This document shows positions 1-64,000 of a DNA stretch of 64,000 nt, in pieces. Numbering within the stretch: position 1 is the first letter of the stretch; each line of letters begins with the position of its first letter. The position numbers were made by a program, and so were the translations under genes. The notes beneath the pieces were generated by a model. It was given only the letters and a program-made list of their open reading frames with translations, did no database searches and had not been told where the DNA came from. The stretch lies in the IMG/VR virus record IMGVR_UViG_3300038425_000083, positions 12,069 to 76,068 of that record. The stretch is one strand, 5' to 3'. The stretch comes from a virus.

Positions 1-31
1 TTTAAGATCTACCAACCCTAAAGGAGAAAAA

Positions 32-235
32 ATGGCAATCATACCAGCAGAGATAAAAGAATTTGTATTTACAAATAGTGGAACAACTGTGACTAAGAAA
101 TTTACTTCATCGATTGCCTATACTGTTGTTATACGAAGAGGGGATTTAGTTCTTAACCTAACAGGTCCAGAGTTTGATGCCTTCTTTGAAGTAGTCAGCG
201 ATGCAAATGATCAGCAATACACTGATCCAGTATAG
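32..235 (+). CDS. hypothetical protein
   Basis: 67-aa ORF with AAGGAG RBS upstream. Confidence 0.6.
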   Translation: MAIIPAEIKEFVFTNSGTTVTKKFTSSIAYTVVIRRGDLVLNLTGPEFDAFFEVVSDANDQQYTDPV

Positions 236-250
236 AGGGGTGGTGATTAT

Positions 251-394
251 ATGTTAACAGTTATGATTGTTTTGGCGATTATAGCTATCGTAGCAACTGT
301 TGTTGCAGCATCGGGGCATTGTCCATTGTGGGCTCCCGTATTTATTCTCTGTGTTATTGAATTGCTGCGGGTGCTTCCGTTAGGTAAGCCGTAA
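251..394 (+). CDS. small two-helix membrane protein (not in ORF track)
   Basis: ATG251-TAA394, MLTVMIVLAIIAIVATVVAASGHCPLWAPVFILCVIELLRVLPLGKP; two hydrophobic stretches; GAGGGG upstream. Confidence 0.55.
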   Translation: MLTVMIVLAIIAIVATVVAASGHCPLWAPVFILCVIELLRVLPLGKP

Positions 395-412
395 GATTGA
401 AAAGGAGAAGAG

Positions 413-784
413 ATGAGACAAGCTGAAATAACTACAATAGACGAAGAGTTCAGAAGTAGACATCCTGGCCCAGTAGTAGATGGCTTAGAGAAGTCTAGCG
501 AATCTGCTAAGAAAGCCTGGCAAACAAGACGTAGAGGATTTAAGGGTATACGAAAAGTTATCCCAAGAGTCGGGAGAACAAAAGCGGAACAAGAGTTCTT
601 GAAGAAAGAGAACAAGGGAATCCAAAAGCTTTATGCCGATGTCTATGGTAAAAAGAAAGCAAGCAAGATCCTTCAACACGTCAAGGAGGCTACTCGGCAA
701 GGTTTGATAAAGCCTGGCATGAAGAAGACTCCGAGCAAATGGAAAGAGTATCTAAAGAAACGTGAGATAGAAGCAGGCAACTAA
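413..784 (+). CDS. basic tagged protein (ITTIDEEF leader; LEK|SSESAKKAWQTRR)
   Basis: AGGAG RBS; one copy of the repeated tag (K codon at 491); Lys/Arg-rich remainder. Confidence 0.75.
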   Translation: MRQAEITTIDEEFRSRHPGPVVDGLEKSSESAKKAWQTRRRGFKGIRKVIPRVGRTKAEQEFLKKENKGIQKLYADVYGKKKASKILQHVKEATRQGLIKPGMKKTPSKWKEYLKKREIEAGN

Positions 785-1596
785 TGAGTTGGTGCGACCT
801 TAGTGGATTGAGATTTGGCAAAGTAACAGTCGAAAACATGGCAGGCTCCACTACGAAGAGTTTGTTATGGAGATGTATATGTGATTGTGGCAGCGAAATT
901 GTAGTAGAGACAAATGCCCTCACTAATACTTTAAGTTGTGGACATTGTAAACCTGGCATAAGAAAGAGAGCAAAGACTAAACCTAATTATAGACATCATT
1001 GCAACATAAACTTTGTAGATAATCCCAACGAGGCAACCGACCTAACAGAAGGGAGACGTGCTGAATATAATCCGAAATACCAGTATGAGGGTCGATGGAA
1101 AGCCGACGTTGAACGTTATGAGAGGAGACATGAAATGATTTGTGAAAGATGCGGATGTGAACTGAAGATGGGTCTTGGTGATTTAACAAGAGGACAAGTT
1201 GTTGAACTTCTCGAGCAGGCCGTTCTGGATAAGAAGATAGATGATATCAAATTGTTCCGGTATGAAGGAAGTCGTGGAGCTTGGCCTTTTACCAAAGAGG
1301 AGGAAGCAATCTTAAGAAGTTATCTGCCTGGCTTCGAAGCCTATGAGTCAGGGGTTAGAAGAGTTATAAGAACAGATTCAGATCAACCCCCAGGCAAGAG
1401 AAAGTTTGTTAGAAAAGTTAGAACCAAAGATCGTAAGATGGAAGAACCTCCTGATCTTGAAGAGTTTGGGAAGAGTCTAAGAAACTTTGGAAGAGTTTCT
1501 GGTATAACAGGACGAGAAGGTCTTGACCTTAATGATGTAACGATTGGAAGAGACGAGTATGACCAAACTCCAAGGGACGATCCGGCAAACTTTTAA
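784..1596 (+). CDS. HNH/AP2-associated Cys-rich N-terminal domain fused to a copy of the scaffold C-terminal domain
   Basis: DLSGLRFGKVTV..WRCICDCG..SCG motif; segment 1183-1323 is 26/47 identical to the scaffold C-terminus; possible internal start ATG1135 after AGGAG. Confidence 0.7.
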   Translation: MSWCDLSGLRFGKVTVENMAGSTTKSLLWRCICDCGSEIVVETNALTNTLSCGHCKPGIRKRAKTKPNYRHHCNINFVDNPNEATDLTEGRRAEYNPKYQYEGRWKADVERYERRHEMICERCGCELKMGLGDLTRGQVVELLEQAVLDKKIDDIKLFRYEGSRGAWPFTKEEEAILRSYLPGFEAYESGVRRVIRTDSDQPPGKRKFVRKVRTKDRKMEEPPDLEEFGKSLRNFGRVSGITGREGLDLNDVTIGRDEYDQTPRDDPANF

Positions 1597-1620
1597 AACA
1601 TAAAAGTAAAGGAGCCTGTT

Positions 1621-1899
1621 ATGTGGAAACATAAAATTGAAGATGACGGTAAGATTTTATTCTGGAAAGATGAAGAGAATGATGGAGGACAAAGTCCATC
1701 GGAACAAAAGATGCAGACGTTTTGGATTTGGGATACAAGAGATCTTGTCGATCTAAGCAAGGACATCGACCAGGCAAAGCTTGACTATTCTAAAAAGTTT
1801 AAACACAATCATTCAAAAGAAGCTCGGAGAGTTATAAGAACAGAAAATGATTCCTCTCCGATGAGAATGAGAAAGTTTGAAGGACTTGTAGTACAATAG
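1621..1899 (+). CDS. hypothetical protein with RRVIRT motif
   Basis: AGGAG RBS; shares RRVIRTxxDxxP..RKF with ORF 784. Confidence 0.65.
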   Translation: MWKHKIEDDGKILFWKDEENDGGQSPSEQKMQTFWIWDTRDLVDLSKDIDQAKLDYSKKFKHNHSKEARRVIRTENDSSPMRMRKFEGLVVQ

Positions 1900-1907
1900 G
1901 AGCTCAC

Positions 1908-2753
1908 ATGATTGTTAAAGAAAAAGGCGGGTGGAGTGTTAAGTCAGAGAAGGGTAAAAACCTTGGGGGCCCATACAAGTCTCGAGCTCAGGCTAAGAAA
2001 CGTCTTGCAGAGGTTGAGAAGTTCAAACACATGAATAAATCAGTATCAAGCTATAAGACACAATCTCCCTGGCCTTGGGAAAAAAGTATACCAGATCAGT
2101 TTTATTACATCAATGAAGGCGGAGCCGATCTTGCAAAGACATCTGAAGGAGCTCGTAAAGCATGGGAGACACGTAGATCGGGTGGAAGTCGTAGGACAGA
2201 ACCTTTCCGATCAGGCGAGCCCAGGTTCACGAAAGAGGAAGAAGAGAAAGCTAAGCAGCCTACATGGGATAGTGTCCAGAAAGAAAAGGATGAATTGATT
2301 GGAATAGCCAGAGCTCATGGGATTGAAGTTGTAGATAGTTCTTATAACACTTTAGGAATCAAAGACCCGGAGAAGAAAGCAGACATATATGAAGGAAATG
2401 TTTCATTAAAGTTTTATCCCACACCGGTCGAAAGAGCAGGACAACCATTTAGTGCCCCTTGGACTAACGATCAGCATAAAGATATGATGGCTAAGTTTCA
2501 GCATATTAGAGATCAGGCAAAAGAGAAAGGGTGGAAAGTTGAGCCTCGAGCATTGCCCAATGTTCTTATAAGAGGCAAGTCAATAGGAAGTGCCCGAGCA
2601 GGAACAAGTCGATGGATGCCTTCATACTATGTGACATATCTTACTAAGCAGGCACTTATGACTGCAGCTCCACAACTGAAACCAAGACGACAGATGCAAC
2701 TTGACAAAACTCTTTATGTTGTCTTGGACTTGAAGAAGTCAAGAGAGGATTAA
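1908..2753 (+). CDS. tagged multi-module protein
   Basis: N-terminal small module (WSVKSEKGKNLGGPYKSRAQAKKRLAEVEKFK), LAK|TSEGARKAWETRRSGGS at 2136, C-terminal YVVLDLKK|S. Confidence 0.75.
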   Translation: MIVKEKGGWSVKSEKGKNLGGPYKSRAQAKKRLAEVEKFKHMNKSVSSYKTQSPWPWEKSIPDQFYYINEGGADLAKTSEGARKAWETRRSGGSRRTEPFRSGEPRFTKEEEEKAKQPTWDSVQKEKDELIGIARAHGIEVVDSSYNTLGIKDPEKKADIYEGNVSLKFYPTPVERAGQPFSAPWTNDQHKDMMAKFQHIRDQAKEKGWKVEPRALPNVLIRGKSIGSARAGTSRWMPSYYVTYLTKQALMTAAPQLKPRRQMQLDKTLYVVLDLKKSRED

Positions 2754-2936
2754 ATGACAGTCAAAGACTTATTTGAAAAGTGGTGGTCTGTTTGGCATTT
2801 GAGAGAAGGAATGGGCCCCGTGCCTGAAGAGCTAACAGTTAGGCACAAACTTGGCCCCGATGATCCAGGTGGTACATGGATGCTTAAAAATTTATTATAC
2901 ATAGCCTTTGTTGAAGGATACAAAGAACGGAAATAA
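2754..2936 (+). CDS. hypothetical protein
   Basis: 60-aa ORF tightly packed between neighbours, GAGGA RBS. Confidence 0.5.
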   Translation: MTVKDLFEKWWSVWHLREGMGPVPEELTVRHKLGPDDPGGTWMLKNLLYIAFVEGYKERK

Positions 2937-2937
2937 T

Positions 2938-3342
2938 ATGGCACTTACAAAACGATCAGCTATCGATCTTTTAGAAAAGGCTGTCATGGATGGTAAGTTG
3001 CCTGACAGTTTACTTTATCAAGTTGAAGGTGGGGAAAGGGTTAAGCTTGATGAAAAGCAAGCTGGTATTCTCTTGTCTTATACAGAAGACTTCAAACCAA
3101 CCTTCAGACCAAGCCGTCCTCCTTTACCGGCAAGGACTATTGAAAAGATTTCAGAAGACCTTAAAGACATCTACAAGATGAGAAGAGATGCCCAGTTTCA
3201 TCGTCCAGCATATCAAGTCTTTGATAATAGAGTAAGATACACAAGAGAGGAATGGCAGAAGTTAGAGAAAGCCGAACAAGCAAAAGAAGATGCTAAGTAC
3301 TCGTTCCCTAAAGCGAGAAGAGTTATAAGGTGTGAGGGATAA
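2938..3342 (+). CDS. protein with scaffold-like domain and RRVIR motif
   Basis: MALTKRSAIDLLEKAVMDGKLPDSLLYQVEG..ILLSY matches the scaffold C-terminus; start moved to ATG2938. Confidence 0.7.
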   Translation: MALTKRSAIDLLEKAVMDGKLPDSLLYQVEGGERVKLDEKQAGILLSYTEDFKPTFRPSRPPLPARTIEKISEDLKDIYKMRRDAQFHRPAYQVFDNRVRYTREEWQKLEKAEQAKEDAKYSFPKARRVIRCEG

Positions 3343-3344
3343 TT

Positions 3345-6300
3345 ATGGAATACGTCATTATAGAGAAATCAGCTGAAGGTTCTAAACGAGCATGGCAAAC
3401 ACGTAAACATGGCGGTTCTCATAAAGAAGCAGAGAAGCCTAAACCTAAAGGCCCGGAGATAGACGCTCTTTTAACTAAGGAAGATAAGCTAAAAGAACAA
3501 GCTCTAAGAAAAGAAGTCGAAGTTTTTTCTGACGGCGACCTTTCTGCTTATGTCCAAGTCCTGCGGAAAAAGTTACAAACGAAATCCTGGAACGAATTAA
3601 ATGATTATGAGAAAAGATTTTATCCTCTTGTTCTTGATGAGCAAAGCAGGAGAAGACGTAAAGCTCTTGGGGCTATATTTGCTATAGAGATACCAGAGGT
3701 GCGTCTTGAAGATGTCAAGGAAAGAAAATCTCAACCAAGGAAGGTTTTAATGAATTCACTTCATGTAATCATAGAAAAATCAAGTGAAGGTGCTAAGAGA
3801 GCATGGGAAACAAGAAGACATGGTGGAAAGCATCTTGGCCCCGAGAAGCCAAAGTCAGCAAAGAAAGAGTTATCAGAAAGAGTTAGAGAACTTTCAGATG
3901 AACAACTTCAAGCTACTCATGAAAGGCTTGACAAGATACCATATTCCCAGATGAAGCCTGATGAAAGGAGACTATCTCATCTTGTAGCTTATGAACTGAT
4001 AGAAAGAAAGAGATTAAGACCCATTTCTCAAGACCCAATGGGAAGTCTTGCCAGGCAGGCTGCTAAAAAGGAAAGCGATGAACAGAGACTAAGAAGGAAG
4101 GGGCCTATTGAAACCCCTGGATTACCTGAAAGAGAACCTGAAGTTGTTGAAGAATTTAAAGTTGGAGACAAAGTCAAACATCCTACTTATGGAGAAGGAG
4201 TTGTTAGTGAAGTTCGCAAGATGAAAACCGGGACACCAGTTTATTATGTTAAGTATCCAGGGCGTGATTTGGCCTTCGCTCATGGAGACGAAGAGCTTGA
4301 AAAGGTTGAAGACGTAGCTAAGCCCAAAGAAGAAGTAAGCATGGGTACCAAAGTTCAGAAGTTAAAAGATAAGATCGAACAACAGCAAGCCGAACGGTAT
4401 GCGAAAGACTATCCTCATGTTGAACCTCCTAAAGTTACAGTCAAAGAGGGAGGGAAATACATTCGAGTTGACGTTGGAACTTCTGGCAAATACATGGTTG
4501 AGAAGGACACCGGGAACATCTATGGTATCAAAGGCTACGGAGTTATTCATAGAGGTCATTTCTATGGGACTTTGGATACGATAGATGATTTTAACTGGGG
4601 CGACTATGCAGCGTTTAGGACATTGTCTTTGAAAGATAGAGAATTCAAGGCTGAAAAGCCAGCTGAGCCGTCAGGTGTTGTTAGCATGGATACAGTCAAA
4701 GAAGATGTTAAGAAAATGCAAGAGAAGATCAATGCTCCTTGGGTTCATGTCCAGTCTTCAGATTTAGGTGGAGCAAAGAACGTTTCTATAATCATAAAAG
4801 CCTCGATGCAAAAGAAAGAAGAGTGGCATAATAACATACTACAGAACTCTCCCTATACAATGTTTCATTTGCTAACAGGTGGGGTGTTAGAGCAATTTCA
4901 AAGAAGCCCTGATTTGGATAAACTCGGAGCATTTAGAAAGACAAAAGTTAAGAGTGTGGTTGAAGCTATTCAAAAGATCAATAGCTATTTGAATCCACCA
5001 TTACCGCCAAGGAGAAAAATGCAGATCAAGAAGGGACAGATGTTTGTTATCATAGAGAAAGCCAGAAAGATTGGTTCTAAAGATAGTAAGAAGAGAAAGC
5101 GTAGAGGACAGAAAGAAAAAGAATTATATGAATTTTCTCACAAAGCAGCGTATGGACATTTGCCGTCATCTTCAACTCCATTTAAAGATGACTCCATTAG
5201 ATTCAAGAAAGCTGATATCCAGGTTCAACCATTCACAAGGACAGTCAAGGGAAAGTTTCAAAGAGTTCAACAGTTCTTTAGACCTGGCAAGGAAAGCTAT
5301 CCAGGAACAGAGAAGGGAGTTAATGACTTCATAAAGGATCATGTCGGACTTAGCAACTATGGGCATATCGTTGCAGACGAAGCAAAGAAGGAAGTTGATG
5401 TTGACGTTGCTGCGACAAACGCTTTTATGTCTGTTATGGGTCATGTTGTTGATAAAAAGGAGAAGCCGTCCTTAATCGCTAAAATAGGGTCTAAAATCAT
5501 TTCAAGAGGTGAACAGCCTACAATCCTTAGGCAGTTAGTCCAGAAAGATAAAAAAGCCTTCCAGGGGCTTTTAAAAGAACTCTTTAATAGGGTTCATGGG
5601 GATGTTAGAGAATTTAAGATGGAAATGGGCAAGTCCGTTGAAGGAATGCCTGTTGAATCGGTTAGAGCTCTTGCTGTTAGCCAGGCCATGAGAGAACTCA
5701 AAAAATCAAAATCTCCCGAGAAGGAAGAACATTGGAAGTGTAATAAGTGTGGGCATGAATTAGATGCCCCACATGAAGAAATGCTTAAAAGAATGGTGAC
5801 TTGTCCTGAATGTGGAGGAGCAATGGAGGAACTTAAGAAAGCTGGCTCAAGCGATGCTGCTCATAAAGCATGGCTTAAAAGAGAAGCCGAAAGAAGAGCT
5901 CTAAGAACAAGAGAGCGTGAAGGAACTAAGTTAGATGAACTCTCAGGACTTCAAGAAGCTGCAAGGAAAACCCGGGAACGAATATTTGCTCCAGGGAGAA
6001 CAGTTGAAACTCGGGGTAAGCGTCAGCTTACAGGAAAGGTAGTCAGGATAGTTGGAGATGCCCAGGCAAAAGTTCAATGGGAAGGTGGGTTGATAACCAT
6101 TGAGCCACTCATAGATTTAAAGCCAAAAGTTGATTTAGATATAAATCATCATGACCACATAGTTAAGAAGGGAACGTCAGAAGGAGCAAAGAAGGCCTGG
6201 TCACAAATGCAACATCAAGTTGCAAAGATTGCAGGTGTTCAAGAGAAGGTTAGAACTAAACAAAAGAATCAAGAAGAGATAGAACGACAAAAGAAACTTA

Positions 6301-6368
6301 AAGAAGGGGCCAAAAGTCTCAAGCGATTGGGTAAGCTTGGAATTTGGGGGAATAAAAATGATAGGTAA
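3345..6368 (+). CDS. 1007-aa tagged polyprotein (at least 6 tag-delimited units; KOW/SH3-like modules, Zn ribbon)
   Basis: K|S/A/G tags at 3366, 3777, 5058, 5208, 5838, 6168; FKVGDKVKHPTYGEGVV SH3/tudor-like segment; CNKCG..CPECG. Confidence 0.8.
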   Translation: MEYVIIEKSAEGSKRAWQTRKHGGSHKEAEKPKPKGPEIDALLTKEDKLKEQALRKEVEVFSDGDLSAYVQVLRKKLQTKSWNELNDYEKRFYPLVLDEQSRRRRKALGAIFAIEIPEVRLEDVKERKSQPRKVLMNSLHVIIEKSSEGAKRAWETRRHGGKHLGPEKPKSAKKELSERVRELSDEQLQATHERLDKIPYSQMKPDERRLSHLVAYELIERKRLRPISQDPMGSLARQAAKKESDEQRLRRKGPIETPGLPEREPEVVEEFKVGDKVKHPTYGEGVVSEVRKMKTGTPVYYVKYPGRDLAFAHGDEELEKVEDVAKPKEEVSMGTKVQKLKDKIEQQQAERYAKDYPHVEPPKVTVKEGGKYIRVDVGTSGKYMVEKDTGNIYGIKGYGVIHRGHFYGTLDTIDDFNWGDYAAFRTLSLKDREFKAEKPAEPSGVVSMDTVKEDVKKMQEKINAPWVHVQSSDLGGAKNVSIIIKASMQKKEEWHNNILQNSPYTMFHLLTGGVLEQFQRSPDLDKLGAFRKTKVKSVVEAIQKINSYLNPPLPPRRKMQIKKGQMFVIIEKARKIGSKDSKKRKRRGQKEKELYEFSHKAAYGHLPSSSTPFKDDSIRFKKADIQVQPFTRTVKGKFQRVQQFFRPGKESYPGTEKGVNDFIKDHVGLSNYGHIVADEAKKEVDVDVAATNAFMSVMGHVVDKKEKPSLIAKIGSKIISRGEQPTILRQLVQKDKKAFQGLLKELFNRVHGDVREFKMEMGKSVEGMPVESVRALAVSQAMRELKKSKSPEKEEHWKCNKCGHELDAPHEEMLKRMVTCPECGGAMEELKKAGSSDAAHKAWLKREAERRALRTREREGTKLDELSGLQEAARKTRERIFAPGRTVETRGKRQLTGKVVRIVGDAQAKVQWEGGLITIEPLIDLKPKVDLDINHHDHIVKKGTSEGAKKAWSQMQHQVAKIAGVQEKVRTKQKNQEEIERQKKLKEGAKSLKRLGKLGIWGNKNDR

Positions 6369-6439
6369 AAGATTTGGTAAGTTGATAGTTTGGATCAAAA
6401 AGGCCTACGAACATTCTTTTAAAGCAGGGAGGTTTGCAA

Positions 6440-6841
6440 ATGAGAAGTAATCTAAAGAAACTTTTTATTGTGTCTCTATTGGTATGTTTGATTCCATCAA
6501 TAGTGTTTGGCATCAATCCAACTTTTGCAGAAGTTAAACGACTAGCCCTAACTGCTAAAGTAGATTCAAGAGGTGATTATTTTCTAAACAAGATAGTCGT
6601 TGATAGGGATGGTGAGAAGATCGTCTTTATTCTTGGCTATCTTTCCGATTTCAAGAATGTTGGAGTACTGGTGAATAAGGGGGATACAACAGTTGTTGTT
6701 TGCTTTGATGAAAGTACAGGGATTTATGATTCTGATCTCACAGTTGGAGGTCAGAGGTTCACTAAGAACATTAGCGAAGAAGAAGCAACGGTCTTTGTAA
6801 AGAAAGTTTTAAAAATTTTCAAGGAAGGAGTGGATGCCTAA
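6440..6841 (+). CDS. exported or membrane-anchored protein
   Basis: basic N-terminus plus hydrophobic signal-like segment; GGGAGG RBS. Confidence 0.6.
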   Translation: MRSNLKKLFIVSLLVCLIPSIVFGINPTFAEVKRLALTAKVDSRGDYFLNKIVVDRDGEKIVFILGYLSDFKNVGVLVNKGDTTVVVCFDESTGIYDSDLTVGGQRFTKNISEEEATVFVKKVLKIFKEGVDA

Positions 6842-7212
6842 TGGAAAACGAATATTATACGACGCTTTGTTGTGCTATGACTCCGAGAAGAGTCATAAGA
6901 ACAAGTGAAGACAAGCCGGGTAAGGTTTGTGAGCCTGTTGAAACGGAACCCAAAGGATGGATTTGCCCAAGATGTGGGAAGTCTAATTCTCCGGAAGTTA
7001 GAGTGTGTGGTTGTTTGATACTACCGGGAACATTAGATCAACCGAATACATTCCCTGGCTTAAATCCGTTTGTTAATCCGTTTGTCGAACCTCTTTCTCC
7101 AAGTTTGCCAAATACAGGAGGATGGCCGGGGTCGGGAGTAACTGTAACAACTGACAATGTAACTTGGCGTTTTGCGAATGAGCTCATTTTAGGAGGTAGT
7201 AATGGATCTTAA
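6841..7212 (+). CDS. Zn-ribbon protein with RRVIRT motif
   Basis: GWICPRCGKSNSPEVRVCGC; PRRVIRTSEDKPG. Confidence 0.65.
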   Translation: MENEYYTTLCCAMTPRRVIRTSEDKPGKVCEPVETEPKGWICPRCGKSNSPEVRVCGCLILPGTLDQPNTFPGLNPFVNPFVEPLSPSLPNTGGWPGSGVTVTTDNVTWRFANELILGGSNGS

Positions 7213-7906
7213 AACCAGGCTTGATCTTTTATGGAAGAGTCCGCCTATTTACTTAAAGACTAAAGACCCAGTAGTGGTTTTTAGCGATCTTCACATGAAT
7301 AATCAGGGGAAGACTGATTATTTCTTTCCTAACTACCCAAAATATTTGAAGGTTGCTCGGGCTTATGCAGATGGGGGATGGACGATTATTGTGACTGGGG
7401 ACATGGAAGATATGTGGAAATATCCCAACGTAAAAATCATCCGAGATAGGTACAAAGAACTTTATGATTTACACAATTGGCTTTTATCACAAGGAAGGTT
7501 CTTTAGAATAACTGGGAACCATGATATACAACTTGGATACCCCGAGGCGTTGATTCTAGACCATCCAGTTGGAAAGTTTTTCTTTGTTCATGGGTATCAA
7601 GGAGATCTTTTTAACGATATGCTCTGGCCGTTTTGCATGGTGTTTGTAAGGTATATTGCAAAACCGTTAGAAAAATTAGGGATAAAAGATCCCTGGAGTG
7701 TAAGCAAGAATCCAAAGAGACATAAAAAAGTTAGAGATGCTTTGGTCGATTGGGCTAATAATGCTGATTTGTCCATGAGAGGGATGATTGTTGGACACAC
7801 ACATACTCAGGAAATAGTAGGACGCTATTTCAATGTAGGATGCGAAATGCACGATAGACTTGAGTGCATAGAGATTAATCAAACAATCCAACTCAAGACG
7901 TGGTAG
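7202..7906 (+). CDS. calcineurin-like metallophosphoesterase
   Basis: SDLH, GD, GNHD, HG and GHTH motifs in canonical order. Confidence 0.85.
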   Translation: MDLKTRLDLLWKSPPIYLKTKDPVVVFSDLHMNNQGKTDYFFPNYPKYLKVARAYADGGWTIIVTGDMEDMWKYPNVKIIRDRYKELYDLHNWLLSQGRFFRITGNHDIQLGYPEALILDHPVGKFFFVHGYQGDLFNDMLWPFCMVFVRYIAKPLEKLGIKDPWSVSKNPKRHKKVRDALVDWANNADLSMRGMIVGHTHTQEIVGRYFNVGCEMHDRLECIEINQTIQLKTW

Positions 7907-8528
7907 GAGATGAATAGTATGGGTATGGGAATCTTTATTGGAATTTTTGGTTTAGTTGTAGCTCTCATTGTCTGGGGATATATTTGGTAAAGGAGTTGAG
8001 TAGGATGAAACTGAAGTACTGGATATGGCTTGCTGCGATTGTAATTTTAGTTATGGCAGGTTTGGTTTTTAAGAATAAAGAAACAGGTGGAGTGAATGCT
8101 CTTTTCTTTTTTGCTTTGCTGTTTTTAGGTTGGTGCTTCTTGTGGTTTACACGAGCAGGCAGGAGGTAAATTATGTTACGAATCTGGCGTAGTCAGAAAA
8201 GGTATCAGAGGTTTAATCCGTTTACACTCATTATGGTGCTGATAGTTATTGCAGTCACGTATCTCTTATCAAGGTAGGAGGTGAGTTTATGATTCCTTAC
8301 ATAGTGGTAGGACTTTTAGTGATAGGTGTAATTTGGAGAAATTGGTAATGATAGAAGGCTTAACATCATTGGAGAATACTATCTTTTCTTTATGTCTTTC
8401 TGTGTATAACGAAGCGGTCGCTGAAGAACATTTAGGTCCCCCTGTTAGATTGAAGAAAGCTATCGGTGAATTGAAAAGACATATCATATCTCAGACTTAC
8501 AAAACACCGTGGCAAAAGGATAATAGCG

Positions 8529-8735
8529 ATGGAACTCGATCCTAATAAATTTAAAGTTGATGAGAGCAGATCAAACCCGATGGTTGCAGCCATGCAGTAT
8601 TTAGATTGTCCAAGTGGAAGGGAAATTTGCGCTTACGTGATTGTTGGTTTTGGAAGTATTGCAGAGCAATGCGAATACTTTAAGTCTGACCCTAAAACAG
8701 AACAAGCAGAATGTTTGTTTGAAAAGAAAGATTAG
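8529..8735 (+). CDS. hypothetical Cys-containing protein
   Basis: 68-aa ORF, AAGGA RBS. Confidence 0.45.
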   Translation: MELDPNKFKVDESRSNPMVAAMQYLDCPSGREICAYVIVGFGSIAEQCEYFKSDPKTEQAECLFEKKD

Positions 8736-8901
8736 CCAATGAATCCTCTTATATTTTTGAAAATGCCTGAACGTTGTCCGAACGGAAAGTTTGATACCGA
8801 TGAACAATGTTGGGAATGTGGATTTGTTGAATATGTAGGTGGAGAAAAGAACTATTACAAGTGTCCTTATACTCAAGTTATTTTTGTTAAGGGAGGGTGA
8901 A

Positions 8902-9180
8902 ATGGATAATGAAAATGCTCGTGAAGCATGGCTATTGCAGATAGAAAGAACTAAAAATGGTTATATACTTTTAGGGAATGATGGCCTGAGTGTTATTGAA
9001 GAAGATGATCAAGATGAACTTAAAGAACACGAGAAACTACTTTGGGCAGTCATGGAATATTTTGGTTTTCAAGGAAGCAAACATGACAAGCAACGTTTAC
9101 GAGTCATGCGAGAACAACAAGAGATTGGAATAGGAGACCAGACAATTAGGAGGGATAATGAAAGTTCAGGATGTAATTAG
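8902..9180 (+). CDS. hypothetical acidic protein
   Basis: GGAGG RBS before ATG8902. Confidence 0.6.
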   Translation: MDNENAREAWLLQIERTKNGYILLGNDGLSVIEEDDQDELKEHEKLLWAVMEYFGFQGSKHDKQRLRVMREQQEIGIGDQTIRRDNESSGCN

Positions 9181-9598
9181 CATCGGTGATCTTTATAAGG
9201 CCGTAGGTCATAAATATTTTAGCAAGAAACCAATCGGAGGAGGAAAATACAGATACAAGTATGTTTACCCTGAAGTTGTTTCAGGCAAGGAAGTCCTGGC
9301 TGCAGGTGAAGGCAAACCATCCCAGGCAGCTTTAACAAAGGTTAGAGAAGAAAAGAAAGTAGAGAAGACTTTGTGGGATCACTTAAACAGAGCAAAGACA
9401 GAAATCAAAGAAAAGTTTGGAAAGTTTGATATAGAACCGAGTCATGGAGGCCATGCTGTCATCCTAAAGTTTAAAGACGGAGCCAAGGCTTTAGCCCATA
9501 TGTCAGGGCGAACTAAAGATGATAAGCTTTTGATTGATACCGAGTGGCGAAGCGAACCTTATGTTCCAAAGCAACCCACATTTTATGTGAAAGAATAA
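9158..9598 (+). CDS. tagged protein (VISIGDLYK|AVGHKY..GGGKYRYKY tag)
   Basis: GGAGG RBS; the same HKY tag occurs inside the MuF polyprotein at 45823. Confidence 0.75.
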   Translation: MKVQDVISIGDLYKAVGHKYFSKKPIGGGKYRYKYVYPEVVSGKEVLAAGEGKPSQAALTKVREEKKVEKTLWDHLNRAKTEIKEKFGKFDIEPSHGGHAVILKFKDGAKALAHMSGRTKDDKLLIDTEWRSEPYVPKQPTFYVKE

Positions 9599-9600
9599 AT

Positions 9601-10059
9601 ATGACAAAATATAATAGTCTGGGAAAATTTGGAAAAGATTATTCTAATAAACGTTATAATGATAGAAAAGATGACCCTGAGTTCAAAGAACTTAAAAGTA
9701 ATCAATCAAAGAGATTTTATAAAAAGCACACTACTCGAGTTCTTGAAAAATGTAAAAAACGGAGAGATGATTTAAGAGACCAGGTTTTAAAGGCCTTTGG
9801 CCCATGGTGTGCAAATCTTTGGAATTGTCCGATTCCGAGTGAAAAATTGGATGTGCGAAGCTTGCAAATAGATCATATCAATAATGATGGTTATGAAGAT
9901 AGAAAAAAGTATAAAGGTAGAGGAGCAGCATATTATAAAAAAGTTTTAGCTCATCAAGAGGATTATCAACTTCTGTGTCCTTACTGTAATTGGATGAAGT
10001 TTATTAAACAGGATAAAACTAAGGCTGGAAAGAAGTCTTGGGTTCTGAGGAGAAAATGA
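9601..10059 (+). CDS. HNH endonuclease
   Basis: LQIDHINNDG ... YQLLCPYCN. Confidence 0.8.
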   Translation: MTKYNSLGKFGKDYSNKRYNDRKDDPEFKELKSNQSKRFYKKHTTRVLEKCKKRRDDLRDQVLKAFGPWCANLWNCPIPSEKLDVRSLQIDHINNDGYEDRKKYKGRGAAYYKKVLAHQEDYQLLCPYCNWMKFIKQDKTKAGKKSWVLRRK

Positions 10060-10268
10060 AAGCAGTAATTCAAACCATTGACGAGTTTATAAAATCAAGA
10101 ACTAAAGGTGCTAAAGACAAATTTAAAAGAAGACATAAGCCTAGTCCACCTGTTAATCTTGGTGAAAAGATAACAGCTTCTTTAGGCCAACAGATAAAAG
10201 AGCTCGAAACTCTGCAAGAGCGGAACAGAAGATTAGATAAACTCTTATCAGAGCAGGATAAAGAGTAA
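10056..10268 (+). CDS. tagged small protein (IQTIDEFIK|SRTKGAKDKFKRR)
   Basis: GAGGAG RBS before ATG10056; tag similar to that at 5058. Confidence 0.7.
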   Translation: MKAVIQTIDEFIKSRTKGAKDKFKRRHKPSPPVNLGEKITASLGQQIKELETLQERNRRLDKLLSEQDKE

Positions 10269-10402
10269 AAGAAAGAGGCGTCAGCATGAAAGACAAAATG
10301 CGTAAGAAAGTTAAAAACACAAAAGCCTGGAAAGTACGGCATGTGATTGCTGTTAAGGAAGAGGCTAAGACAAAAAAAGACATGATTGAAAAGGGAGTCA
10401 GT

Positions 10403-11170
10403 ATGAAAGTTCAAGTTATTAGTTTAGATGAGGAGTTTGAAAAATCAACCGAGTCTGCCAAGAAAGCTTGGAAGAAAAGAAAACATGGGAAAGCATTCCA
10501 GTTCGGAGAAGGACGTGGTTATGTAGGAGGCCCGCCAGAGGGAGATCCATTTCCTCATAAGAGATCGTTAGGCTGGAAGAAATGGATAGAGAGAAATCCG
10601 GACTGGATTAAAGAGCATCCAAAATGGAAACCCCCAAAAGTGACAGGTATAACTTTTAGGAGACCAGGCTCAAAACTAAAGAAAGCCGAAGGACAAGTTG
10701 TTATTCCGGCTCACATGGCAACCGTCCATGGTAAGAAAGTTATGGTTCAGCAATCAATACCTTTCATGGCTCCTGGAAGACACGGAGATTATACCAAGAA
10801 AGTTCACACAACGGAGAGGGAAGAAGGGGGTAAAACTCATATCAAATATCATACAACTGATGTAGTGTCTTTTGATTCCAATGAGATAACCTTAAGAGAT
10901 GGTGGATGGATGACAAGTTCCACAAAGAAGAGAATTAACCAAGCTTCAACAGAGCATGGACTTGGCATTAGCATCTTTCAGCATAAGAATGATTGGTTTG
11001 TTGCATACAAAGGAAAGACTATTCCTTTCAGAGACGAAATGACAATCAATCGTGAAAGAGGAGATACTCATTATGACAAATGGTTTGATATGACAGAGAA
11101 GGAAAAGAAAACTCTGGCAAGTTATGAAAAACGGTATCATCGAGCGGAAGAGATGGCAGGCCGCAAATAG
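10403..11170 (+). CDS. two-unit tagged protein
   Basis: VISLDEEFEK|STESAKKAW (10442) and LKK|AEGQVVIPAHMATVHGKKV (10682); C-terminal YHTTDVV..GGWMTSSTKKRINQ domain; start ATG10403 after GGGAG (ORF track starts 10286). Confidence 0.75.
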   Translation: MKVQVISLDEEFEKSTESAKKAWKKRKHGKAFQFGEGRGYVGGPPEGDPFPHKRSLGWKKWIERNPDWIKEHPKWKPPKVTGITFRRPGSKLKKAEGQVVIPAHMATVHGKKVMVQQSIPFMAPGRHGDYTKKVHTTEREEGGKTHIKYHTTDVVSFDSNEITLRDGGWMTSSTKKRINQASTEHGLGISIFQHKNDWFVAYKGKTIPFRDEMTINRERGDTHYDKWFDMTEKEKKTLASYEKRYHRAEEMAGRK

Positions 11171-11171
11171 C

Positions 11172-14100
11172 ATGGAACAGATACAAGCTGTAAAGAAAAC
11201 AATTTATGGGACTCCTGTTTACTTTGTTAAATCCTCTGAAGGATCAAAGAAGGCATGGGAAACAAGAAGATATGGCGGAAGTCGCAAAGACCTTACTAAG
11301 ATAAAGCAAGATCATGAAGACCTAAAGAACAAATACAAAGACCTTATAGAATGGAGTAGAACAGACTCATGGGAGAGGCCAGAGTTCTCTGGTTCGCCCG
11401 AGACCGTAAAGAAGTTCATAGCAGACGTTCAAACTCATCATACGAAGATGGTCGATGCTTTTGGAAAGAACAAAACGAACATAGGTATCGAGGAGGATTT
11501 AGGAAGAGCAACCAAGAACCCTAATGTTCAAGGATCGTTTGGTAATGCTTTAAGTGCTCTTTATGGGATGGAAGATAAGATAAGATGGCTTAACCGCTAT
11601 CTCCCAAAGGAACAAGAGAAAGGGTGGAAAGGCAAGGAAAGATCAGAGGCAAGCTGGAAGGAGCTCATGTCAAAGTCATCTGAAGGAGCAAAGAAAGCAT
11701 GGCTAACAAGAAAATATGGCGGAAGTCACGCAGCATTAGAAGACAAGAAGTCTAGAGAATCTTTCAAGAAAGAGTTTTCGCTCAGTGATGTTGAAGGCGG
11801 TTCTAAAGATGATGTTCAGAGGCTTCACGAATCTTTAAAAAAGATAAATGAAAAAATACAGATTGATGGGAGAGGTAAACTATCCTTCAGTATTAAAGCC
11901 CCTCTTCAAAAGACTTGGTTCGGAGATTTCGATGAGGGAAATGATACCATAGAGATACATCCGAAACATCTTGAGAAAGTTGAACATGAGTATCTTCATT
12001 TTGTTTTTAAATACAGATTTGGAAATCCTATGAGAATAGGCCCAGATCATTACGATAAGTTTGGAAGTAAAAGATTTAGTATTCTTGACCAAAAAGAAAT
12101 ACCCGATTATGAATCGTTTAAAAAGGTAAAGTCAAAAGGATCATACGAGGATTATCATAAATTTGCAAGGGCGTTCGGTCGAAAATTATTTAAAAAGATA
12201 ACTCCTGAAGGTTTAGAAGATTCATTTGATGCATTTATTAAAAAGGTTGCAGATAATAAATCTTTAGATGGGGGGAAGAAAAAAGCGTTTACAGAACTTC
12301 TTCAAATATATAGGAACTTTTATACGAAACCTGGTATCTTAAAAAAGATGCAAGATTTGGTAGATCTCCCTGTTTATGCATTAGAACCTACAGAACTCTT
12401 TGCGAGAGCTGGGGAACTTTACATGCATGGAACAACTTGGTCTTTGGATGTTATCGAAGCTGATCTTACAGGAGAACAGGATTTAAAAGAGGACAAAGCC
12501 AAGAACGTAGCTTCAACTAAATTATTTCAAAGTCAGATTAAAGGGTGGGGAAACAAATATCTTAAAACCGGAGTTATGAGTAAATCTCTTTTTGTTATCT
12601 TTGAGAAATCTTCGGAGGGGGCAAAGAAAGCTTGGTTGACAAGGAAGTTCGGAGGAAGTCACAAAGGAGAAGAGAAGCCAAGTCTTAAGGGTCTTTCTTC
12701 TAAAGCTATTTTAGAGATGAGTCCAGAGGATCGTGAGAAATATCTCAAAGACATGGATTCATGGAATGAAAAGTTTGGCATTCCTAAAAAGATTGAGGTA
12801 TCCGAAGCCAACATTAACAGATTTGTCGATAAACCAGATGAGGCTATAAGAGAGTATAACAGCATCCAGCAGAAGTATGAGATAAAAAAGAAAACAAGTG
12901 TTAAGAAAACAAAGAAGTCTAAATCTAAACCTAAACCATTTAAGATGCAACTGGTCATTCCTCATGAGGAGACTGAAAGGAGAATTCATGAACATCTTCA
13001 ACAAGCGAAAAGAGAATCGTCAACGACACGTTACTTGGAAGGACGTACTCACGATGTGGACATATGGACAAAAGAGGATTTATTGGCTGCAGTGCCTAAG
13101 TCTCCAAAAGGTTCTCAATTCTATGCCAAAACAAATGTCCAAAACATCAAGCGGGTCTTAGAGTTTAAAAAACCAAATGAAGTAGGTGGGATTCATACAA
13201 TCGTTGTTCTCGAGAATGGTAAACCAGTTTATCAATACATTGATACCACAACAGAGAAGAACTCAAGGAAGAAATTTGTACGATCAAAGAATGTCGAAAA
13301 GAATATTGGGGAGATACGAGCCTTCTATAAGAAAGGAATGGGCAAAACTGGATATGACAAGCAGATGGGTACTATCCTTTCATTGATTGACCTGTATACT
13401 ATTCGGGTAGGAAGCAAAGCAGATGTTGATGAAGGTGTGAGGAAAGTTGAAGACTTAAAGAATAGAGCTCTTATTAAAGCGCCAAAAGATATAGCAAGAG
13501 TACCATATGGGCTACCATATGATCGAAACACGGTTTATTACGTTTTTATTAAAGATGGGCAAAGGCTTATCGGCCCATCCGAGAGAATGGATGAGATCAG
13601 CGATGAGATCAACGAAGCCAGGAAGATAAAAGATAAAGCTAAAGTAGAAACTCTTAAGCAAGAGAAGAAAGACCTTGTTAAACCAATGCCCGAGGATTGG
13701 AAGGAAGTTTATAAGTTAGGACACTTTGGAGCAACCCAGTTAGAGGCCAGGCATGTCAAGATCGAGCCCGAGTATAAAGGAGTTGGAACTAATTTTGGAA
13801 GTGTTGTTCACCTTGATTTCATTGGTAAATCTGGGGTTCATTGGGAGTTCCCAGTTAATGATACTGGAATTGCAGAAGCTTTAGCCGATCTGTCCAAAGG
13901 TAAGTCCGGGCGTGATCCTATATTCCCGGATGTTAAATATCAAAAGGTTACGGGTTTGCTCAAAGATAATTGGAAGTGTCTTGCAAAAGATTTTAGAACT
14001 TATCATGCAACAAAAACATTTGCTGAAGCAACTAAAGATTTTCCAGTCCCAAAGACAGAGCAGGAACTCAAATCAATAGAAGGTCAGATATTGGAAAGAG

Positions 14101-14636
14101 TTTCTGGTTTGCTCTGGAACACGAAGGGAATGGCTAAGAAGTCTTATATTGACCCTGCTGTCTATGGAGCGTGGAGAGCAGGCTTATTAAAAGTAATGAT
14201 GGAAGCTGCCCCGATTAAGAAGTCATTGCTTTTTAATGTGATCTTAGAGAAATCAGTTGAAGGCACAAAGAAAGCATGGCTAACAAGAAAGTATGGAGGT
14301 TCCCACAGAGAGCAGAAAAGCTACTATACAACTTCTGGTGCTATGACGATGAAGGAGTTTATAGAAACTGAAGTTGAAGATAGAGGGAACTATCCTTTAT
14401 CTGAGGTTAGAGGCTGGATTAAAAAGTATGGTATCAAAAGAGATCAGCAAATTATGTGGGTATCCCCCAAGAAGTGGAGAGCTTATAGCTATACTCTTCC
14501 GGCAGAGGAAATGGATTCTGCAAGAGATGTAGATGAATCTAAAATGGATGTTACCGAAGTCAAAGGTAAAGAAGGTTTTATAATTCCAGAGTCAGACGAT
14601 GGAAGCGAAGGTTTTTTATTTGTTTTCAAGAATTAA
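11172..14636 (+). CDS. four-unit tagged polyprotein: unknown, zincin (LPD1/MPTase-like), DNA topoisomerase IB, unknown
   Basis: tags at 11229, 11673, 12606, 14250; HEYLH..EPTELFARA; TopIB motifs TIRVG, GATQLEARHV, FIGKSG, KDFRT, LWNT..AKKSYIDP. Confidence 0.85.
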   Translation: MEQIQAVKKTIYGTPVYFVKSSEGSKKAWETRRYGGSRKDLTKIKQDHEDLKNKYKDLIEWSRTDSWERPEFSGSPETVKKFIADVQTHHTKMVDAFGKNKTNIGIEEDLGRATKNPNVQGSFGNALSALYGMEDKIRWLNRYLPKEQEKGWKGKERSEASWKELMSKSSEGAKKAWLTRKYGGSHAALEDKKSRESFKKEFSLSDVEGGSKDDVQRLHESLKKINEKIQIDGRGKLSFSIKAPLQKTWFGDFDEGNDTIEIHPKHLEKVEHEYLHFVFKYRFGNPMRIGPDHYDKFGSKRFSILDQKEIPDYESFKKVKSKGSYEDYHKFARAFGRKLFKKITPEGLEDSFDAFIKKVADNKSLDGGKKKAFTELLQIYRNFYTKPGILKKMQDLVDLPVYALEPTELFARAGELYMHGTTWSLDVIEADLTGEQDLKEDKAKNVASTKLFQSQIKGWGNKYLKTGVMSKSLFVIFEKSSEGAKKAWLTRKFGGSHKGEEKPSLKGLSSKAILEMSPEDREKYLKDMDSWNEKFGIPKKIEVSEANINRFVDKPDEAIREYNSIQQKYEIKKKTSVKKTKKSKSKPKPFKMQLVIPHEETERRIHEHLQQAKRESSTTRYLEGRTHDVDIWTKEDLLAAVPKSPKGSQFYAKTNVQNIKRVLEFKKPNEVGGIHTIVVLENGKPVYQYIDTTTEKNSRKKFVRSKNVEKNIGEIRAFYKKGMGKTGYDKQMGTILSLIDLYTIRVGSKADVDEGVRKVEDLKNRALIKAPKDIARVPYGLPYDRNTVYYVFIKDGQRLIGPSERMDEISDEINEARKIKDKAKVETLKQEKKDLVKPMPEDWKEVYKLGHFGATQLEARHVKIEPEYKGVGTNFGSVVHLDFIGKSGVHWEFPVNDTGIAEALADLSKGKSGRDPIFPDVKYQKVTGLLKDNWKCLAKDFRTYHATKTFAEATKDFPVPKTEQELKSIEGQILERVSGLLWNTKGMAKKSYIDPAVYGAWRAGLLKVMMEAAPIKKSLLFNVILEKSVEGTKKAWLTRKYGGSHREQKSYYTTSGAMTMKEFIETEVEDRGNYPLSEVRGWIKKYGIKRDQQIMWVSPKKWRAYSYTLPAEEMDSARDVDESKMDVTEVKGKEGFIIPESDDGSEGFLFVFKN

Positions 14637-14850
14637 GATCGACCTACAAAGAAGGTTATATGACCGATAAAGAATTTGGAGAACTATTGGATAAACTTTG
14701 GCCGTCAACTGAATTTGACGATGACGAACTACTCGATGAATCTTTAGAGGAAGAGGAGGATGACTAATGAACTACTTTATGGGCGGAGCAATAATTTTTC
14801 TTTGGCTGCTGATATTCATATATCTTCCATACAGAATATAGAGGAATAGA

Positions 14851-15399
14851 GTGTATTACGTCATCTTAGAGAAATCGAGTGAGTCAGCAAAGAAAGCGTG
14901 GGAGACCAGGCGAAGAGGTCTTGGCAAACAAAAGCCTACAAAGAAACAATCTGAGAAGAAATCTGAAGCTGAGTCGCTGGCGAGAGCTAAAAGAATTATA
15001 GCAAAATACCCCACATGGGAATCTTATCATGAATCCCAGAAGGGCACGAAGTATAAAGATTTCATCGGTAGAACTCAAGTCGTAAGAGATGCTGAACACG
15101 ACAAACGCAATTCAAGATATATGTGGGAAGCAGCAAAGCAATGGGTTGATGCAGGTGGAAGCCCGGCAAAGAAATCAGCTATCAAATGGGATAAAACTCT
15201 TTCTGTAGCCCCGGGAGGAAAAGGTTATTTCTATACAGCAAACACTCCGAGAGGAAGAGTTTGGGTTGTATGGGATAGGGTCAACAAGAAGTGGAAAGTA
15301 GATCATGATTCTGGTAAGCCAAGTCATGAATCTATAAAACACGAACGTTTCAAAACTGCCGAAGAGGGATTGAAGGCCGTGGCTAAGTGGCTTGAATAA
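14851..15399 (+). CDS. tagged protein (YYVILEK|SSESAKKAWETRR)
   Basis: GTG start after GAGGA; tag at 14872. Confidence 0.75.
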   Translation: MYYVILEKSSESAKKAWETRRRGLGKQKPTKKQSEKKSEAESLARAKRIIAKYPTWESYHESQKGTKYKDFIGRTQVVRDAEHDKRNSRYMWEAAKQWVDAGGSPAKKSAIKWDKTLSVAPGGKGYFYTANTPRGRVWVVWDRVNKKWKVDHDSGKPSHESIKHERFKTAEEGLKAVAKWLE

Positions 15400-15411
15400 T
15401 CAGGAGGATGT

Positions 15412-15957
15412 ATGATGAAGATTGAAGTCTTGATTCCGTTAATTGCAGCTTGTATAGCGTTTATCGGTTTGATCTATACTTATTTTTGGCCTTTCTCAGA
15501 AATAAAGAAAGAACTCGGAGAAATTTTAGGTCAATTAAAGAACGTAGACTTTAAAGAGATAAGCGAGTTTGTAGGAAAATTCAAGCTCATAAACTTCGAA
15601 GATATCTTTCATAGATTAGTTGGCATAGAGACAAGAAGTACGGCCATAGAAACAAGATTGGGAAGCGTAGATATCCCAGACATGGCTGCAAAGATGGCTA
15701 TCTTTTGGTTAGCGATAGAGCCCTCCATCAAATCTATTATTAAGCAGCCTATCCATTTAAGGAAGGATGACTTGGTAGACAGATTTCCAAGTTTAACGGA
15801 TGAAGAGCTTTGTGAGTTGAAAGATATATTACAGGCAGAGATGCAAGAATTTTCAACAAAGAAATCGGACCCAGTAGCACTTTCAAAAACTCTTGCATAT
15901 GCTTTGATGATGGCAAGAGTAGATACTGTTCTTTACGAGAATGGCAAAAAATGTTAG
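15412..15957 (+). CDS. membrane-anchored hypothetical protein
   Basis: N-terminal transmembrane segment; AGGAGG RBS. Confidence 0.6.
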   Translation: MMKIEVLIPLIAACIAFIGLIYTYFWPFSEIKKELGEILGQLKNVDFKEISEFVGKFKLINFEDIFHRLVGIETRSTAIETRLGSVDIPDMAAKMAIFWLAIEPSIKSIIKQPIHLRKDDLVDRFPSLTDEELCELKDILQAEMQEFSTKKSDPVALSKTLAYALMMARVDTVLYENGKKC

Positions 15958-15965
15958 GAGATGCT

Positions 15966-16541
15966 ATGGATTTTTTAAAAGAGATAGAATTTTGGCTATC
16001 TATATTTGCATTCTTTGGTCAAATTGGTGTTTTGTTTCTGGTTAGGAGAATGATTAGATTCGCTGCAAAGTATGGAAAGCCTTGGGCGTTTGCTTTCAAA
16101 GTCTTCTTTGCAGCTATGTCAATTTGTCTACTAAGACGAGTAGCTATATTACTATGGACTTTAGGAGTAGATGGAGGTTTTAAGGAAGCAATCATTTGGT
16201 ACGATCGGTATATTTCAAATCCTATTCTAACCTGTTTGTATTTACTTTTTCTTATCCTCTTGGTTAGATGGTGGAAATTCTTTTTTGGTAGTTTAGTTGG
16301 GTTGATTACAGGTCGTGAAAATAATGTTGGAAAGAGGGAAGAGGTTGCTAAGAACAGAGAAGATACAGTTACTAAACGTGAAGATGTAGTCCGACTGCGA
16401 GAGATTAAACTTGTAGAGGGTGAAAAACTTATTGTCATAGAACTCAAAAATGCTGAAATCGAAAAGCCCAAAATAGTTGTAATTGAAGGGCAGACGTTAT
16501 CAGTAAGAGGCGCTGGAAAGATTTTAATTGAAAAGGAGTAA
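15966..16541 (+). CDS. multi-pass membrane protein with coiled-coil tail
   Basis: three hydrophobic helices, then RE-x5 heptad repeats (RENNVGK REEVAKN REDTVTK REDVVRL). Confidence 0.6.
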   Translation: MDFLKEIEFWLSIFAFFGQIGVLFLVRRMIRFAAKYGKPWAFAFKVFFAAMSICLLRRVAILLWTLGVDGGFKEAIIWYDRYISNPILTCLYLLFLILLVRWWKFFFGSLVGLITGRENNVGKREEVAKNREDTVTKREDVVRLREIKLVEGEKLIVIELKNAEIEKPKIVVIEGQTLSVRGAGKILIEKE

Positions 16542-16878
16542 GATCGTGTTATTTTGGATAAACATAATACTTGGATTAGGATCTATTGTTGCTCAATCGC
16601 TTGTTGTTTATTATGGCTTGCGACTTTTTAAAGTTGTTGGGCACACAGAGCATTGGTCTTTGGGATGGAAATTTTATCTTGCAGCCAATGGTGTTATACT
16701 TTTACGAAGAGTCATTAATTTTGCAACTTTGGTGTTAGTCACATGCGAATACAAACTATTGAAATACATAATGACTGAAGAAGTTTTAGCTATTGTTATA
16801 AGTGTTCTCCTCCTTTTGTTCGGAAGAGAATTGTCTAAACTTTTTTCCAAATATGTTTTTAAATCAAATGGGTGCTAA
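16528..16878 (+). CDS. three-helix membrane protein
   Basis: hydrophobic segments; loosely similar layout to the preceding ORF. Confidence 0.55.
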   Translation: MKRSKIVLFWINIILGLGSIVAQSLVVYYGLRLFKVVGHTEHWSLGWKFYLAANGVILLRRVINFATLVLVTCEYKLLKYIMTEEVLAIVISVLLLLFGRELSKLFSKYVFKSNGC

Positions 16879-16896
16879 AAGTAAAGAGAGATCAAT

Positions 16897-17226
16897 GTGT
16901 TTAATGTAAGTGAAAGGCAAATTCAGATTGAAGAAAGAGAGTTGCAAACAATGGAAACTGAACAACTAACAAAATGGACATTGGAAGTCACAAAGGACGG
17001 AATTGGTTTGAAGATGAAAGGTGGATATTTGTGTAAAGAAGATGCTTTATCTTTAGCGTCTGCTTTAACCAGGTCTGTTGATCTCTTCAAGCAATTGGCT
17101 TTAGGAGCTTCAGAACCGATAATGACTTTGGCTGATCGGCAATTTCAAGCAAGATGCGATGGAATCCCGGGGTTGATAATAAAGAAGAAGTGGATCCCAA
17201 GTCGTAAGAAAAAGAAGAGGGGATAG
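16897..17226 (+). CDS. hypothetical protein
   Basis: ORF in co-directional gene run; start uncertain. Confidence 0.5.
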   Translation: MFNVSERQIQIEERELQTMETEQLTKWTLEVTKDGIGLKMKGGYLCKEDALSLASALTRSVDLFKQLALGASEPIMTLADRQFQARCDGIPGLIIKKKWIPSRKKKKRG

Positions 17227-17959
17227 TATGGAAGCACAATGTACTAAACCAACTCCTGGTTTCATATGTCATAAAGAAGGGGGCTATGATAAGAAACATT
17301 ATCAATGTAAGCCTTGCCGTTTTAATTCAGTAGCAGAGTATAAAAAAGAATTAGACAGAAAGAGGGCTGAAAATGAAAATTAAAAACTTGGAAGAATGGC
17401 TAAGGCAATTTCCAGGTGATTGTGATATCTCTGGAAAGATTCTTGTGAAGACATCGGATGAGATATTCTGTTCTTGGGAAGAGTCATATGAAGAGATGAT
17501 TGAAAAATGCAAACTAAAAGCGAAATAAAAATAAAACTAAGAGACTGGATGACAGCCTCAAGTCAACTATTGAAAGTGGCTGCTCCGGATAAGATAGGGG
17601 TTAGCGACATATCTTTTATGTTTCGAGCTCAGTACGGAATTAAGATGACGGACAAATGGGTGGAACGTGCTCTATATGGTATCAAGAAGAAACCTTGATG
17701 TTATGTTAGGTCACTTATGCCTTGAACAAATGGCTTTAGCGTCCGATCTTAAAACAGAGTATCTAAAGCTTTATGAAAAACATCTTAGAAAATTGGGCAA
17801 GACCGATGAAGGAATATTCAAAGCAAAGCTCAAACTTTTAAAGTTAGTTGCGGATGCAGATTGGGCGAAAATTGAATGACAATTTCCGCCTATTTATAAA
17901 CAATAATGTTTTTAATTGTTTACACAGAAAAGTGTACCAAAAGGTACAGGGAGGAAAAC

Positions 17960-18340
17960 ATGAGCGATGAAATCTTATCCAAGGACCAATGGCTTGACAG
18001 TTTAAATGTAAAAGAGTGGACTGATTACAAGAGAGTGACAGACAGATATAATAAATTTAAGCCTCCTTCTAAACCGACACAAGAGGAGATTGATGAACGG
18101 CTAAGAAAAGCTTTTGAAGCATTAGATAATTTATCAAAACCCGCTCCTTCTCCAAGAGATGTTCTTCCGTCAAGACCATCTCCATTTCGACCAGGCCACG
18201 AACCGGGAAGAGATGCTCGAGAAACAGAAGCCATAGAGAAGATGATTGAAAAGATTCTTAGTGGAGATAAAGATCAACGACCAAAAGAAGTTGAAAAGCC
18301 AAAAGAAGAAAAGCCAAGACCACGGAGAGTTATAAGATAA
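17960..18340 (+). CDS. Pro-rich protein ending in RRVIR
   Basis: GGGAGG RBS before ATG17960; C-terminal RPRRVIR. Confidence 0.65.
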   Translation: MSDEILSKDQWLDSLNVKEWTDYKRVTDRYNKFKPPSKPTQEEIDERLRKAFEALDNLSKPAPSPRDVLPSRPSPFRPGHEPGRDARETEAIEKMIEKILSGDKDQRPKEVEKPKEEKPRPRRVIR

Positions 18341-18342
18341 GT

Positions 18343-18552
18343 ATGAGCACTCTTGAAATAAAATGTTCGATTTGCGGTGAAAATGTGGTATGGATTAGCG
18401 ATATAGGCACTTCTAATGACCTATTTCGTGACCATTTGAAAACTCATAAAGAGCATGACGTTGAAACCTTATACCCTGCGACATTTAAAAATATGAAAAT
18501 GATGGGATACTTTGAAGCTCCTATGGTCAGAAGGGTAATAAGGACAAGCTAA
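18343..18552 (+). CDS. C2H2-like Zn-finger protein ending in RRVIRTS
   Basis: CSICG..HLKTH; C-terminal VRRVIRTS. Confidence 0.6.
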   Translation: MSTLEIKCSICGENVVWISDIGTSNDLFRDHLKTHKEHDVETLYPATFKNMKMMGYFEAPMVRRVIRTS

Positions 18553-20747
18553 TGCTTTTTAATGTTATTGATTTAGGAAAATCAAAGTCATCTCATGAAG
18601 GCATGATCTTGGTGCCAACAGTTATTAATCTTCGTGGAAAGCAGGTTACAGTTGGCTATTGGAGATATCCAGAGGGAGTTAAAGGGCCTAAAGGAACCCG
18701 CAAGCCAACTATAAAAGTTCCCCGGGAACCGGTTCCAGAACCTAAGACTTCTTACGAAAAGAAAATATATGATGAGGCAGTTAGGATTCAAGAGACCGTT
18801 GAGGCCGCAGAAGATAAGTTAGATCAAGCTAAGAGAGAATTAAAAAAGATCAAGTCCCCGGAAGCTGGAAGCGAACATGCCGTCTCTTTAGTTCGTCAAG
18901 TTCACGAACTTGAAAGTCTTCTTAGTGAGTCTAAAGCAATAAAGACAGAGCTGAAATTAAATAGAATTCATCTTGAAGAGGAGTTATCAAAAAAGTTTCC
19001 AAAGTTTTCAAGAGAAGTTGGTGCAGGGGAGCATGGAGTAATAACTCATAAACCAGGATACGACATATATGTTGATCCAGACTCTGAACAGTTGATTTTA
19101 GTTTATAGATATCCAAAAGTTATAAAACATGAAACTCATCAAGAAATTGCTGGGCTCACGAAAGTTCCTGATCTTGTTGCCAGGGATATAACTTCTAAGG
19201 AAGTTAGAGACAAAGATTTTAAAGTTTTAGCAAACACAGTATCCTCAATGCTTGATAAAAGAGGATGGGACTTTACTGTTGATTCGGCTGGAAGACAAAT
19301 AAGAATTACAGGATATGCAGGTGGTGGGGTAACAAAGCATATCATTGATCTGAATGAAGCAGAGGAGAAATGGAGATTAAAAAAGGGACTCCCGGGGTTA
19401 GTTGCAAAGAAAGTTACTATAATGATGAGCGGTCATCCCTACCAAGGAGTCAGATGGGTTAATCCAAATCCTAAAACTGAATGGCGAAGAATTTTTATAG
19501 ACAAATACAATCTTGGAGGATTCGGATCAGAGCTTGGATTTAGCCCAGACGTTACAAAGAAAATAGATAAGGCTTTTGATCATCTTAGCAAAGCTTTAGT
19601 TGTTGATGGCAAAGGAGAATTAAAGATAACTGTTGGGCCGGAGATAGAAGGCGTAGAGAATGCTGAATACTTTACCGGTAAACATATTATACAGGTTTAT
19701 GGAAAAGATAATACCGAAAGCTTGGCGCATGAGTATGGTCATTGGATGTTTGATGCCAATATTCCTGACTTTCCATCGGTTTTTCCGAAGTCTTGGGATA
19801 AGGCAGATGTTATATCCTGGAAGAGCAAAGTAGAGAAGGTTGCAAAGACTGAACCTATCTTTGACCTTGTTTCTAAAGTTGTTGATTTCTATAAAAAGAA
19901 TCTTTATGAGTTTAAAGAGTTTAGTGATCGATGGGCTGCAACTCAACCAGACCCAAAAGAATTTGGGGATTCCATTAGGATGTATCTCTTTACTCCTCAG
20001 GAAATATTTGCCAGGGCTGTCAATGCTTATGTGGAGCAGGATATTTCAAGATCGTTCTTTACAGAACTTGAAGACGATCCTGCCTACTGGTCGATTGTCA
20101 ATTCGTGGGGAGCCAAGTATCTTAAGACAGGAATTGTCAAAAGCTTAGTAGAGTCATTTACTCGTGTTTCCCGAGGAAAGTTTCAAAAGGTTAAAGAGTT
20201 TTTTAGGAGGGGAGAAGAGAGATTAGAGGATCGTAACATTAGAACTTTTATTAAGCAACGTGATAAGCTACCGGATAAATTTAAGCCTTACGTTACTCCT
20301 TATACATTCGATGAAATAAAGAAAGGAAAGTTTAAAGTTTTTCTTGTAGCTCACAATACTGCAGGCGTACTTGTAAAGCCGGATGGAGAAATTGCTAATC
20401 TTTTTAGTCTTAAAAAAGGAAACGGCAAGCTTGCTCATAAAATAGCGCATGAGAATGGTGGAACATGGGGATATTGTTTTGATGGAAAACTTGTGAAGTA
20501 TTATAAGGAGTTAGGATCACCAGAATTTCATCGAGAGCCTAATTGGGAAAAGGGCAAACCTGATATAGTCTTCACAGGATATAAAAAGGATGTTATGAAA
20601 GCCTTAGACAAATTAAGAAACGACAAAAATATTAAGGCAGCCAAGGAGCGTTATAAAGAACTCAAGGCAAGGCTTGAAGGTACTGAGATTGATTATGCCA
20701 AGCTTGAGGACGATATGTTGGAAATGATGGGAGAACCTACAGAATAA
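18552..20747 (+). CDS. tagged polyprotein: coiled coil, zincin (LPD1/MPTase-like), GNAT-like domain
   Basis: FNVIDLGK|S leader; AHEYGH..PQEIFARA..WGAKYLKTGIVK|S; hairpin tag FTRVSRGKFQKV; GNGKLAHKIAHENGG..CFDGKLVKYYKELG. Confidence 0.8.
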   Translation: MLFNVIDLGKSKSSHEGMILVPTVINLRGKQVTVGYWRYPEGVKGPKGTRKPTIKVPREPVPEPKTSYEKKIYDEAVRIQETVEAAEDKLDQAKRELKKIKSPEAGSEHAVSLVRQVHELESLLSESKAIKTELKLNRIHLEEELSKKFPKFSREVGAGEHGVITHKPGYDIYVDPDSEQLILVYRYPKVIKHETHQEIAGLTKVPDLVARDITSKEVRDKDFKVLANTVSSMLDKRGWDFTVDSAGRQIRITGYAGGGVTKHIIDLNEAEEKWRLKKGLPGLVAKKVTIMMSGHPYQGVRWVNPNPKTEWRRIFIDKYNLGGFGSELGFSPDVTKKIDKAFDHLSKALVVDGKGELKITVGPEIEGVENAEYFTGKHIIQVYGKDNTESLAHEYGHWMFDANIPDFPSVFPKSWDKADVISWKSKVEKVAKTEPIFDLVSKVVDFYKKNLYEFKEFSDRWAATQPDPKEFGDSIRMYLFTPQEIFARAVNAYVEQDISRSFFTELEDDPAYWSIVNSWGAKYLKTGIVKSLVESFTRVSRGKFQKVKEFFRRGEERLEDRNIRTFIKQRDKLPDKFKPYVTPYTFDEIKKGKFKVFLVAHNTAGVLVKPDGEIANLFSLKKGNGKLAHKIAHENGGTWGYCFDGKLVKYYKELGSPEFHREPNWEKGKPDIVFTGYKKDVMKALDKLRNDKNIKAAKERYKELKARLEGTEIDYAKLEDDMLEMMGEPTE

Positions 20748-20788
20748 AGGAGTAGCTATGGAGATAAAACATTGGAGGGAAATACAAA

Positions 20789-21832
20789 ATGGAGCTTAGA
20801 GTCTTTTCAGTAGACGAATTACTTAAAGCCAGAAGAGCAATGCAAATAACAACAGCATCTGAGGCAGCAAAGAAAGCTTGGGAAACACGGAAGTTCGGCG
20901 GATCGCATAAAACAGAACTTCCGGCAAAAGGCCAAGTTCTGAAACCAAGAGAAGAAGTAAAACATGAAATCCCAGAGGCTTCTAAAAAGGATTATTCTAA
21001 ATTTAGAAACAACCTTAGAGAGTATTTCACAACACAGAATGAATACAGAGATCTTCAAGGTCAGATTGAAGGCAAGAAGGCTGAGCTCGAAGATCAGATG
21101 AAAGTCATAAGGCCTTACTTGGCTAAGATGCAGAACTTGGAAACAAAGGAGAATAAGTTCCGAGCTAAGTTCGAAGACGATGGATTCAAATATGAATTTC
21201 TTCAATTTACTTTGACAAGAACTCCTTATAAAGAACTCTATACAGAGGCCTTTAGTAAATTGAACGACCAGGCTAAGGCAGAGATGACAGCTATTCAGAA
21301 AAAGCTTGGGCAGACTTATGCTCAAGAGAAATTTGAAAGAGAATCACTTACAAAGGCTGAAAGCATTGTTGATCATTTAAAGAAATTGTGTGCTATCAAA
21401 GAGAAGGGCTTAGAACTCTTGAAGAAGATTGCAACTCCGGGACTTAGGAAGGCTATTATGCTTAAATTAGCCCCGGAAGTCTTTGAAGAATATAAGAGAG
21501 GAAACAGATTAGTTGTTGTAAGTCCAATGGTCGGTGAAGCCGACTTAGAAAAAGATGAGGAGGATGACATGGAAATAATAACATTGGATGAAGCATTGAT
21601 GGAGAAGTCCAAAGAAAAGCAACCTTTTCAGATTGATGGTAAAATCAACAAAGAACTACTTGCTCAGATCGAAGAGGATAAGGGCAAGATAAAAGCACAT
21701 TATAGAGGGGATTTTGTAGTTAAAGAGCCTGGCGTTCCTGATCACAAAGGAAGACCATCGGCTATTATCGAAATGACTTCCGGAAAGTGGAAGGGCGGAA
21801 CTTTTGAAATTTTTCTAAACGGAATTGAATAA
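20789..21832 (+). CDS. tagged coiled-coil protein
   Basis: VFSVDELLK|A..SEAAKKAWETRKFGGSH; internal IITLDEALMEK|S. Confidence 0.75.
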   Translation: MELRVFSVDELLKARRAMQITTASEAAKKAWETRKFGGSHKTELPAKGQVLKPREEVKHEIPEASKKDYSKFRNNLREYFTTQNEYRDLQGQIEGKKAELEDQMKVIRPYLAKMQNLETKENKFRAKFEDDGFKYEFLQFTLTRTPYKELYTEAFSKLNDQAKAEMTAIQKKLGQTYAQEKFERESLTKAESIVDHLKKLCAIKEKGLELLKKIATPGLRKAIMLKLAPEVFEEYKRGNRLVVVSPMVGEADLEKDEEDDMEIITLDEALMEKSKEKQPFQIDGKINKELLAQIEEDKGKIKAHYRGDFVVKEPGVPDHKGRPSAIIEMTSGKWKGGTFEIFLNGIE

Positions 21833-21844
21833 CAGGAGGATAGA

Positions 21845-23023
21845 ATGGCAGACAAAGAAGAAAAGGACAAAAAGAAAAAGTTAACCTTTAGCAAGTTCAA
21901 GCCTAAAGAAGCGGACGAAGAAGAAAAGGACACATCCGAAGACGAAGAGGAATCTGGAAAAAAGAAAAAGAAAAAGGGATTCCCTTTTAAGAAGAAAGAC
22001 GAAGAGGGAAAGAAACCTAAGCCCGGTGAAGATGCGGACAAAGGCGACGAAGACCCCGAGAAGAAAGAAGCTCTCGATAAGATCGATGAGATAGAAGGCG
22101 ACGAGGACGAAGAGGGTGAGCCTAAAGAGGGTGACGAAGATGAGGGTGAGGAAGGTAAGGAGTCTCCTTTTGAAAAACCTGAAGAGGGCGAAGAAGGTGA
22201 TGAGAAACCTGAAGACTTCCAAGAAGCCCCTCCTGGCGGGCCTGCTGGGCCTCAGGCCAATGTCATTATAAGTAAAGTCCAGATCGGTGATACCATTGTC
22301 ATTGATGAAAAAGAAGCCGAAGTCATAGCTATTGGGAAAGATGGAGTCACAGCCAAAGGAGAAAATGATATAAGATATCAGGTTCTCCATGAGGATGTAG
22401 TAACCCCGGAAGAAGCCAATGCTAAAGGCGAACTTGATGGTAAGGAAAAAGAAGGCGAACTCAAGTCACCTGCAGAAACAAAAGAAGGTGAAGCCGATAA
22501 GGATAAAGATAAATCTCAGGAGAAAGAGGGAGACAAGAAGGGCGAAGAAGGTAAAGAACTTGGGACTCCTAAAGAGGGACAGACGACAGCGAACTTAGTT
22601 CTTAAAGATATGAAGCTTTCTTTAACCGCCTCATTCAAAGATAAGGTAGATAACTTCCCTAATGATGAGGATGGGAAACCCCATAATCATTTCGTTATAA
22701 CCGTTCAAACAGAGAAAGGGAAGGAAGATTTTGATTACTATGATTCAAATGCAAATTTTGAGGCCAAGAAACAAACTCTTGACGAACCTGATGTGAAAGA
22801 GGCCTTCAATTCAATTCTGCAAGATGCAAATGATGCGACTAAAACTTTTGAAGACTTTGTTGGAGCTCTGGGTCTTAAAACTCAAGACCGTGCCAAGGCG
22901 AAAAAGATTTATGAAGTTGCGGTTGAGAATCTCAATAAACTTCTTAAATTGGGAATTAAACGTGAGGACTTGGAATCGTTGGTTGAAGAGTTTGGGAAAC
23001 AGAATCCTTCAGAAAAGAAGTAG
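21845..23023 (+). CDS. highly acidic low-complexity protein with GKDGVT SH3-like module
   Basis: E/D/K-rich N-terminal half; IGDTIVIDEKEAEVIAIGKDGVTA matches the MuF polyprotein C-terminus. Confidence 0.7.
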   Translation: MADKEEKDKKKKLTFSKFKPKEADEEEKDTSEDEEESGKKKKKKGFPFKKKDEEGKKPKPGEDADKGDEDPEKKEALDKIDEIEGDEDEEGEPKEGDEDEGEEGKESPFEKPEEGEEGDEKPEDFQEAPPGGPAGPQANVIISKVQIGDTIVIDEKEAEVIAIGKDGVTAKGENDIRYQVLHEDVVTPEEANAKGELDGKEKEGELKSPAETKEGEADKDKDKSQEKEGDKKGEEGKELGTPKEGQTTANLVLKDMKLSLTASFKDKVDNFPNDEDGKPHNHFVITVQTEKGKEDFDYYDSNANFEAKKQTLDEPDVKEAFNSILQDANDATKTFEDFVGALGLKTQDRAKAKKIYEVAVENLNKLLKLGIKREDLESLVEEFGKQNPSEKK

Positions 23024-23043
23024 TTAATTCTGTTATATACTAT

Positions 23044-23241
23044 ATGAAGCTTGCAAAAGTTTTAAAAGACGTGGGAGTAGTATCATATTGGATCGTAATG
23101 TGTCCAAAATGCAAATTGGATAATGTTTTTAAAGATACTTGGATCATAGATGAAATTTTTGCCGAACGAGCAGGTGGATGTATTTGGGTATGCCCCTGGT
23201 GTGGTTTTGAAACAATGATAACAAAGGAGAATGTAAAGTGA
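23044..23241 (+). CDS. Zn-ribbon protein
   Basis: CPKC..CPWCG. Confidence 0.55.
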   Translation: MKLAKVLKDVGVVSYWIVMCPKCKLDNVFKDTWIIDEIFAERAGGCIWVCPWCGFETMITKENVK

Positions 23242-23450
23242 AAGAGATAGACGAGAACGAAGCACACTTCTTAAAACAATTACTCATCTATAATCATGAG
23301 ATGAGACTAAAAATTGGGGCAAGATTGGTTGTTATAATGAGCGATCATTGCAAAGGTTGTGTTAATCAACCTCCTTGTTGGAATGGACTTATTTTATTTA
23401 ATGATTTGACTATATCCAACAAGAGATGTGTTAATAGGAGAACGAAATGA
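23238..23450 (+). CDS. hypothetical Cys-containing protein
   Basis: GTGA overlap with upstream ORF; AGGAG RBS. Confidence 0.5.
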   Translation: MKEIDENEAHFLKQLLIYNHEMRLKIGARLVVIMSDHCKGCVNQPPCWNGLILFNDLTISNKRCVNRRTK

Positions 23451-23662
23451 GAAGAGGAAAAGTACCAGGCGAATATTATGTTATCTTAGAGAAATCTCGA
23501 AGGAGTGGAGGGTTTAGACTCGCAAGGCATGAACTTGGTGAAGAAGAATCTGCTGCTGGAAGAAAACGAAGACGCAAAGAAGGAAGTTGGACTCCTCACC
23601 TTGAAAGATTTAGGGAGCGGGCAAGAGAAAGAAGAGAGGAGCAAGAAGCCCCTGAGGCCTAA
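23447..23662 (+). CDS. tagged Arg-rich small protein (YYVILEK|S)
   Basis: AGGAG RBS; leader identical to ORF 14851. Confidence 0.7.
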   Translation: MRRGKVPGEYYVILEKSRRSGGFRLARHELGEEESAAGRKRRRKEGSWTPHLERFRERARERREEQEAPEA

Positions 23663-23744
23663 GGGTGTGCAAGTTGTTTTCACCCTTAAATGGGTGTGTT
23701 CAGAAAATCAACGTGTTCATAAATAATGAACAAGGAGTTAACCA

Positions 23745-23954
23745 ATGGAAAAGTTAAAGTATGAAGACGGAGCTTACATTGATGTTGTGATTGATCGGAT
23801 CAATGAACTTATTGATACGGTCAATGGTTTAGAAGATAGGATAGATAACCATTGGTCATTCCATCGCCACAAGTTTATGGAAGAGAAGAAAGCGAAATCA
23901 GAGAAAGAAAAAAATGGAAGAGAATCTAAAGAAGAAAACAGCAAATCTTCTTAG
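23745..23954 (+). CDS. hypothetical coiled-coil protein
   Basis: AAGGAG RBS. Confidence 0.55.
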   Translation: MEKLKYEDGAYIDVVIDRINELIDTVNGLEDRIDNHWSFHRHKFMEEKKAKSEKEKNGRESKEENSKSS

Positions 23955-24435
23955 TGGATATTTGGAAGAACGGCGAAAAGATGGTCGTCTGGCAAAGCAT
24001 ATAGAACGTCTTGCAGCTATGTCCCGGGGTAAATCTAAGCCTCAGCATAGTAAATTAATGAAGCAAGTTATGAAGGGTAAAAATATTGAATCCACTAAAA
24101 GACTTTGGCAAGATGAAAACTATGCTAAAAATTGGGCACAAAAGTGTGGGCTAAAACCTAATAAACTTGAAAAAAGTTTCATGATCTTTTTGGGAGAAGA
24201 GGCTCCGAACGAATGGAGATATGTGGGCGATGGTTCAGTATGGATTGCAGGTAAAAATCCTGATTTCATTCATAAGGTAGAACGCAGAGTTATAGAATTG
24301 TTTGGTTCTTATTGGCACAAGAAAGAAGAAGAGAAAGAAAGAGTTTCTCATTTCGAGAAATACGGTTTTGAATGTATTATTGTTTGGGATAAACAATTTA
24401 AAGATTGGAAACAAAGTCTTGGCTATGTATTTTAG
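23914..24435 (+). CDS. Vsr/DUF559-like PD-(D/E)xK nuclease, probable homing endonuclease
   Basis: PNKLE..RYVGDG..NPDF..IELFGSYWH..IIVW; basic N-terminal repeats. Confidence 0.75.
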   Translation: MEENLKKKTANLLSGYLEERRKDGRLAKHIERLAAMSRGKSKPQHSKLMKQVMKGKNIESTKRLWQDENYAKNWAQKCGLKPNKLEKSFMIFLGEEAPNEWRYVGDGSVWIAGKNPDFIHKVERRVIELFGSYWHKKEEEKERVSHFEKYGFECIIVWDKQFKDWKQSLGYVF

Positions 24436-24451
24436 CCGAAGGAGGAGACAA

Positions 24452-25120
24452 ATGGCGATAAAGGGAATAGTAAGAACTCTGGACGAGATCAAAAAGAGTG
24501 ACAAGAAACCTAAGTTAACAAAAGATGAAGCCTTACAATGGCTAAGAGTCAGAATATCACGTAGGGTCAAAGATGAACTTCGCTATCCGGACAAAGATTC
24601 CCCGCCTACAATAGATAATGTAGCCCAAAAGGTCTACGAGAACATTGTTGACGATTGGACTTACAACTCGGAGATTTTGGCAGCTTGTCGTGCAGTTGGA
24701 TTTAACCAAGCATATGTTTCGTCTATCGTAACTGGATTCTTTGATGGCGAAGGAAAACCACTTCCTATAAAGGGTAGTAGCGGGCCTGAAGTTGCGAAGA
24801 CGGCTGGCGAACCAGCTGTAGAACTTGGAAGGTCGCTTTCAAATCTTACGACTATAGATGATGAGTTTGATGAATTGGCTAAGACATCCGAAGGAGCCAA
24901 GAAGGCATGGTTAACAAGAAGAGGTGGTTCTTCTCATAAAAAAGCTGGCAAGTCTGCTAAATGGAGCAAACTTGATAGTATCTTTAAGAAGCATCATGGA
25001 GGTAGAGGTGCTCTTGTTAAAAAAGTTAAAGCAGCTGGTATGACAGAGAAAGACCTTGATAGGTATCTCAATCTTACAGATACTAAAGCTGCAAGGGCTG
25101 AGTTTGCGAGAGGGAAATAA
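24452..25120 (+). CDS. two-unit tagged protein
   Basis: GGAGG RBS; IVRTLDEIKK|S and LTTIDDEFDELAK|TSEGAKKAWLTRR (24881). Confidence 0.75.
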   Translation: MAIKGIVRTLDEIKKSDKKPKLTKDEALQWLRVRISRRVKDELRYPDKDSPPTIDNVAQKVYENIVDDWTYNSEILAACRAVGFNQAYVSSIVTGFFDGEGKPLPIKGSSGPEVAKTAGEPAVELGRSLSNLTTIDDEFDELAKTSEGAKKAWLTRRGGSSHKKAGKSAKWSKLDSIFKKHHGGRGALVKKVKAAGMTEKDLDRYLNLTDTKAARAEFARGK

Positions 25121-25339
25121 ATGTTCTCTAATCAACTGCAGGTGGAATTACTGAATGCGTTTGTTGTTCCTGAGAAAGACATCGAGATATGTCTTTTCAC
25201 AAGTATATTTGGCAACTTCTCTGTTGTTGTTCGTGAAGGCAAAGAAGTAAAAAGCAATATCTGTGTTTCACAATCGCAAGCACAGAAGTTATTTGAGGAC
25301 TGTGTTAAACGAACCGTTAATAGATTTCAACTTAACTAA
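25121..25339 (+). CDS. hypothetical protein
   Basis: abutting ORF, GAGGG RBS. Confidence 0.5.
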   Translation: MFSNQLQVELLNAFVVPEKDIEICLFTSIFGNFSVVVREGKEVKSNICVSQSQAQKLFEDCVKRTVNRFQLN

Positions 25340-25341
25340 AG

Positions 25342-25578
25342 GTGAATATGGTTAGAGGATTCGTTGTTAAAGTTAAGATGATCCCTGACAATGTGACGAG
25401 GGGAGAAAGATCAGCCGTCAAATTTATGAAACCAGATTTTCCTTATTCTATCTTAGATGTTCACAAGTTCAGGGATAAGGATGGACTCTTTTGGACTTGG
25501 TTTCTTGTTGGAGATCAAGAGACCGGAGAACTTATCTGGGTAGATGCCAACAAAGTTAGCTTTGTAGGAGTTGTCTAA
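25342..25578 (+). CDS. hypothetical SH3-like beta protein
   Basis: WFLVGDQETGELIWVD beta pattern. Confidence 0.5.
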   Translation: MNMVRGFVVKVKMIPDNVTRGERSAVKFMKPDFPYSILDVHKFRDKDGLFWTWFLVGDQETGELIWVDANKVSFVGVV

Positions 25579-25580
25579 CT

Positions 25581-25847
25581 ATGACTGTGATTTATGATTA
25601 TTTTGGGGATGGAGAACACTGCCAGGTTTGTAGCAAGATTTATTTTCCGCATCATAGCCATCAGAATTCATGTTCTGATTGTGAAGAGTTGAATTTTGTG
25701 ATTCCTGGCGTTACGTTCTATTGTAAGTGTGGCTGGGAAGTTGATAAAGACAAGTTTGAACTTGTTTATACACCGAAAGGTCTAAGAAGGGATCATAGAT
25801 GCCCTGAATGTGGCAGGAAGATTTCTCAGGTTTCTTCCCGGGGTTGA
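25581..25847 (+). CDS. multi-Zn-ribbon protein
   Basis: CQVC, CSDC, CKCG and CPECG. Confidence 0.55.
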   Translation: MTVIYDYFGDGEHCQVCSKIYFPHHSHQNSCSDCEELNFVIPGVTFYCKCGWEVDKDKFELVYTPKGLRRDHRCPECGRKISQVSSRG

Positions 25848-25944
25848 TATAATGATGCATGTATAAGACGTAAAACCATGTCTATACGACATCTTTTGAA
25901 AAGTTCCATAATCCGATACGGATTGAGGGTTTAGGAGAAAAACG

Positions 25945-27615
25945 ATGGGCTTATTGGACAGATTTTTTAAGACAAGACTTGCAGCCGAAGTTGCAAAAGT
26001 AGAAGAACGTATGATTGGAGTATCAGAGTCAAGAGCACTTGAGAAGGCCAAAGAGATTCATCAAGTTTGGCTTGATGACTTAAGCAAGTCGAATGATGCT
26101 CAGCCAAAAACTCTTTTGCATGATCCTTTCCAGTTGCTCGAGTCGATGGGATACAAAGAACGTCCTATGATGATAACTTATGATACACTTAGGACTATGT
26201 CTGAAAGAAACCCGATCATAGCTGCAGTCATCAATACAAGAGTTAACCAGATTGCTGCTTTCTCGTCTCCTCCGAAGACTAAGTACGATATTGGTTACTC
26301 GGTAGAGATGAGAGATGACGAAGCAGAGCCCACGATTGAAGACGAGCGAAGGATGAAAGAGATCGAGAGCATGCTTGAGAATACCGGTGTTACTTCTTTG
26401 GCTCCTGAGGAACGAGATGACTTTGATTCTTTCTTAAGAAAGTTAGGAAGGGATTCATTGACCTTTGACCAAAGCTGTTTTGAAATAGTAGATGGTCGTG
26501 GAGGAAAGCCTGTTGCTTTCTATGCGGTTGATGCATCAACTATACGTCTTGCGACAACTCCTAAATACATGAAGGATGTTAGGGACTTTACTCTTCAAGA
26601 CATTGGCCCGGAACCTCAAAGATCAAAGGACACAAGATATGTTCAAGTTATAAGTGGAAAGGTTGTAAACACTTATACGGAAGATGAGATGTCTTTTGGT
26701 ATTCGGAACCCAAGAACAAACATCAAGCAAAATGGGTATGGGACTGCCGAGCTGGAGATTCTGGTCAATACGGTAACGGCTCATCTATGGGCAGAAGAGT
26801 ACAACCGAAGATTCTTTAGTCAAGGTAGTGCTCCTAAAGGGATTATACATTTTGAAGGTAACGTTCCAGAGAATCAATTACTTGCTTTTAGAAGACAATG
26901 GCATGCTCAAGTTATGGGAGTCTTTAATGCTTGGAGAACCCCTGTTATTGCGGCCCCGGCTAAACTTCAGTATACAAATCTTCAGATGTCTAACAGACAG
27001 ATGGAATATAGTAACTGGATTGATTATTTGATCAAACTGATTTGTGCAGTTTATCTTATTGATCCATCTGAGATTAATTTTGAACTAAGAGGCGGAGCCC
27101 AGTCTCAGGAAGGCCCACTGTTTGAAAGTCATTCAGAAACAAAATTGAAGATGAGCCGAGATCGTGGCTTAAGACCTTTCTTAAAGTTTATTCAATCTTG
27201 TATTAACAAGGACTTGATTTTTAGAATAGACCCAAGATATGAAATGAGGTTTACAGGATTGGATGCCAAGACCGAAGAGCAAATGTTAGAGTTAAGAATA
27301 AAGGAGATCACGAACTACAAGACCATAGATGAAGTTAGAGCTCTTGATGACCTGGAAGCTCTTGGCCCGGAGAGAGGTGGCGACTTGATCATGAATCCTT
27401 CGTATATCACATTCATGACACAGAAAGCTATGGCTCAGCAAATGGGCGGTGGTGGCGGAGCGATGCCTGGTAAAGAAGGAATGGACTTTGGAGAAGAGGG
27501 TCACGGATACGAAGGTATTGATTTTGGTGCCGAAGAAGGAATTGATTTTGGAAATCCAAATGTGGAACATCCAAATAAACTTGACTTCGGAAGGGAAGAG
27601 AAGGGACAAATCTAA
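25945..27615 (+). CDS. phage portal protein
   Basis: IIAAVINTRVNQ, RDSLTFDQ, FYAVDASTIR, RNPRT..GYG..ELE, NRRFFSQG..PKGII, YLIDPSEINF, DRGLRPFLKFI..IN, TIDEVR: motifs typical of SPO1/A511-type portals. Confidence 0.92.
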   Translation: MGLLDRFFKTRLAAEVAKVEERMIGVSESRALEKAKEIHQVWLDDLSKSNDAQPKTLLHDPFQLLESMGYKERPMMITYDTLRTMSERNPIIAAVINTRVNQIAAFSSPPKTKYDIGYSVEMRDDEAEPTIEDERRMKEIESMLENTGVTSLAPEERDDFDSFLRKLGRDSLTFDQSCFEIVDGRGGKPVAFYAVDASTIRLATTPKYMKDVRDFTLQDIGPEPQRSKDTRYVQVISGKVVNTYTEDEMSFGIRNPRTNIKQNGYGTAELEILVNTVTAHLWAEEYNRRFFSQGSAPKGIIHFEGNVPENQLLAFRRQWHAQVMGVFNAWRTPVIAAPAKLQYTNLQMSNRQMEYSNWIDYLIKLICAVYLIDPSEINFELRGGAQSQEGPLFESHSETKLKMSRDRGLRPFLKFIQSCINKDLIFRIDPRYEMRFTGLDAKTEEQMLELRIKEITNYKTIDEVRALDDLEALGPERGGDLIMNPSYITFMTQKAMAQQMGGGGGAMPGKEGMDFGEEGHGYEGIDFGAEEGIDFGNPNVEHPNKLDFGREEKGQI

Positions 27616-27905
27616 TGACTGAAGAATTCTACCGCATCCAGCCGATTGAGCAAGAGGAACGTGGAAATCTCAAAATGCTTGGACTTGGGGAAGCAGTTCT
27701 ACTAACAGATATAAATGCAGATGTCTTAGTAGTTCATATCCGAACTACTTTGGATCACAGCCAGTTGGATAATTTGAATGCCCAGTTGAAGATGATCTTC
27801 GGACAGAATACTTTAGTCTTTGCCTTTGAGGAAAAGATCGATTTTCTTAAAGCTACAAAGATGACCGAAGCAGAAGTTCTGAAGGAGATTGGGAAACCAA
27901 GTTAA
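27615..27905 (+). CDS. hypothetical protein
   Basis: TAATG coupling to portal. Confidence 0.6.
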   Translation: MTEEFYRIQPIEQEERGNLKMLGLGEAVLLTDINADVLVVHIRTTLDHSQLDNLNAQLKMIFGQNTLVFAFEEKIDFLKATKMTEAEVLKEIGKPS

Positions 27906-27931
27906 ATGGAAGTAACTTCCAGGGGAAAATT

Positions 27932-28336
27932 TACCATAATGTTTTCAATAATTTAAGTTCTCGAGGAGCTGAAGAAATGAACGACGTTAAAGAATTAATA
28001 GAACAGAATGACAAAGTTCTTACCGAACATGAAGAGAAACTAATTAAAGCGATAAATGTTGCGTACCAGAAAGCTCTGAAGGCGTGTACGAAAGAGTTTA
28101 AGGAACTCGAAGGTCTTGACCCAGGAGTGAAACTTGGTTCGCAGCAGGTTAAAGAAATCCTGGCTAAAGCCATGACAAACTTCCAAGATGAATATCAAGT
28201 GCTTATCAAACCGATCCGTGAAGCCATGCTGAAATGCTATGATGAGGGATTAAAAGAGGCAGGGCAATTCTTAGAATCTTTAGAAAATAAAATGTAAGAT
28301 TTTACCCAGGGGTCTGGAAAATACCATAATGTTTTC
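27932..28336 (+). repeat. 15-bp direct repeat TACCATAATGTTTTC (27932-27946 and 28322-28336), each preceded by CCAGGGG
   Basis: seen directly; flanks ORF 27977. Confidence 0.75.
27977..28297 (+). CDS. helical protein, possibly the detached N-terminal part of MuF
   Basis: GAGGAG RBS; amphipathic helices; sits downstream of portal where MuF normally lies. Confidence 0.6.
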   Translation: MNDVKELIEQNDKVLTEHEEKLIKAINVAYQKALKACTKEFKELEGLDPGVKLGSQQVKEILAKAMTNFQDEYQVLIKPIREAMLKCYDEGLKEAGQFLESLENKM

Positions 28337-28476
28337 GGTTGATTATAAAATGTTGTTCACCTAAATGTTCAAAATGAAGCCAAAAAAGCAGAAAAGTTCC
28401 GGAATTCCGGAAGTGATTCTTCATTTTGAAGCCAAAAGCAGAATAAATTCTCAAATTGAGGATGGAAATCTCAAAA

Positions 28477-29946
28477 ATGACTCTACTTTTTCATGTAATC
28501 GATCTTCAAAAATCTTCAGAGGGGGCCAAGAAGGCCTGGGAAACAAGAAGACATGGAGGTTCCCATCAGAAGATTAAGTTAACAAAGCAGCAAGCTTGGG
28601 ATTTGAGAGAACAAGAACGCAAAGCTCAAATGAATCTTCCTCTTAAAGAGAGGGCAAAGTTAAAACAAAGATATGATGAACTAAAACAAGATGCGGAATT
28701 ATCTTCCGAAGAATACGCAAAGAAGTATTCAAAGGAATACGGAGAAAAGTATTTAAAAGAATATCCGTATGCACTTGAATATCGGCAAAAGATGGCAAAA
28801 GAAATTGTTTCTAAGCCATTTGAAGAACAACTTAAACTCTTCTCTGAGAAAAAGAAGCCTGAAGACATGACCTGGACAGAATACTTTGAACACAGAAAAG
28901 CTACTCCAAAGGGTCAAATGCCAGGGCAGTTCTATGCCGGAGATGTGAACCGAATACGAAAAGATTACAAGAAACTTCAGGAGAAGAAACAACTTAAACT
29001 CTTCCCAGAGAAGAAGCCCGAGAAATCTTTAAAACAAAAACAGATAGATGCTATGACTAAGGAAGAACGAAAGAAATATATGGCTCCGTGGGGAGGACGA
29101 ATAGGAAAGCCGAAGATCGAGAGTAGCAAAGCTCACTTTACACCAAAAGAAGTTAGTTCTGCAATCGATAAATTGAAGACTGCTACTATTGAAGATGTTC
29201 AGGGTGGAAAAATCCCTCTTGCTTTTTACGGGGGAAATGAACTTGGCCCAGAGATTGTTGCCCAGTTTAGTAATGGCAAGATTCGTTTGTTCGATGGTTT
29301 TTTTAAGATGCCTGCGGAAGATCGCCCCTCATTGCTTTACCATGAATTTGGGCATGAGGTTACACGTATAGCATTTGGTTATCATTCAGATGAGACTAAC
29401 TCCATGTTAAAACCATTCCAGTTGGGTACAATGAGATATGACAATTTTGCAGGAGCCAGTTATCGTCCAGATGAAATGATAGCGGATATCTACTCAGAGG
29501 CGATGACCGTCAAGGAACCGATATGGGAGAGCGGTGGGAAGTATGAGCGAATGACAGATTACATTCTTAATATTGCTCATAGTGCAGGGTTACCCACTCC
29601 AAAATGGTTTACTTCTAAGTCCGTTCCTGAAAAGGTTTACCCTGCAGGTTATAAACCAGAATCAATAGATGAATGGATGGATTGGCACGAGAAGCATAAA
29701 GATGAGTTAGAACGGAAGCAAGAGAAGCGAGATGTCTTATTTAAGAAGAGTTTTTATCCTGGAACATTAGCGATGACCGCTGGTAAAGATTTACCACGTC
29801 CTCGGAAGATAAAGGATGTAGAGAGGTTGATAAGAAAAGTCGAAAAGAATGAAAAGGACCGAAAGAAAATGTTAACGGCTGATATATTACCAGAAAATCC
29901 TTTGAAGCAAACAACAGGAAGCGGCTCTCAAGCAGTTCTTGGGTAA
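28477..29946 (+). CDS. tagged protein with zincin metallopeptidase domain
   Basis: FHVIDLQK|SSEGAKKAWETRRHGGSH; LLYHEFGHE..PDEMIADIY; internal repeat QLKLF(S/P)EKKP. Confidence 0.8.
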   Translation: MTLLFHVIDLQKSSEGAKKAWETRRHGGSHQKIKLTKQQAWDLREQERKAQMNLPLKERAKLKQRYDELKQDAELSSEEYAKKYSKEYGEKYLKEYPYALEYRQKMAKEIVSKPFEEQLKLFSEKKKPEDMTWTEYFEHRKATPKGQMPGQFYAGDVNRIRKDYKKLQEKKQLKLFPEKKPEKSLKQKQIDAMTKEERKKYMAPWGGRIGKPKIESSKAHFTPKEVSSAIDKLKTATIEDVQGGKIPLAFYGGNELGPEIVAQFSNGKIRLFDGFFKMPAEDRPSLLYHEFGHEVTRIAFGYHSDETNSMLKPFQLGTMRYDNFAGASYRPDEMIADIYSEAMTVKEPIWESGGKYERMTDYILNIAHSAGLPTPKWFTSKSVPEKVYPAGYKPESIDEWMDWHEKHKDELERKQEKRDVLFKKSFYPGTLAMTAGKDLPRPRKIKDVERLIRKVEKNEKDRKKMLTADILPENPLKQTTGSGSQAVLG

Positions 29947-30021
29947 CTAAGGAAGACTGATTTCTGCATACAACTACTTATAACTGAAAGCAGAGCTCGA
30001 GTCGCCCATGAAATTTCTGGG

Positions 30022-30420
30022 ATGATTCTATTGGGCTCAAAAGAAGTGGATGTGCCCTTCGGGGCAATCAGTCTGGTTCTAAATATTATGTTTAATCAAG
30101 AAGATAAAGAGTTTTTAGAAGTTATGAATCTTAGGAAGCATATCCTGTCTAAAATGGATAAGCATCCAGATGAGATGTTTTACGCTTTTTCCTGGGTTCT
30201 ACTTGAAGGGGTAAAAGATGGATACTTAGAATTTACTAAAGATTTGGATTTGACAGCAAAAGATTGTGAAGAAATCTTTAAAGGCATGCTCGAGAAAGAG
30301 TTCAATTCATTAGATGATTTAGATGTTGCCATTGATTTCGGCCAGAAAGTTTTAAAAAAGTTTGATGAAGTCTTTAGACTATTAAAAAAGGAAAAGAGAG
30401 GTAAAGAGAGAAGTCTTTAA
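30022..30420 (+). CDS. hypothetical protein
   Basis: 132-aa ORF; start uncertain. Confidence 0.55.
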   Translation: MILLGSKEVDVPFGAISLVLNIMFNQEDKEFLEVMNLRKHILSKMDKHPDEMFYAFSWVLLEGVKDGYLEFTKDLDLTAKDCEEIFKGMLEKEFNSLDDLDVAIDFGQKVLKKFDEVFRLLKKEKRGKERSL

Positions 30421-30489
30421 AGCATTACGTGAAAATTGAAACTTGAATAACCGCCCATGAAAAATTGATACTCTCTTTTGTGGGTTAGT

Positions 30490-31146
30490 ATGCTTATTAA
30501 TGCAGCAGATATTCTTAACATTATAGGAACGTCTGGTTATTCAGGGTTAGGAACGTCAGGCTATTCTGGAACAGGTTATTCTGGTTATTCTGGAGCAGGT
30601 TACTCTGGGGCATCTGGTTACTCAGGATACGATGCCAGGGCAGGATATTCTGGTATTTCTGGATACTCTGGGATAGTTAAAACCAGGCTGGATTATTCGC
30701 CTGAACTTGTTTTTACAGTTGATGTCACTGGTACGACAGAACCAATCACAGAAGTACGCTTAACTATTCATGACAATAGAAAGGTTAGCTATACAGGACA
30801 ATATAAAGAAGGTAGGGCTTTCTTTAAGCTGGATGAACTTAAAAAATATTTTAAAGTTGGAGCATTTAAGTATGATCTTGAAATATTTATTGGTAATCAA
30901 TTCTTTGTTCCTTTGTCTGGTCAAATAGAGTTTACTGAACCAATAAGAGTGACAGCCGATAAAGAGTCCCTCAAAGAGCCTCCTGTTGCGATAGTCCAGG
31001 CTGGAATTTCTATGGCTAAGGCTTTAGACTTCGGGATTCCAAAACCAGAACCCAAAGTTGTTAAAAAAAGTGAGAGTGAAAAAGTTGTAAGAAGAAAAAC
31101 AAAACAAAGATTTGTAGTTTTAGATTTTAAAGAGAAGAGGGGTTAA
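30490..31146 (+). CDS. SGYSG-repeat protein with Ig-like beta domain
   Basis: GYSG repeated 8 times at about 30535-30672; beta-rich C-terminal domain; terminal FVVLDFK. Confidence 0.7.
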   Translation: MLINAADILNIIGTSGYSGLGTSGYSGTGYSGYSGAGYSGASGYSGYDARAGYSGISGYSGIVKTRLDYSPELVFTVDVTGTTEPITEVRLTIHDNRKVSYTGQYKEGRAFFKLDELKKYFKVGAFKYDLEIFIGNQFFVPLSGQIEFTEPIRVTADKESLKEPPVAIVQAGISMAKALDFGIPKPEPKVVKKSESEKVVRRKTKQRFVVLDFKEKRG

Positions 31147-32243
31147 TGACAGAACCTGTTAGGCGTTGGGATGATTGGAGATGGCAGTTAAGAAATCGTA
31201 TTACGACTAAAGAAGAATTAGAGAAATTAATTGAACTTATCCCTGAAGAAATAAAAGGGATAGAATCATTGCAAGGTAAAGGTATGGGGTTAAACATAAC
31301 GCCTTACTATGCTTCTTTAGTTGACCCGAAGTCTCCCAACGATCCTATAAGAAGAACCGTTGTTCCAAGGATTGAGGAGACAATTATCAAGCCTTGCGAG
31401 ATGGAAGACCCTTTAGCTGAAGATAGGATGAGTCCGGTTCCAGGGTTAGTCCGTAGATATCCAGATCGGGTTCTTTTGCTTGTAACAGACCATTGTGCGA
31501 GCTATTGTCGTTATTGTACCAGGCGGAGACTGGTAGGTCACAAGGAAAGACCAATAACAAAGACTGATTTTAAAGAGGTTGTTCGTTGGCTTAAGGAGCA
31601 TAGAGAAATAAAGGATGTTCTTATATCAGGTGGTGATCCTTTGACTTTAGAAACAACAAAGTTGGAGGACTTTTTAAGAGACCTCTATGCTATACCTCAT
31701 ATTGATTTAATTCGCATAGGAACGAAAGCTCCTGTGACTATGCCTATGAGAATAACATCGAGTCTTTGTAATACTTTGAGAAGTTATCATCCTTTGTTTA
31801 TCTCAATAAATTTTATTCACCCAAAGGAGATAACTGATGAGTGCAAGGAGGCTTGTATAAAACTTGCGGAGGCTGGGATACCGTTAGGAAGTCAAACTGT
31901 TCTTCTTAAAGGAGTCAATGATGATGTTCCCACAATGAGAAAGCTAATGCATGAACTTCTTAAAATCAGAGTCAAGCCATACTATATTTATCAGTGTGAT
32001 CTTGCTCAAGGAACAGATCATTTTAGAACTCCTGTGTCTACAGGTATAAAAATTATTAATAAGCTCCGTGGATTTACAACAGGATTTGGAGTACCAACTT
32101 ATGTTATTGATGGCCCCGGAGGTCTTGGAAAGATTCCAGTTTCGCCAGACTATGTTGTAAGCAGAGATGAAAAGAAAATTATTCTAAGAAATTTTAAAGA
32201 TAAGACATGCGAATATCCGGAGGTTGAAAATGAAAGTAATTAG
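31146..32243 (+). CDS. kamA: lysine 2,3-aminomutase (KamA family radical SAM)
   Basis: WDDWRWQLRN, ITPYY, EDPLAED, RYPDRVL, CASYCRYC, SGGDPL, QTVLLKGVND, HFRT, YVIDGPGGLGKIP (PLP Lys). Confidence 0.92.
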   Translation: MTEPVRRWDDWRWQLRNRITTKEELEKLIELIPEEIKGIESLQGKGMGLNITPYYASLVDPKSPNDPIRRTVVPRIEETIIKPCEMEDPLAEDRMSPVPGLVRRYPDRVLLLVTDHCASYCRYCTRRRLVGHKERPITKTDFKEVVRWLKEHREIKDVLISGGDPLTLETTKLEDFLRDLYAIPHIDLIRIGTKAPVTMPMRITSSLCNTLRSYHPLFISINFIHPKEITDECKEACIKLAEAGIPLGSQTVLLKGVNDDVPTMRKLMHELLKIRVKPYYIYQCDLAQGTDHFRTPVSTGIKIINKLRGFTTGFGVPTYVIDGPGGLGKIPVSPDYVVSRDEKKIILRNFKDKTCEYPEVENESN

Positions 32244-32445
32244 TGATTATGATGAGCACGCAGATGTTCTTTATTTAACTTTTGATGATGCAGAGCCTGC
32301 AATCTGCTATGAGTTAGAGGAAAAATTCAGAAGTGCCATTTTAGTCCGTTATAATCCAGCAACTGATAGAGTTTCTGGAATAACAATTTTAAATTTGAAA
32401 GACATTAAACCAAAGGATGAACATGAAAATTTCGGATTTTTTTAA
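32230..32445 (+). CDS. DUF2283-like protein
   Basis: YDEHADVLYL..GITILN. Confidence 0.7.
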   Translation: MKVISDYDEHADVLYLTFDDAEPAICYELEEKFRSAILVRYNPATDRVSGITILNLKDIKPKDEHENFGFF

Positions 32446-32632
32446 TCCCCAAAGTTTAGAACATATGATGGCTTACAAACATCTTCAGGAGAAAGGATTT
32501 TGGCCTGAGGGTTTTATTCCGGAGAGAATGGAATTTGAACCTGCCTGGCAAATCATTCTTCAAGGAAAGATGGCCGAAGAGTATATGAAGCAGTTAGAGA
32601 AAGGATGGGATTGTGAATGGATGGAGGGGTAA
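32417..32632 (+). CDS. hypothetical protein
   Basis: ORF in packed gene run. Confidence 0.55.
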   Translation: MNMKISDFFNPQSLEHMMAYKHLQEKGFWPEGFIPERMEFEPAWQIILQGKMAEEYMKQLEKGWDCEWMEG

Positions 32633-33034
32633 ATGGCTGATTGGAGCATTGTTCGTTTTGACCCTGACTATCCAGAGAAACTTGATCCAGAAATCATTCC
32701 TCTCTGTGATGCTTTGAATGCAGCCGGTTTTGTAACGACTGCCTCTTGTTGTGGTCACGTGCGGGATTGGCCTATTGTATGGTTTGAACATAGTACCGAT
32801 GAGCGTACCGAGAGCTTAGCAAGATTCATTATCAAAGAAGAACAAGGGGATTACCGTCCTCATTTTTCAGTCTTTAGAAAAGAAATTTTACTTGAAGGAT
32901 ATATCTGGTGTTTAGAAATACATTGCAATAATGTGTATAGTGATACACCGCAGAACATAGTTCATAAAGAATATGAACAAGCTTTGGTTAAAGTCACTCA
33001 GTTGATTGATGAATGGAGGGAACATAATGGCTGA
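32633..33034 (+). CDS. protein with TYW3-like N-terminal motif
   Basis: LDPEIIPLCDALN..FVTTASCCGH resembles D..I..L...LN...TTSSCSG of Tyw3/Taw3. Confidence 0.55.
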   Translation: MADWSIVRFDPDYPEKLDPEIIPLCDALNAAGFVTTASCCGHVRDWPIVWFEHSTDERTESLARFIIKEEQGDYRPHFSVFRKEILLEGYIWCLEIHCNNVYSDTPQNIVHKEYEQALVKVTQLIDEWREHNG

Positions 33035-33190
33035 TCTTATAAAGATTCTTAAGCTTGAATGTTTGATATGCGGTACTGTCTTTGACTTGGAGACCCCGAC
33101 AGGTTTTATAAGATGGCAGTATTGTCCTGCATGTAAGAACTCCGGGAAGTTTAAGCAACTTGGAATGACAATAAAAGAGGAGAAGAAATA

Positions 33191-34513
33191 GTGAGAGCAG
33201 TTATAAGAAGACCCCAATCTGAATCATATATTATTTTGGAAAAGGCCAAGAAGACGCCTTCAAAGAAAGTTCTTATTTGGGACTGCGATTATGGGACAGA
33301 ACTTGCGGCCAGATTTGCTAAAGATGGACATGATACTCTTTATTATACGGAGTGGCCTGAGTCCCATTCCCATTTTAATAAGTTTGCCGTCGGCTTAGGA
33401 ATGGATGGCATTAAGAAGATTAAGCATTTCTTTAAATACTACAAAGATGTTGATTATATTATTTTTATGGAAACGGGACGTGGAGACTTGTGCAACGATC
33501 TTAGAAAAGAAAAAATTGCTAATCCTGATTCCTCTTTACCTTATATCTTCGGTGCTGGTCTCGGTGAGAAGTTAGAACTGAAGCGTGCCTGGGCCAAAGA
33601 GATTCAAAAGCAGGTGGGACTTCCAGTCGCACCTTATAAGATAATTAAAGGAGTTGAAGGAGTTATTAACTATCTGAAGAAGAATCCTGGGAAGTGGATT
33701 AAACAGGATATCTTTAGAGGAGATAAAGAAACTTTCTATGCTGAGGATGAATACGGGGCAAGAACAGAACTTAATTATTTGCGTCCCAAAATCGGGCCGT
33801 TTGAAGAAACGTATGAGTTCATAGTAGAAGACCCGGTCAAAGATGCTGTAGAAGCTGGTTGGGATTTATTTTTTAATGGTAATGATTTTCTTAAGCCTTA
33901 CTTATGGGGATATTGCCAAGACTGGTTTTATGTTGGCAAATTTACCGATAAAATGCCTCCTGTATTGGAGGATGTGGCTGTGAGAATAAAACCTATCCTT
34001 CAAGAGTTGAATTACAGAGGAATTATATCAATAGAATGCCAAGTTGTAAAAGACGGCACAGGATTTGTAACCGATTGGACTACAAGATTTCCTTTGCCGT
34101 TAGGTTTTGCTTATGAATACGGCTTAAAGAACTTTTCCGATGTCATGTTTGCGGTTGCCGAAGGCAAAGATATAGAACTTGACATTAAGAACAAGTATAT
34201 TGGTTACATGGAAGTTCAATCTATGGATGTTCAAGATAGTTGGCTTAAAGTAACCTTCCCAGAGAAGTATAAAGATAATATCAAATTAAGAAAGCCGACT
34301 AAGGTTGAAGGAAATTACTATGCTATCCCGACCATCGATGAAGTTTTATGTGCTGTAGTTGATTCTAATTCAAATATGAAAAATATGTTTGAGAGGATTT
34401 GTGATATAGGAACACAAATTAAAGCATCTGGATGTGATGCTGGTCAAGCTTCCGATGCTTACGGAATTTATGAAGAGATAAAAAAAGGGAAGAAGAGGGG
34501 GCTTGATTTCTAA
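33191..34513 (+). CDS. ATP-grasp ligase (PurD/GARS-like) with YIILEK|A leader
   Basis: LELKRAWAKE..GLP, FIVEDPV..VEAGWDLFFNG, YRGIISIE, DWTTRF. Confidence 0.7.
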   Translation: MRAVIRRPQSESYIILEKAKKTPSKKVLIWDCDYGTELAARFAKDGHDTLYYTEWPESHSHFNKFAVGLGMDGIKKIKHFFKYYKDVDYIIFMETGRGDLCNDLRKEKIANPDSSLPYIFGAGLGEKLELKRAWAKEIQKQVGLPVAPYKIIKGVEGVINYLKKNPGKWIKQDIFRGDKETFYAEDEYGARTELNYLRPKIGPFEETYEFIVEDPVKDAVEAGWDLFFNGNDFLKPYLWGYCQDWFYVGKFTDKMPPVLEDVAVRIKPILQELNYRGIISIECQVVKDGTGFVTDWTTRFPLPLGFAYEYGLKNFSDVMFAVAEGKDIELDIKNKYIGYMEVQSMDVQDSWLKVTFPEKYKDNIKLRKPTKVEGNYYAIPTIDEVLCAVVDSNSNMKNMFERICDIGTQIKASGCDAGQASDAYGIYEEIKKGKKRGLDF

Positions 34514-35253
34514 TGATAGTCTATGTTGATGACCGATTAATGAAAGCTGACCGTAGCCATGTTGCCTTTGAAAGAACTGTTAAAGGCAAGCAACAACATA
34601 TCAAACAAAAGGGTTCGAAGAAAGAAGAAGAGACTGAGCAAAAAAATAAAAAGCCTAAAGGCGAGCAGGCCAGAACCGAAGCCAAAGGGATAGTCGATAG
34701 TATAGGAAATACTATGAAAATATTTAAACAGTCTGAAGGGATGTGCGGGCCGACGAGTGTTAGCATGGCATTGACAAAATTCAGAAAAAATTATTCTCCG
34801 GAACAAATAGCCAAGATTGCCCACTCTACGGCTTCGGAAGGAACAGATAGCGGTGAGTTGGTAAAGGCAATTAAATCTGTTGGTATAGATGTTGTTGAAT
34901 ATAAAAATTTAAGTAGGTTACATGCCTTGCATGTTCTTAGGAATCATACCAAGAATGGAGAGCCTTGTATCGTATCTTGGCTTAAAACAAAACTCGTATC
35001 TTCAAGTGAGTCCAGTATAAAGGGGTCAGAAGGGATGAAGCCTGGTTTTGAAGAAGTCCCGGACATGAAGACGATATCGAAAAAGCAAGCAGAAGAAGCA
35101 GAGCATTATTCAGTTGTTAAAAGTGTAGACGATAAGTATGTTCATATGCTTGATCCGTTGGAAGACAAAGAACAATCACTTCCAATTAAATATTTTTTGG
35201 ATAGATGGTGGGATTCAGAGGATAAGAGATGGTTCCTGGTCTTAACAAAATAG
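34513..35253 (+). CDS. tagged C39-like cysteine peptidase
   Basis: LMK|A plus hairpin tag; QSEGMCGP, EGT, HYSVV, MLDP. Confidence 0.8.
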   Translation: MIVYVDDRLMKADRSHVAFERTVKGKQQHIKQKGSKKEEETEQKNKKPKGEQARTEAKGIVDSIGNTMKIFKQSEGMCGPTSVSMALTKFRKNYSPEQIAKIAHSTASEGTDSGELVKAIKSVGIDVVEYKNLSRLHALHVLRNHTKNGEPCIVSWLKTKLVSSSESSIKGSEGMKPGFEEVPDMKTISKKQAEEAEHYSVVKSVDDKYVHMLDPLEDKEQSLPIKYFLDRWWDSEDKRWFLVLTK

Positions 35254-35263
35254 GAGGAGAAAC

Positions 35264-35671
35264 ATGGAAGAAAGAGCTTGGAGGAACATAAGTATCGGAA
35301 AGACAGATCGCCCTGTGTTATGTCCTGATCTTATTCGTCAGAGATGTGTCATCGAGTTTTTGACTGATTTGGACATGAATGACTTTGATTTCATGGAGAA
35401 ACACCTAACGAAGTTTCTCCATGATTTGTCAAAAACCTTGGATATGAGGATATTCATGGGGCCGATTATAGGGAACGACAGAAACGAACTTACTGGCGAG
35501 AATGGTCCCTCAGCACTTGTAGGATGGACTACTTCGGGTTGCCAGATTCACTCTTGGCCTTTCAGAAAGTTTGTATCGATTGATATCTATAGCTGCAAAG
35601 CGTACGATGTATTAAAGGCATTCAAACTTGTGACTAAATATTTTAATCCTGTTATTGTGGACATTCGTTAA
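35264..35671 (+). CDS. S-adenosylmethionine decarboxylase-like (pyruvoyl) proenzyme
   Basis: GPSALVGWTT-SGCQIHSWP..FVSIDIYSCK; T-S rather than E-S at the self-cleavage position. Confidence 0.8.
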   Translation: MEERAWRNISIGKTDRPVLCPDLIRQRCVIEFLTDLDMNDFDFMEKHLTKFLHDLSKTLDMRIFMGPIIGNDRNELTGENGPSALVGWTTSGCQIHSWPFRKFVSIDIYSCKAYDVLKAFKLVTKYFNPVIVDIR

Positions 35672-36486
35672 TGAGGATGCAAGTCTATTTAAGAAAGTTG
35701 TTTAAAGTCGTTAGTGAACGGAGGCTTTGGCTTACTGTTCTTGGGAAAACAGGACGCCAGTATATCTGGATTGTTCGATCAACTTTAGAGTTTGATCATG
35801 ACAGGCCAAACTTTTTAATTGCTGCAGGTTTTCATGGAGAGGAGATTGCCGGGCCTTTTGCGATTCTGAAATGGCTTGAAACTGCAACTCCAAATCAACT
35901 TGCAAAGGCCAATTTTACATTTTTACCAGTTATGAACCCGATCGGATTTAACAGAGGTTCTCGGTATGCTCGAGCAGGAGAGAAAACAAATGCTGGCTTC
36001 TATCACGTAGAAGAAAGCAAAGATGTTCTTTCAACAGAGGGTCAGATTCTTATGGAGAATGTTGACTTTCTGATTAAGGCTGCCAGGGATGGCTTTCTTA
36101 GTTTGCATGAGGATGAGACTGTAGATAAGTTCTATGTTTATGATTATGTAGCAGAGGAGCGAGCCAAGCCAAGTTCTTTTGCAAGAGCTATGAGAGATGA
36201 GGAGAAGAAGTTTTTTGATGTCATTGCGGATAATACCCCTGTCAATGAGGAAGGCGATCCGAATGCAGTTGTTTGGGATGGGATTGTTTATCATTTGTGC
36301 GATGGTAGTTTTGAAGACATGTTAATGCATAACGGAATACCAAGAGCTATAACTACAGAGACCCCATCACTTGGCATCGGATTGGAAAAAAGAGTTGAAG
36401 CTGGGGTTGCGTTAATAACAAAATTTGTTAATTTATCTGTTAGACGTTCCAGGGTTATGTCAAAATATAGGAGAGATAAAGAATAA
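35671..36486 (+). CDS. M14 family peptidase/deacylase (succinylglutamate desuccinylase-like)
   Basis: AGFHGEE, PVMNPIG..R, LSLHED, TTETP. Confidence 0.85.
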   Translation: MRMQVYLRKLFKVVSERRLWLTVLGKTGRQYIWIVRSTLEFDHDRPNFLIAAGFHGEEIAGPFAILKWLETATPNQLAKANFTFLPVMNPIGFNRGSRYARAGEKTNAGFYHVEESKDVLSTEGQILMENVDFLIKAARDGFLSLHEDETVDKFYVYDYVAEERAKPSSFARAMRDEEKKFFDVIADNTPVNEEGDPNAVVWDGIVYHLCDGSFEDMLMHNGIPRAITTETPSLGIGLEKRVEAGVALITKFVNLSVRRSRVMSKYRRDKE

Positions 36487-37245
36487 ATGGGAAGAGAAGT
36501 TAAATGTTTTATGTTAGAACCGACAGATCGAGTTAGAAGGCATCTTCGAAGATTTGTATCTTTTAAAGTCTCGCAAGCTGACCGAGAATGTAAAGTAGCT
36601 GAACATGGCTATCATCAGGCACGACAAATGATTGAAGATGCACCAGCTCAGATGACCAGAAGAATTATTCAAACAGAGAACGGAATAAAAGAAGTAGGCG
36701 ATCCTATCTATATTGAATGCGAACAGCCAGGAAGATTTAGAGTTTTAGAATTTGTTGGAATATCGGGATATACAGGGCATCAGGGCCTCTCTGGTGTTTG
36801 CAATGCTGATGAAACCGATCACCAAGTTTATTCCGGAAAGGAAGATCCGAGATGGCCATGGCACTGCCCATGTGGTTATAAGTTTACTCCTGAAGATGAA
36901 TGGCAGGTGTTTACGAATCTTATCTACAAGCGGAAGGATACCGGCGAGTTGATGACATTGCAAGAGTCTCCTCCCGGGGCTATGTGGGATGCCGATTGGA
37001 TGCATGACCTAATCGAGTATTACGGTAGTGATCATAGAGGAGAGAGATTGGACGATGGCATGATTCTGGTCGTTAAAACTCCTGCTGGGGAATGGCTGAT
37101 TGATGGGCCGTCGAGCGACAAACCTTCTAAACGATGGACAAGAAGTGGAGTTCCTCCACTTATAACGGTTCAAGGTTCTATTGGAATTGGAAGTCCGCAG
37201 AAATATCATGGGATGCTTATTGAAGGAGTTTTGAGAGATGTATAA
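36487..37245 (+). CDS. conserved phage-type hypothetical protein
   Basis: PPGAMWDADW, WLIDG, WTRSGVPPLITV..SI..YHG.L..GVL. Confidence 0.65.
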   Translation: MGREVKCFMLEPTDRVRRHLRRFVSFKVSQADRECKVAEHGYHQARQMIEDAPAQMTRRIIQTENGIKEVGDPIYIECEQPGRFRVLEFVGISGYTGHQGLSGVCNADETDHQVYSGKEDPRWPWHCPCGYKFTPEDEWQVFTNLIYKRKDTGELMTLQESPPGAMWDADWMHDLIEYYGSDHRGERLDDGMILVVKTPAGEWLIDGPSSDKPSKRWTRSGVPPLITVQGSIGIGSPQKYHGMLIEGVLRDV

Positions 37246-37771
37246 GTTTGTTATTTTAGAAAAATCTAAGGACTTTCCAGGAGGCTATTACTATATAGAC
37301 CTTGACAAGACGCTCGCATATCATAAAACCGAATGGGGGGCAGATGTCATAGGTAAGCCACTTCCTAAGATGTTGAAAAAACTTAAGGGCTTATTGCGGA
37401 ATGGAAAGAAGATAAAGATTTTCACTGCAAGAGCTACCGATAAAAAAGCTGTTAAAGAAATTCAAGCTTGGTTGAAGGAAAATAAATTACCCCGCTTTGA
37501 AGTTACCAATATAAAGGGAACTGATGTCATTGAGATATGGGATGATAGAGCAAGACAAGTTGATCCTAATACTGGAGAGTTTACAAAAGCGCAGGGTGGA
37601 TACGGGGGCTCTCGAGTTCCTTTGATTGGATTAGGCCTACCAGGTTCTGGACAGTTTCGTTCTCATAAATTGGGGAGATCAGAACGGAAGAGGTTAGCTA
37701 AAAGAAAACGTATAGAGCGAAAGAAAGAACGGAAGGAAGATATAGAAGCATATGGCGAAGCTCTTGACTAA
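37238..37771 (+). CDS. tagged HAD-superfamily phosphatase
   Basis: FVILEK|S leader; IDLDKTL (DxD), IFTAR, WDDRA; basic C-terminal unit after FTK|A. Confidence 0.8.
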   Translation: MYKFVILEKSKDFPGGYYYIDLDKTLAYHKTEWGADVIGKPLPKMLKKLKGLLRNGKKIKIFTARATDKKAVKEIQAWLKENKLPRFEVTNIKGTDVIEIWDDRARQVDPNTGEFTKAQGGYGGSRVPLIGLGLPGSGQFRSHKLGRSERKRLAKRKRIERKKERKEDIEAYGEALD

Positions 37772-37919
37772 TTATGTCATTTTGAAAAAGGCTGAGAAGA
37801 AGTTACCAGATCATAACTCTATGCAATTTCACAAGGAACTTTTTGAAGTAGAAGATGATCTGATGGATTACTTAGACACATTGGAGAAAGAACCAAAGCA
37901 TGAGGCTCGTAATTCTTAA
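37752..37919 (+). CDS. small tagged protein (YVILKK|A), not in ORF track
   Basis: MAKLLTNYVILKKAEKKLPDHNSMQFHKELFEVEDDLMDYLDTLEKEPKHEARNS. Confidence 0.6.
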   Translation: MAKLLTNYVILKKAEKKLPDHNSMQFHKELFEVEDDLMDYLDTLEKEPKHEARNS

Positions 37920-39732
37920 ATCAAGCGAAAGTGCACGTAGGGCATGGGAAACAAGAAGATATGGAGGTTCTCATACAACCCTATCGACCGAACGCTCTGA
38001 ATATTACAAAGAAAGAGAAAAGCTTGACAAAGAGGTTTTTCTTAATGAGCTTCCAAAGTTTAGGGAAGAACTTAACATAAAAAAGTTTTATACAAAATTT
38101 CCTAAAGTGTCTTCTCAGATCGAAGAGAAGTTTCGAACTATTACTGAAAGTTACAGAAGCGGTGGTTTAGATGACTTGGGTGCTAAACCAGAAGAAGTAA
38201 GAGAGAAGATGCAAGTTGTTAAAGATGAAATAAAATCGTGGGGCGACAAACTTCAATTTAATGGAAGAGGTAGACTGTCTATTAAAGTCGGCACCATACC
38301 AAAAAGAGGAAGACATAAAACCTATGGTATGTACTACCCTGGGATTCAAGTTTTAGAAGTGGATCAAAGATACAAAAATTCTATAGCTCATGAGTATGCT
38401 CATTTTATTTTTGATGACAATGGATGGGAAGATAGCTACAAAGATAGTTTAGTTCATGGGAATTTCGATGAGGCTTATGAATTTGGGTTTACGAATTTTT
38501 TAGAGAAATTTTCTCAAGATATGGAATTTGTTCCCTCTGACATAAGTTCTGCAGGCACAGCTGCTACAATTAAAAATCAAGGGAAAGCACTTATAGAACT
38601 TTTCGCTCAGCTAAAAGATTTTTATAAACTTCCAGATGTTATGGAAAAATTTAAGAAAAGTCAAGACCCTCCTATCATTTGGGCGTCTACTGAGGCTTTA
38701 TCGGATAAGCAAAAGCTTACTCGAGAACGGATTGAACGGACGTTCGCCAGAGGAGTTTATAAAAGAGTTCAGAATCGTATGAAGTATCTATTTCGTCCAA
38801 CCGAAATATTTGCAAGAGCTGTTGGGTCATATGTATCAGAGGATTTTATTTCTAACCCGGTTGAAAAAGATGATAGATACAAGGCAATTGTAAAAGCCTG
38901 GGGTGATAAGTATCTGAAGACTGGTATTGTGAAGAGTTATGTGATTCTTGAAAAAGCCCAGATACAGATTAAGCCTTCTTTTAGGCATACGGCTTCTGGT
39001 AAGATAGTTCCTGTCAAAGGATTTACAGTTGAAAGGGAAACTTTTGAGCATGCCGTTCTTGCCGATGAATTTTTCAAATCACTTAAGGAGATTGAAGGAT
39101 CAGATTGGCAATTTGAACCCGGCGAAGTTTTTGATATGGGTGATAAAATAAATGTTGAAGTTAGATTGTGGGACCGAAGTAAGAATATCACAGAACTTGA
39201 ACCTTATAGAGCAAAGGGAACTTCTTTAACACGCTATAAAAAGATGTCTGGATACATTGGTCGTTTTGAATTGAATTTTCTTAAGAATGGGAAAGATGTG
39301 TATCTATCATCTTTATTTTTAAAAGACGAGTGGCAAGGTAAAGGTGTTGGCAATGATTTAATGAAGCGAGCTATAGACTTTGGAATTTCTAAAGGCTTCA
39401 AAAGTTTTGAACTCTTTGCAAATGGGGATGTCGGAACTTATGCGTGGGCTATCCAAGGATGGGATTTTGTTAAGAAAACAGAGAAACAAGATTTGCTTGG
39501 AGACTTTTGTAAATGGCTAAAGAAAAAATATAATGTAGAGAAAAATCCTCTGGATTTTCCTCATGCTTGGAATATAGCAGCGTTTAGAATAGGAGATGAG
39601 AAAGTCGGAAAAAAATTTATGACTGGAGATGGTCATAATGATTTCTGGGAAGGCGCTCTTAACGTTGGTAGCAAAGGCTACAAATTGTTTAAGGAATATC
39701 ATAGATTAAGGTTACTAAGGAAAATGAGTTAG
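37900..39732 (+). CDS. two-unit tagged polyprotein: zincin (LPD1/MPTase-like) and GNAT acetyltransferase
   Basis: LVILK|SSESARRAWETRRYGGSH; AHEYAH..PTEIFARA..WGDKYLKTGIVK|SYVILEK|A; QGKGVG acetyl-CoA motif. Confidence 0.85.
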   Translation: MRLVILKSSESARRAWETRRYGGSHTTLSTERSEYYKEREKLDKEVFLNELPKFREELNIKKFYTKFPKVSSQIEEKFRTITESYRSGGLDDLGAKPEEVREKMQVVKDEIKSWGDKLQFNGRGRLSIKVGTIPKRGRHKTYGMYYPGIQVLEVDQRYKNSIAHEYAHFIFDDNGWEDSYKDSLVHGNFDEAYEFGFTNFLEKFSQDMEFVPSDISSAGTAATIKNQGKALIELFAQLKDFYKLPDVMEKFKKSQDPPIIWASTEALSDKQKLTRERIERTFARGVYKRVQNRMKYLFRPTEIFARAVGSYVSEDFISNPVEKDDRYKAIVKAWGDKYLKTGIVKSYVILEKAQIQIKPSFRHTASGKIVPVKGFTVERETFEHAVLADEFFKSLKEIEGSDWQFEPGEVFDMGDKINVEVRLWDRSKNITELEPYRAKGTSLTRYKKMSGYIGRFELNFLKNGKDVYLSSLFLKDEWQGKGVGNDLMKRAIDFGISKGFKSFELFANGDVGTYAWAIQGWDFVKKTEKQDLLGDFCKWLKKKYNVEKNPLDFPHAWNIAAFRIGDEKVGKKFMTGDGHNDFWEGALNVGSKGYKLFKEYHRLRLLRKMS

Positions 39733-39740
39733 GAGATAAA

Positions 39741-40754
39741 ATGAAAGTTCTGTTTATTTGCAAAGTAAGAGAATATTCTGAAGACTACTCGGATTGGGGT
39801 TATTCTGATTGGGCATCTGGATTGCTTATTTCTGCAAAGCTTCTTTCAGATATGCTTAACAAAATAGGAATTTCTTCCAAGGTAGTTCGAGTTGTTGATA
39901 ATAATGATATAGATAGGGAAGTTCATAAATACAGACCTAATTATGTTATCATTGAAGCTCTATGGGTTGTTCCGGAAAAGTTTCATATCTTGAGACGGCT
40001 TCACCCACATGTAAAATGGGTAGTTAGAATCCATAGCGAGATTCCCTTTTTAGCAAACGAAGGAATAGCTATGAAGTGGCTTTATGGATACAGAGATTTG
40101 GGTTTTGTTCACATAGGTGTGAACAGTAAAAGAATAGGAGAAGCTCTTAAAGGTTTAGGATTTGATGTTCTGATGCTTCCTAACTATTACCCAGTTGATC
40201 CGAGAAGAGCAAGGCTTTCAAGAAGAGGGTCAGAGTTGAGAGTGGGATGCTTCGGAGCAATTCGACCTCTTAAAAATCAGCTTATGCAGGCTATAGCTGC
40301 GATTAGATGTGCAGAAGAGTTGAAATTACATCTTGAATTTCATATTAACCACAATAGAGTAGAGAACAGAGGAATAGAAGTTCTTAAAAACATAAGAGAT
40401 TTATTTGCCAATAATATTAACTGCGAATTGGTGGAGCATTCTTGGATGAGTCACCATAAATTTATTGAGCTACTTAAAACAATGGACATTGGAATGAATG
40501 TGAGTTTAAGTGAGACATATAGCGTTATTACCGCAGACATGGTTTCTCATAATGTACCTATAGTCGTATCACATGAAGTAGCATGGGCACATACTTTAAG
40601 CAAGGCAAATCCAAACGATTTAGATGATATAGTAAAAAAGATGAAAATAGCTTTTCATAATGAAGAACTTATTTACGACAATAAATCATTGCTTAGATTG
40701 AACGGAAGATTATCTAAACAAGAATGGAAGAGATTTTTGTTACAAAAAATTTAA
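39741..40754 (+). CDS. GT-B (GT4-like) glycosyltransferase
   Basis: GCFGAIRPLKN, MDIGMNVSLSETY..ADMV..VPIV. Confidence 0.75.
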   Translation: MKVLFICKVREYSEDYSDWGYSDWASGLLISAKLLSDMLNKIGISSKVVRVVDNNDIDREVHKYRPNYVIIEALWVVPEKFHILRRLHPHVKWVVRIHSEIPFLANEGIAMKWLYGYRDLGFVHIGVNSKRIGEALKGLGFDVLMLPNYYPVDPRRARLSRRGSELRVGCFGAIRPLKNQLMQAIAAIRCAEELKLHLEFHINHNRVENRGIEVLKNIRDLFANNINCELVEHSWMSHHKFIELLKTMDIGMNVSLSETYSVITADMVSHNVPIVVSHEVAWAHTLSKANPNDLDDIVKKMKIAFHNEELIYDNKSLLRLNGRLSKQEWKRFLLQKI

Positions 40755-40765
40755 GGAGGAATGTT

Positions 40766-41587
40766 ATGAGTATATTTGAGACGATTAAAGAAGATGTTGT
40801 TGGATTATTTGAAAAGAAAGTCCCAAAGAAATTTGGAGGATACGGTTGGATTAAAGATGCTTCCGATCCGAGAGACTTCAAGTTTGTATCTCCTATAAAG
40901 ACTCTCCCAAAATCTGTTAACATGAGACCTTATATGCCGCCGATTTTGGATCAGGGAAACTTAGGAAGTTGCACAGCTAATGCAATAGCAAATGATTTTT
41001 ATGCCGAGATGTTGAGACAGCTTTCGTTAAAGACTATCAACCACGCCTGGCTTCCGTCAAGACTTCTCATTTATTTCAATGAGAGAACTTTAGAAGGAAC
41101 CGTTAAACAAGACTCCGGAGCCAGCGTACGTGATGGATTTAAAACTATCAACACGCTGGGTGTTTGCCCGGAAACAGAGTGGCCTTATATTATTAGCAAC
41201 TTTGCTGTAAAACCTCCGGCAAAGTGTTACATAGATGCATTAAGAGATAAGACAGTTCAGTATTTGAGTATACCTCAGGTTCTCACTCAAATGAAGGGAT
41301 GCCTTGCTTCTGGATATCCATTTGTTTTTGGATTTAATGTCTATGAAAGTTTCGAGAGCGATGAAGTGGCCAAGACAGGTATTGTACCAATGCCAGTAAA
41401 GGGAGAAGCACTCTTAGGTGGGCACTGTGTTTTGGCTTGTGGCTATGATGATTATTATCAAAGGTTTATGGTTATGAACAGCTGGGGTTCAGGCTGGGGT
41501 ATTAAGGGATATTTTACAATCCCTTATGCTTACCTGACAAGTGCAAATTTGGCGTCAGATTTTTGGACAATACGATTGGTATCGTAA
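40766..41587 (+). CDS. papain-like C1A cysteine peptidase
   Basis: DQGNLGSCTANA, GGHCV, NSWGSGWG..GYF. Confidence 0.92.
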   Translation: MSIFETIKEDVVGLFEKKVPKKFGGYGWIKDASDPRDFKFVSPIKTLPKSVNMRPYMPPILDQGNLGSCTANAIANDFYAEMLRQLSLKTINHAWLPSRLLIYFNERTLEGTVKQDSGASVRDGFKTINTLGVCPETEWPYIISNFAVKPPAKCYIDALRDKTVQYLSIPQVLTQMKGCLASGYPFVFGFNVYESFESDEVAKTGIVPMPVKGEALLGGHCVLACGYDDYYQRFMVMNSWGSGWGIKGYFTIPYAYLTSANLASDFWTIRLVS

Positions 41588-41716
41588 GAGGTTTATGGAA
41601 CTTATTACATGTCCTATTTGTGGTAATCAGGTAATGTGGATAATTTGGGATGACTATGAAAATAGGATTCCTGCTATGTGCATTGACTGTTATGAACTTG
41701 AAAGGATGATCAATCT

Positions 41717-41881
41717 ATGAAAAAGGACAATCATAAATTTGTTATTCTAAAGAAGAGCGTATCGTGCCCCATTTGTGGTAAAGCTAACGCTATACAGATG
41801 GGAACCCGGTATAAAAGGGATAATCTTTGGGCCAGAAGATTCCGTTGCTCTAAGGGTCACGTCTTTGAAGAAATTCAATAG
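41717..41881 (+). CDS. small tagged Zn-ribbon protein (FVILKK|S), not in ORF track
   Basis: MKKDNHKFVILKKSVSCPICG..RFRCSKGH; AAGGA RBS. Confidence 0.6.
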   Translation: MKKDNHKFVILKKSVSCPICGKANAIQMGTRYKRDNLWARRFRCSKGHVFEEIQ

Positions 41882-41890
41882 GAGATTCCT

Positions 41891-42076
41891 ATGAAGATCA
41901 AAAGATGTTTGAGATGCGGGAGATCTGTTCTTTTACCGAAGGAATTTTTTACTTGCAAAGAATGTCGGAAAGAAAACAATGAAGTGTTAGACTTGGCTGC
42001 GAGATATGTTTCACATCACATGGAAGTTATTCGTGAGTTAAGAAAGAGAGGAGCGTGGGAAGGAGCATGGACATAG
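41891..42076 (+). CDS. Zn-ribbon protein
   Basis: CLRCG..CKEC; AGGAG RBS. Confidence 0.55.
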   Translation: MKIKRCLRCGRSVLLPKEFFTCKECRKENNEVLDLAARYVSHHMEVIRELRKRGAWEGAWT

Positions 42077-42323
42077 AAATTGGAAAACCAAAACCTGAGA
42101 AACCTTGGAAGTGGGCAGAAACAGAAGAAGGAATCCGAATTCCAATTCCTTCGAGTAAGCAGATAAAACCTTCAAAATACAGACCGGATAGAGGGAAGAG
42201 GATTCTTAATAGGCACGATCCTCACTGCTTTATTGAAAAGTCTAAGATGGATAACAATCCCTGCAACAACTTGCCCAAATGCAAGAGTTGTATGTGGAGA
42301 TTTAATTGTAAGAAGGAGTAGAT

Positions 42324-42674
42324 ATGAAAAAAAGAATTTTGAGAATGTTAATTATTGGTCTTATTGCAACCCTTGTTATATGTGTATGGCAAATTACAGC
42401 TCAGCAAACAGGGCCACAAGCGGGAGCACAAACACGAGTAATCTTTCTGTGTGGGCAAACAAGTCAACAAGTTATGTCTCAGATGGTTCCAATGATTCCG
42501 AAGATTACAAAAGATACTTATGGGTTTATCTACTTGAGCTATAACTTTGATGGGGTGATTTTTATCTTTCAATTTTACAATGATAAATTGGCAGGCATAC
42601 TGATTGGTGCCCCGGCCGTACCTCTTGAGCAGGAGAATAAAGCCCCGCAGGAGAAAAGATACAGGGGGAAATAA
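42324..42674 (+). CDS. exported or membrane-anchored protein
   Basis: signal-like N-terminus; AAGGAG RBS. Confidence 0.6.
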   Translation: MKKRILRMLIIGLIATLVICVWQITAQQTGPQAGAQTRVIFLCGQTSQQVMSQMVPMIPKITKDTYGFIYLSYNFDGVIFIFQFYNDKLAGILIGAPAVPLEQENKAPQEKRYRGK

Positions 42675-42676
42675 CG

Positions 42677-43015
42677 ATGAAAAAGAAACCAAAAAGTTTT
42701 TTAACCTTTGAAAGTTTTAGGGATAAGATAACTGTTATTTCAAGCATCTTGCTTATATTTGGTATGCTATTTGCAGCATGGATGTTTCTCGATAATAGAT
42801 ATGCCCAAAAGAAAGTTGAACAGAAACTGGATTATGTAAAATATAGCCTGCAGTTTCAAATGAACAACGATAAGATTTCGACATTGATGTCTTTGTACCC
42901 AAAAATAGAAACTGCTGATCCAGTCGTAAAGCAGCAACTTCAAACTTATATGGATACAAAGTTAGAACTCGTCCGTAAGATGGAAGTTTTAGAAAAGTTG
43001 GGGATAGGTCTATAA
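42677..43015 (+). CDS. single-TM coiled-coil protein
   Basis: TM segment then LDNRYA and coiled coil; TAATG-coupled to MuF. Confidence 0.6.
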   Translation: MKKKPKSFLTFESFRDKITVISSILLIFGMLFAAWMFLDNRYAQKKVEQKLDYVKYSLQFQMNNDKISTLMSLYPKIETADPVVKQQLQTYMDTKLELVRKMEVLEKLGIGL

Positions 43016-46000
43016 TGCCAAGGGTAAGGTTTGAACCTTTAAAGATAACAACTCTCTACGAAGAGAAAGTTGCTCAAAGCGTTAAGGATCGCTATAAGAG
43101 TCACATTAATAGAGAATCCCTTCGTCTCGTAAGTAACATCACGGATGACATGAGGGATAGGATTGCTGGATTAATGCACGAGGGTATTGACGAAGGTAGG
43201 TCAGTTAGTGCAACTGCCAGCACACTTCTTAAGACTGGTCTGGACAAAGGAGTTTTTAGATCGGCAAGACGAAGAGCCTATCTCATATCAAGAACTGAAT
43301 TACATAGAGCAAGACAACAAGGAGCTTTTGATCTTTATAGAGCAAATCATATTGATCTTGTTAAGTGGATTGCCATAGGAGATGAAAGAACATGCGATAC
43401 GTGTGCACCCCGAAACAACCATGTTTATAGGCTTAGCGAGATAGAGGGAGACTTACCGCCTATTCATCCAAGATGTAGGTGTAGAGTTGTGCCTTCAGAT
43501 TTTCAACTCGAGATAAGTGTTAGACGTGATCGAAGAGGAAAGATAATGGAAACAAGAATTTCTCCAACTCCTCAGAACTACAAATACTATGTGAGTCTTG
43601 ACAGGAAGCCAAGAAGACGAGTTAAGAAGTCACTCGAGAAGGCTGTTTCAGTCAGAGCATTTACAAGGTACGTTCCAGGCAGAGGGTTTCAAAGATATAA
43701 ACAGTTTCAAAGGGATGTAGCTGTTATTGATAAACCTGTTCCAAGGGATTTTTCATATGAGATAGCTAACTCTGGGGAAGATGTAGCAAATAAGATTGAG
43801 GAACGAAGAGAAGGAAAAGTTCGAGCTACTTATGCCGTTAATGCGGTTAGGGCTTGGAACATGGAAGCAAAAAATAAGTATCCTAACACTAATTATCTCG
43901 GTGACGTTGGCGTTAGAGAATGCTTACAAAATAGTTTGGATGCGGTCACAGAATCTTTAGAAAAAGGAGAGATAAAGAGGGGCAAGATCGAAATAGAACT
44001 TACTCCTCATAAAGAAAAGTACTCTGTCAAAGATAATGGAATAGGAATGTCCGATACAGACATTCGTGACAAGTTCCTTGCTCTTTACGGAACAGGGAAA
44101 GATATCAAAGGTAGATTCGGAGGATTTGGAATCGCTAAGGCTGTTATCTTGGCTCCTTCTGAAAGTTCACATTGGCAACTCAAAACAAGAGATAATTTCT
44201 TTGATGACAAGATGGCCTCTGCAAATGATCAGATTAAAGCCATTCCAAAAATTCAAGGAACACAAATTGATGTTTGGGCAGGGGAGGATATTGTTAGCGA
44301 AGATGCCAAGAAATATGTGGAGACGACTGAAGTTCCTAAAAATATAGGTATAAGATTTAAGTGGGCACTTGATGATTGGGAAACTTTAAAGAATCCTTTT
44401 CTGAAATTAAAGAGTGAAGTAAGTCATACTACGGCAAAGGGTTCTGAAATAACAATGTCTTTCTTTCCAAGACCGCCATCGGAATACAGAAATCATATGA
44501 TTTTGAGACTTGTTGACAAAAAGACCGGGGCTAAATTAACTCAGGCCATAAACCCTATATTTGGAGATTTTAAAGGGGCTTTAGTTGTTGATATAGAAAC
44601 AAGTGCAACCCCGGGCTCCGGTGGATATCCTCTTACCGATTCGAGAATGGGATTGAAGTGGGGAGAAGTTCAAGATTTTGTTAACACAGAAATAAGTCAA
44701 AGAACAAGAGAAAAGAAATCAGCTGAGCGAGTTGGTCAACAAGAGAAGTGGCTGGACTTACCGGAAGTTCCTGGCTGGAAAGATACTCTCGAGAGAATTA
44801 AAACAGATACAGGTTATGCATATCTTAAAGACACAATAGATAAAATTTGGCAAAAAGATTTTGTGTCGCAACATTTAAAAGGTATAGTATCAACAGATAT
44901 AGGAGAACAACCTTTTACCTCTCTTGAAAATATAAAGATACTTAGGGATGTTGGCTTTAAAGGTTCGGATGGCGGGACTGTTGCTCAAGCAAAGTTGATG
45001 CTGGCATTTGAGTCTTTAGCTCAGATGTATTCACAAACTTTGCAAAAAGCTGGTATGCATTGTCCGTTGTTTGGATTTCATGCTCTGTTGTCTAAAGCTA
45101 CATCGACCGGAGTGAGACTTGCACATTTTAGCAGACAAGAACATACTTTAGGTTTGGATATTAAATCTTTTCCTAAGAGTGCTTTCGCAAGTCCGGTTAG
45201 TCTTGCCTTAGAAATGGTCAACACTATTCAGCATGAGTTCACTCATAATTGGAGGAGGGAACACGACGAAGGTTTCACTTCTCAACTTGGGCAAATACAA
45301 ACGGTAACAGCGCCCTTATTTAATAGGGCTTTAGAGGTTGCAGGAGCGCTTCTCGGCAAGGATACCAGAATAACTATAGATACACCGCAAGGAATAGAAA
45401 AAATCAAGAGAAGCCATATTTGGACAATAGGAGAAAAACCAAAACAGCCTGAATGGAGAGCAGAACTTTTTCAGTTGTACAAGGAGATAGGGGGAAAGTC
45501 AGGAGCGACTGCAGTTTACAAGATTGCTGAAAAATATAACATTCCAGAGAAACGTGTAAGAATGGTTCTTGCCGGATACAAAGCGGCACAAAGCCGAAAG
45601 GAGAAGAAAGATGTCACTAAATCCATTACAGAAAGCAGCGTTGGATTCCGAGGCCCCGAGAGAACAAGTCATCCAAGGTTTGTTATCCAACTTGATAAAC
45701 GATTGCCTGATGAAAGCAGGGATCGATCCCAATGGGCCGATAGCAGGATCGATGCGGAAGCTGGGACAGGACGTTTGGGACTTGAGGGACGCTCTGGAAG
45801 AAGAGGGTTATTGGTAATAGAGAAAGCCAGATCTCACAAGTATCTCAGAAAAATACCGAGAGGATCGGGAAGATATGAATATATCTATCAGAGACCAGAT
45901 GTAGGTTTTCACGGAACCACTTCTAAGTTTTTAGAAACTATTCTTAAAGAAGGTTTAAGAAGTTCAAAAGATACCGGAGTTGCGTTGTATAGTGGAGAAT

Positions 46001-49000
46001 CACAATTTGGCCCAAAAGCTAAGAGATATGGAGTTTATTTCGCAAAAACTCCGGAAAGAGCTTTTGGTATTGCTGAAGTGGCAACAAAAAAATTTGGTGG
46101 GAAGCCTGTAATTTTTATTGCTAAAGTTGATCCTAAAAAAGCAGAATCGGATGAAGATTTTGCAGTTGTCTTGGGTGATCTCTTTCGTGATATTTCTCGA
46201 GACAAACCTCCTCTTTTAACGGGTAATGAAATTAGGCAGCGTCTCAAGGATTATAAATTAAGCTATGGGGAGACCTATTATATACCGCAAGATACGCAAT
46301 ATAGATTGAATACGTTATCTGACGGAAAATTGGAACGTCTGTACGATAATTGGCGGAAGGGAGGTTCTAAAGCGATAGATGAGGAGCTCACATCCAAAGA
46401 TAGTTGGAAAATATTTGGGAGTGCTGCATTTCCTGGTGATAAGCCAGAAGATATCAGAGCTGCTATTTTTTGGGATTGGGCTGAACATAAATATACAAGA
46501 ATAGGATCACCTTTTGAAAAGAAATTAGATAAAGCTTTAAGAAGGTTAAACTTAAGAGAAGTAACTAAACTTCCAGGGGCCCACGTTGTTGAAAATCCGG
46601 CCTTTATAAAAGCTTTAGAAGAGTTTGGATTCTTTGCGACATCTACCGGACTTTTGAAATCAGTTATGGGAGAAGATTTAAAGAAAGCCAGAAGCTATGT
46701 AAGATTCAGACATGGGAAGTATGAGCATGTTAAAGGATGGTCTGGAAAACCAAGATTATTTGATTTATCATCAGAGGACAAAATTCACCGTTATCTTCTT
46801 GACGCATCTTCCCCTGAAATAGAAAAAGCACTTCAAGTAGTTCAGGAAATACATGCTGTCGGTGGGCAAACTTTATTTATTGGAGGTTGCGTTAGAGATG
46901 CTTTGCTTGGCAAGAAGAGTAAAGATATCGATCTTGAAGTTTACAATGTGAAACCGGAAGAAGTTCGAGCAATTCTTGACCGAGCCGGAAAAGTAGATCA
47001 GGTAGGAAAGAGTTTTGGAGTTTTTAAACTCTCTTTTCCCGGAATGGAGGCTATTGATGTAGCCATTCCAAGAAGGGAAAGTAAAACTGGCAAAGGACAT
47101 AAAGGATTTATGGTAGATCATGATCCTTCAATGACTTTCAAGGAAGCTGCGGGACGTAGAGATTTAACTATCAATGCTTTGGCATACAATCCTATAGAGG
47201 ACAAGATAATTGATGAATATGGAGGCCTTCAGGACATTAAGGACAAGATATTAAGAGCTACAAACCCAGAAACCTTTGGAGAAGATTCATTAAGAGTATT
47301 GCGAGTTATGAGATTCGCTGCCCAGTTAGAATTCTCTCCGGATTTTAATCTTGCATGGCTTTGCAGGCAGATCGATCTGACCGATCTTCCAAAGGAGAGA
47401 ATTTTTGGGGAAGTTGCTGGAATGCTTCTTAAAGCAAAGAGACCAAGTATAGGATTAAGATTGATTCACATACTTGGAATTAATAAGATTCTCCCAGAGC
47501 TCGATGAACTTAAAGGAACAGAACAGGATGAGAAATGGCATCCTGAAGGGGATGTATGGGAGCACACATTATTGGCGGTAGACGAAGCCGCCAAGATGAA
47601 GAAGCAACTCGCAAATAATCAAGATAGACTGGTTTATATGCTTGGCGTCCTATGCCATGACATGGGAAAGCCAGAAACAACAGATGTTAATGAGGAGGGG
47701 AGAACAATCAGTCATGGGCATGACGAGATGGGAGCGAAGGTAGCTCAGGATTTTCTTGGAAGATTAACTGACGAGACAGATATTTTAGAAAGAGTTGAAG
47801 GTTTGGTAAGACATCACATGAGACCTACCTTCTTCTTTCATGACAAGGTTCCGGATTCAGCTATTAGAAGACTTGCAAAGAAAGTCGATATTCCAATGCT
47901 CCTTATGGTATCGGCTGCCGATAAATCCGGTAGAGGGGATAAAGACATTGATCTAAGTGCCGAGAGATGGATGATGAGAAAGTTCAAGAATCTAAAACTC
48001 GCACATCCTGAAACTCTCGAGCCGAAAGTCATGGGAAGACATCTCATTCCATTAGGCATTAAACCTGGCCCGGAGATGGGAAGAATTCTAGACAAGATTT
48101 ACAATGCTCAGCTGGAAGGTAAGTTTGAAACCACAGATGCTGGTTTGGAATATGCTAATCAGCAAGGATGGTTAAAGACAGAAGAAGATACTGTCATTAA
48201 AGCTGTTCCCGTTAAGAAACTTATAACAAGTAGAGGGAAAACTTTTCTCCATACTTACTATGAAAATAGAAGTGGCTTAGGCCCCGGATTTTTTGCAGGA
48301 GCCGAGCCTTTGGTTGTAAATAAAATGTCTTTCAAGCAAAGTGAGGATCAGAAAAGATGGGGAGAAGAAGTTGTTCTTGTTGATGTTTCTAAATTTGATG
48401 CTGAATGGAGTAAAGACGAAGGATTTTATATTTCTTCTTCTGGAAAGAATGAGATTAGCAATAGGAGAGAAAAATTCCAAGAGTTTCTCAAAACTGGAAA
48501 GCCTATTATAATGCCTTCGGTCTCTGTAAGAGATATCGGATCGAGGGGTCTTATAGGTTTTACAAATGGAAGACATAGATTTGCAGTTCTCAGAGATATG
48601 GGCTTTACAGAAATTCCTGTATCTGTGGATGCGAAATCTGCGAAGATGGCAAAGGAACTCTTTAAAGCCCCAAGTTTAAAGGAGAAACTGGAAGCGCAAA
48701 ATTACTGGTGGAAAACCGTTGCCGGAGGAATCGAAAGCAAGTATGAGGGGGTTAAAATAGTTTACGCAGGAAAGAAGACATCTGAAGGGTTTACCCATAC
48801 TTATGCAGATGAGCAGTTCCAAGATGCAATAGATATGATTCCGGAAGAGCATAGGAAGCTTATTGATTCAGTGATTCTTGAGCCTGGGAGTGTATTGGGT
48901 GAAGATGGCAAAGCTGAATTTGGTCGTGTTTTTGAAGGAACAAGTTCTATTCACATATACCGTGGGGTTCAACTTCATGAGTATGGAACCAGTTTTGAAG

Positions 49001-49707
49001 AACAGTTTGCCCACGAAGTGGGACATTTGGTAGCACGAAAAGTGTTTGGAAGCATAGAAGCTGAGAAGTGGGGCGATGTTATTAAAGGAGAGAATCCTGT
49101 TTCTCATAGAGGTAGAGAAAATGCTGCAGAAGATTTTGCAGAAACTTATTCTCTTTATCTTAATGATGAATTAAATAAGGATGATTATCCACAGAGATAT
49201 AAAGCAATAAAGAATATAGTAGATAGGGCAAGGAAGCCCAGAAAAGTTTCAAAATTAAAATGGGAAGTCAAAGATTTGAAAGATGAGTTTGAAGAGAAGA
49301 CTCCTTTGCTTCATACTACTTATGACAGATTAGCTGCAGGTGGGAAAGCTAAATATACTTCGAAGCCAAGTCCTGAAGCTGAAGCCGCTTTGAAAAAATT
49401 ATTTGGGAAGGGTATGGTGATAGATATGGTAAAATCCAGAAAGAAGATAGTTGAAATGAAAAAATCCAGACTCGAGAATAAGTTTGTGCCTCACAAGATA
49501 GATGGAAAAGTTTCATGGGTTAAAGTTAAACATGGAGGCATGCTTGTTAAGAGTGCTAAACTTATCCAAGTCGGACAAGAGATTTTAGCCAAGTCTGGTT
49601 TAGCTACAATAACTGCGGTCGGGAAAGATGGAGTTACGGCAAGAACATCTAAAGGAGATAAAATACTTCTCCTTATGAAAGATGTTCTACCTTATGTAAG
49701 AGGATAA
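43015..49707 (+). CDS. 2230-aa MuF-headed polyvalent polyprotein: MuF, GHKL ATPase plus zincin, ART-like domain, CCA-adding/HD enzyme, ParB-like domain, zincin, SH3-like domain
   Basis: MuF ISRTE..W..GDERTC..PPIHPRCRC; ECLQNSLDA/DNGIGM/GGFG; HEFTH; FHGTT..GL..GVYFA; GGCVRD/DIDLE/RRDLTINA/EDSLR/HPEGDV.EHT/HDMGK; NGRHR; HEVGH..EDFAE. Confidence 0.9.
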   Translation: MPRVRFEPLKITTLYEEKVAQSVKDRYKSHINRESLRLVSNITDDMRDRIAGLMHEGIDEGRSVSATASTLLKTGLDKGVFRSARRRAYLISRTELHRARQQGAFDLYRANHIDLVKWIAIGDERTCDTCAPRNNHVYRLSEIEGDLPPIHPRCRCRVVPSDFQLEISVRRDRRGKIMETRISPTPQNYKYYVSLDRKPRRRVKKSLEKAVSVRAFTRYVPGRGFQRYKQFQRDVAVIDKPVPRDFSYEIANSGEDVANKIEERREGKVRATYAVNAVRAWNMEAKNKYPNTNYLGDVGVRECLQNSLDAVTESLEKGEIKRGKIEIELTPHKEKYSVKDNGIGMSDTDIRDKFLALYGTGKDIKGRFGGFGIAKAVILAPSESSHWQLKTRDNFFDDKMASANDQIKAIPKIQGTQIDVWAGEDIVSEDAKKYVETTEVPKNIGIRFKWALDDWETLKNPFLKLKSEVSHTTAKGSEITMSFFPRPPSEYRNHMILRLVDKKTGAKLTQAINPIFGDFKGALVVDIETSATPGSGGYPLTDSRMGLKWGEVQDFVNTEISQRTREKKSAERVGQQEKWLDLPEVPGWKDTLERIKTDTGYAYLKDTIDKIWQKDFVSQHLKGIVSTDIGEQPFTSLENIKILRDVGFKGSDGGTVAQAKLMLAFESLAQMYSQTLQKAGMHCPLFGFHALLSKATSTGVRLAHFSRQEHTLGLDIKSFPKSAFASPVSLALEMVNTIQHEFTHNWRREHDEGFTSQLGQIQTVTAPLFNRALEVAGALLGKDTRITIDTPQGIEKIKRSHIWTIGEKPKQPEWRAELFQLYKEIGGKSGATAVYKIAEKYNIPEKRVRMVLAGYKAAQSRKEKKDVTKSITESSVGFRGPERTSHPRFVIQLDKRLPDESRDRSQWADSRIDAEAGTGRLGLEGRSGRRGLLVIEKARSHKYLRKIPRGSGRYEYIYQRPDVGFHGTTSKFLETILKEGLRSSKDTGVALYSGESQFGPKAKRYGVYFAKTPERAFGIAEVATKKFGGKPVIFIAKVDPKKAESDEDFAVVLGDLFRDISRDKPPLLTGNEIRQRLKDYKLSYGETYYIPQDTQYRLNTLSDGKLERLYDNWRKGGSKAIDEELTSKDSWKIFGSAAFPGDKPEDIRAAIFWDWAEHKYTRIGSPFEKKLDKALRRLNLREVTKLPGAHVVENPAFIKALEEFGFFATSTGLLKSVMGEDLKKARSYVRFRHGKYEHVKGWSGKPRLFDLSSEDKIHRYLLDASSPEIEKALQVVQEIHAVGGQTLFIGGCVRDALLGKKSKDIDLEVYNVKPEEVRAILDRAGKVDQVGKSFGVFKLSFPGMEAIDVAIPRRESKTGKGHKGFMVDHDPSMTFKEAAGRRDLTINALAYNPIEDKIIDEYGGLQDIKDKILRATNPETFGEDSLRVLRVMRFAAQLEFSPDFNLAWLCRQIDLTDLPKERIFGEVAGMLLKAKRPSIGLRLIHILGINKILPELDELKGTEQDEKWHPEGDVWEHTLLAVDEAAKMKKQLANNQDRLVYMLGVLCHDMGKPETTDVNEEGRTISHGHDEMGAKVAQDFLGRLTDETDILERVEGLVRHHMRPTFFFHDKVPDSAIRRLAKKVDIPMLLMVSAADKSGRGDKDIDLSAERWMMRKFKNLKLAHPETLEPKVMGRHLIPLGIKPGPEMGRILDKIYNAQLEGKFETTDAGLEYANQQGWLKTEEDTVIKAVPVKKLITSRGKTFLHTYYENRSGLGPGFFAGAEPLVVNKMSFKQSEDQKRWGEEVVLVDVSKFDAEWSKDEGFYISSSGKNEISNRREKFQEFLKTGKPIIMPSVSVRDIGSRGLIGFTNGRHRFAVLRDMGFTEIPVSVDAKSAKMAKELFKAPSLKEKLEAQNYWWKTVAGGIESKYEGVKIVYAGKKTSEGFTHTYADEQFQDAIDMIPEEHRKLIDSVILEPGSVLGEDGKAEFGRVFEGTSSIHIYRGVQLHEYGTSFEEQFAHEVGHLVARKVFGSIEAEKWGDVIKGENPVSHRGRENAAEDFAETYSLYLNDELNKDDYPQRYKAIKNIVDRARKPRKVSKLKWEVKDLKDEFEEKTPLLHTTYDRLAAGGKAKYTSKPSPEAEAALKKLFGKGMVIDMVKSRKKIVEMKKSRLENKFVPHKIDGKVSWVKVKHGGMLVKSAKLIQVGQEILAKSGLATITAVGKDGVTARTSKGDKILLLMKDVLPYVRG

Positions 49708-49708
49708 A

Positions 49709-49921
49709 ATGGTAGACTGCCCAAAGTGCGGGAATACGATTGTAAAATCATATCCCGGCAATAAAGTAAAATTAAGGACTAACATAATTATATGGGAGTC
49801 TGGTGGAAAGGCCTTTTGCAAATGCAACAAGTGTCACGAGGAAGTTTGCATCCCTGTGTCTATTGAATTACCTACTGGAAAAAAATTAGGCCACGTAATT
49901 ATTCAAGGAAAGAAAAAATAA
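49709..49921 (+). CDS. Zn-ribbon protein
   Basis: CPKCG..CNKC; GAGGA RBS. Confidence 0.65.
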   Translation: MVDCPKCGNTIVKSYPGNKVKLRTNIIIWESGGKAFCKCNKCHEEVCIPVSIELPTGKKLGHVIIQGKKK

Positions 49922-49981
49922 TGATCATCATTGTGTTATATTTATTAGAGATTTCATCTTGCCCTTTAAGTAGGGCTTTTT

Positions 49982-50314
49982 GTGCTTATGAAAACAGAAA
50001 TATTGAGAGGACGTAGATACAATATCTATCCCGATCGGCCTAAGAAGTGCCCGTTTTGTGGATATAGGATAGTATGGTCGAACGCAGATAGATGGAAATG
50101 TGGAAAATGCTATAAGAGCTGGGGCAAGAAAACTTTTCCAAGACGCAAAGATTTAGGAGATCGTCCAAAGTGCTTATGCGGGGCTTCAAATCCTATATCG
50201 GAAGGAGTAAACTGGTTATGTACTGAATGCGGACGGCATTGGCTGAAGATTTATAGAATAGAAAAACAACTTACCCAAAGGGAGGTTTTAAGCGCTCAAG
50301 TTTTTGAAATATGA
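49982..50314 (+). CDS. double Zn-ribbon protein
   Basis: CPFCG..CGKC and CLCG..CTECG. Confidence 0.6.
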   Translation: MLMKTEILRGRRYNIYPDRPKKCPFCGYRIVWSNADRWKCGKCYKSWGKKTFPRRKDLGDRPKCLCGASNPISEGVNWLCTECGRHWLKIYRIEKQLTQREVLSAQVFEI

Positions 50315-50646
50315 TTATCTACAAAGCTAAGAAGAAGTTATCCAAAGCTTTAAAAGGAAAGCCTAAATCTGAGGAGATGAAGAGAAAGATATCTGACTTT
50401 TTTAAGGGTAAATCTCTTTCGGAAGAGTTAAAGAAAAAGATGAGTGAAGCTCATATGGGCAAGCCTTGGAGTGAATTCAGAAAAGTTAGTTACTATCGTC
50501 ATTCAGAAGCGACAAAGAAAAAGTTATCCGATGCCATTAAAGGAAAATGTTGTTCTGAAGGAGCAAAGAGAAAAGTGTCCGAATTTTGGGCAAAAAGGAG
50601 AAGAACCCAATGCGAAAATCGAAATCTGACAGTGGTTTGGAAATGA
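50311..50646 (+). CDS. NUMOD3-repeat DNA-binding protein (homing-endonuclease remnant)
   Basis: repeated GK..SEE.K.K(I/M/L)S; no nuclease domain visible. Confidence 0.75.
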   Translation: MIIYKAKKKLSKALKGKPKSEEMKRKISDFFKGKSLSEELKKKMSEAHMGKPWSEFRKVSYYRHSEATKKKLSDAIKGKCCSEGAKRKVSEFWAKRRRTQCENRNLTVVWK

Positions 50647-51494
50647 TTAAAAGCTTTAAAATCAAGGAGTTACGAAAGTTTTTTGTAAGACGTATTGCAG
50701 CAGTTGGGGATTTACATTTGATGTCGAGGTATTCATTATTTCCTCCGGAGTTTGAGACAGAACAAGGAAATATATTTAAAGCAAGTCCGGGGCAACAACA
50801 AATATGGGAATCTTATCAAAACTTTCTTCATGTTTGTGATGAATGGGAGGTCGATACAGTTCTTGTTGCATCTGATTTGGTTCATGGACAGAATGCAAAA
50901 GAAAGAGGAATGGGTCTGATAAGCACAAACATGAATGAACAAATTCAGTTAGCAGAGCTAACTTTGAGGCCTCTCCTTAAAGGAAGGGAGTCTCACTGGG
51001 TTAGTGGATCGGGATACCATAACTCTGTTCAGGGAATGTATGTTGAAGAAGAACTTTGCACGAAGTTGGGAAAGGAGAAGGACATAACTACAAATTGGTA
51101 TGGCACCGTAGCAAACTTAAAGGTTAAGCCTTTCGATAAGATAATCAATTTAACTCACGGTGGTGGAAGAGCGATGTATTATCGAGAGACATTGGCTGCC
51201 AGAGAAATCATTTATGGTAAGGTAGCAGAAGTTAATCAAAAACTTCCAAGAATTGATATGTATGTTCATGGTCACTTCCATTGGTATTGCTACATGCATC
51301 AAGGGAATGTCCATCATTTACAATTACCAGGATTTACTGCTTATGAACCGGTTCCGATATTCACCCCTTCTTACACAAGGGCCCAGCCAGACATTGGGGG
51401 AGCTCTAATTATGTTTGATCAGAGCGGAAGAATCACGGTTTGGCACTTCTTGTATCCTCTTCCTCATATTAGCGATGAGGTGACAGGGATTTAA
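50643..51494 (+). CDS. calcineurin-like metallophosphoesterase
   Basis: GDLH, SDLVHG, SGYH, THG, GHFH. Confidence 0.75.
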   Translation: MIKSFKIKELRKFFVRRIAAVGDLHLMSRYSLFPPEFETEQGNIFKASPGQQQIWESYQNFLHVCDEWEVDTVLVASDLVHGQNAKERGMGLISTNMNEQIQLAELTLRPLLKGRESHWVSGSGYHNSVQGMYVEEELCTKLGKEKDITTNWYGTVANLKVKPFDKIINLTHGGGRAMYYRETLAAREIIYGKVAEVNQKLPRIDMYVHGHFHWYCYMHQGNVHHLQLPGFTAYEPVPIFTPSYTRAQPDIGGALIMFDQSGRITVWHFLYPLPHISDEVTGI

Positions 51495-51731
51495 AAATGA
51501 AGATTACAGAAAAGCAAGCCGTAGTGATGTTTGATATTTTGAGGCACGCAATTCAGTTCGCAGGTGGATTTGCTGGATATCCCACAAAAACACTTATAGA
51601 TGTCTACGATCAAATAATCAATCAACAGAGTAATGATCTTGTGGAGTTAGACAAGACATAGAGAGACACAAGGACATCCTTATATAATTAATAATGTAGA
51701 CTAAGAATACCTTAGAGAGACATAGAACCAG

Positions 51732-51763
51732 AAGCCAGGGGTTGTCTTGATCCTTGGCTTTTT
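51732..51763 (+). terminator. putative intrinsic terminator
   Basis: AAGCCAGGGG...TCCTTGGCTT stem (with G-U pairs) followed by a T-tract. Confidence 0.55.
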
Positions 51764-51816
51764 CTTCAAGGGACACATAAGCACATCATTATATAAATTA
51801 AAGTATAGGCAAATGT

Positions 51817-52122
51817 ATGTCAGTTGCTTTAGAGATAATCCGAAGGACAATTCAATCTGATCTGGATAGATTTAAAAAGGCAATCCAAGAAAAAGAATTA
51901 GAACATAAGAAACATCATGTCCATGATACGATAGATGATGTCATGAAAAGAAACTTGGAAATGCAGGGCTATCCAGTAGACGATGTCATATCTCAAGATG
52001 AGGCTAAGTTCCAGTTAGATTATGATGCTCTTGAGAAGACGGAAGTGCCAAAGACTGAGTCTGGTGAACAACCCAAATCGGGAGCTGAAGTCTATGAAAA
52101 GTTCTTAGACTCAATGAAATAA
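51817..52122 (+). CDS. hypothetical head-module protein
   Basis: directly upstream of the protease; contains ALEK|T. Confidence 0.6.
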   Translation: MSVALEIIRRTIQSDLDRFKKAIQEKELEHKKHHVHDTIDDVMKRNLEMQGYPVDDVISQDEAKFQLDYDALEKTEVPKTESGEQPKSGAEVYEKFLDSMK

Positions 52123-52132
52123 AGGGAATTTT

Positions 52133-53680
52133 ATGGAAAAAGGCGGATGCGGAGCGATAGAGAGGGACTTTAGTTTTTGGATGCCTCTTGAAGTAGTTAA
52201 GGGGCAGAAGGGCGAAATGAGAATTGGAGGGATAGCTTCCGATGAAGAGTCCCATGATCTCCAAGGTGAAAAAGTTTTTGTCGATGGTTTAGATACTTCA
52301 TATTTGCTTCAAAGAGGTGCTTTTAATTGGGATCATCTAAAAGGCCCAGAAGATATACTTGGCGAGATTGATACTGTTCAAAAGCAAGAAAAGAAGCTTT
52401 ATGTTGAAGGTTTTTTATATCCCAAAGTTAAGAAGGCCATTGATGTATTCGATTTGATGCAATCTCTTAAAGAGTCTGGTAGTAATAGGAAGTTAGGGCT
52501 CTCCTTGGAAGGTAAAGTTAAAGAAAGAGATGAAAAAGATGCTAAGGTCATAAAAAAGGCCTGGATTAAGAACGTTGCCATAACATACAACCCAATTAAT
52601 CAAGGTGCCTGGGTTGATATGATTAAATCGTTGGGAAACTTTACTTTTGATAGTTGTGATAAAGACTGTTCCCGTTGTCCATTATGTGAAGCCAAAAAAG
52701 AAGTTAAATTGGAGCCGGTTAAGAAGGCAACAGCAACGCCTCCTTCTTTTATAGTTCAGGACGGTATCAAATACTATCCAAAAGATTTTGGTGAGTTAAA
52801 GAAAGCTGGCGAAGGTGGAACAAGTGGTTCCGGAGGAGCTGCTCCTGCACCGCCACAAAGTGGTGGTCTTGCTGCTGGACATGATAACCCGGCATCGTCC
52901 GGAGGGATTAGTGGTTCGGCTCTTAGGAGACAATCCTTAGATAAGAAAAAGAAAAAGACGACTTACGATGAAGAGCATGTAGGTCAGAAGGTTGAACCCG
53001 AGAAGTCCGAGACAGACAAGAAGAAAAAGAAAAAGATGACTAAGTCTGAAGTCTTTGAGTTTATTAAGTCTGAGGGAAATTCGGAGGATAGAGCTAATCT
53101 TCTTACTGATTTAGTATTTGCAATGATTGAAGTTGCACCGATCTTAGCAAAATCCAGCGAAGGAGCCAAGAAAGCTTGGATAACCAGACGTAAAGGTTTG
53201 ATTTCTCTTGCTCAGCAAAAGAAAAAGAAGAAAGACCCAAGAGATACCCCTGAATTTTGGGAAGAACGATACGGAAAGAAGAAAAAGGGTGCTGATGTTA
53301 GAACAACTGGAAAGGGAGTAACTCCAAGTCCTATTTTAAGTGTTAAAGAAAAGGAAGATTGGAAGAGGCATTCAAAGATGCCTAAGAAAGTACAGAAGGA
53401 AGCACCTAAAGAACTTGCTCCGACAGGGACAGCCAAACTTGTTGCTCATGAAATTCATAGAATAACTTCCATGTCTGATAAGGCCTTACTTAATCGAGCT
53501 ACCAAGATTACCGATCCTAATAAAATGAAGAACTTTTATCTTGCTGCAAAGTTGAAAGGAAAAGGCGATTTAGCCGGAGCAATAATTACTGCCGGTGGGA
53601 GAATTGGTATTAACCCGCATGAATTTGGTACTAATGCCAAAGAAACTACTAAAGAATTCCGAAGACAACTGTCGGCGTAG
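52133..53680 (+). CDS. prohead (capsid maturation) protease with long C-terminal extension
   Basis: DLQGE..GLD..GAFNWDH..LYVEGFLY..LGLSLEG..NVAITYNPIN; position before scaffold and MCP. Confidence 0.88.
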   Translation: MEKGGCGAIERDFSFWMPLEVVKGQKGEMRIGGIASDEESHDLQGEKVFVDGLDTSYLLQRGAFNWDHLKGPEDILGEIDTVQKQEKKLYVEGFLYPKVKKAIDVFDLMQSLKESGSNRKLGLSLEGKVKERDEKDAKVIKKAWIKNVAITYNPINQGAWVDMIKSLGNFTFDSCDKDCSRCPLCEAKKEVKLEPVKKATATPPSFIVQDGIKYYPKDFGELKKAGEGGTSGSGGAAPAPPQSGGLAAGHDNPASSGGISGSALRRQSLDKKKKKTTYDEEHVGQKVEPEKSETDKKKKKKMTKSEVFEFIKSEGNSEDRANLLTDLVFAMIEVAPILAKSSEGAKKAWITRRKGLISLAQQKKKKKDPRDTPEFWEERYGKKKKGADVRTTGKGVTPSPILSVKEKEDWKRHSKMPKKVQKEAPKELAPTGTAKLVAHEIHRITSMSDKALLNRATKITDPNKMKNFYLAAKLKGKGDLAGAIITAGGRIGINPHEFGTNAKETTKEFRRQLSA

Positions 53681-53689
53681 GAGATAACA

Positions 53690-53893
53690 ATGAAGCGAGA
53701 CGAAGCAATAGCTTATTTAAGAGGCCAGAATTATTCAAGAAGATTAAGTGCTAAGTTAGCTGATATTGCTTTGCTTCGTAAGACAAATAGTATTTTTGCT
53801 GATGCTATTAAGTCGGCACTTGAGAAGGCTAAGCCTAAGAAAAAAGGAAAAAAGATTAAAGGCCAGGATAAACAAGGTAATTTAGGATGTTAA
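53690..53893 (+). CDS. small basic head-module protein
   Basis: MKRDEAIAYLRGQNYSRRLS resembles MTKSEVFEFIKSEGNSEDRA in the protease; LEK|A then Lys-rich tail. Confidence 0.6.
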   Translation: MKRDEAIAYLRGQNYSRRLSAKLADIALLRKTNSIFADAIKSALEKAKPKKKGKKIKGQDKQGNLGC

Positions 53894-54159
53894 CCGAACA
53901 AGATAAGGTAAACATTGAATTTGTAAATAAGTATTTCGAGAAAGCTGGGGTTCCTAAAGGACTCAGAAAGTGGGTAGGGGAACATGGGTTTAATGAGTGC
54001 GTTGCTAAGCTCTCCGGCAAAAGAGGTATTGATAGTGCAAAGGCTGTTTGTGGTAGTTTGAAAGGCAAAGCAAGAGAAGCCGGAGAACTAAAACCCAAAC
54101 ATATGGGGCGGATCGAGAAGCAGAAATATTTAAAACGAAAAAAGACTAAAAAGAGTTAG
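53887..54159 (+). CDS. small basic head-module protein
   Basis: YFEK|A then FNECVAKL..AKAVCGSL. Confidence 0.6.
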   Translation: MLTEQDKVNIEFVNKYFEKAGVPKGLRKWVGEHGFNECVAKLSGKRGIDSAKAVCGSLKGKAREAGELKPKHMGRIEKQKYLKRKKTKKS

Positions 54160-54211
54160 ACGTATATATAGACGTGAGGATACAGTCCAAAAAAGGCGGT
54201 GTTATAAAAGA

Positions 54212-54907
54212 ATGGCAAAAGAAGAAGAAAAGAAAGAAGAAAAAAAGGAAGATTTGAAAAAGGTCGATGAGAAGATTGAAAAGAAAGAGCCCGAGATCAC
54301 TGAGGACGAACTTAAGAAATCTCTCAAAGACTTAACTGACATTATCAAGGCTGGACGTGCTCCCGTAGTTACCGAAGAAGAGGAAGAGGACGAAGACGAG
54401 GAAGAACTTGAAGAATCCTTTACCGGAAACTTTGAAGAAAACGAGACCATTGCGAAAGCTATTGAAGTGTCTGACTTCCTTGCCGATCTCGTAGAACAGA
54501 CAGAGACATCTCTGGAAGCTGTTGGAAAATTGGTTAAATCACTTCAAAAATCTGAGGAAGTTTTCGATCAGAAGTTCGTTGATGCCCTTGGAAATATTTC
54601 CAAGAAATTTGACGACATGGATGCTCGTCTAAAGAAAATTGAAGATACACCAGTTGCCGCAGGACCAAAGACAATTCAGAAGTCGGTTCAGAAGATCGAA
54701 AAATCATTTACGGCTTCCGGGAAAGAGGTTGAAGGAACAGATGAGTTAGCCGCTTTACCGAAGAGACAGGTCATGGCCCTTTTGGAGAAAGCAGTTGCAG
54801 ATAACAAGATCAAAGATTCAACGTTATTTGCTTACGAAGGATCGCCTGGCGTGTTTAAATTTAATAGTGAGGACGAAGAAATCCTCAAGTCCTATATCAA
54901 GAAGTAA
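54212..54907 (+). CDS. capsid scaffolding protein
   Basis: acidic/coiled-coil protein between protease and MCP; nine (L/I)xK|(S/A) sites. Confidence 0.78.
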   Translation: MAKEEEKKEEKKEDLKKVDEKIEKKEPEITEDELKKSLKDLTDIIKAGRAPVVTEEEEEDEDEEELEESFTGNFEENETIAKAIEVSDFLADLVEQTETSLEAVGKLVKSLQKSEEVFDQKFVDALGNISKKFDDMDARLKKIEDTPVAAGPKTIQKSVQKIEKSFTASGKEVEGTDELAALPKRQVMALLEKAVADNKIKDSTLFAYEGSPGVFKFNSEDEEILKSYIKK

Positions 54908-54920
54908 AATAGGATTCTCT

Positions 54921-54948
54921 CACAGGGTTTTAACAACCTGTGTTTTTT
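54921..54948 (+). terminator. terminator-like hairpin between scaffold and MCP
   Basis: CACAGG...CCTGTG followed by TTTTTT. Confidence 0.45.
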
Positions 54949-55004
54949 AGATTCAAAATTTTTGAAATACGGATACTTCCAAAAAAGGCAGGTGTAATAA
55001 AATA

Positions 55005-56417
55005 ATGATCTCAATGAAGGACTACGAGCAGACTGATGGTTTTGGGATGGCTACCTGGGAAGAAGTTGCAGAGTTGAACAAGGCTCTTGCTGCGGGCTAT
55101 GATATTCCTGCTACGTCAGGAGGTATCAGCGGTTCCGCTTTAAGGGTTGAGTCACTTGAATCTTCTTTGAAGGTGATCACTTACCAAATGCAACACATTA
55201 AGTTCTGGCAGAAGATCCCCAAATTGCCTGCTTATAGTACCGTTGAAGAGTACAACCAGTTGACTTCTTATGGTTCAGAAGCTGGTGCGTTTACTCCTGA
55301 AGGAGAACTTGGTGAATTCGATGATGCTACTTATCAAAGAAAGGTTTCATTAGTGAAATACCTCCAAACCGTTCGAAAAGTTACCCATCCGTTAACATTG
55401 GTTAGGGCAGCTCACGGCGACGTTGTAGGAAATGAAATCCGAAATGGTATCATGTGGTTAATCGGAAAAATCGAGAACTACCTATTCTGGGGAAACAGCA
55501 AGCTGAGACCTACGGGTGCAGAGGGTTATGAGTGGGATGGAATCAATATTTTGATTGATCCCTCTATGGTGATTGATGCTAAGGGAGAACCCCTTGGAGA
55601 AGACATCTTAGAAAGCGCTTCTAACACTATTGTTGAAAACTACGGTTTTCCAACTGATATCTTTATAGGTACAAGGCCGTTGGCGGATTTAGCTAAAGTA
55701 ATGTTCCCTAAAGAAAGGATAGTTGTTCCTTACAAGGAAGGTCAAGTTGGTGTGCCTTTAAATACCTTCGCTTCACAGGCTGGTATTTTGGCATTCAATC
55801 CTGACGTTTTCTTGAAGAAGAAGGCTTGTCCTGTTGCTGCCACTTCAGGCAAAGCACCTACCGCACCCTCAAGTGTTACTATAGCACAGCGAACAACTAC
55901 AGGGCTGGGAGGCGATTGGACGAAGACTGGCAACGCTTATGGAACTTACTACTATGTTGCAACATACGGAAACAGATTCGGAGAATCAGCTCCATGTGGT
56001 GTTCAGCACAATGCAAATGCTGCAATCACAGCCGATACTGATGAGATTACTGTAGCAGTTATGACAACTACCTATTCGATTGCTCCCGATTACGTGAACA
56101 TCTATAGGTCAGTTGCCAATGATGCAACTGGTACAAGATATCTTGTTTATTCAGGCCCGGTTGATGATCCCGGAACAAGCACGACCGGTAAAGCATGGGT
56201 TGATGTGAACGCTATCTGTGCTAATTGCCATAAAGTATTCTTGGGCGAGTTAACTCCTCAAGTTATTGCTTTTAAACAGTTAGCCCCTATGATGAAGATG
56301 GATTTGGCGGTTGTTGAGCCAAGTGTCCGTTGGTTACAATTACTCTATGGAGTACCTCAAATATATGCTCCTAAAAAGTGGATTATAATCAAGAACATTG
56401 GTGAAGCTTCTGTTTAA
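55005..56417 (+). CDS. major capsid protein (SPO1/A511/K-like)
   Basis: ELNK|ALAAG..GSALRVESLE, IPKLPAYSTVEEY, IE..LFWG, EWDG, Fn3-like insertion (YYYVAT..NRFGESAP), QLAPMMKMDLA..WLQLLYG.P..YAPKKW..IKN. Confidence 0.92.
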   Translation: MISMKDYEQTDGFGMATWEEVAELNKALAAGYDIPATSGGISGSALRVESLESSLKVITYQMQHIKFWQKIPKLPAYSTVEEYNQLTSYGSEAGAFTPEGELGEFDDATYQRKVSLVKYLQTVRKVTHPLTLVRAAHGDVVGNEIRNGIMWLIGKIENYLFWGNSKLRPTGAEGYEWDGINILIDPSMVIDAKGEPLGEDILESASNTIVENYGFPTDIFIGTRPLADLAKVMFPKERIVVPYKEGQVGVPLNTFASQAGILAFNPDVFLKKKACPVAATSGKAPTAPSSVTIAQRTTTGLGGDWTKTGNAYGTYYYVATYGNRFGESAPCGVQHNANAAITADTDEITVAVMTTTYSIAPDYVNIYRSVANDATGTRYLVYSGPVDDPGTSTTGKAWVDVNAICANCHKVFLGELTPQVIAFKQLAPMMKMDLAVVEPSVRWLQLLYGVPQIYAPKKWIIIKNIGEASV

Positions 56418-56434
56418 TTCCAAAAGTGAATGAA

Positions 56435-56491
56435 AGAAGGGGGAATGATATCCCATCGGATCAATGTGTATTCCCCCTTCTATTTTTTTTT
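56435..56491 (+). terminator. intrinsic terminator after MCP
   Basis: 12-bp stem AGAAGGGGGAAT/ATTCCCCCTTCT followed by T9. Confidence 0.8.
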
Positions 56492-56542
56492 CTCAATAGA
56501 ACCGAGAATTACTACTTGACTTAAAAGGAGGTTAGAAAAATT

Positions 56543-57100
56543 ATGGCAGCTATTACTTTTACCTTATTGGATGATTGGTTGATAGCAAATGGGTGGGCAG
56601 CAACACCTGCCGCAGCCGTTCAGGTAATGATCAATCGAATGACCGCTGCATTTCCGACCGTTGCTCTTGATGTTGGTCTGATCCAGATGCTTTCTAAGAC
56701 ATTCACAGATCTTCAAGCGGTGGTTAAGGGAGTATATGAAGCAGGTGATGTAACTATTCCACCTTCAGTAGCTCATATCGATGCCTGGATTTTGGCAAAC
56801 AGACCTGATTTGGTTGGGCTTGATGCGATGTTTGAAGGCCTAATCCGAACAGATCTTTATGCTTTGATCCCAGCAATACCCGCTGCAGAGTCTTCTCCAA
56901 ACGGAACTTCAACAACTTGGAGTTCAGAGCAGAGATACCTTGAAGTTGTGACATTGCTTCTGGAAAAGGTTATTTGGTACACGAGACATTTCGTGACAGT
57001 AGCTCAAACCTATCCAGCAGATAGCATGAACGCTGGATTGATGTTGACACCGCCATTCCCGCCATCAAGTATTCCGGGAGTGTCTGAATTTTATTGGTAA
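56543..57100 (+). CDS. hypothetical (probably virion) protein
   Basis: AGGAGG RBS; follows MCP. Confidence 0.65.
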   Translation: MAAITFTLLDDWLIANGWAATPAAAVQVMINRMTAAFPTVALDVGLIQMLSKTFTDLQAVVKGVYEAGDVTIPPSVAHIDAWILANRPDLVGLDAMFEGLIRTDLYALIPAIPAAESSPNGTSTTWSSEQRYLEVVTLLLEKVIWYTRHFVTVAQTYPADSMNAGLMLTPPFPPSSIPGVSEFYW

Positions 57101-57116
57101 CAGTTGGTTCTGAAAA

Positions 57117-57377
57117 ATGCCGATTTACGAATTCACGTGTTCAAAAGATAACTTGGTAAAGGAGGAGATACGAAGGCTCGGGGATGTTTCTCCTCCTAAG
57201 TGTCCTGTTTGTGCGTGTGATATGGAGAGGGTCATATCCGGAACGATTGTTATAGATAAGACAAAAATTCCGGAGAAACTGAAAAAGCGATCTGAGGAAC
57301 AAGGGAAGAAATTCTTTAGAAGGTATCCTCAATATCAACAGCTTGTAACTAAAACATTAAATACTGGAAGGAGATAA
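57117..57377 (+). CDS. FmdB-like zinc-ribbon protein
   Basis: MPIYEFTC..CPVC..MERVIS. Confidence 0.75.
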   Translation: MPIYEFTCSKDNLVKEEIRRLGDVSPPKCPVCACDMERVISGTIVIDKTKIPEKLKKRSEEQGKKFFRRYPQYQQLVTKTLNTGRR

Positions 57378-57381
57378 AATC

Positions 57382-57663
57382 ATGGCAGAAGATGTGAAAA
57401 TTAGACTATTAGGTGTTAAGAAAACGACTCCAACGGAGTTTTACTTTCCTTGGATGAGAAAGAAAGTTTCGTTTGACAAAGACGGCTTTGCTCAAGTTCC
57501 TATTTTTGCGGCAGAGAGAATAAAAAAAGAAGCCCCAGATAATTATGAGTATCCAGTAGTTCACGTGGATACTGCTCCGCAAAAGAAGCAAGCAAAGGAA
57601 GTTAAGGAAGTGCCTTTGGAAGATAAGACAAAGGAGCAAGCATTTGTTGAAGCAATAAAATAA
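57382..57663 (+). CDS. hypothetical protein
   Basis: AAGGAG RBS. Confidence 0.6.
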   Translation: MAEDVKIRLLGVKKTTPTEFYFPWMRKKVSFDKDGFAQVPIFAAERIKKEAPDNYEYPVVHVDTAPQKKQAKEVKEVPLEDKTKEQAFVEAIK

Positions 57664-57685
57664 TTTTTAGGAGGTCAAGATCGAC

Positions 57686-58381
57686 ATGATCACTAACGTA
57701 TTAGAACGTTCAAGCGACTGTCCTCTCGGTGACGAGTTTAACATTCCTGATATAGTTGGAGCTTTGCAGAAGAAACAATGGCTTTTCGGAGCCAGAGTAG
57801 CTGATGTTGGAGCTATAACTTATCTGACATTGTCCGGAGGTATCGTTAAAAGACTTTATGGGAACGTCCAAATTTTAGCCCAAAAGCTAAATGTTGCCCC
57901 CAGTAATAAAACCTTTGCTTCCGCTAAGGGAACAAATGGTTTTACCTTGAATGGGGATTCTGGTGGAGCTTACAGCATTGTTATTCTTGGAACAGAACCT
58001 GCTACTGATCCGCCAGGTGGAAAATGGGCTAAAGATTATTGCCCATTTTGTAAGTCTCAAGGGTATCCAGCTATTCTTGGATCGTCTCTCAAGGAACAGG
58101 TAGCATTTGCTTTTTTGCATACTTTAGGAAGTGGTGCAGATGTAATTAGCTTTGCTACAGATACAAAACCTTACACTATGTTAGGATTACCCAGAGGCCT
58201 TAAGAAAGCGTCTTTAGTTACTCAGATGGCCGATGATGATTATCAGATTATCATTACCAAAGTCTCGGATGATGGAACAACTGCTCCGTATCCAACTTTG
58301 ATAACACCAACTGGGTTTACCTTGAATGGAGATCAAAACTCACTTTATGATATTTTCATTCTTGGGTCAATACTCTACTAA
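57686..58381 (+). CDS. putative head decoration protein with internal duplication
   Basis: GFTLNGD..Y.I.ILG occurs twice; WAKDYCPF shared with the next ORF. Confidence 0.6.
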   Translation: MITNVLERSSDCPLGDEFNIPDIVGALQKKQWLFGARVADVGAITYLTLSGGIVKRLYGNVQILAQKLNVAPSNKTFASAKGTNGFTLNGDSGGAYSIVILGTEPATDPPGGKWAKDYCPFCKSQGYPAILGSSLKEQVAFAFLHTLGSGADVISFATDTKPYTMLGLPRGLKKASLVTQMADDDYQIIITKVSDDGTTAPYPTLITPTGFTLNGDQNSLYDIFILGSILY

Positions 58382-58392
58382 GGAGGATTCAA

Positions 58393-58758
58393 ATGCCGAA
58401 CAAAAGATGGATTAAAGATTATTGTCCATTTGCCAAAGATCAGGGATTCATGTCCATAGTAGGAGACGTGGCCCCGGGTGAAACTGTTTTTGGTTTTACT
58501 ATCCCGGCTGCTTTGATGACTGCTAATACAGGTATAGCGTTAACATTTGCTCAATTAACATCCGGTTATGGAATGGGAAGCATCAGTAAAGTCACCCAGA
58601 TGAAAGATGCAGTCTGGCGAGCAATGTGTTCTGCTGTAACTTCTGGTTCTGAAATCCTACTTCCAAAGATTTATGCTAAGACCAAAGTAGGATTTACCAT
58701 CAAAGCAGATGCAAGCAAGGATTATGACGTTGTAATTATTGGAAGAATTCTCTACTAA
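58393..58758 (+). CDS. paralog of the C-terminal half of ORF 57686
   Basis: WIKDYCPF..QG, VTQM.D, GFT..YD..I.G.ILY. Confidence 0.65.
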   Translation: MPNKRWIKDYCPFAKDQGFMSIVGDVAPGETVFGFTIPAALMTANTGIALTFAQLTSGYGMGSISKVTQMKDAVWRAMCSAVTSGSEILLPKIYAKTKVGFTIKADASKDYDVVIIGRILY

Positions 58759-58767
58759 GGGGTTCCC

Positions 58768-59082
58768 ATGGCAAAAAAAATACGAATGGTTTATGATGCA
58801 ATGGGCTCCCCTATTCAGGGAGCCCTTCATCCAGTTGGAACAGATGTAAAAACTATATCCGCTTCACCAAATAAGACAACCGCTGGTTTTTTAGATGGTT
58901 ATGAGGTTGTCGAACTTTTTGCTACAGTGGCTTGTTTCATTAGATTCAGTACCGGGGAAGATGCCACAGTTAGCGATATGCCTTTCCCAGCTAATATTGT
59001 TAAAAGATATTCGCTTAAGGGAGCCACTTATATAGGCGTTATAGGTACGTCCGGTTCTCTTTATGTAACCAAGTTTGATTAA
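58768..59082 (+). CDS. small beta-rich putative virion protein
   Basis: ATVACFIRF..ATVSDMP..IGVIG..GSLYVT. Confidence 0.55.
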   Translation: MAKKIRMVYDAMGSPIQGALHPVGTDVKTISASPNKTTAGFLDGYEVVELFATVACFIRFSTGEDATVSDMPFPANIVKRYSLKGATYIGVIGTSGSLYVTKFD

Positions 59083-59123
59083 TTGTTGACAATTTGTTGT
59101 CGCTTGAAATTGAAAGGTGAAAC

Positions 59124-61163
59124 ATGAGAAGGCAAGCGAATCACATTCCGTTTGCAAGTAAAAGTCTCTCTTCTTTTAAAAGCCAGCCTATTCAACAAAG
59201 AACTCCTAAAAATGTTATTCCAGCTATTCTTATAAGTCGTCAAACCGGGGGCATAGGCGACATGCTTATGATCACCCCTTCAATCAAAGCAATCAAAGAA
59301 GCCAATCCAGATACCCCTATCATCCTTAGCACCTCTTCTGCATATGGTGGAGGAAGAGGTGTTCTCATCGACATCTTGAAATACAATCCCTATATTGATA
59401 AGGTCATATCTGTTGATAAGATTGAAGAATATGACTTTAAAAAGACCTATGATTTTGGATCGGGGCGAGAAGTTGCAATAGAAGCACGAACTAATGAGAA
59501 TAGAATAGACATATTTGCCAGACTTGCTGAACTTGAGCTTAAAGATAAACAGACGATTTATGTTGTATCCGAAAGTGAAAAGCAATGGGCAAAGAAATGG
59601 ATCACAGATCGAATTCCTCCGGAGAGAAGGAAACTTATAGGTATCCAGGTTCATACAACAACAGCCAAGCGTAATTGGCCTGAAGAAAAATCTCTTCTTT
59701 TAGCTTTTCAGATTGCTAATACTTGGAAGGATACTTCTATTCTTCTTTTTTATGAGGGATTAACAGAAATCAAATCTTCGACCTATGTTAATATCTATCC
59801 GATAGTCAGATTGCCTATTCGATGGGTTGCAGCTTTAATTAATGAATGTGAAATTTTTGTTTCCCCAGATAGCGGGTTATTGCATATAGCTGGGGCTCTT
59901 AAAAAGAAAACATTAGGAATATTTGGTTCTATCAAACCCGAGTCCAGGTTATCTTACTATCCAAACGCTCAGGGAGTGTATTTGTATTATCCATGCAGCC
60001 CTTGTTGGTATAAGACTTGTGAAAATCACTACGAATGTTTAAGAAATATAGATACGAATCTCGTTTTAAACCGTGTTGAGAAGTTTCTCGGCAAACCCAT
60101 TGCTCAGGATAAAACAATAGTTCTTCCTAAAAAACTCAAAAAGACTAAGAAAAGTAAGGAACGTGTTCTTGTTATAAGAATGGGAGGAATGGGGGACATT
60201 GCTTGTCTATCTTCTTCCCTTAAAACCTTCAAAAAAGAAAATAAGGATAGCATTGTTGACTTGGCAACAATGCCGGAGAATGTTCATATACTCAAAGGGG
60301 TTTCATTTCTCGATGATGTCTTTTCTTTAAATGATATCCCAAAGAAGGTTCCTTATGATAGGACATTTGATTTAAGATATGGTGCGGAGGGTGAAAGAAT
60401 AGGGGAAGGTAAATTGCTTTGGAATATCTATATGACCCAAGATCGATCAGACATTTTTGATAGTCTAATGGGTGTCAAAGGGGAAAAAGAATTTGAAGTT
60501 GTAGTAGATGCAGACGCCCTTAAAACAATGAAGAAAAGAATAAAATCATTGAAAGGGAGGATAGTTCTTATTAATCCGACAACAAAAGGAGACGTAAGAG
60601 CAATTCCGGTGGAGTACATCGAGCCTCTGTGCGAGATGATTTTAGGTATTCCCAGTGAGCAGGAAAAGTCTGGTGATCTTCCTCTAAGGGAAGAGCTTAA
60701 GAAACCACGTGAGAAACTTTCAATTATTATAGCTGGTACAGATATGGGATGGGGAGATTATATAAGAAACCAAGAGCTTAAAGAAGATAAACGAATTCTC
60801 AATCTTTTGGGAAAGACATCCGTTCAGGAAATTGTAGCTTTGGTAAACCTTTCGGATATTGTTATTTGCCCGGATGCTGGACTTATGCACATAGCCGGAG
60901 CTCTTAAAGTTAATTGCGTAGCGATTTTTGGTAACATCGATCCTCAAACCAGAGTTAAATACTATCCTTCCGTTTTTCCATTGTATCCCAAGGGTGAATT
61001 TCCTTGTATTCCTTGTGGTGACATTCCGGCTGTAGCCGCTGATTGTAAAAAGAGAGTTAGACCAACACACACCCCCGGGGCTGCTTGCATGAAATTGATC
61101 ACTCCTGGGAGAATTTACGAAGCTGCCAAGGAGGTTTTAAATATCAAAGATGGAAGACGTTAA
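59124..61163 (+). CDS. tandem GT9 (heptosyltransferase-like) glycosyltransferase
   Basis: two GG(I/M)GD and two D(S/A)GL.HIAGAL..IFG motifs, each unit ending C.PC..C. Confidence 0.88.
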   Translation: MRRQANHIPFASKSLSSFKSQPIQQRTPKNVIPAILISRQTGGIGDMLMITPSIKAIKEANPDTPIILSTSSAYGGGRGVLIDILKYNPYIDKVISVDKIEEYDFKKTYDFGSGREVAIEARTNENRIDIFARLAELELKDKQTIYVVSESEKQWAKKWITDRIPPERRKLIGIQVHTTTAKRNWPEEKSLLLAFQIANTWKDTSILLFYEGLTEIKSSTYVNIYPIVRLPIRWVAALINECEIFVSPDSGLLHIAGALKKKTLGIFGSIKPESRLSYYPNAQGVYLYYPCSPCWYKTCENHYECLRNIDTNLVLNRVEKFLGKPIAQDKTIVLPKKLKKTKKSKERVLVIRMGGMGDIACLSSSLKTFKKENKDSIVDLATMPENVHILKGVSFLDDVFSLNDIPKKVPYDRTFDLRYGAEGERIGEGKLLWNIYMTQDRSDIFDSLMGVKGEKEFEVVVDADALKTMKKRIKSLKGRIVLINPTTKGDVRAIPVEYIEPLCEMILGIPSEQEKSGDLPLREELKKPREKLSIIIAGTDMGWGDYIRNQELKEDKRILNLLGKTSVQEIVALVNLSDIVICPDAGLMHIAGALKVNCVAIFGNIDPQTRVKYYPSVFPLYPKGEFPCIPCGDIPAVAADCKKRVRPTHTPGAACMKLITPGRIYEAAKEVLNIKDGRR

Positions 61164-62133
61164 AGTTATATTCATTGCTTATAACAGGCCGCAGTATTTC
61201 AAGCAAGAGTTGGAGTCTATCAAAGATCAGGTTATGGGTATGGATGTTCATCTTATTCTTGACGGCCCTAAAGAGAAACAATTAAAAGGCGAAAGCACAG
61301 AATGGATGAGAGATAAATTTAAAGCATATCAGTTTGGATATGAGGAAGATGAGCGGAGAATTAATGAGTGTGAACAATTATTTAAAGAAGCTTTTAAGTC
61401 CTATCCAGATATAGATAGGAGAGTTCACAGAGAGAAGGAAAATATCGGCGGGGATAGAAATGTTGGCAAGGCTTATTACGTCGCTTTTGAAGAACTTGGG
61501 GCCAAGTATGCTTTTTTTATTGAAGATGATTTTGTTTTTGCCCCTGTCTATGTGGAGCAACTAAAGATTCTTTTTGACTTTTGTAAAGACGACAAAGATA
61601 TCGTAATAATGACTTGTTTCGGGTATTTATCAAGGGAATGGCCTCCTGGAATATTGGATAAGCAGTATTGTAAACTTATAGAACAGTCGTGGCTTTGTGG
61701 TTCTTTGTGGAAAAGGGATGCATGGGAGATTCTTAAACCCCATTTTGATATATATTTAGATTTAATCAAGAATAACCCTTGGGATGTGTTTGTTGAAAAA
61801 CTAAAGGCGTATACAAAAAGCATTGGCATTCATTATCTTGATAGTGCCGGAGGCGAAGACTCTTTTCTTGCGAATGTTTTATCTATATATCAGAAATTAA
61901 GGGTAAGTACAGCTGGGGAATATCTTTATAACATAGGGAAAACAGGCGCTCATTGTTATGAAGAGATGATAGGAAATCATCCTATGTTTATCAAAAATAT
62001 TTATCCTAAAGTTGCCAGAGAACTTTACATCGACAAGCAACACAGAGGTTTTCAACTTCAATTAACCGGAAGTCTATCGGAGGATTGGGAAGAGAAACGA
62101 AAAAAAATAATCGAAAACACTCTTCCTTATTAG
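61150..62133 (+). CDS. GT-A glycosyltransferase
   Basis: IAYNRPQYF..LESI, DG, N.GG, FIEDD, NIG..G.H. Confidence 0.78.
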   Translation: MEDVKVIFIAYNRPQYFKQELESIKDQVMGMDVHLILDGPKEKQLKGESTEWMRDKFKAYQFGYEEDERRINECEQLFKEAFKSYPDIDRRVHREKENIGGDRNVGKAYYVAFEELGAKYAFFIEDDFVFAPVYVEQLKILFDFCKDDKDIVIMTCFGYLSREWPPGILDKQYCKLIEQSWLCGSLWKRDAWEILKPHFDIYLDLIKNNPWDVFVEKLKAYTKSIGIHYLDSAGGEDSFLANVLSIYQKLRVSTAGEYLYNIGKTGAHCYEEMIGNHPMFIKNIYPKVARELYIDKQHRGFQLQLTGSLSEDWEEKRKKIIENTLPY

Positions 62134-62136
62134 AAA

Positions 62137-63057
62137 ATGGAAAAACTTTACACCAGCACTACAGCTAAATTGCTTCACAATCTACATCGATTGATCGAGA
62201 TAAAGAACGGAGTTTTCAGGCCTATATCTGTTCAATTTGCTCCGACTGATAAGTGCAATCTGGATTGCGATTTTTGCTCTGTTAAAAATCGGGAAGGTGA
62301 TGAGATAGAAATTGGAGATGCTAAGAAAGCTGTTTTTGATTTTAAAAATTTAGGGGCCAAGACAATCGAATTTACAGGCGGAGGAGAACCCACTTTATAT
62401 AAAGGGATTAATGAGCTCATTTTGTATTCTCACAATTTGATGTATAGGATAGGATTTATAACTAATGGGATCAAACTTTCCAAGATTGTGGATGAGAATC
62501 TGGATAGGCTCGATTGGCTTAGAATTAGTTTGAACAGCCTGGACTATGTCAAAGATATAGATGTCCCTAAAATAAAAGGCACTTTGGGATTTAGCTACGT
62601 CATAAATGATAGGACAACGGAAAAGACTTTCGAGAAGATCAAGCAATACAAAGAAAAATATGAAGCGACTTATGTTCGGATAGTTCCGAACTGTTTATCG
62701 GTAGACACAATAGAGGAGTCCAGGAAGAAAGCCGAGAACTTATTGAATCAATCAAAGGGATTCTTTTTTCAGTCTAAAAAATATGATGTTCCGAAGAGAT
62801 GCTGGATCGGATATCTGAAACCTTTTATAGCTCCGGATGGTTATGTCTATGCGTGTTCTGCAAATCCGTTGATAGCAAGAAAGTTTGATCCAAGATTTAG
62901 AATAGGTCACATCTCTAATGTTAGGGAGATTTACGACCGTAAAGTTTTTATACCTTTCGATACTTCGGTATGCCAGAAAGGCAAATGTTTTTTCAAAGAG
63001 CATAATGATCTAATCGAAGACCTACTTTGCGAAATAGAACATGAGGATTTCATATAA
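62137..63057 (+). CDS. radical SAM protein with SPASM/twitch-like C-terminus
   Basis: CNLDCDFC, GGGEP, ITNG, CWIG..DGYVYAC. Confidence 0.88.
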   Translation: MEKLYTSTTAKLLHNLHRLIEIKNGVFRPISVQFAPTDKCNLDCDFCSVKNREGDEIEIGDAKKAVFDFKNLGAKTIEFTGGGEPTLYKGINELILYSHNLMYRIGFITNGIKLSKIVDENLDRLDWLRISLNSLDYVKDIDVPKIKGTLGFSYVINDRTTEKTFEKIKQYKEKYEATYVRIVPNCLSVDTIEESRKKAENLLNQSKGFFFQSKKYDVPKRCWIGYLKPFIAPDGYVYACSANPLIARKFDPRFRIGHISNVREIYDRKVFIPFDTSVCQKGKCFFKEHNDLIEDLLCEIEHEDFI

Positions 63058-63707
63058 TGGATTATAGTGAGGAAGGAGCATTTTTAGTAAATTTCTTTAA
63101 AGAGCATCCTGCTAAATACAAGTTCTTGGTAGATGTCGGGGCTTTTACTACGGATGGTTCTAATACCCTTAATTTACTCGAGCTTGGATGGTCGGGACTT
63201 CTCATAGAACCTATGCCAATAGAAAAGTATTACAGACCCTTGGTTGAAGCTTTAAAAGGAAATGATAAAGTTAAATTTTGCAATTTAGCAATTTCGGATT
63301 TTTGCGGAACAGCTGAAGGTTTTGAATACTATGACGGTGAAGGCGCCCTGGCTGGTCATAGTTCGATGATGAATGAAACATATGATACAGGTGCTCAGAA
63401 GATGGTTGTTCGCATACCAAAGAAGAAGTTTTTGTTAACTGTTTCTACATTGCCTAAAGTTCTTGAAGACTATAATGTTCCCCTTGATTTTGATGTTCTT
63501 TCTGTGGATGCGGAGGGAATGGATTTTAGGATTCTTAAGCATCTTTTTTTAAAAAGCAGCTATCGTCCAAAGATTATAGTAGTTGAATGGGGGAAAGATT
63601 TTCCCCATCTTCAAGATTGGGAAACTCTGGAATCCGATGATTCAATTTTTGATGGATATGAACTTCTGCTTCAAACACAAGGCAATAGAATAATTTTGAG
63701 GAAGTAG
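63057..63707 (+). CDS. FkbM-family methyltransferase
   Basis: VDVGA..GSNT..GWSGLLIEP, DVLSVDAEGMD, PKIIVVE. Confidence 0.85.
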   Translation: MDYSEEGAFLVNFFKEHPAKYKFLVDVGAFTTDGSNTLNLLELGWSGLLIEPMPIEKYYRPLVEALKGNDKVKFCNLAISDFCGTAEGFEYYDGEGALAGHSSMMNETYDTGAQKMVVRIPKKKFLLTVSTLPKVLEDYNVPLDFDVLSVDAEGMDFRILKHLFLKSSYRPKIIVVEWGKDFPHLQDWETLESDDSIFDGYELLLQTQGNRIILRK

Positions 63708-63714
63708 AGCCGGG

Positions 63715-64000
63715 ATGATTCCTCTTTTTTCGTCATTGCTTTTAGAAACATTTTCACTTTGTAACCGTCGGTGCACAACCTGTATTCGGAATTCTGATCC
63801 GGATCGTAAAGCATGGGAACCGTGGTTTGTTCCAAACGAACTTCCGATGGAGACAATAGTCTCTATTCTGCAGCAAGCTTTTGATCTGGGTTTCAGAGGA
63901 GAGGTATCTTTGATAGCAAATAATGAACCGCTTCTTGATAAAAGACTTCCAGAAATTGTTCGACTTGTAAAAGAAATGGGATTAATTCCCGAAGTTTTTT
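63715..64000 (+). CDS. radical SAM protein, truncated by window end (not in ORF track)
   Basis: MIPLFSSLLLETFSLCNRRCTTC..NNEPLLD; open to the end of the window. Confidence 0.8.
   Translation, partial: MIPLFSSLLLETFSLCNRRCTTCIRNSDPDRKAWEPWFVPNELPMETIVSILQQAFDLGFRGEVSLIANNEPLLDKRLPEIVRLVKEMGLIPEVF

What the first reader, a model, noticed from the sequence alone, without database searches (positions are those of the whole stretch)
5058..48270. Three further interchangeable tags occupy the same slot after K|S/A
SEEN: (a) beta-hairpin-like tag F-x-R-x(2-4)-GK-x(2-3)-V: KK|ADIQVQPFTRTVKGKFQRV (5208), VK|SLVESFTRVSRGKFQKV (20139), MK|ADRSHVAFERTVKGKQQHI (34543), EK|AQIQIKPSFRHTASGKIVPV (38953), EK|AVSVRAFTRYVPGRGFQRY (43639), KK|ARSYVRFRHGKYEHV (46684), with looser copies at 10682, 18579 and 48199. 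(b) HKY tag: YK|AVGHKYFSKKPIGGGKYRYKY (9197) and EK|ARSHKYLRKIPRGSGRYEYIY (45823). (c) AT-hook-like tag: EK|ARKIGSKDSKKRKRR (5058) and IK|SRTKGAKDKFKRR (10092). All are short, basic, and precede unrelated cargo. INFERENCE: a vocabulary of alternative nucleic-acid tethers or routing signals, perhaps sorting cargo by ejection order or target (DNA vs RNA).
Basis: partly seen in the sequence, partly recalled or inferred. Interest (0 to 1): 0.82.

Follow-up and report, generated by a model that had tools for sequence, protein, structure and literature searches.

The report
Interchangeable basic tags on phage cargo
An uncultured SPO1-like phage starts many enzyme modules, right after a probable head-protease cut site, with one of several short basic peptides, and related phages use a different peptide at the same position, so these are portable, swappable tags of still unproven function.

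Summary
All three tag families are real and occur in other phages.

- **(a) Hairpin tag, consensus VKGFTRTRKGKFERVKPYSR.** A profile built only from other phages detects four window copies. Two more are placed by orthology. Copies 10682 and 18579 have no support.
- **(b) HKY tag.** It occurs in about 60 protein clusters, in front of Zeta-toxin, NUDIX, CCA-adding and sigma-factor modules.
- **(c) K|[AS]-R-x-x-G-[AS]-K-D-K-x-K-R-K.** It recurs in at least 7 other contigs or proteins. It lacks the G-R-P core, so it is not an AT-hook.

Outside this phage, (a) and (b) are still preceded by K-[AS] (23/26 and 14/21 copies; background 9%).

Orthologous and paralogous slots carry different tags: main KAWETRR tag vs hairpin, main vs (c), HKY vs hairpin. 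A sister phage (MCP 76% identical) has (a) and (c) but no main tag. Interchangeability is therefore supported, and routing by cargo class is not.

No Pfam family or solved structure matches the tags, and Iyer 2017 does not mention them. Cleavage, capsid loading and nucleic-acid binding are all untested. My best guess is generic polyanion-binding handles.

This scan has already found similar cassettes (HKY, basic hairpin) in at least 8 other genomes.

The parts
5208..5282 (+). Hairpin tag (a), K|ADIQVQPFTRTVKGKFQRVQQFFR, inside ORF 3345-6368
   Evidence: External-only HMM 24.1 bits, no shuffled hit reaches it. AF2 with a 16-sequence tag alignment gives a beta-ribbon with pLDDT 94-96.
20139..20210 (+). 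Hairpin tag (a) after the MPTase end YLKTGIVK|S in ORF 18552-20747
   Evidence: External HMM 9.9 bits. phrog_21154 match, E 0.022. Paralogous slot comparison.
34543..34614 (+). Hairpin tag (a) at the N-terminus of a C39 peptidase (ORF 34513-35253), after leader MIVYVDDRLMK
   Evidence: External HMM 19.9 bits. Five of six orthologs start MxYVILEK|[AS] (or a close variant) plus a hairpin, with a variable linker; in the sixth, P0081, the hairpin has decayed. The tag is detached in the AF2 model.
38953..39027 (+). Diverged hairpin tag (a) after YVILEK|A, before the GNAT domain in ORF 37900-39732
   Evidence: Canonical leader and slot. Pattern match only, no significant HMM score.
43639..43713 (+). 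Hairpin tag (a) after the MuF domain of polyvalent ORF 43015-49707
   Evidence: Aligned by BLASTP to the post-MuF hairpin of P0072. Weak HMM score: 3.4 bits leave-one-out.
45823..45897 (+). HKY tag (b), K|ARSHKYLRKIPRGSGRYEYIY, before the ART/Tpt1-like domain
   Evidence: The orthologous slot in P0072 carries a type (a) hairpin.
46684..46740 (+). Hairpin tag (a), K|ARSYVRFRHGKYEHVKGW, before the CCA-adding/HD module
   Evidence: External HMM 17.9 bits. Orthologous to P0072 res. 752, P0074 res. 1520 and G001 g45772 res. 412. phrog_21154 match, E 8.6e-4.
48199..48261 (+). Decayed hairpin remnant, K|AVPVKKLITSRGK..., at the post-CCA slot
   Evidence: Aligned with canonical hairpins of G001, P0072 and P0079 at the same slot.
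9197..9271 (+). HKY tag (b) at the N-terminus of ORF 9158-9598, after leader MKVQDVISIGDLYK
5058..5105 (+). Basic linear tag (c), FVIIEK|ARKIGSKDSKKRKRR, in ORF 3345-6368
   Evidence: (P0076 has VLEK|ARKLGSKDQKPRKKR).
10092..10133 (+). Basic linear tag (c), DEFIK|SRTKGAKDKFKRR, in the small ORF 10038-10268
10682..10756 (+). 'Looser' hairpin candidate. Not supported as a member.
   Evidence: E 0.028 only with the seed HMM that includes K[AS]. Absent from the external HMM hit list.
18579..18662 (+). 'Looser' hairpin candidate at the N-terminus of ORF 18552. Not supported as a member.
   Evidence: Not found by any profile.
52133..53680 (+). Prohead protease. It carries a main tag after ILAK|S where the G001 ortholog carries hairpin (a).
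   Evidence: phrog_1028, E 4.5e-39. Sequences compared.
55005..56417 (+). Major capsid protein with the conserved N-terminal ELNK|ALAAG junction
   Evidence: phrog_752. 46% identical to Bacillus Herelleviridae MCPs. K|A is conserved in G001, G003, G004, G005, G008 and CP-51.

Best explanation
The three peptides are discrete, portable, strongly basic modules. They occupy the first 15-25 residues after a hydrophobic-leader-Lys|Ala/Ser junction in proteins that this SPO1-like phage probably loads into its head.

Types (a) and (b) are aromatic/basic beta-hairpins. Type (c) is a linear Lys/Arg stretch. Together with the commoner KAWETRR tag they are alternative fillers of one slot, and evolution swaps them freely between orthologs and paralogs. 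The slot can also be empty.

Inferred steps:
1. The head-maturation protease cuts after the Lys, as at the conserved K|A of the capsid protein.
2. The short leader is lost, and the tag stays as the new N-terminus of each released enzyme module.
3. Unrelated sequences sharing only a high positive charge substitute for each other. The tags therefore most likely act as generic polyanion-binding handles, binding packaged DNA and/or the poly-Glu tract of the scaffold. This would hold the cargo in the head and let it leave with the DNA. They are unlikely to be cargo-specific routing codes.

I put about 0.85 on the modular, interchangeable-slot part and about 0.35 on the polyanion-handle function.
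For: Real and widespread:
- The profile search with the hairpin core found 9 proteins carrying 2-6 copies each, all between Pfam domains.
- HKY occurs in about 60 clusters.
- Tag (c) occurs in G001, P0076 and 5 further contigs.

Independent K-[AS] association: 23/26 hairpins and 14/21 HKY copies, against a 9.2% background.

Swaps at the same slot. G001 (MCP 76% identical) has 11 hairpins, 3 type (c) tags and no main tag. The complete genomes G003 and G004 use HKY only.

Not part of the cargo fold: variable linkers and AF2 pLDDT <50 for residues 1-74 of the C39 protein.

Hairpin shape: AF2 on the tag alignment gives pLDDT 94-96, with strands 16-20 and 23-27.

Charge of +4 to +7.

Cleavage does not need a tag: the MCP and scaffold have K|A/S junctions without tags, and four strong leaders (33242, 37262, 37788, 41753) have no tag.

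The scaffolds carry long poly-Glu tracts.

The K|A junction at the MCP N-terminus is conserved across the lineage.
Against: - Nothing here shows cleavage, packaging or binding to DNA or scaffold.
- Positive charge is a weak predictor of function.
- The conserved aromatic residues of (a) and (b) suggest a specific protein contact rather than plain electrostatics.
- In G001 one hairpin ends a protein (g45386). There it would be cut off as a free peptide, which fits an address label better than a tether.
- The copies are related by descent, so the binomial P values overstate independence. K-[AS] could be part of the module rather than a separate cut site.
- The AF2 hairpin is a model of an isolated 40-mer.
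Confidence: 0.5

Rival explanations
1. The tags are specific capsid-loading peptides (address labels). Each would dock on a defined site of scaffold, capsid protein, portal or protease during procapsid assembly, like encapsulin cargo-loading peptides or the DarB and T4 targeting sequences.
For: - The tags are restricted to non-structural cargo and the protease, and absent from MCP and scaffold.
- Conserved aromatic positions.
- The C-terminal hairpin of G001 g45386 would be cut off after use.
- HKY-bearing phages share the same MCP family.
Against: - Four unrelated tag types coexist in one phage.
- Tags are exchanged between sister phages whose MCP is 76% identical and whose scaffold is about 54-59% identical.
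- Tagless leader sites exist.
- Polyproteins repeat the tag at every module, although one address would be enough.
Confidence: 0.2
2. The tags are substrate-presentation elements. The hairpin or basic stretch on the P' side would expose or position the K|A/S bond for the protease, with no role afterwards.
For: - The tag always follows the junction directly.
- The AF2 model places the junction in the ascending strand of the ribbon.
Against: MCP, scaffold and four cargo leaders have the junction without any tag. Very different structures, including a helix-prone main tag, a hairpin and a linear basic stretch, would all have to serve the same purpose.
Confidence: 0.1
3. The K-[AS] junctions are not cut by the head protease. 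Leader plus tag would be a conserved inter-domain connector of polyvalent proteins, and any processing would be done by the embedded zincin (MPTase) domains, as Iyer et al. proposed.
For: - ORFs 18552, 37900 and 43015 contain HExxH zincin modules.
- A conserved K|S lies exactly at the end of that module.
- Iyer 2017 proposes MPTase autoprocessing.
Against: - The same junction starts many single-domain proteins right after Met (MxYVILEK|S), with no MPTase present.
- It also occurs in MCP, scaffold and protease, conserved across the lineage.
Confidence: 0.1
4. One reading: tag type encodes a route, such as ejection order or a DNA versus RNA target.
For: Several tag types coexist in one phage.
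Against: - Orthologous cargo carries different tags in sister phages.
- Hairpin (a) fronts a peptidase, an acetyltransferase, an ATPase and a tRNA nucleotidyltransferase.
- Whole lineages use a single tag type.
Confidence: 0.05
5. The similarities are chance or low-complexity resemblance, or the peptides are integral N-terminal parts of the downstream domains.
For: - Copies 10682 and 18579 have no statistical support.
- Only two window copies each of (b) and (c).
Against: External profiles, pattern scans and ortholog comparisons. Variable linkers and detachment in AF2.
Confidence: 0.03

Closest known systems
Phage-type polyvalent proteins (Iyer, Burroughs, Anand, de Souza, Aravind 2017, PMC5512222)
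   Same: ORF 43015 is a MuF-headed chain of effector domains (GHKL, ART-like, CCA-adding/HD, zincins) next to head genes. Homologs P0072, P0074 and P0079 carry ART-PolyVal, PolyA_pol, HD and Acb1/2H domains.
   Different: The passages of the paper returned by my term searches mention neither junction peptides nor a leader-K|A/S motif, and propose MPTase autoprocessing. None of its LPD or other Pfam families covers the tags.
T4 capsid targeting sequence of IPI-III and Alt, cut by gp21 (Mullaney and Black 1996, as cited in PMC9024508 and PMC10052503)
   Same: A short N-terminal peptide ending at a head-protease site on proteins that are packed and injected. The leader MxYVILEK| resembles it in position and length.
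   Different: The T4 signal lies on the removed (P) side and the cut is after Glu. The tags studied here lie on the retained (P') side, come in several unrelated types, and recur inside polyproteins.
Phage P1 DarB N-terminal capsid-localisation signal (PMC9024508)
   Same: The first 30 residues are enough to load a foreign protein into the head. The cargo is a giant anti-restriction polyvalent protein.
   Different: That paper found no consensus among the Dar proteins, and the P1 MCP is cut at E|S. Here the signals are conserved, modular and shared by many proteins.
Proteolytic maturation of ejection proteins in phiKZ-like phages (SPN3US gp245, PMC10052503)
   Same: One head protease cuts MCP, portal, itself and internal or ejection proteins at a shared short motif.
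   Different: The motif there ends in Glu, and mostly long N-terminal propeptides are removed. No recurrent tag on the mature N-terminus is described.
AT-hook (core G-R-P flanked by basic residues)
   Same: Tag (c) is a short Lys/Arg-rich stretch containing G-[SA]-K, like the flanks of AT-hooks.
   Different: No G-R-P core in any copy, so it is not an AT-hook by definition.
phrog_21154 (47-position PHROG, function unknown)
   Same: It matches the hairpin core in P0075 (E 8.5e-8), P0077 and P0078, and weakly matches window hairpins 46684 and 20139.
   Different: It is an unannotated cluster. It records neither function, nor context, nor the link to K|A/S junctions.

Membership tests
Phage-type polyvalent protein (Iyer 2017) | Several unrelated effector domains in one polypeptide, often headed by MuF | tested here: met
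   ORF 43015: Phage_Mu_F, HATPase_c_3, PolyA_pol and HD, plus a Tpt1/PARP-like stretch.
Phage-type polyvalent protein (Iyer 2017) | Encoded among late or virion genes | tested here: met
   Portal at 25945, protease at 52133, scaffold at 54212 and MCP at 55005 lie on the same strand.
T4-type capsid targeting sequence | Lies N-terminal to the protease site and is removed on maturation | tested here: not met
   The tags lie C-terminal to the K|A/S junction. Only the leader fits this feature.
T4-type capsid targeting sequence | Necessary and sufficient for loading a foreign protein into the head | not testable with these tools
   Needs reporter fusions in a procapsid assembly system.
AT-hook | G-R-P core | tested here: not met
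   ARKIGSKDSKKRKRR, SRTKGAKDKFKRR and all external copies lack G-R-P.
Substrate of an HK97-like head protease cutting after Lys | Same P1/P1' pair as the phage's own capsid-protein maturation site | tested here: inconclusive
   A K|A junction near the MCP N-terminus is conserved in 7 related phages. It also occurs in scaffold and protease. The MCP site itself is inferred, not measured, and I found no published N-terminal sequence for this lineage.
Substrate of an HK97-like head protease cutting after Lys | Cleavage observed | not testable with these tools
   Needs proteomics. Trypsin also cuts after Lys, so another protease or N-terminal labelling is required.
Encapsulin-type cargo-loading peptide | Peptide docks on the inner face of an HK97-fold shell protein | not tested

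The most novel reading that the evidence does not exclude
Many uncultured tailed phages with this capsid lineage share a modular 'cargo grammar': a removable hydrophobic leader ending in Lys, then one of a small set of interchangeable basic tags (KAWETRR, FTRTRKGK hairpin, HKY hairpin, GAKDK-KRK, and others). Any enzyme could then be loaded into the head, cut free and delivered with the DNA. The tags would be the part that holds cargo on DNA or scaffold, and would be transferable to foreign proteins.
Probability: 0.35. Interest if true: 0.85.

Novelty: new variant of a known kind. Interest (0 to 1): 0.62.

Why it matters
Phage heads are known to deliver enzymes (T4 internal proteins and Alt, the P1 Dar proteins, phiKZ ejection proteins). 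How diverse cargo is recruited and kept is understood only for a few model phages.

Here the signal is short, conserved, modular and demonstrably swappable between orthologs. That gives several practical openings:
- A sequence-level handle to predict the injected proteome of uncultured phages.
- A way to find new anti-defence effectors, since whatever follows a tag is a candidate.
- A starting point for engineering capsids that carry chosen proteins.

It also revises the view that polyvalent proteins are processed mainly by their own metallopeptidase domains.

Tried and rejected
- tblastn of single tags and of an HKY-bearing small protein against 50,697 cultured-phage records found nothing useful.
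- megablast of 20 kb of the window found nothing.
- The word-indexed search with the hairpin alignment returned only the window's own proteins. The index-free profile search was needed.
- Single-protein related-loci runs gave almost nothing. An alignment query found G001.
- Idea that (a) and (b) are one family: hhalign score 7.3, while column-shuffled controls reach 8.5, so this is not supported. They remain separate types, even though they replace each other at the pre-ART slot.
- PDB sequence searches with both tag profiles gave no meaningful match.
- AF2 of the whole C39 protein gave no confident structure for the tag.
- The hairpin profile found no match in CP-51 or in G002-G008. The positive control G001 gave 11 matches.
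- The weak DUF3892 similarity of the HKY region (E 0.005, below the cut-off) was not pursued.
- Literature searches for a measured MCP maturation site in SPO1-like phages found none.
- As a result I could not examine the genomic context of database proteins or test tag-MCP/scaffold docking.


Full report
**Setting**

The window is 64 kb of a 76-kb IMG/VR phage contig, estimated 65% complete. The same proteins occur on contigs of up to 179 kb. Nearly all genes lie on the + strand.

PHROGs identify a portal (25945), a head-maturation protease (52133), a scaffold (54212) and a major capsid protein (55005). The MCP is about 46% identical to MCPs of Bacillus Herelleviridae such as CP-51.

ORF 43015 (2230 aa) is a MuF-headed polyvalent protein with GHKL, PolyA_pol/CCA-adding and HD domains. 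Many proteins begin with, or contain, a hydrophobic leader ending in Lys followed by Ala/Ser, for example MEYVIIEK|S and YVILEK|A. Most often the next residues are a 'main' tag, SEGAKKAWETRR-GGSH, which is the subject of other notes on this genome. My finding concerns three rarer peptides in the same position.

**Observation**

All 13 quoted peptides are present in frame, and the stated coordinate is the Lys codon. They are basic: net +4 to +7 in 24 residues, against a proteome background of 0.5 +/- 2.8. Copies that share amino acids often use different codons. For example, 5208 and 34543 share 8/12 residues but only 2/8 identical codons. Conservation is therefore at the protein level and these are not recent DNA repeats.

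**Hairpin tag (a)**

- *Within the genome.* Leave-one-out profiles without the K[AS] recover 5208, 20139 and 34543 as the top non-seed hit (E 7e-6 to 2e-3, with no hit in 20 shuffled proteomes). 43639 is recovered only marginally, and 38953 and 46684 are not recovered.
- *Outside the genome.* The index-free search of 1.84 billion representative proteins with the tag core found nine proteins at E <= 1e-3, each with 2-6 copies. The consensus is (Q)VKGFTRTRKGKFERVKPYSR. Three of the nine are MuF, ART-PolyVal, PolyA_pol, HD or Acb1-like polyvalent proteins, and the hairpins lie between the Pfam domains.
- *External profile.* A profile built only from these external copies plus those of sister phage G001 detects window copies 5208, 34543, 46684 and 20139. 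The best shuffled hit scores 5.8 bits.
- *Placement by orthology.* 43639 aligns to the post-MuF hairpin of P0072. 48199 is a decayed remnant at the post-CCA slot, where G001, P0072 and P0079 have canonical hairpins.
- *Unsupported copies.* 38953 sits behind a perfect YVILEK|A leader but is supported only by pattern. 10682 and 18579 have no support.
- *Predicted shape.* AF2 on a 16-sequence alignment of leader plus tag predicts a two-stranded beta-ribbon with the turn at the invariant G-K (mean pLDDT 82, and 94-96 for residues 11-30).
- *Existing catalogues.* The unannotated 47-position phrog_21154 covers the same core.

**HKY tag (b)**

A back-translated pattern scan of IMG/VR and a word-indexed profile search found about 60 protein clusters carrying HKY-[IL]-[KR]-R-x3-G-x-G-[YW]-x-Y-x-Y.

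The motif fronts Zeta-toxin kinases, NUDIX/Kinase-PolyVal proteins, a CCA-adding enzyme, a sigma-factor/zincin protein and many small proteins. It occurs 2-4 times in single polyvalent proteins such as P0004, P0005, P0040 and P0062. In IMG/VR loci, neighbouring genes each start with a leader plus HKY.

The complete genomes G003 and G004 carry five and six HKY tags respectively, in genes within about 20 kb of their capsid genes. They carry no other tag type beyond chance regex hits.

**Tag (c)**

The motif K|[AS]-R-x-x-G-[AS]-K-D-K-x-K-R-K follows a leader three times in G001, once in P0076, and nine times in five further contigs. No copy has a G-R-P core, so it is not an AT-hook in the strict sense.

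**Link to the junction**

The hairpin and HKY profiles and patterns did not include K-[AS]. Even so, 23/26 non-redundant external hairpins and 14/21 HKY copies have K-[AS] within ten residues upstream (20/21 HKY copies if K-[GT] is counted). The background is 9.2%. The copies are related by descent, so these are not independent trials.

The MCP N-terminus carries a conserved h-x-K|A-[LM]-x-A junction in the window, in G001, G003, G004, G005 and G008, and in Bacillus phage CP-51. The scaffold and the protease carry such junctions too. This fits a head protease that cuts after Lys, as HK97 gp4 does at K103|S104 of gp5 (established knowledge). I found no measured site for this lineage, and cleavage is not shown.

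**Interchangeability**

This is the specific claim of the finding, and it holds.

- *G001 as comparator.* G001 is IMGVR_UViG_3300032401_001693. Its MCP is 76% identical, its scaffold 54-59%, and its polyvalent protein 57-61%. The 102-kb contig is estimated 53% complete. It has 11 hairpins, three type (c) tags and no main tag.
- *Colinear orthologs differ exactly at the slot.*
  - w20789 has AAKKAWETRKFGGSH where g34949 has HKAYTRIKGGKLQRI.
  - w24302 has K|TSEGAKKAWLTRR where g17992 has K|ARTKGAKDKEKRKRK.
  - The prohead protease has ILAK|SSEGAKKAWITRRKG where G001 has FLVK|AINIAGYIRTRKGKLERV.
- *Pre-ART slot of the polyvalent protein.* The window has HKY and P0072 has hairpin (a).
- *Within the window.* Three paralogs end their zincin module with WGDKYLKTGIVK|S and continue with hairpin, hairpin or main tag.
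- *A stable slot.* Five of six orthologs of the C39 peptidase keep a recognisable hairpin, but the linker to the domain varies from about 15 to 65 residues, and the closest relative has lost the hairpin.
- *Detachment from the fold.* AF2 models the C39 domain and leaves residues 1-74 unstructured.
- *Empty slots.* Four strong leaders (33242, 37262, 37788, 41753) have no tag.

The tags are therefore neither parts of the cargo folds nor required for the junction.

**Mechanism**

- *Shown.* The tags are modular, recurrent, basic peptides in a fixed position after K-[AS]. They are swappable across orthologs and each lineage has its own preferences.
- *Inferred.* The head protease cuts at the junction and the tag is retained on the mature N-terminus.
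- *Best guess (about 0.35).* The tags are generic polyanion-binding handles, for packaged DNA and/or the poly-Glu tract present in the scaffolds. This explains why unrelated basic sequences substitute for one another and why every module of a polyprotein has its own.
- *Rivals.* Specific loading peptides, protease presentation elements, and uncut connectors processed by the embedded zincins, as proposed by Iyer et al..

**Comparison with what is known**

The closest frameworks are:
- Polyvalent proteins (PMC5512222).
- The T4 capsid targeting sequence.
- The DarB localisation signal of P1, whose first 30 residues are enough to load a foreign protein and for which no consensus among Dar proteins was found (PMC9024508).
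- Protease-processed ejection proteins of phiKZ-like phages (PMC10052503).

None of them describes conserved tags on the retained side of the cut. No Pfam family and no solved structure covers them.

This scan has already reported similar cassettes in at least eight other genomes, including an HKY cassette and basic hairpin tags. What this window adds is four tag types in one phage and direct evidence of slot swapping.

**Limits**

Because of this I could not examine the genomic context of the database proteins or test docking of tags on MCP or scaffold.

Noticed in passing
window 52133-53680 (about residues 236-283) versus 55005-56417 (residues 27-65): The prohead protease contains a copy of the first ~35 residues of the mature capsid protein (LAAGHDNPASSGGISGSALR..SL). 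G001 and Bacillus phage CP-51 proteases have the same feature, there preceded by EK|A or QK|T. It may be a capsid-protein mimic used for co-assembly or self-cleavage.
   Followed up: partly
window 52133-53680, C-terminal ~80 residues: After its tag, the protease ends in a small domain (ITSMSDKALLNRATKI...FYLAA). The same domain recurs inside the unrelated tagged proteins P0075 and P0080 and in the G001 protease. It is a candidate for the real capsid-binding element.
   Followed up: no
G001 g17992 (L036 17992-18981); P0073 C-terminus; P0077: Further tag types occupy the same slot in relatives: LEK|SKGGFR[ML]ARG, and EK|GRGPDKQ[KP]RK, which has a G-R-G-P core.
   Followed up: no
window ORFs 11124, 18552 and 37900; G001 g45772; P0074: The zincin (HExxH) module ends in a conserved WG-x-KYLKTG-[IV]-[IVM]-K|S in five proteins. 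A junction therefore lies exactly at the end of the metallopeptidase domain.
   Followed up: partly
G001 24753-27953 (L037) versus window 25945-27615: The G001 portal ORF is 1066 aa against 556 aa here. A ~500-aa block is inserted between residues matching 1-292 and 280-498 of the window portal. It could be an intein or an inserted cargo domain.
   Followed up: no
window 784-1596 and 2908-3342: Both ORFs match the C-terminal part of the G001 scaffold (43-49% identity over 47-58 residues).
   Followed up: partly
window 24302-25120: The listed TTG start is probably wrong. Alignment with G001 g17992 suggests a start at the Met of MAIKGIVRTLDEIKK|S, about 60 codons downstream.
   Followed up: partly
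window 54212-54907: The scaffold has a poly-Glu/Asp tract (EEEEEDEDEEELEE), also present in G001 and, in looser form, in CP-51 gp33. It is a possible counter-charge for the basic tags.
   Followed up: no

Follow-up and report, generated by a model that had tools for sequence, protein, structure and literature searches.

We found that the ORF at 11172-14636 of the window (the whole 64,000-nt stretch analysed, taken from IMG/VR virus record IMGVR_UViG_3300038425_000083) almost certainly includes a real type IB topoisomerase (TopIB). On balance, we lean slightly towards reading this ORF as a head-cargo polyprotein whose fourth unit, TopIB, would be addressed by a peptide tag, released by a protease, active after ejection and restrained by a small acidic peptide. 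In detail, the tag would address the protein to the procapsid, and the head-maturation protease would cut at Lys/Ser junctions, freeing a TopIB of ~60 kDa. The enzyme would then exit the capsid with the DNA and, once in the newly infected cell, act as a swivel that needs no ATP, while the 35-residue acidic peptide would hold TopIB off DNA in the producing cell.

The polyprotein is arranged in the order leader, tag, M2, tag, M3, leader, tag, TopIB, leader, tag, M5. Its features, together with the small ORF downstream, are as follows.

11172..14636, + strand: polyprotein ORF, 1154 aa from ATG 11172 (1170 aa if ATG 11124 is used)
11229..11285, + strand: tag copy 1 (KSSEGSKKAWETRRYGGSR), with a leader ..TPVYFV just before it
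11286..11672, + strand: module M2, 129 aa
11673..11729, + strand: tag copy 2, with an in-frame ATG at 11667 and SD-like GGAAGGAG just upstream
11730..12575, + strand: module M3, 282 aa, with an HEYLH (HExxH) motif at 11985-11999
12576..12605, + strand: leader 3 (MSKSLFVIFE), hydrophobic, beginning at an in-frame ATG with SD-like GGAG upstream
12606..12662, + strand: tag copy 3, 5' boundary of the TopIB unit, pLDDT <50 in the model
12663..12953, + strand: N-terminal extension of the TopIB unit, 97 aa, helical, then basic and disordered
12954..14210, + strand: TopIB proper, N-terminal beta-sheet domain and catalytic domain
13404-13406, + strand: catalytic R761 (TIRVG)
13413..13718, + strand: insertion in TopIB, 102 aa, between the first catalytic Arg (IRVG) and the GHFGATQL strand
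13827-13829, + strand: catalytic K902 (FIGKSG)
13995-13997, + strand: catalytic R958 (KDFRT)
14118-14120, + strand: catalytic N999 (LWNT)
14145-14147, + strand: catalytic Y1008 (KSYIDP)
14211..14249, + strand: leader 4 (PIKKSLLFNVILE), with the K-S-x-x-[FY]-V-I-L motif that forms the C-terminal end of stand-alone relatives
14250..14306, + strand: tag copy 4, 3' boundary of the TopIB unit, pLDDT <50
14307..14633, + strand: module M5, 109 aa, mildly acidic (pI 5.1), leader-like FLFVFKN at its end
14660..14767, + strand: small acidic partner ORF, 35 aa, net charge -15, SD-like GAAGG 5 nt upstream

ATG 11172 is the likely start codon, with the stop of the upstream ORF immediately preceding it, and the database copy of the polyprotein (P0002) is 1154 aa long. 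The units of the polyprotein carry the 19-residue basic tag at their start and a short hydrophobic strand ending in Lys at their end. The whole ORF was assigned to no PHROGs family, deposited phage genomes gave no match to it by blastn or tblastn, and Pfam detected no MuF or portal domain in it. For M2, no family was found in Pfam or PHROGs, and Pfam and PDB sequence searches with M3 gave no match. The protein-language-model clusters nearest M3 carry LPD1 (PF18796; score 0.94, 182 shared features), and the resemblance is a lead only. No relatives and no Atlas match were obtained for M5; its being a fused acidic partner was ruled out (hhalign probability 0.1), the real partner ORF lying downstream of it.

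The identity of the fourth unit was examined at the levels of sequence and predicted structure. Pfam PF01028 matched the polyprotein ORF with E 4.9e-21, while the Top1B_N_bact model gave no match to it. The family profile aligned with Deinococcus TopIB at E 8e-61, covering Deinococcus residues 26-301, and with variola TopIB at E 6e-31 with the catalytic residues aligned. Every residue of the catalytic R, K, R, N, Y set named in the preliminary description was found in place: R761, K902, R958, N999 and Y1008 align with Deinococcus R137, K174, R239, N280 and Y289 and with the variola equivalents. The assignment to the bacterial (Asn) type was likewise fully borne out. Among 52 relatives in the family alignment, in which conservation was scored for four catalytic residues (R, K, R, Y), only these residues and one Gly occupied invariant columns. 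The AlphaFold model of the TopIB unit had a pLDDT of 81.9 (core >90), and all 22 Foldseek matches with E<0.001 were TopIBs, among them Deinococcus TopIB (E 4e-9). A tyrosine recombinase or telomere resolvase was rejected, with XerH and Brujita integrase at Foldseek E ~1 versus 1e-12 for TopIBs. Judged from its sequence, the enzyme is very probably catalytically active.

The insertion of about 100 aa that had been noticed between IRVG and GATQL measured 102 residues, compared with ~12-15 in Deinococcus and variola TopIB at this position, and it is common to the closest relatives. It is predicted to form a small beta sheet and a helical hairpin. Modelled alone, it matched no known fold (Foldseek E>2), and its VIA Z did not exceed 3.7, with matches falling mainly in the helical hairpin, a result that falls short of showing a new fold; on the same values, a CarD/Tudor-like RNA-polymerase-binding module was unsupported.

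The closest relatives of the enzyme are stand-alone proteins of 448-502 aa with 33-42% identity. Their C-terminal K-S-x-x-Y-V-I-L is the same as that of the TopIB unit. The N-terminal extension is missing from them, its end aligning with their degenerate 'hairpin tag', and they begin with a different type of tag that is also used by small ORFs nearby. TopIB had been described as uncommon in tailed phages, which holds for deposited genomes (12 of 50,697 records) and fails for uncultured viral contigs, where an alignment-based scan gave 53 loci; a single-protein scan of viral contigs returned no relatives. The genomic context of P0005-P0012 was taken from the metagenome loci. Fusions in viral contigs comprised MuF-TopIB, portal-MuF-TopIB, ART-TopIB and GNAT-TopIB-Acb1-MuF, and 9 of the 48 long TopIB proteins contained MuF and 13 portal domains. 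The bacterial genome scan detected distant TopIBs only, with no prophage relative and no host clue.

That TopIB lies between two full tags was confirmed at 12606-12662 and 14250-14306. The tag occurs in 14 copies in 11 ORFs of the window, and only 45% of comparisons between codons for the same residue showed identity, which places selection at the level of the peptide and not of the DNA. The tag and leader pattern is also present in many other head-region ORFs. The hydrophobic leader is further found at the extreme C-terminus of proteins with no Lys/Ser after it, a pattern that a simple cleavage-site reading leaves unexplained. In another phage the tag stands before a RelA/SpoT effector domain, and TopIB was absent from three other tag-bearing phage genomes. 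A tblastn search of deposited phage genomes with a 25-residue tag query, which is too short to reach significance, gave no match, and no occurrence of the motif was found in the literature.

The block of tag-bearing ORFs surrounds the portal, MuF, protease, scaffold and capsid genes, and the TopIB polyprotein lies inside this block. Three of these genes are used below.

25945-27615: portal gene, separate from the polyprotein ORF
43015-49707: MuF polyvalent protein gene, separate from the polyprotein ORF
52133..53680, + strand: head-maturation protease (phrog_1028, E 4.5e-39), the candidate processing enzyme

The protease has 38% identity to the SP-10 procapsid protease (Herelleviridae type), and its single tag copy (K codon at 53150) follows the catalytic domain. 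The capsid genes of this uncultured phage resemble Herelleviridae ones, and LNK/AL.AGY of the capsid protein is conserved with the 'major capsid protein precursor' of Bacillus phage SP-10. No paper was found on the cut-site specificity of Herelleviridae-type head proteases. The earlier proposal of a virion-delivered enzyme stands as far as context carries it, that is, through the head-gene block, the tag in the head protease and the MuF/portal fusions elsewhere. With a tag-bounded TopIB unit among head genes and an acidic partner gene, carriage in the capsid is probable, and from the sequence we consider loading of TopIB into capsids reasonably likely. Cleavage of the unit at the tags is plausible: disorder is predicted at the junctions, the unit and its stand-alone relatives have the C-terminal boundary in common, and a conserved LNK/A site is present in the capsid protein. 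Whether TopIB would in fact be released by cleavage at the tags appears evenly balanced.

The same arrangement could be produced in other ways. An uncleaved polyvalent protein, i.e. a single chain of 130 kDa in which the tags serve as flexible basic linkers or as repeated DNA- or capsid-binding peptides, is unlikely. Phages commonly encode polyvalent proteins of 2-15 domains, of which only a part is known to undergo processing (PMC5512222), many MuF/portal-TopIB fusions carry no such tag, and the basic, Trp-containing tag suits nucleic-acid binding; however, single-domain ORFs also start at their N-terminus with leader and tag, where a linker has no role, the protease itself bears the tag, and the stand-alone relatives stop exactly at the leader. 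The in-frame ATGs and SD-like sequences just before junctions 2 and 3 mean that separate products could also arise by internal initiation instead of proteolysis; the polyprotein would in that case be a recent fusion of adjacent tagged genes that has kept their ribosome-binding sites. For this route, GGAAGGAG precedes ATG 11667 and GGAG precedes ATG 12576, the resulting peptides (MSKSSEG.., MSKSLFVIFEKSSEG..) resemble the N-termini of neighbouring ORFs, and in the tree the window protein is the sole fused member of its clade. We consider it improbable: the spacing from SD to ATG is short (2-3 nt) and junction 4 has no comparable ATG or SD, while later cleavage at the leader would remain compatible with it.

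The acidic ORF has 49% identity to the ORF after the closest stand-alone TopIB (L061). At least 12 loci have a small acidic ORF 3' of TopIB, and overlap with the TopIB stop codon is frequent; by synteny, ORF 14660-14767 is thus shown to be the conserved partner of phage TopIB genes. In the window it stands after module M5, not directly after TopIB. This ORF was absent from the preliminary description of the window. The predicted complex of TopIB with the acidic peptide scored 0.59, compared with 0.01 for the best control; runs agreed in at least 81% of contacts, and partner pLDDT was at least 60. The pass mark used was met by 58 of 80 solved complexes and 2 of 110 mismatched pairs, and at scores of 0.60 or below by only 7 of the 80 solved complexes and by both of the mismatched pairs, counts that hold only roughly because the alignments were supplied by the authors. 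The prediction thus passes weakly. In the proposed mechanism, the peptide probably binds the DNA-binding surface of TopIB and keeps the enzyme off DNA in the producing cell.

An acidic partner gene would be equally in keeping with a toxin-like enzyme directed at the host. Here TopIB, either delivered or produced early, would shut down the host by relaxing or nicking its chromosome, and the acidic peptide would confer immunity on the pattern of MuF polymorphic toxins. A small, conserved partner gene that often overlaps the stop codon is the hallmark of toxin-immunity pairs, the C-terminal domains of MuF proteins are toxins paired with immunity genes (PMC5576092), and TopIB co-occurs with ART, Zeta-toxin and RelA/SpoT-type effectors. 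We regard a toxin as rather unlikely: an active site that is fully conserved and competent for religation is in line with a genuine topoisomerase, a DNA-binding enzyme that has to stay unbound until it is packaged would need an inhibitor just as much, and PMC5576092 and its supplements make no mention of MuF-TopIB. That TopIB acts mainly on the genome which the phage brings in, and not on host DNA, may or may not hold, with neither outcome clearly preferred. Very improbable is an unpackaged enzyme for intracellular replication, transcription or recombination, whose tag would provide hub docking, localisation or regulation. It would agree with the deposited jumbo-phage TopIB genes (Lu11, Xanthomonas phages), which are annotated as ordinary topoisomerases, but the TopIB gene lies within the head-gene block, the tag is common to the head protease, and portal and MuF proteins are fused to its homologues.

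Compared with known enzymes, the phage unit is close in design to Deinococcus radiodurans TopIB (PDB 2f4q/3m4a), with which it shares the two-domain architecture, the Arg-Lys-Arg-Asn-Tyr set and an Asn 9 residues before the Tyr (N280/Y289 in Deinococcus). It differs from that enzyme by the 102-residue insertion after the first catalytic Arg, by the 97-residue N-terminal extension and by its tag-bounded position in a 1154-residue protein with an acidic partner gene. Poxvirus cores package TopIB, and a virion-carried TopIB is a textbook feature of poxviruses. The poxvirus enzyme (vaccinia/variola; PDB 2h7f, 3igc, 1a41) has the same fold (TMt 0.68 for full-length variola TopIB), whereas it has His in place of the Asn and is a stand-alone protein of 314 residues from a eukaryotic virus. 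A poxvirus-like logic is proposed for the phage, in which a virion-carried enzyme, whose packaging we infer, would act at the start of infection. The proposed loading would also follow the logic of T4 internal proteins with a targeting sequence and of phiKZ-like inner-body proteins, in which cargo is directed to the procapsid by a short peptide and trimmed by the head protease. In contrast, the motif of the present phage consists of a hydrophobic strand, Lys/Ser and a 19-residue basic tag, is reiterated inside polyproteins that are putatively processed, and is accompanied by a protease of the Herelleviridae type.

Polyvalent proteins (Iyer et al. 2017, PMC5512222) and MuF/portal-fused effectors (Jamet et al. 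2017, PMC5576092) combine several enzyme domains in one chain, are encoded among head genes and are expected to be packaged and injected, a design that the ORF of the window would share. TopIB is not named in those papers and a repeated tag between units is not described there, and unlike MuF/portal-fused effectors the ORF of the window has no MuF or portal domain. Polyvalent proteins are recognized by at least two effector domains and a packaging context; in the present ORF TopIB is certain and the head-gene context is present, and M3 contributes a language-model likeness only. No paper was found on a phage virion TopIB or on MuF/portal-TopIB. What is new is the tag-bounded polyprotein form of phage TopIB.

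More tentatively, leader, Lys/Ser and 19-residue tag might together be a general addressing-and-release code by which this phage lineage loads a dozen or more enzymes into its capsid, TopIB being one cargo silenced until ejection by a DNA-mimicking peptide. The present case offers a catalytically complete TopIB in the setting of capsid cargo; its unit boundaries are clear and its candidate inhibitor is conserved, which gives a defined fragment and peptide for expression and assay. If the proposed mechanism is true, DNA topology would join the functions that phages bring along at infection; the acidic peptide would be a naturally occurring TopIB inhibitor, and the tag could be transferred to foreign proteins to load them into phage heads. 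Tailed phages, like poxviruses, would then supply their own topoisomerase at the start of infection.

The unit with the type IB topoisomerase (TopIB) belongs to a polyprotein of a 76 kb IMG/VR virus record that is 65% complete by CheckV estimate, and all large ORFs of the window are on the plus strand.

11124-14636, + strand: polyprotein ORF with the TopIB unit, 1154 residues in the database copy

The start codon is likely ATG 11172, since it abuts the stop codon of the ORF upstream; that ORF (10286-11170) carries a Kyanoviridae Gp96 domain (PF23790, E 1.8e-10). Translation of the polyprotein gave four copies of a basic peptide tag, dividing it into the units M2, M3, TopIB and M5, and these coordinates were verified exactly. 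TopIB is bounded by tags. A second polyprotein of 1007 aa (3345-6368) carries two or more full tags together with a zinc ribbon and phrog_3308, and shows weak matches to Lar-like restriction-alleviation and CarD/TRCF-RID.

PF01028 was detected in the polyprotein ORF using Pfam (E 4.9e-21), and 1453 matches were obtained at E<0.001 from 1.8 billion representative proteins. Among 52 aligned relatives, the only invariant columns were Arg (IRVG), one Gly, Lys (GKSG), Arg (DFR) and Tyr (KSY). The profile from this alignment matched Deinococcus TopIB (E 8e-61) and variola TopIB (E 6e-31), with the invariant residues on the known catalytic positions of both enzymes; the Asn of LWNT aligned with Deinococcus N280, whereas poxviruses have His. 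The AlphaFold model had a mean pLDDT of 81.9 (core >90), and Foldseek gave 22 matches at E<0.001, every one a TopIB (human, variola, Leishmania, Deinococcus). A tyrosine recombinase or telomere resolvase was considered and rejected, recombinases reaching only E ~1 in Foldseek. Fold, profile and invariant residues thus identify the enzyme as a topoisomerase. The encoded TopIB is complete and its active site is intact, which confirmed the preliminary description of a tag-bounded TopIB with its catalytic residues; the enzyme is very probably active. The insertion of about 100 aa noticed earlier between IRVG and GATQL was also borne out, as 102 residues from the first catalytic Arg to the GHFGATQL strand. 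The five closest relatives have insertions of 60-120 residues at the same site, two further relatives have one elsewhere in TopIB, and the next relatives have none. Modelled alone (pLDDT 72), the insertion formed a small beta sheet and, after it, a helical hairpin, with no convincing structural match in Foldseek (E>2) or VIA-align (Z <=3.7).

The closest relatives (P0005-P0009) are stand-alone proteins of 448-502 residues with 33-42% identity to the window TopIB. At their C-terminal end stands K-S-x-x-[YF]-V-I-L, the motif found before the downstream tag in the window protein. Their N-terminal motif, L-x-P-x-K-x-x-[IV]-x-G-K-x-x-x-Y-x-A-I-R-Y, is unlike the window tag; in the window protein it is degenerate and preceded by a 97-residue extension with the AW-x-TR tag. 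In a maximum-likelihood tree the window TopIB fell in a clade of 11 sequences (SH-aLRT 99), the others all stand-alone, and at least 11 changes between fused and stand-alone state were counted across the TopIB tree. Given its conserved ends and the repeated changes, the TopIB unit is a mobile module whose fusion here is derived. On metagenome contigs, small ORFs near stand-alone TopIB start with a 'T-I-D-E-E-F..K|S' leader and a motif like the N-terminal one of the relatives. On one contig (L063:1531-5383), the stand-alone TopIB of a relative is surrounded by several small ORFs, each of which begins with M-Q-E-x-R-V-V-[ST]-I-D-E-E-F-x-E-L-Q-K-[SG] and continues with a basic hairpin-like motif. 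Leader and motif make up a second leader/tag class, also present in window ORFs 413-784 and 24302-25120.

The tag consensus is K-S-S-E-G-A-K-K-A-W-x-T-R-[KR]-x-G-G-S-H (19 residues), with 14 copies in 11 ORFs of the 64-kb window. Some copies are N-terminal behind a short hydrophobic leader (e.g. M-x-Y-V-I-I-E-K) and others internal, and the head-maturation protease has one copy C-terminal to its catalytic domain; the tag grammar is common to many ORFs, head protease included. For residues that two tag copies share, only 45% of the codons are identical, so selection is on the peptide and the tag is no DNA repeat. Tags and leaders had pLDDT <50 in the AlphaFold model. ORFs 1908-2753, 30478-31146, 34513-35253 and 11172-14636 end in leader-like hydrophobic motifs (YVVLDLKK.., FVVLDFKEK.., FLVLTK, FLFVFKN), so the leader is a C-terminal element as well, which a simple N-terminal signal model leaves unexplained. 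By a DNA-pattern scan, three other viral contigs carry a tag variant, G-T-S-E-G-A-K-K-A-W-D-T-R-G-R-G, with at most three copies per ORF.

L058:3-2174 (IMGVR_UViG_3300025167_000008); L057, L059 (IMGVR_UViG_3300025581_000001): tag variant GTSEGAKKAWDTRGRG, uncultured phages

Occurrence of the tag thus extends beyond the window phage. TopIB was absent from these three genomes, and a RelA/SpoT domain, which is a MuF-type effector, lies just behind one copy of the variant.

The head genes of the window were located as follows.

25945-27615: portal
43015-49707: MuF polyvalent protein, 2230 residues, with GHKL ATPase, CCA-adding (PolyA_pol), HD and tRNA_NucTran2_2 domains
52133-56417: head-maturation protease, scaffold and major head protein

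The capsid protein has 46% identity to Bacillus Herelleviridae capsid proteins. Portal, protease, scaffold-like and capsid genes are adjacent in Bacillus phage SP-10, whereas portal and protease are ~24 kb apart in the window, with mostly tag-bearing ORFs between them; these ORFs have the look of a greatly expanded set of putative head cargo. The protease (52133-53680, 515 aa) is about twice as long as its SP-10 homologue, and its extra C-terminal half begins with the tag copy. Downstream of the head genes, 59124-63057 contains a heptosyltransferase-like GT9 protein (E 5e-32) and a weak GT2 match.

An alignment-based scan of IMG/VR gave 53 TopIB loci, in many of which TopIB is a C-terminal or internal domain of a 600-1700-residue protein. 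Their Pfam architectures include MuF-TopIB, MuF-Hint-TopIB, portal-MuF-TopIB, ART-TopIB and GNAT-TopIB-Acb1-MuF; one phage protein of 1508 aa (L007:8468-12991) joins GNAT, TopIB, the anti-CBASS nuclease Acb1 and a MuF-like region in a single chain. Among the 48 long TopIB proteins in the best 150 database matches, 9 had MuF and 13 a portal domain. TopIB is fused recurrently to portal and MuF in other phages. It was detectable in only 12 of 50,697 deposited phage records, mostly jumbo phages, and the polyprotein ORF matched none of the TopIB-bearing records by blastn or tblastn.

In 12 of the loci examined, the TopIB gene is followed by a small acidic ORF (41-62 residues, net charge -3 to -23), which often overlaps the TopIB stop codon.

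14660-14767, + strand: acidic partner ORF, 35 residues, net charge -15, GAAGG 5 nt upstream

The partner gene is conserved, and the window peptide has 49% identity to its counterpart beside the closest stand-alone TopIB. Its ORF starts 24 nt behind the polyprotein stop, so that M5 lies between TopIB and the partner gene; M5 itself was ruled out as a relative of the acidic partners (hhalign probability 0.1). Complex prediction for the TopIB core and the peptide scored 0.59 (best control 0.01), with at least 81% contact agreement over three runs and partner pLDDT >=60. Of 80 solved complexes, 58 clear the pass mark, as do 2 of 110 mismatches, counts that are approximate here, with self-supplied alignments; passes at <=0.60 comprised only 7 of the 80 and both passing mismatches. 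The prediction thus hints at a complex, and binding is likely in view of the conserved synteny.

The preliminary description proposed a virion-delivered relaxase acting on the incoming genome, a reading that is supported in part. Its tag-bounded TopIB stands; capsid loading and release at the junctions are steps that we infer. The tag probably loads TopIB into the capsid; one of the rival readings is that TopIB is a non-packaged enzyme. The head protease may free the unit by cutting at the Lys|Ser junctions, which we regard as evenly balanced. The capsid N-terminus has L-N-K-A-L-x-A-G-Y in common with the SP-10 'capsid protein precursor', which agrees with a cut rule of Lys|Ala or Lys|Ser but is no proof of it. 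Main rivals are also an uncleaved polyvalent protein and products made by internal initiation at fossil start sites, the latter favoured by SD-like sequences at ATG 11667 and ATG 12576. Once ejected, TopIB would carry out ATP-independent relaxation, of either the incoming phage genome or the host chromosome, and the acidic peptide would inhibit it in the producing cell; a competing account makes TopIB a host-directed toxin and the peptide its immunity peptide.

Topoisomerase is unmentioned in catalogues of such fusions (Iyer et al. 2017, PMC5512222; Jamet et al. 2017, PMC5576092), and the literature search found no paper on TopIB as phage head cargo. The polyprotein would be of a known kind, the virion-associated polyvalent effector proteins, with TopIB as a cargo undescribed in the literature searched.

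Follow-up and report, generated by a model that had tools for sequence, protein, structure and literature searches.

A putative virion-delivered tRNA nucleotidyltransferase cassette within a MuF-anchored phage head protein

The window analysed (64,000 nucleotides, positions 12,069 to 76,068 of IMG/VR record IMGVR_UViG_3300038425_000083) derives from an uncultured phage of peat and wetland metagenomes and encodes, in a single frame, a MuF-anchored polyvalent head protein, P0001 (43015–49707; 2230 aa; at least seven units; this and all features below are on the + strand). Judged by sequence, its residues 1225–1729 (46687–48201; 57 kDa) are a complete class II tRNA nucleotidyltransferase joined to a HD phosphohydrolase of the E. 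coli Cca type (hereafter CCA-HD). As CCA-HD sits in a giant head protein between sites resembling cut sites, it would probably be packed in the particle and delivered with the DNA. The best reading, to which we give an even chance, is of a polyprotein cassette that would be processed, loaded into the virion, freed in the head and used for repairing tRNA ends.

An earlier note on this DNA had proposed a complete class II CCA-adding enzyme with an HD domain, and this was borne out by Pfam, PHROG, NCBIfam, PDB and motif comparisons. The unit consists of a hairpin header with an extension of ~45 aa, a class II nucleotidyltransferase head and neck, an HD phosphohydrolase body and a tail. Pfam PolyA_pol matched the head (82.5 bits versus a cut-off of 23; residues 1288–1414 of P0001), followed by HD (38.7 bits; residues 1514–1605) and tRNA_NucTran2_2 (residues 1659–1711), and the PHROG tRNA nucleotidyltransferase family spanned residues 1286–1695 (E 2e-72). 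The motifs GGCVRD (46882–46899), DID (46921–46938), RRDLTINA (47152–47178), EDSLRVLR (47281–47304) and HD (47650–47673) are all present, and between motifs A and B runs a loop equal in length to that of the bona fide CCA-adding enzyme 6ibp. Both the nucleotidyltransferase residues (GG.VRD, DxD, RRD and the D and R of ED..R) and the HD residues (H..HD..H..H..D) are unchanged across 12 sequences of 48–69% identity, and CCA-HD looks catalytically intact. The best PDB chain was 3wfo (428 residues) and the best NCBIfam family NF008137 (CCA addition/repair at 180 bits, versus 114 for PcnB); all NCBIfam equivalog cut-offs were missed (180 versus 451 bits). Sequence is no safe guide to whether a class II enzyme adds CCA, CC or A or is a poly(A) polymerase.

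Pfam domains found along P0001 were Phage_Mu_F, HATPase_c_3, PolyA_pol and HD, and the Pfam ART-PolyVal and MPTase-PolyVal models had no match in it. The N-terminal unit (43015–43641; residues 1–209, ending SLEK|A) is a MuF or SPP1 gp7-type minor head domain (Phage_Mu_F, 47.2 bits, residues 50–158; PHROG minor head and head morphogenesis families), which is 49–61% identical in nine relatives, with homology stopping at about residues 197–209. Next (43642–45825, ending LVIEK|A) come a GHKL-type ATPase (DNGIGM at 44032–44049; HATPase_c_3, 31.6 bits; a weak NCBIfam match to the HSP90 family), a zincin-like HEFTH unit (45232–45246; a weak Pfam WLM match, 18 bits) and an S/R/G-rich linker. An ART-fold unit (45826–46686; residues 938–1224, with a basic hairpin header first) precedes CCA-HD, which is followed by a tentatively assigned ParB/Srx-like unit (48202–48666, ending ELFK|A; TNGRHRF at 48562–48582, spotted by eye; a weak Pfam PFIN match, 15 bits; Atlas leads PFIN and ParB_N at ~0.90) that is common to P0016 at 51% identity. 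The last two units are a second zincin-like one (48667–49434, ending DMVK|S; HEVGH at 49012–49026; a weak Pfam ATLF match, 18.5 bits) and a conserved basic C-terminal domain of ~90 aa (49435–49704), which matched no family in the Pfam search yet is found, at 35–53% identity, at the C-terminus of 10 relatives. A second contig encodes an identical protein (P0003), and since contigs of four other peat or wetland runs span the ART/CCA, CCA/ParB-like and next junctions with no indels or joints, the fused frame is genuine rather than a product of assembly.

The units meet at a motif, [LIMVF]-x-K|[S/A], and each junction in P0001 is then followed by a short basic hairpin header. Observed and expected counts of [LIMVF]xK[SA] were 21 versus 7.3 in the MuF protein, 9 versus 1.4 in the scaffold and 8 versus 2.4 in the protease (a three- to six-fold enrichment across the three), and motif-bearing N-terminal leaders were present in 25 of 117 ORFs against 8.9 ± 2.8 expected, a count reached in 0 of 1000 shuffles. 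The tags are thus above chance. The earlier note had placed CCA-HD between two K|A tags; the flanking arrangement stands, with conserved junctions at K1224|A1225 (nt 46687) and K1729|A1730 (nt 48202), but the left tag it chose at ~46830 (EIEK|A) is a second, unconserved site. Two matches in all lie inside CCA-HD (this EIEK|A, at residue 1271, and MLLK|A at 1473), so not every match can be cut, or the enzyme would be destroyed.

CCA-HD is fused to MuF within a portal-to-capsid module that starts with the portal protein (25945–27615; Pfam Phage_portal, 80.6 bits). The head maturation protease (52133–53680; PHROG 1028, E 4.5e-39), which itself bears K|S/A sites, among them PILAK|SSEGAKKAWITRR, and the header motif, is the candidate enzyme for cutting such sites. 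The scaffolding protein (54212–54907; PHROG 15087) is studded with the motif, as is a scaffold-like protein of the cultured Bacillus phage SP10. In the major capsid protein (55005–56417; PHROG 752, E 9e-100), which is 42–47% identical to Herelleviridae capsid proteins, the predicted propeptide boundary past residue 26 reads ELNK|ALAAGYD; the corresponding site in the SP10 'major capsid protein precursor' is NLNK|ALEAGYG, and the capsid protein of a related phage (L003) has QLNK|ALAAGYD. As the motif both stands at the predicted boundary of the capsid propeptide and abounds in the scaffold, we infer that the protease cuts at the P0001 junctions too.

About 13 close metagenomic relatives hold CCA-HD, nearly all of them with MuF. 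What they have in common is limited to MuF, CCA-HD and the C-terminal domain, the other cassettes being swapped, and CCA-HD is the sole enzyme cassette kept by every relative. Each of the 13 close sequences examined has a [LIV]xK|A site with a hairpin upstream of CCA-HD, and of the 11 that were readable on the downstream side, 10 have a site there. In most relatives homology begins exactly one residue past the K, that is, at residue 1 of the CCA-HD unit. The CCA-HD units of MuF relatives form one clade (SH-like support 100), outside which fall the stand-alone phage CCA enzymes (at most 42% identical), and the tree indicates that CCA was captured at least six further times by other giant multidomain proteins.

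Under the delivery reading, the MuF domain would carry the polyprotein into the procapsid, where the head maturation protease would cleave the junctions and free the 57-kDa CCA-HD and the other units inside the head. On infection the pieces would exit with the DNA; in the new cell the HD domain would strip 2′,3′-cyclic, 3′- or 2′-phosphates and the transferase would restore C74-C75-A76, so that tRNAs damaged at the 3′ end might be chargeable again ahead of all phage translation. The phage's own tRNAs would not call for such an enzyme to mature them, since both already encode CCA; the search for phage tRNAs lacking CCA that the earlier note had suggested thus came back empty. Against the delivery reading, MuF-type proteins are few per virion (as for SPP1 gp7), so only a few enzyme molecules would reach a cell whose tRNA pool is very large, and no defence of the host that damages tRNA ends is known.

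The earlier note had envisaged a kit of three enzymes. Its separately tagged HAD phosphatase is indeed present (P0002; 37238–37771), consisting of a nine-residue leader (MYKFVILEK|S), a HAD core (residues 10–117, to FTK|A), a disordered linker and a basic C-terminal helix. The HAD motifs (DxDxT; DxD, T63, K93, DD) are invariant or nearly so across 46 homologues, and the model (pLDDT 82; leader and linker disordered) confirmed the fold, with 2obb (VIA, Z 10.0), T4 Pnkp 1ltq (9.9), Pnkp1 4xrp (9.7) and 5uj0 (9.6) closest and the next match at 8.4. The leader, which by its sequence appears to be of the cargo type, is kept in the four closest homologues (P0036, P0037, P0039 and P0040) and absent from distant ones; the HAD protein is probably loaded along the same route as a cargo of its own and may heal 3′-phosphate ends. 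An H-G-T/Y-type ART-fold unit was also found where expected, upstream of CCA-HD, with its borders refined to those given above. Its motifs (H965-G-T, Y1008 and D1046-E-D) are conserved in the family alignment, and Foldseek placed its predicted model (pLDDT 67) on the NAD lobes of Tpt1, PARP and DarT (E 0.014 for the Tpt1 NAD lobe, 0.024 for PARP1 and 0.16 for DarT1, over ~80–93 columns). The proposed role as a Tpt1/KptA-like remover of 2′-phosphates was not supported: the unit is without the N-terminal RNA lobe and scores 16.8 with the Tpt1 profile (cut-off 26), and about half of its homologues (20 of 41) match Pfam PARP. It looks H-Y-D/PARP-like (Atlas leads PARP, Arr and Tox-ART-HYD1, all <0.9), and an independent NAD-using effector is a likelier role for it than tRNA repair; L003 encodes an ART of this type as a stand-alone gene, equipped with its own leader (MNYVILEK|S) and hairpin.

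That CCA-HD, a Tpt1-like ART and an RNA 3′-phosphatase HAD are co-delivered and act sequentially on the same damaged tRNAs is therefore quite improbable. The nearest HAD folds do include the phosphatase domains of T4 Pnkp and Pnkp1, and the weak Tpt1 profile and fold matches sit on the HGT..ILKEGL region of the ART unit; moreover, a 2H phosphoesterase often adjoins CCA-HD in relatives, and an AAA_33 kinase is inserted into the CCA head domain of distant giant proteins. However, the 2H domains match anti-CBASS Acb1 with equal scores, and in other settings the HAD homologues are joined to MazG, DUF3310 or InPase, which points to nucleotides. The GHKL, zincin and ART units were absent from all relatives in the homology comparison (the second zincin being partly shared with P0007 and P0008), which argues against a conserved partnership; and no RNA ligase, RtcB or P-loop kinase was found in the 76-kb record (65% complete). 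There is no link that would place HAD, ART and CCA in a single pathway, and the coordinated kit is not upheld.

Delivery itself may be doubted, if the MuF fusion is gene organization only and CCA-HD acts late in the producing cell, keeping tRNAs charged, or is merely co-expressed with head genes. CCA genes usually stand alone in phages (61 of 65 IMG/VR loci in which an ORF was found, and also H1 and H2), and those of jumbo phages are interpreted as ordinary RNA-repair genes (PMC7824862). We nevertheless consider this unlikely, given the in-frame fusion with cut-site-like junctions kept across ~13 relatives, the independent captures of CCA by other giant proteins, and a leader and junction grammar common to capsid, scaffold and protease. 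It is very unlikely that the cassette is offensive, tailing host RNAs for decay (with poly(A) or CCACCA-type tails) or destroying host nucleotide signals through HD: PcnB-type poly(A) polymerases have the same fold, Acb1-like 2H domains aimed at cyclic nucleotides occur in relatives, and Jamet et al. are said to have interpreted MuF-fused C-terminal domains as toxins in 2017, but CCA families outscore PcnB, the cassette retains motif D (EDxxR) as well as the flexible loop, and the head-neck-HD-tail layout with its tRNA-binding tail matches cellular CCA/CC-adding enzymes such as 3wfo. As for processing, the HEFTH and HEVGH units could cut the junctions themselves, as Iyer et al. predicted for polyvalent proteins at large, with MPTase domains doing the autoprocessing (PMC5512222), or the junctions could stay uncut, in either case leaving the prohead protease uninvolved. 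We give this a rather low probability: the SP10 capsid boundary and scaffold share the motif with no zincin in the head-gene stretch examined, several relatives have the same junctions with no zincin match, and the zincin matches here are far below cut-offs.

The putatively virion-loaded CCA-HD has partial parallels in known systems. T4 Pnkp and Rnl1, which answer the PrrC anticodon nuclease, are likewise a phage-encoded response to host tRNA attack, and the Pnkp 3′-phosphatase domain is among the closest folds of the HAD protein; those enzymes are made after infection, are not packaged and mend anticodon-loop breaks with kinase and ligase, whereas the chemistry proposed here is 3′-end rebuilding. 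Compared with the E. coli Cca type and the Aquifex enzyme 3wfo, CCA-HD shares motifs A–E, the flexible loop, the HD motif set and the C-terminal tail, but is embedded in a head protein, adds the conserved N-terminal hairpin and extension, and falls far short of the equivalog cut-offs. Stand-alone phage tRNA nucleotidyltransferases (PHROG 2244; jumbo phages, PMC7824862) share the enzyme family and the RNA-repair reading, yet are free genes of 400–500 aa. In T4, capsid-targeting leaders are cut by gp21 and the cargo is delivered (PMC9026906); the T4 internal proteins and Alt and the ejection proteins of phiKZ and SPN3US (PMC9026906, PMC10052503) similarly begin with a short leader that terminates in a protease motif, one that recurs in capsid, scaffold and protease; in phiKZ and SPN3US the prohead protease makes the cut. 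As would be the case for CCA-HD, enzymes there travel in the head and are ejected. Their motif is hydrophobic-x-Glu| rather than hydrophobic-x-Lys|Ser/Ala, and the present phage has a Herelleviridae-like capsid and protease, with cargo also chained as cassettes behind MuF.

In organization P0001 resembles the MuF-anchored subset of the polyvalent proteins of phages and conjugative elements described by Iyer, Burroughs, Anand, de Souza and Aravind in 2017 (PMC5512222), very long polypeptides encoded among virion genes that combine MuF with unrelated enzymes and are predicted to be packaged and injected; ART, zincin-like peptidase and ParB-like domains are common to both. Processing there is attributed to embedded zincins, whereas the junction motif here is that of head maturation protease substrates. 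The main text of that paper never names CCA (its mentions of 'tRNA' and 'nucleotidyltransferase' do not concern tRNA nucleotidyltransferases) and never mentions GHKL, a unit of which type this phage has, and no description of a CCA cargo of this kind was found in the literature searched. To the phage polyvalent proteins, a known class, CCA-HD adds a new cargo.

The 2,230-residue MuF head protein P0001, encoded by the ORF 43015-49707, contains a class II CCA-adding enzyme with an HD domain (the CCA-HD unit; residues 1225-1729, 46687-48201), an identity proposed in the earlier note and borne out by a full set of class II motifs and by Pfam and PHROG matches. In Pfam, Phage_Mu_F (residues 50-158) and a GHKL ATPase (300-378) precede the PolyA_pol head domain (1288-1414; 82.5 bits versus a cut-off of 23), the HD domain (1514-1605; 38.7 bits versus 22) and the tRNA nucleotidyltransferase tail (1659-1711), and PHROG 2244 (tRNA nucleotidyltransferase) spans residues 1286-1695 (E 2e-72). 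Motif A (GGCVRD at 1290-1295) and the DxD carboxylates (DID at 1304-1306) are unchanged across 12 relatives; motifs B, D, C and E were found as RRDLTINA, EDSLRVLR, DEYGGLQDI and PKERIFGE, with RRD (motif B) and the Asp and Arg of motif D invariant in relatives (EDxxR of motif D forms the nucleotide-selecting pocket of class II tRNA nucleotidyltransferases). The HD metal-binding set H...HD...H...H...D is complete (H1509, H1548-D1549, H1569, H1601 and D1636) and likewise invariant, and the domain scores 32.7 against NCBIfam HDIG (cut-off 27.6).

The best NCBIfam match of the CCA-HD unit is the multifunctional CCA addition/repair family NF008137 (180 versus a cut-off of 451 bits), with TIGR02692 at 176 (cut-off 439) and the PcnB poly(A) polymerase below the CCA families at 114 (cut-off 306); the unit reaches none of the NCBIfam equivalog cut-offs, and the order of these scores favours a predicted CCA enzyme over a poly(A) polymerase. 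The best solved relative is 3wfo, which we take to be the Aquifex CC-adding enzyme (428 aligned residues, including HD body and tail). Motifs A and B are separated by a flexible loop that must have a certain length for A76 to be added; by length comparison only, this loop is two residues longer than in the CCA-adding enzyme 6ibp, and 3wfo shows a four-residue gap at the loop in the alignment. Maturation of the phage's own tRNAs was ruled out as the task: the earlier note had suggested a scan for tRNAs lacking CCA, yet the only two tRNA genes in the record, Ile-TAT and Gln-TTG (2715-2789 and 3539-3615 of the whole record, outside the window), both encode the 3′ CCA, which argues against maturation and fits repair.

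The window covers bases 12069-76068 of its source record, a linear IMG/VR virus sequence of 76,068 bases, 65% complete as estimated by CheckV, with a GC of 0.39 and a single coding strand for all genes. Megablast of 36-50 kb gave no near match among cultured phages; the DNA of the record recurs in metagenome runs from peat or wetland (at least 11), with no RNA runs among the sequencing runs matching it. The head module opens with the portal gene (25945-27615) and ends with the head maturation protease (52133-53680), the scaffold (54212-54907) and the major capsid protein (55005-56417), the last being 42-47% identical to capsid proteins of Herelleviridae-type Bacillus phages. Enzyme genes plus the giant ORF fill the portal-to-protease interval of ~25 kb. 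Since contigs of four further runs span the domain junctions of P0001 without indels or joints, an assembly error does not account for the fused frame. Between portal and MuF, the enzyme run at 31146-36486 includes a KamA-like radical SAM lysine aminomutase, a leader-bearing 440-residue protein without assignment, a leader-bearing C39 peptidase, an AdoMetDC-like protein and an M14/AstE-like carboxypeptidase, the last two of which have counterparts in the related phage L003. Upstream of the MuF gene is a gene for a papain-family C1 peptidase, and directly downstream are genes for a NUMOD3 protein of the homing-endonuclease type and for a calcineurin-like metallophosphoesterase with 70% identity to its L003 counterpart (40724-41587, 50311-50646 and 50586-51494).

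A search for relatives, limited to proteins of 1,226-3,903 residues, yielded 13 close ones with 49-69% identity across the CCA-HD part, nearly all harbouring Phage_Mu_F. Their variable domains comprise ART-PolyVal, 2H/Acb1-like phosphoesterase, RadC-JAB, PBECR2 and inteins. By segment-wise BLAST against the relatives, only three parts are family-wide (MuF, the CCA-HD unit and the 90 C-terminal residues); this phage alone has the GHKL, first zincin and ART units. In most relatives the CCA-HD homology starts at residue 1 of the unit, the Ala after Lys1224; an [LIV]xK|A site (the bar marks the putative cut) plus hairpin lies upstream of CCA-HD in 13 of 13 close sequences examined, and a site lies downstream in 10 of the 11 readable ones. 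The catalytic residues of both transferase and HD domain are invariant. An alignment-based scan of viral contigs in IMG/VR (a single-protein scan gave nothing) delimited 65 CCA ORFs, 61 of them free genes of <800 aa and 4 embedded in giant ORFs; the leader or hairpin of this lineage is absent from the other CCA ORFs in IMG/VR. The 13 MuF-family units group together in a FastTree tree (SH-like support 100), and other embedded CCA copies require no fewer than six separate placements; CCA-HD thus appears to be a payload that one MuF lineage conserves and that has been captured repeatedly elsewhere. Insertions into the enzyme were also seen. In the distant giant proteins P0024, P0026 and P0032 an AAA_33 P-loop kinase is inserted in the PolyA_pol head domain, whose matches fall in two pieces flanking it; in the close relatives P0010 and P0013 intein or LAGLIDADG insertions interrupt the unit, the BLAST alignment being split by ~300 residues and Pfam Intein_splicing and LAGLIDADG_3 being on record.

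The junctions that bound CCA-HD belong to a recurring site in the proteins of the region, a hydrophobic residue, any residue and Lys followed by Ser or Ala, often as VILEK|S or LVIEK|A, and then one of two headers, SSEGAKKAWETRR.GGSH or a basic hairpin of the type RPY.R.R.GK.EHV.GY. Relative to per-protein shuffles, the motif is over-represented in the MuF protein (21 versus 7.3 expected), the scaffold (9 versus 1.4) and the protease (8 versus 2.4), as compared with 4 versus 7 expected in the genes downstream of the capsid protein (56.5-64 kb). A site at residues 6-30 occurs in 25 of 117 ORFs (shuffles 8.9 ± 2.8; count reached in 0 of 1,000 shuffles), and the strict form of the leader, which has three aliphatic residues, was counted 7 times (0.3 expected). 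The SSEGAKKAW header, of general form K|[S/T]SEGAKKAWETRR.GGSH, is present in 13 copies in 10 proteins, with a maximum of three per protein, and sits close to a Lys (a few residues away at most), mostly right behind it; the ten are encoded at 413-784, 1908-2753, 3345-6368, 11124-14636, 14851-15399, 20789-21832, 24302-25120, 28456-29946, 37900-39732 and 52133-53680. No paper containing the header peptide strings was found in the literature searched.

The same site marks the capsid protein, with a predicted boundary ELNK|ALAAGYD after residue 26; in the cultured herellevirus SP10, a Bacillus phage, the gene annotated ‘major capsid protein precursor' reads NLNK|ALEAGYG at the equivalent position, and the scaffold-like protein of SP10 abounds in [LIV]xK|S sites. 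Genome context among relatives was examined for L003, whose capsid protein is 75% identical and retains the capsid boundary and leaders; there, an ART of the same HGT..ILK.GL type as that of P0001 is a free 177-residue gene starting MNYVILEK|S plus hairpin. The shuffle counts, the ORF leaders, the SP10 capsid boundary and L003 thus place the K|A tags of the earlier note beyond chance, and the simplest reading of these patterns is that the tagged sites would be substrates of the head maturation protease. A paper on an SPO1-like Bacillus phage held no cleavage-site data.

Several further features of tagged proteins were noted. The protease at 52868-52942 copies the mature capsid N-terminus at 55086-55160 (..SSGGISGSALR..), and the SP10 protease (2036-2779 of the SP10 sequence, L083) likewise carries a copy of the capsid N-terminus (..MEAGYATTPETQSDGGALRRES..), so the mimicry is a family trait. 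Outside the head module, a small ORF at 9158-9598 begins ..DLYK|A followed by HKYFSKKPIGGGKYRYKYVY, a basic hairpin header. The leader-tagged proteins at 28456-29946 and 37900-39732 bear HExxH zincin motifs (YHEFGHE and AHEYAHF), and the second also has a GNAT acetyltransferase behind an internal YVILEK|A junction. The 1,170-residue protein at 11124-14636 combines three SSEGAKKAW headers with a topoisomerase IB core of the eukaryote/poxvirus type (Pfam Topoisom_I, E 4.9e-21), a family also found in P0019, a distant giant protein carrying CCA.

Immediately upstream of CCA-HD, residues 938-1224 of P0001 (45826-46686) do form an ART-fold unit, as had been proposed: in the alignment of its (weak) homologues, H29, G30, T31, Y71 and D109-E110-D111 are ≥90% conserved, and half of the homologues (20 of 41) match Pfam PARP. 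The HGT His on strand 1, the Tyr on a central strand and an acidic residue ~40 positions later form the H-Y-[E/D] set of the ART superfamily. A model of medium confidence (pLDDT 67) matches Tpt1, PARP1/2/10 and DarT1 with probability 0.9-1.0, the matches being confined to the NAD lobe (~80-93 columns). A Tpt1-like enzyme, the function first suggested, did not hold. In Tpt1/KptA, the catalytic Arg-His-Arg residues are carried on an N-terminal RNA-binding lobe; in the model this lobe is absent, the HGT strand lying 28 residues past the junction and preceded by a hairpin only. Pfam Tpt1 is matched by the query alone, and both PF01885 (16.8 versus 26 bits, over 38 residues) and NF002014 (17.2 versus 239) are below cut-off. 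T4 Alt, the other comparison offered, is of the different R-S-E type, and with conserved H-Y-D/E motifs here it serves as a functional analogy only. A PDB sequence search with the unit gave nothing useful. By its motifs and modelled fold, the unit belongs to the H-Y-[E/D] branch of ARTs.

The separately tagged HAD phosphatase at 37238-37771 (P0002) was also confirmed: it is small and capless, with a cargo leader (MYKFVILEK|S) and all catalytic motifs conserved (D21, D23, T25, T63, K93, D102 and D103). Structure comparison by VIA gave 2obb (Z 10.0), 1ltq (9.9), 4xrp (9.7) and 5uj0 (9.6; rmsd 2.5 over 99 residues), the next being 8.4; the best folds are thus an uncharacterised Bacteroides protein and the 3′-phosphatase domains of T4 Pnkp and Pnkp1, the Pnkp-type folds standing ~1.2 Z units above generic HADs. 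The protein is single-domain, with no attached polynucleotide kinase, and has no sequence match in PDB, Pfam or NCBIfam. Its four nearest homologues (55-76% identity) share the leader, distant ones beginning at the HAD core. Six weak matches were found in cultured phages (four hypothetical proteins, one NUDIX hydrolase and one phosphoheptose isomerase). Because capless HADs look alike, no sequence match exists and nucleotide-metabolism domains are the fusion partners of other homologues, the fold match lends modest support to a role as RNA-end phosphatase.

The proposal that CCA-HD, ART and HAD constitute one tRNA-repair kit therefore stands in part: the HAD does bear a cargo leader, yet the ART is not Tpt1, and no RNA ligase, RtcB or AAA_33/P-loop kinase was found in the record (65% complete). 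The three are best seen as separate cargo items sharing a loading route, not a demonstrated pathway. Among relatives, 2H phosphoesterases adjoin CCA-HD (with equal scores for anti-CBASS Acb1) and in three distant giant proteins the CCA head domain contains an AAA_33 kinase; these neighbours and insertions hint at a possible RNA-repair theme.

In the mechanism proposed, MuF, by homology to SPP1 gp7/Mu F, would carry the polyprotein into the procapsid (PMC5512222), where the head maturation protease would separate the cassettes. The pieces would then be ejected with the DNA, and the 57-kDa CCA-HD enzyme would strip blocking phosphates and rebuild CCA on damaged tRNAs. Of this chain, only the domain identities are shown; packaging and delivery are predicted solely because of the fusion to MuF and the junction motif. 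MuF proteins are present at few copies per virion, a quantitative worry for delivery. The timing argument of the earlier note is logical: a ready-made enzyme would be useful while translation is blocked. It is possible, though less likely than not, that in this phage lineage a general cut-here grammar (hydrophobic-x-Lys|Ser/Ala plus one of the two header peptides) loads dozens of enzymes into the capsid, as free leader-tagged proteins or as exchangeable cassettes behind MuF, that CCA-HD is the one cassette never given up, and that this would be the first virion-delivered, ready-made RNA repair. If true, it would solve how phage repair works when disabled tRNAs block translation of the repair gene itself.

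P0001, encoded between the portal and capsid genes, combines MuF, GHKL, an ART fold, CCA-HD and two HExxH units (HEFTH and HEVGH, with weak matches only, WLM 18 bits and ATLF 18.5 bits); with at least two unrelated effector domains among virion genes it resembles the polyvalent proteins (Iyer et al. 2017), and by its domain content appears to fit that class. The hub domain of the class is a zincin-like MPTase. P0001 gave no match to ART-PolyVal, MPTase-PolyVal or ddrB-ParB, even with segments scanned at E up to 5. The main text of PMC5512222 ascribes processing of polyvalent proteins to embedded zincins and makes no mention of CCA-adding enzymes or GHKL domains; the sole paper retrieved with both ‘polyvalent protein' and ‘tRNA nucleotidyltransferase' handles the two apart. 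T4 uses hydrophobic-x-Glu cleavage sites and 10-residue capsid-targeting leaders (PMC9026906). As here, the leader of T4 internal proteins ends in a protease motif also present in capsid and scaffold, but the motif differs from Lys|Ser/Ala, and the likeness is analogy, not homology.

The repeated capture of CCA-HD (one MuF clade plus at least six placements) suggests a general selective advantage, which is not described in the polyvalent-protein literature. The conserved junction grammar offers a concrete, testable rule for which proteins this phage group packages, and a natural way to load capsids with foreign enzymes. The known means by which phages counter tRNA-targeting defences, for example T4 Pnkp/Rnl1 and phage-encoded tRNAs, are genes expressed after entry; a repair enzyme in the particle would act ahead of any phage translation, and packaged repair would alter the expected effect of abortive-infection tRNases and tRNA-end-modifying toxins on such phages.
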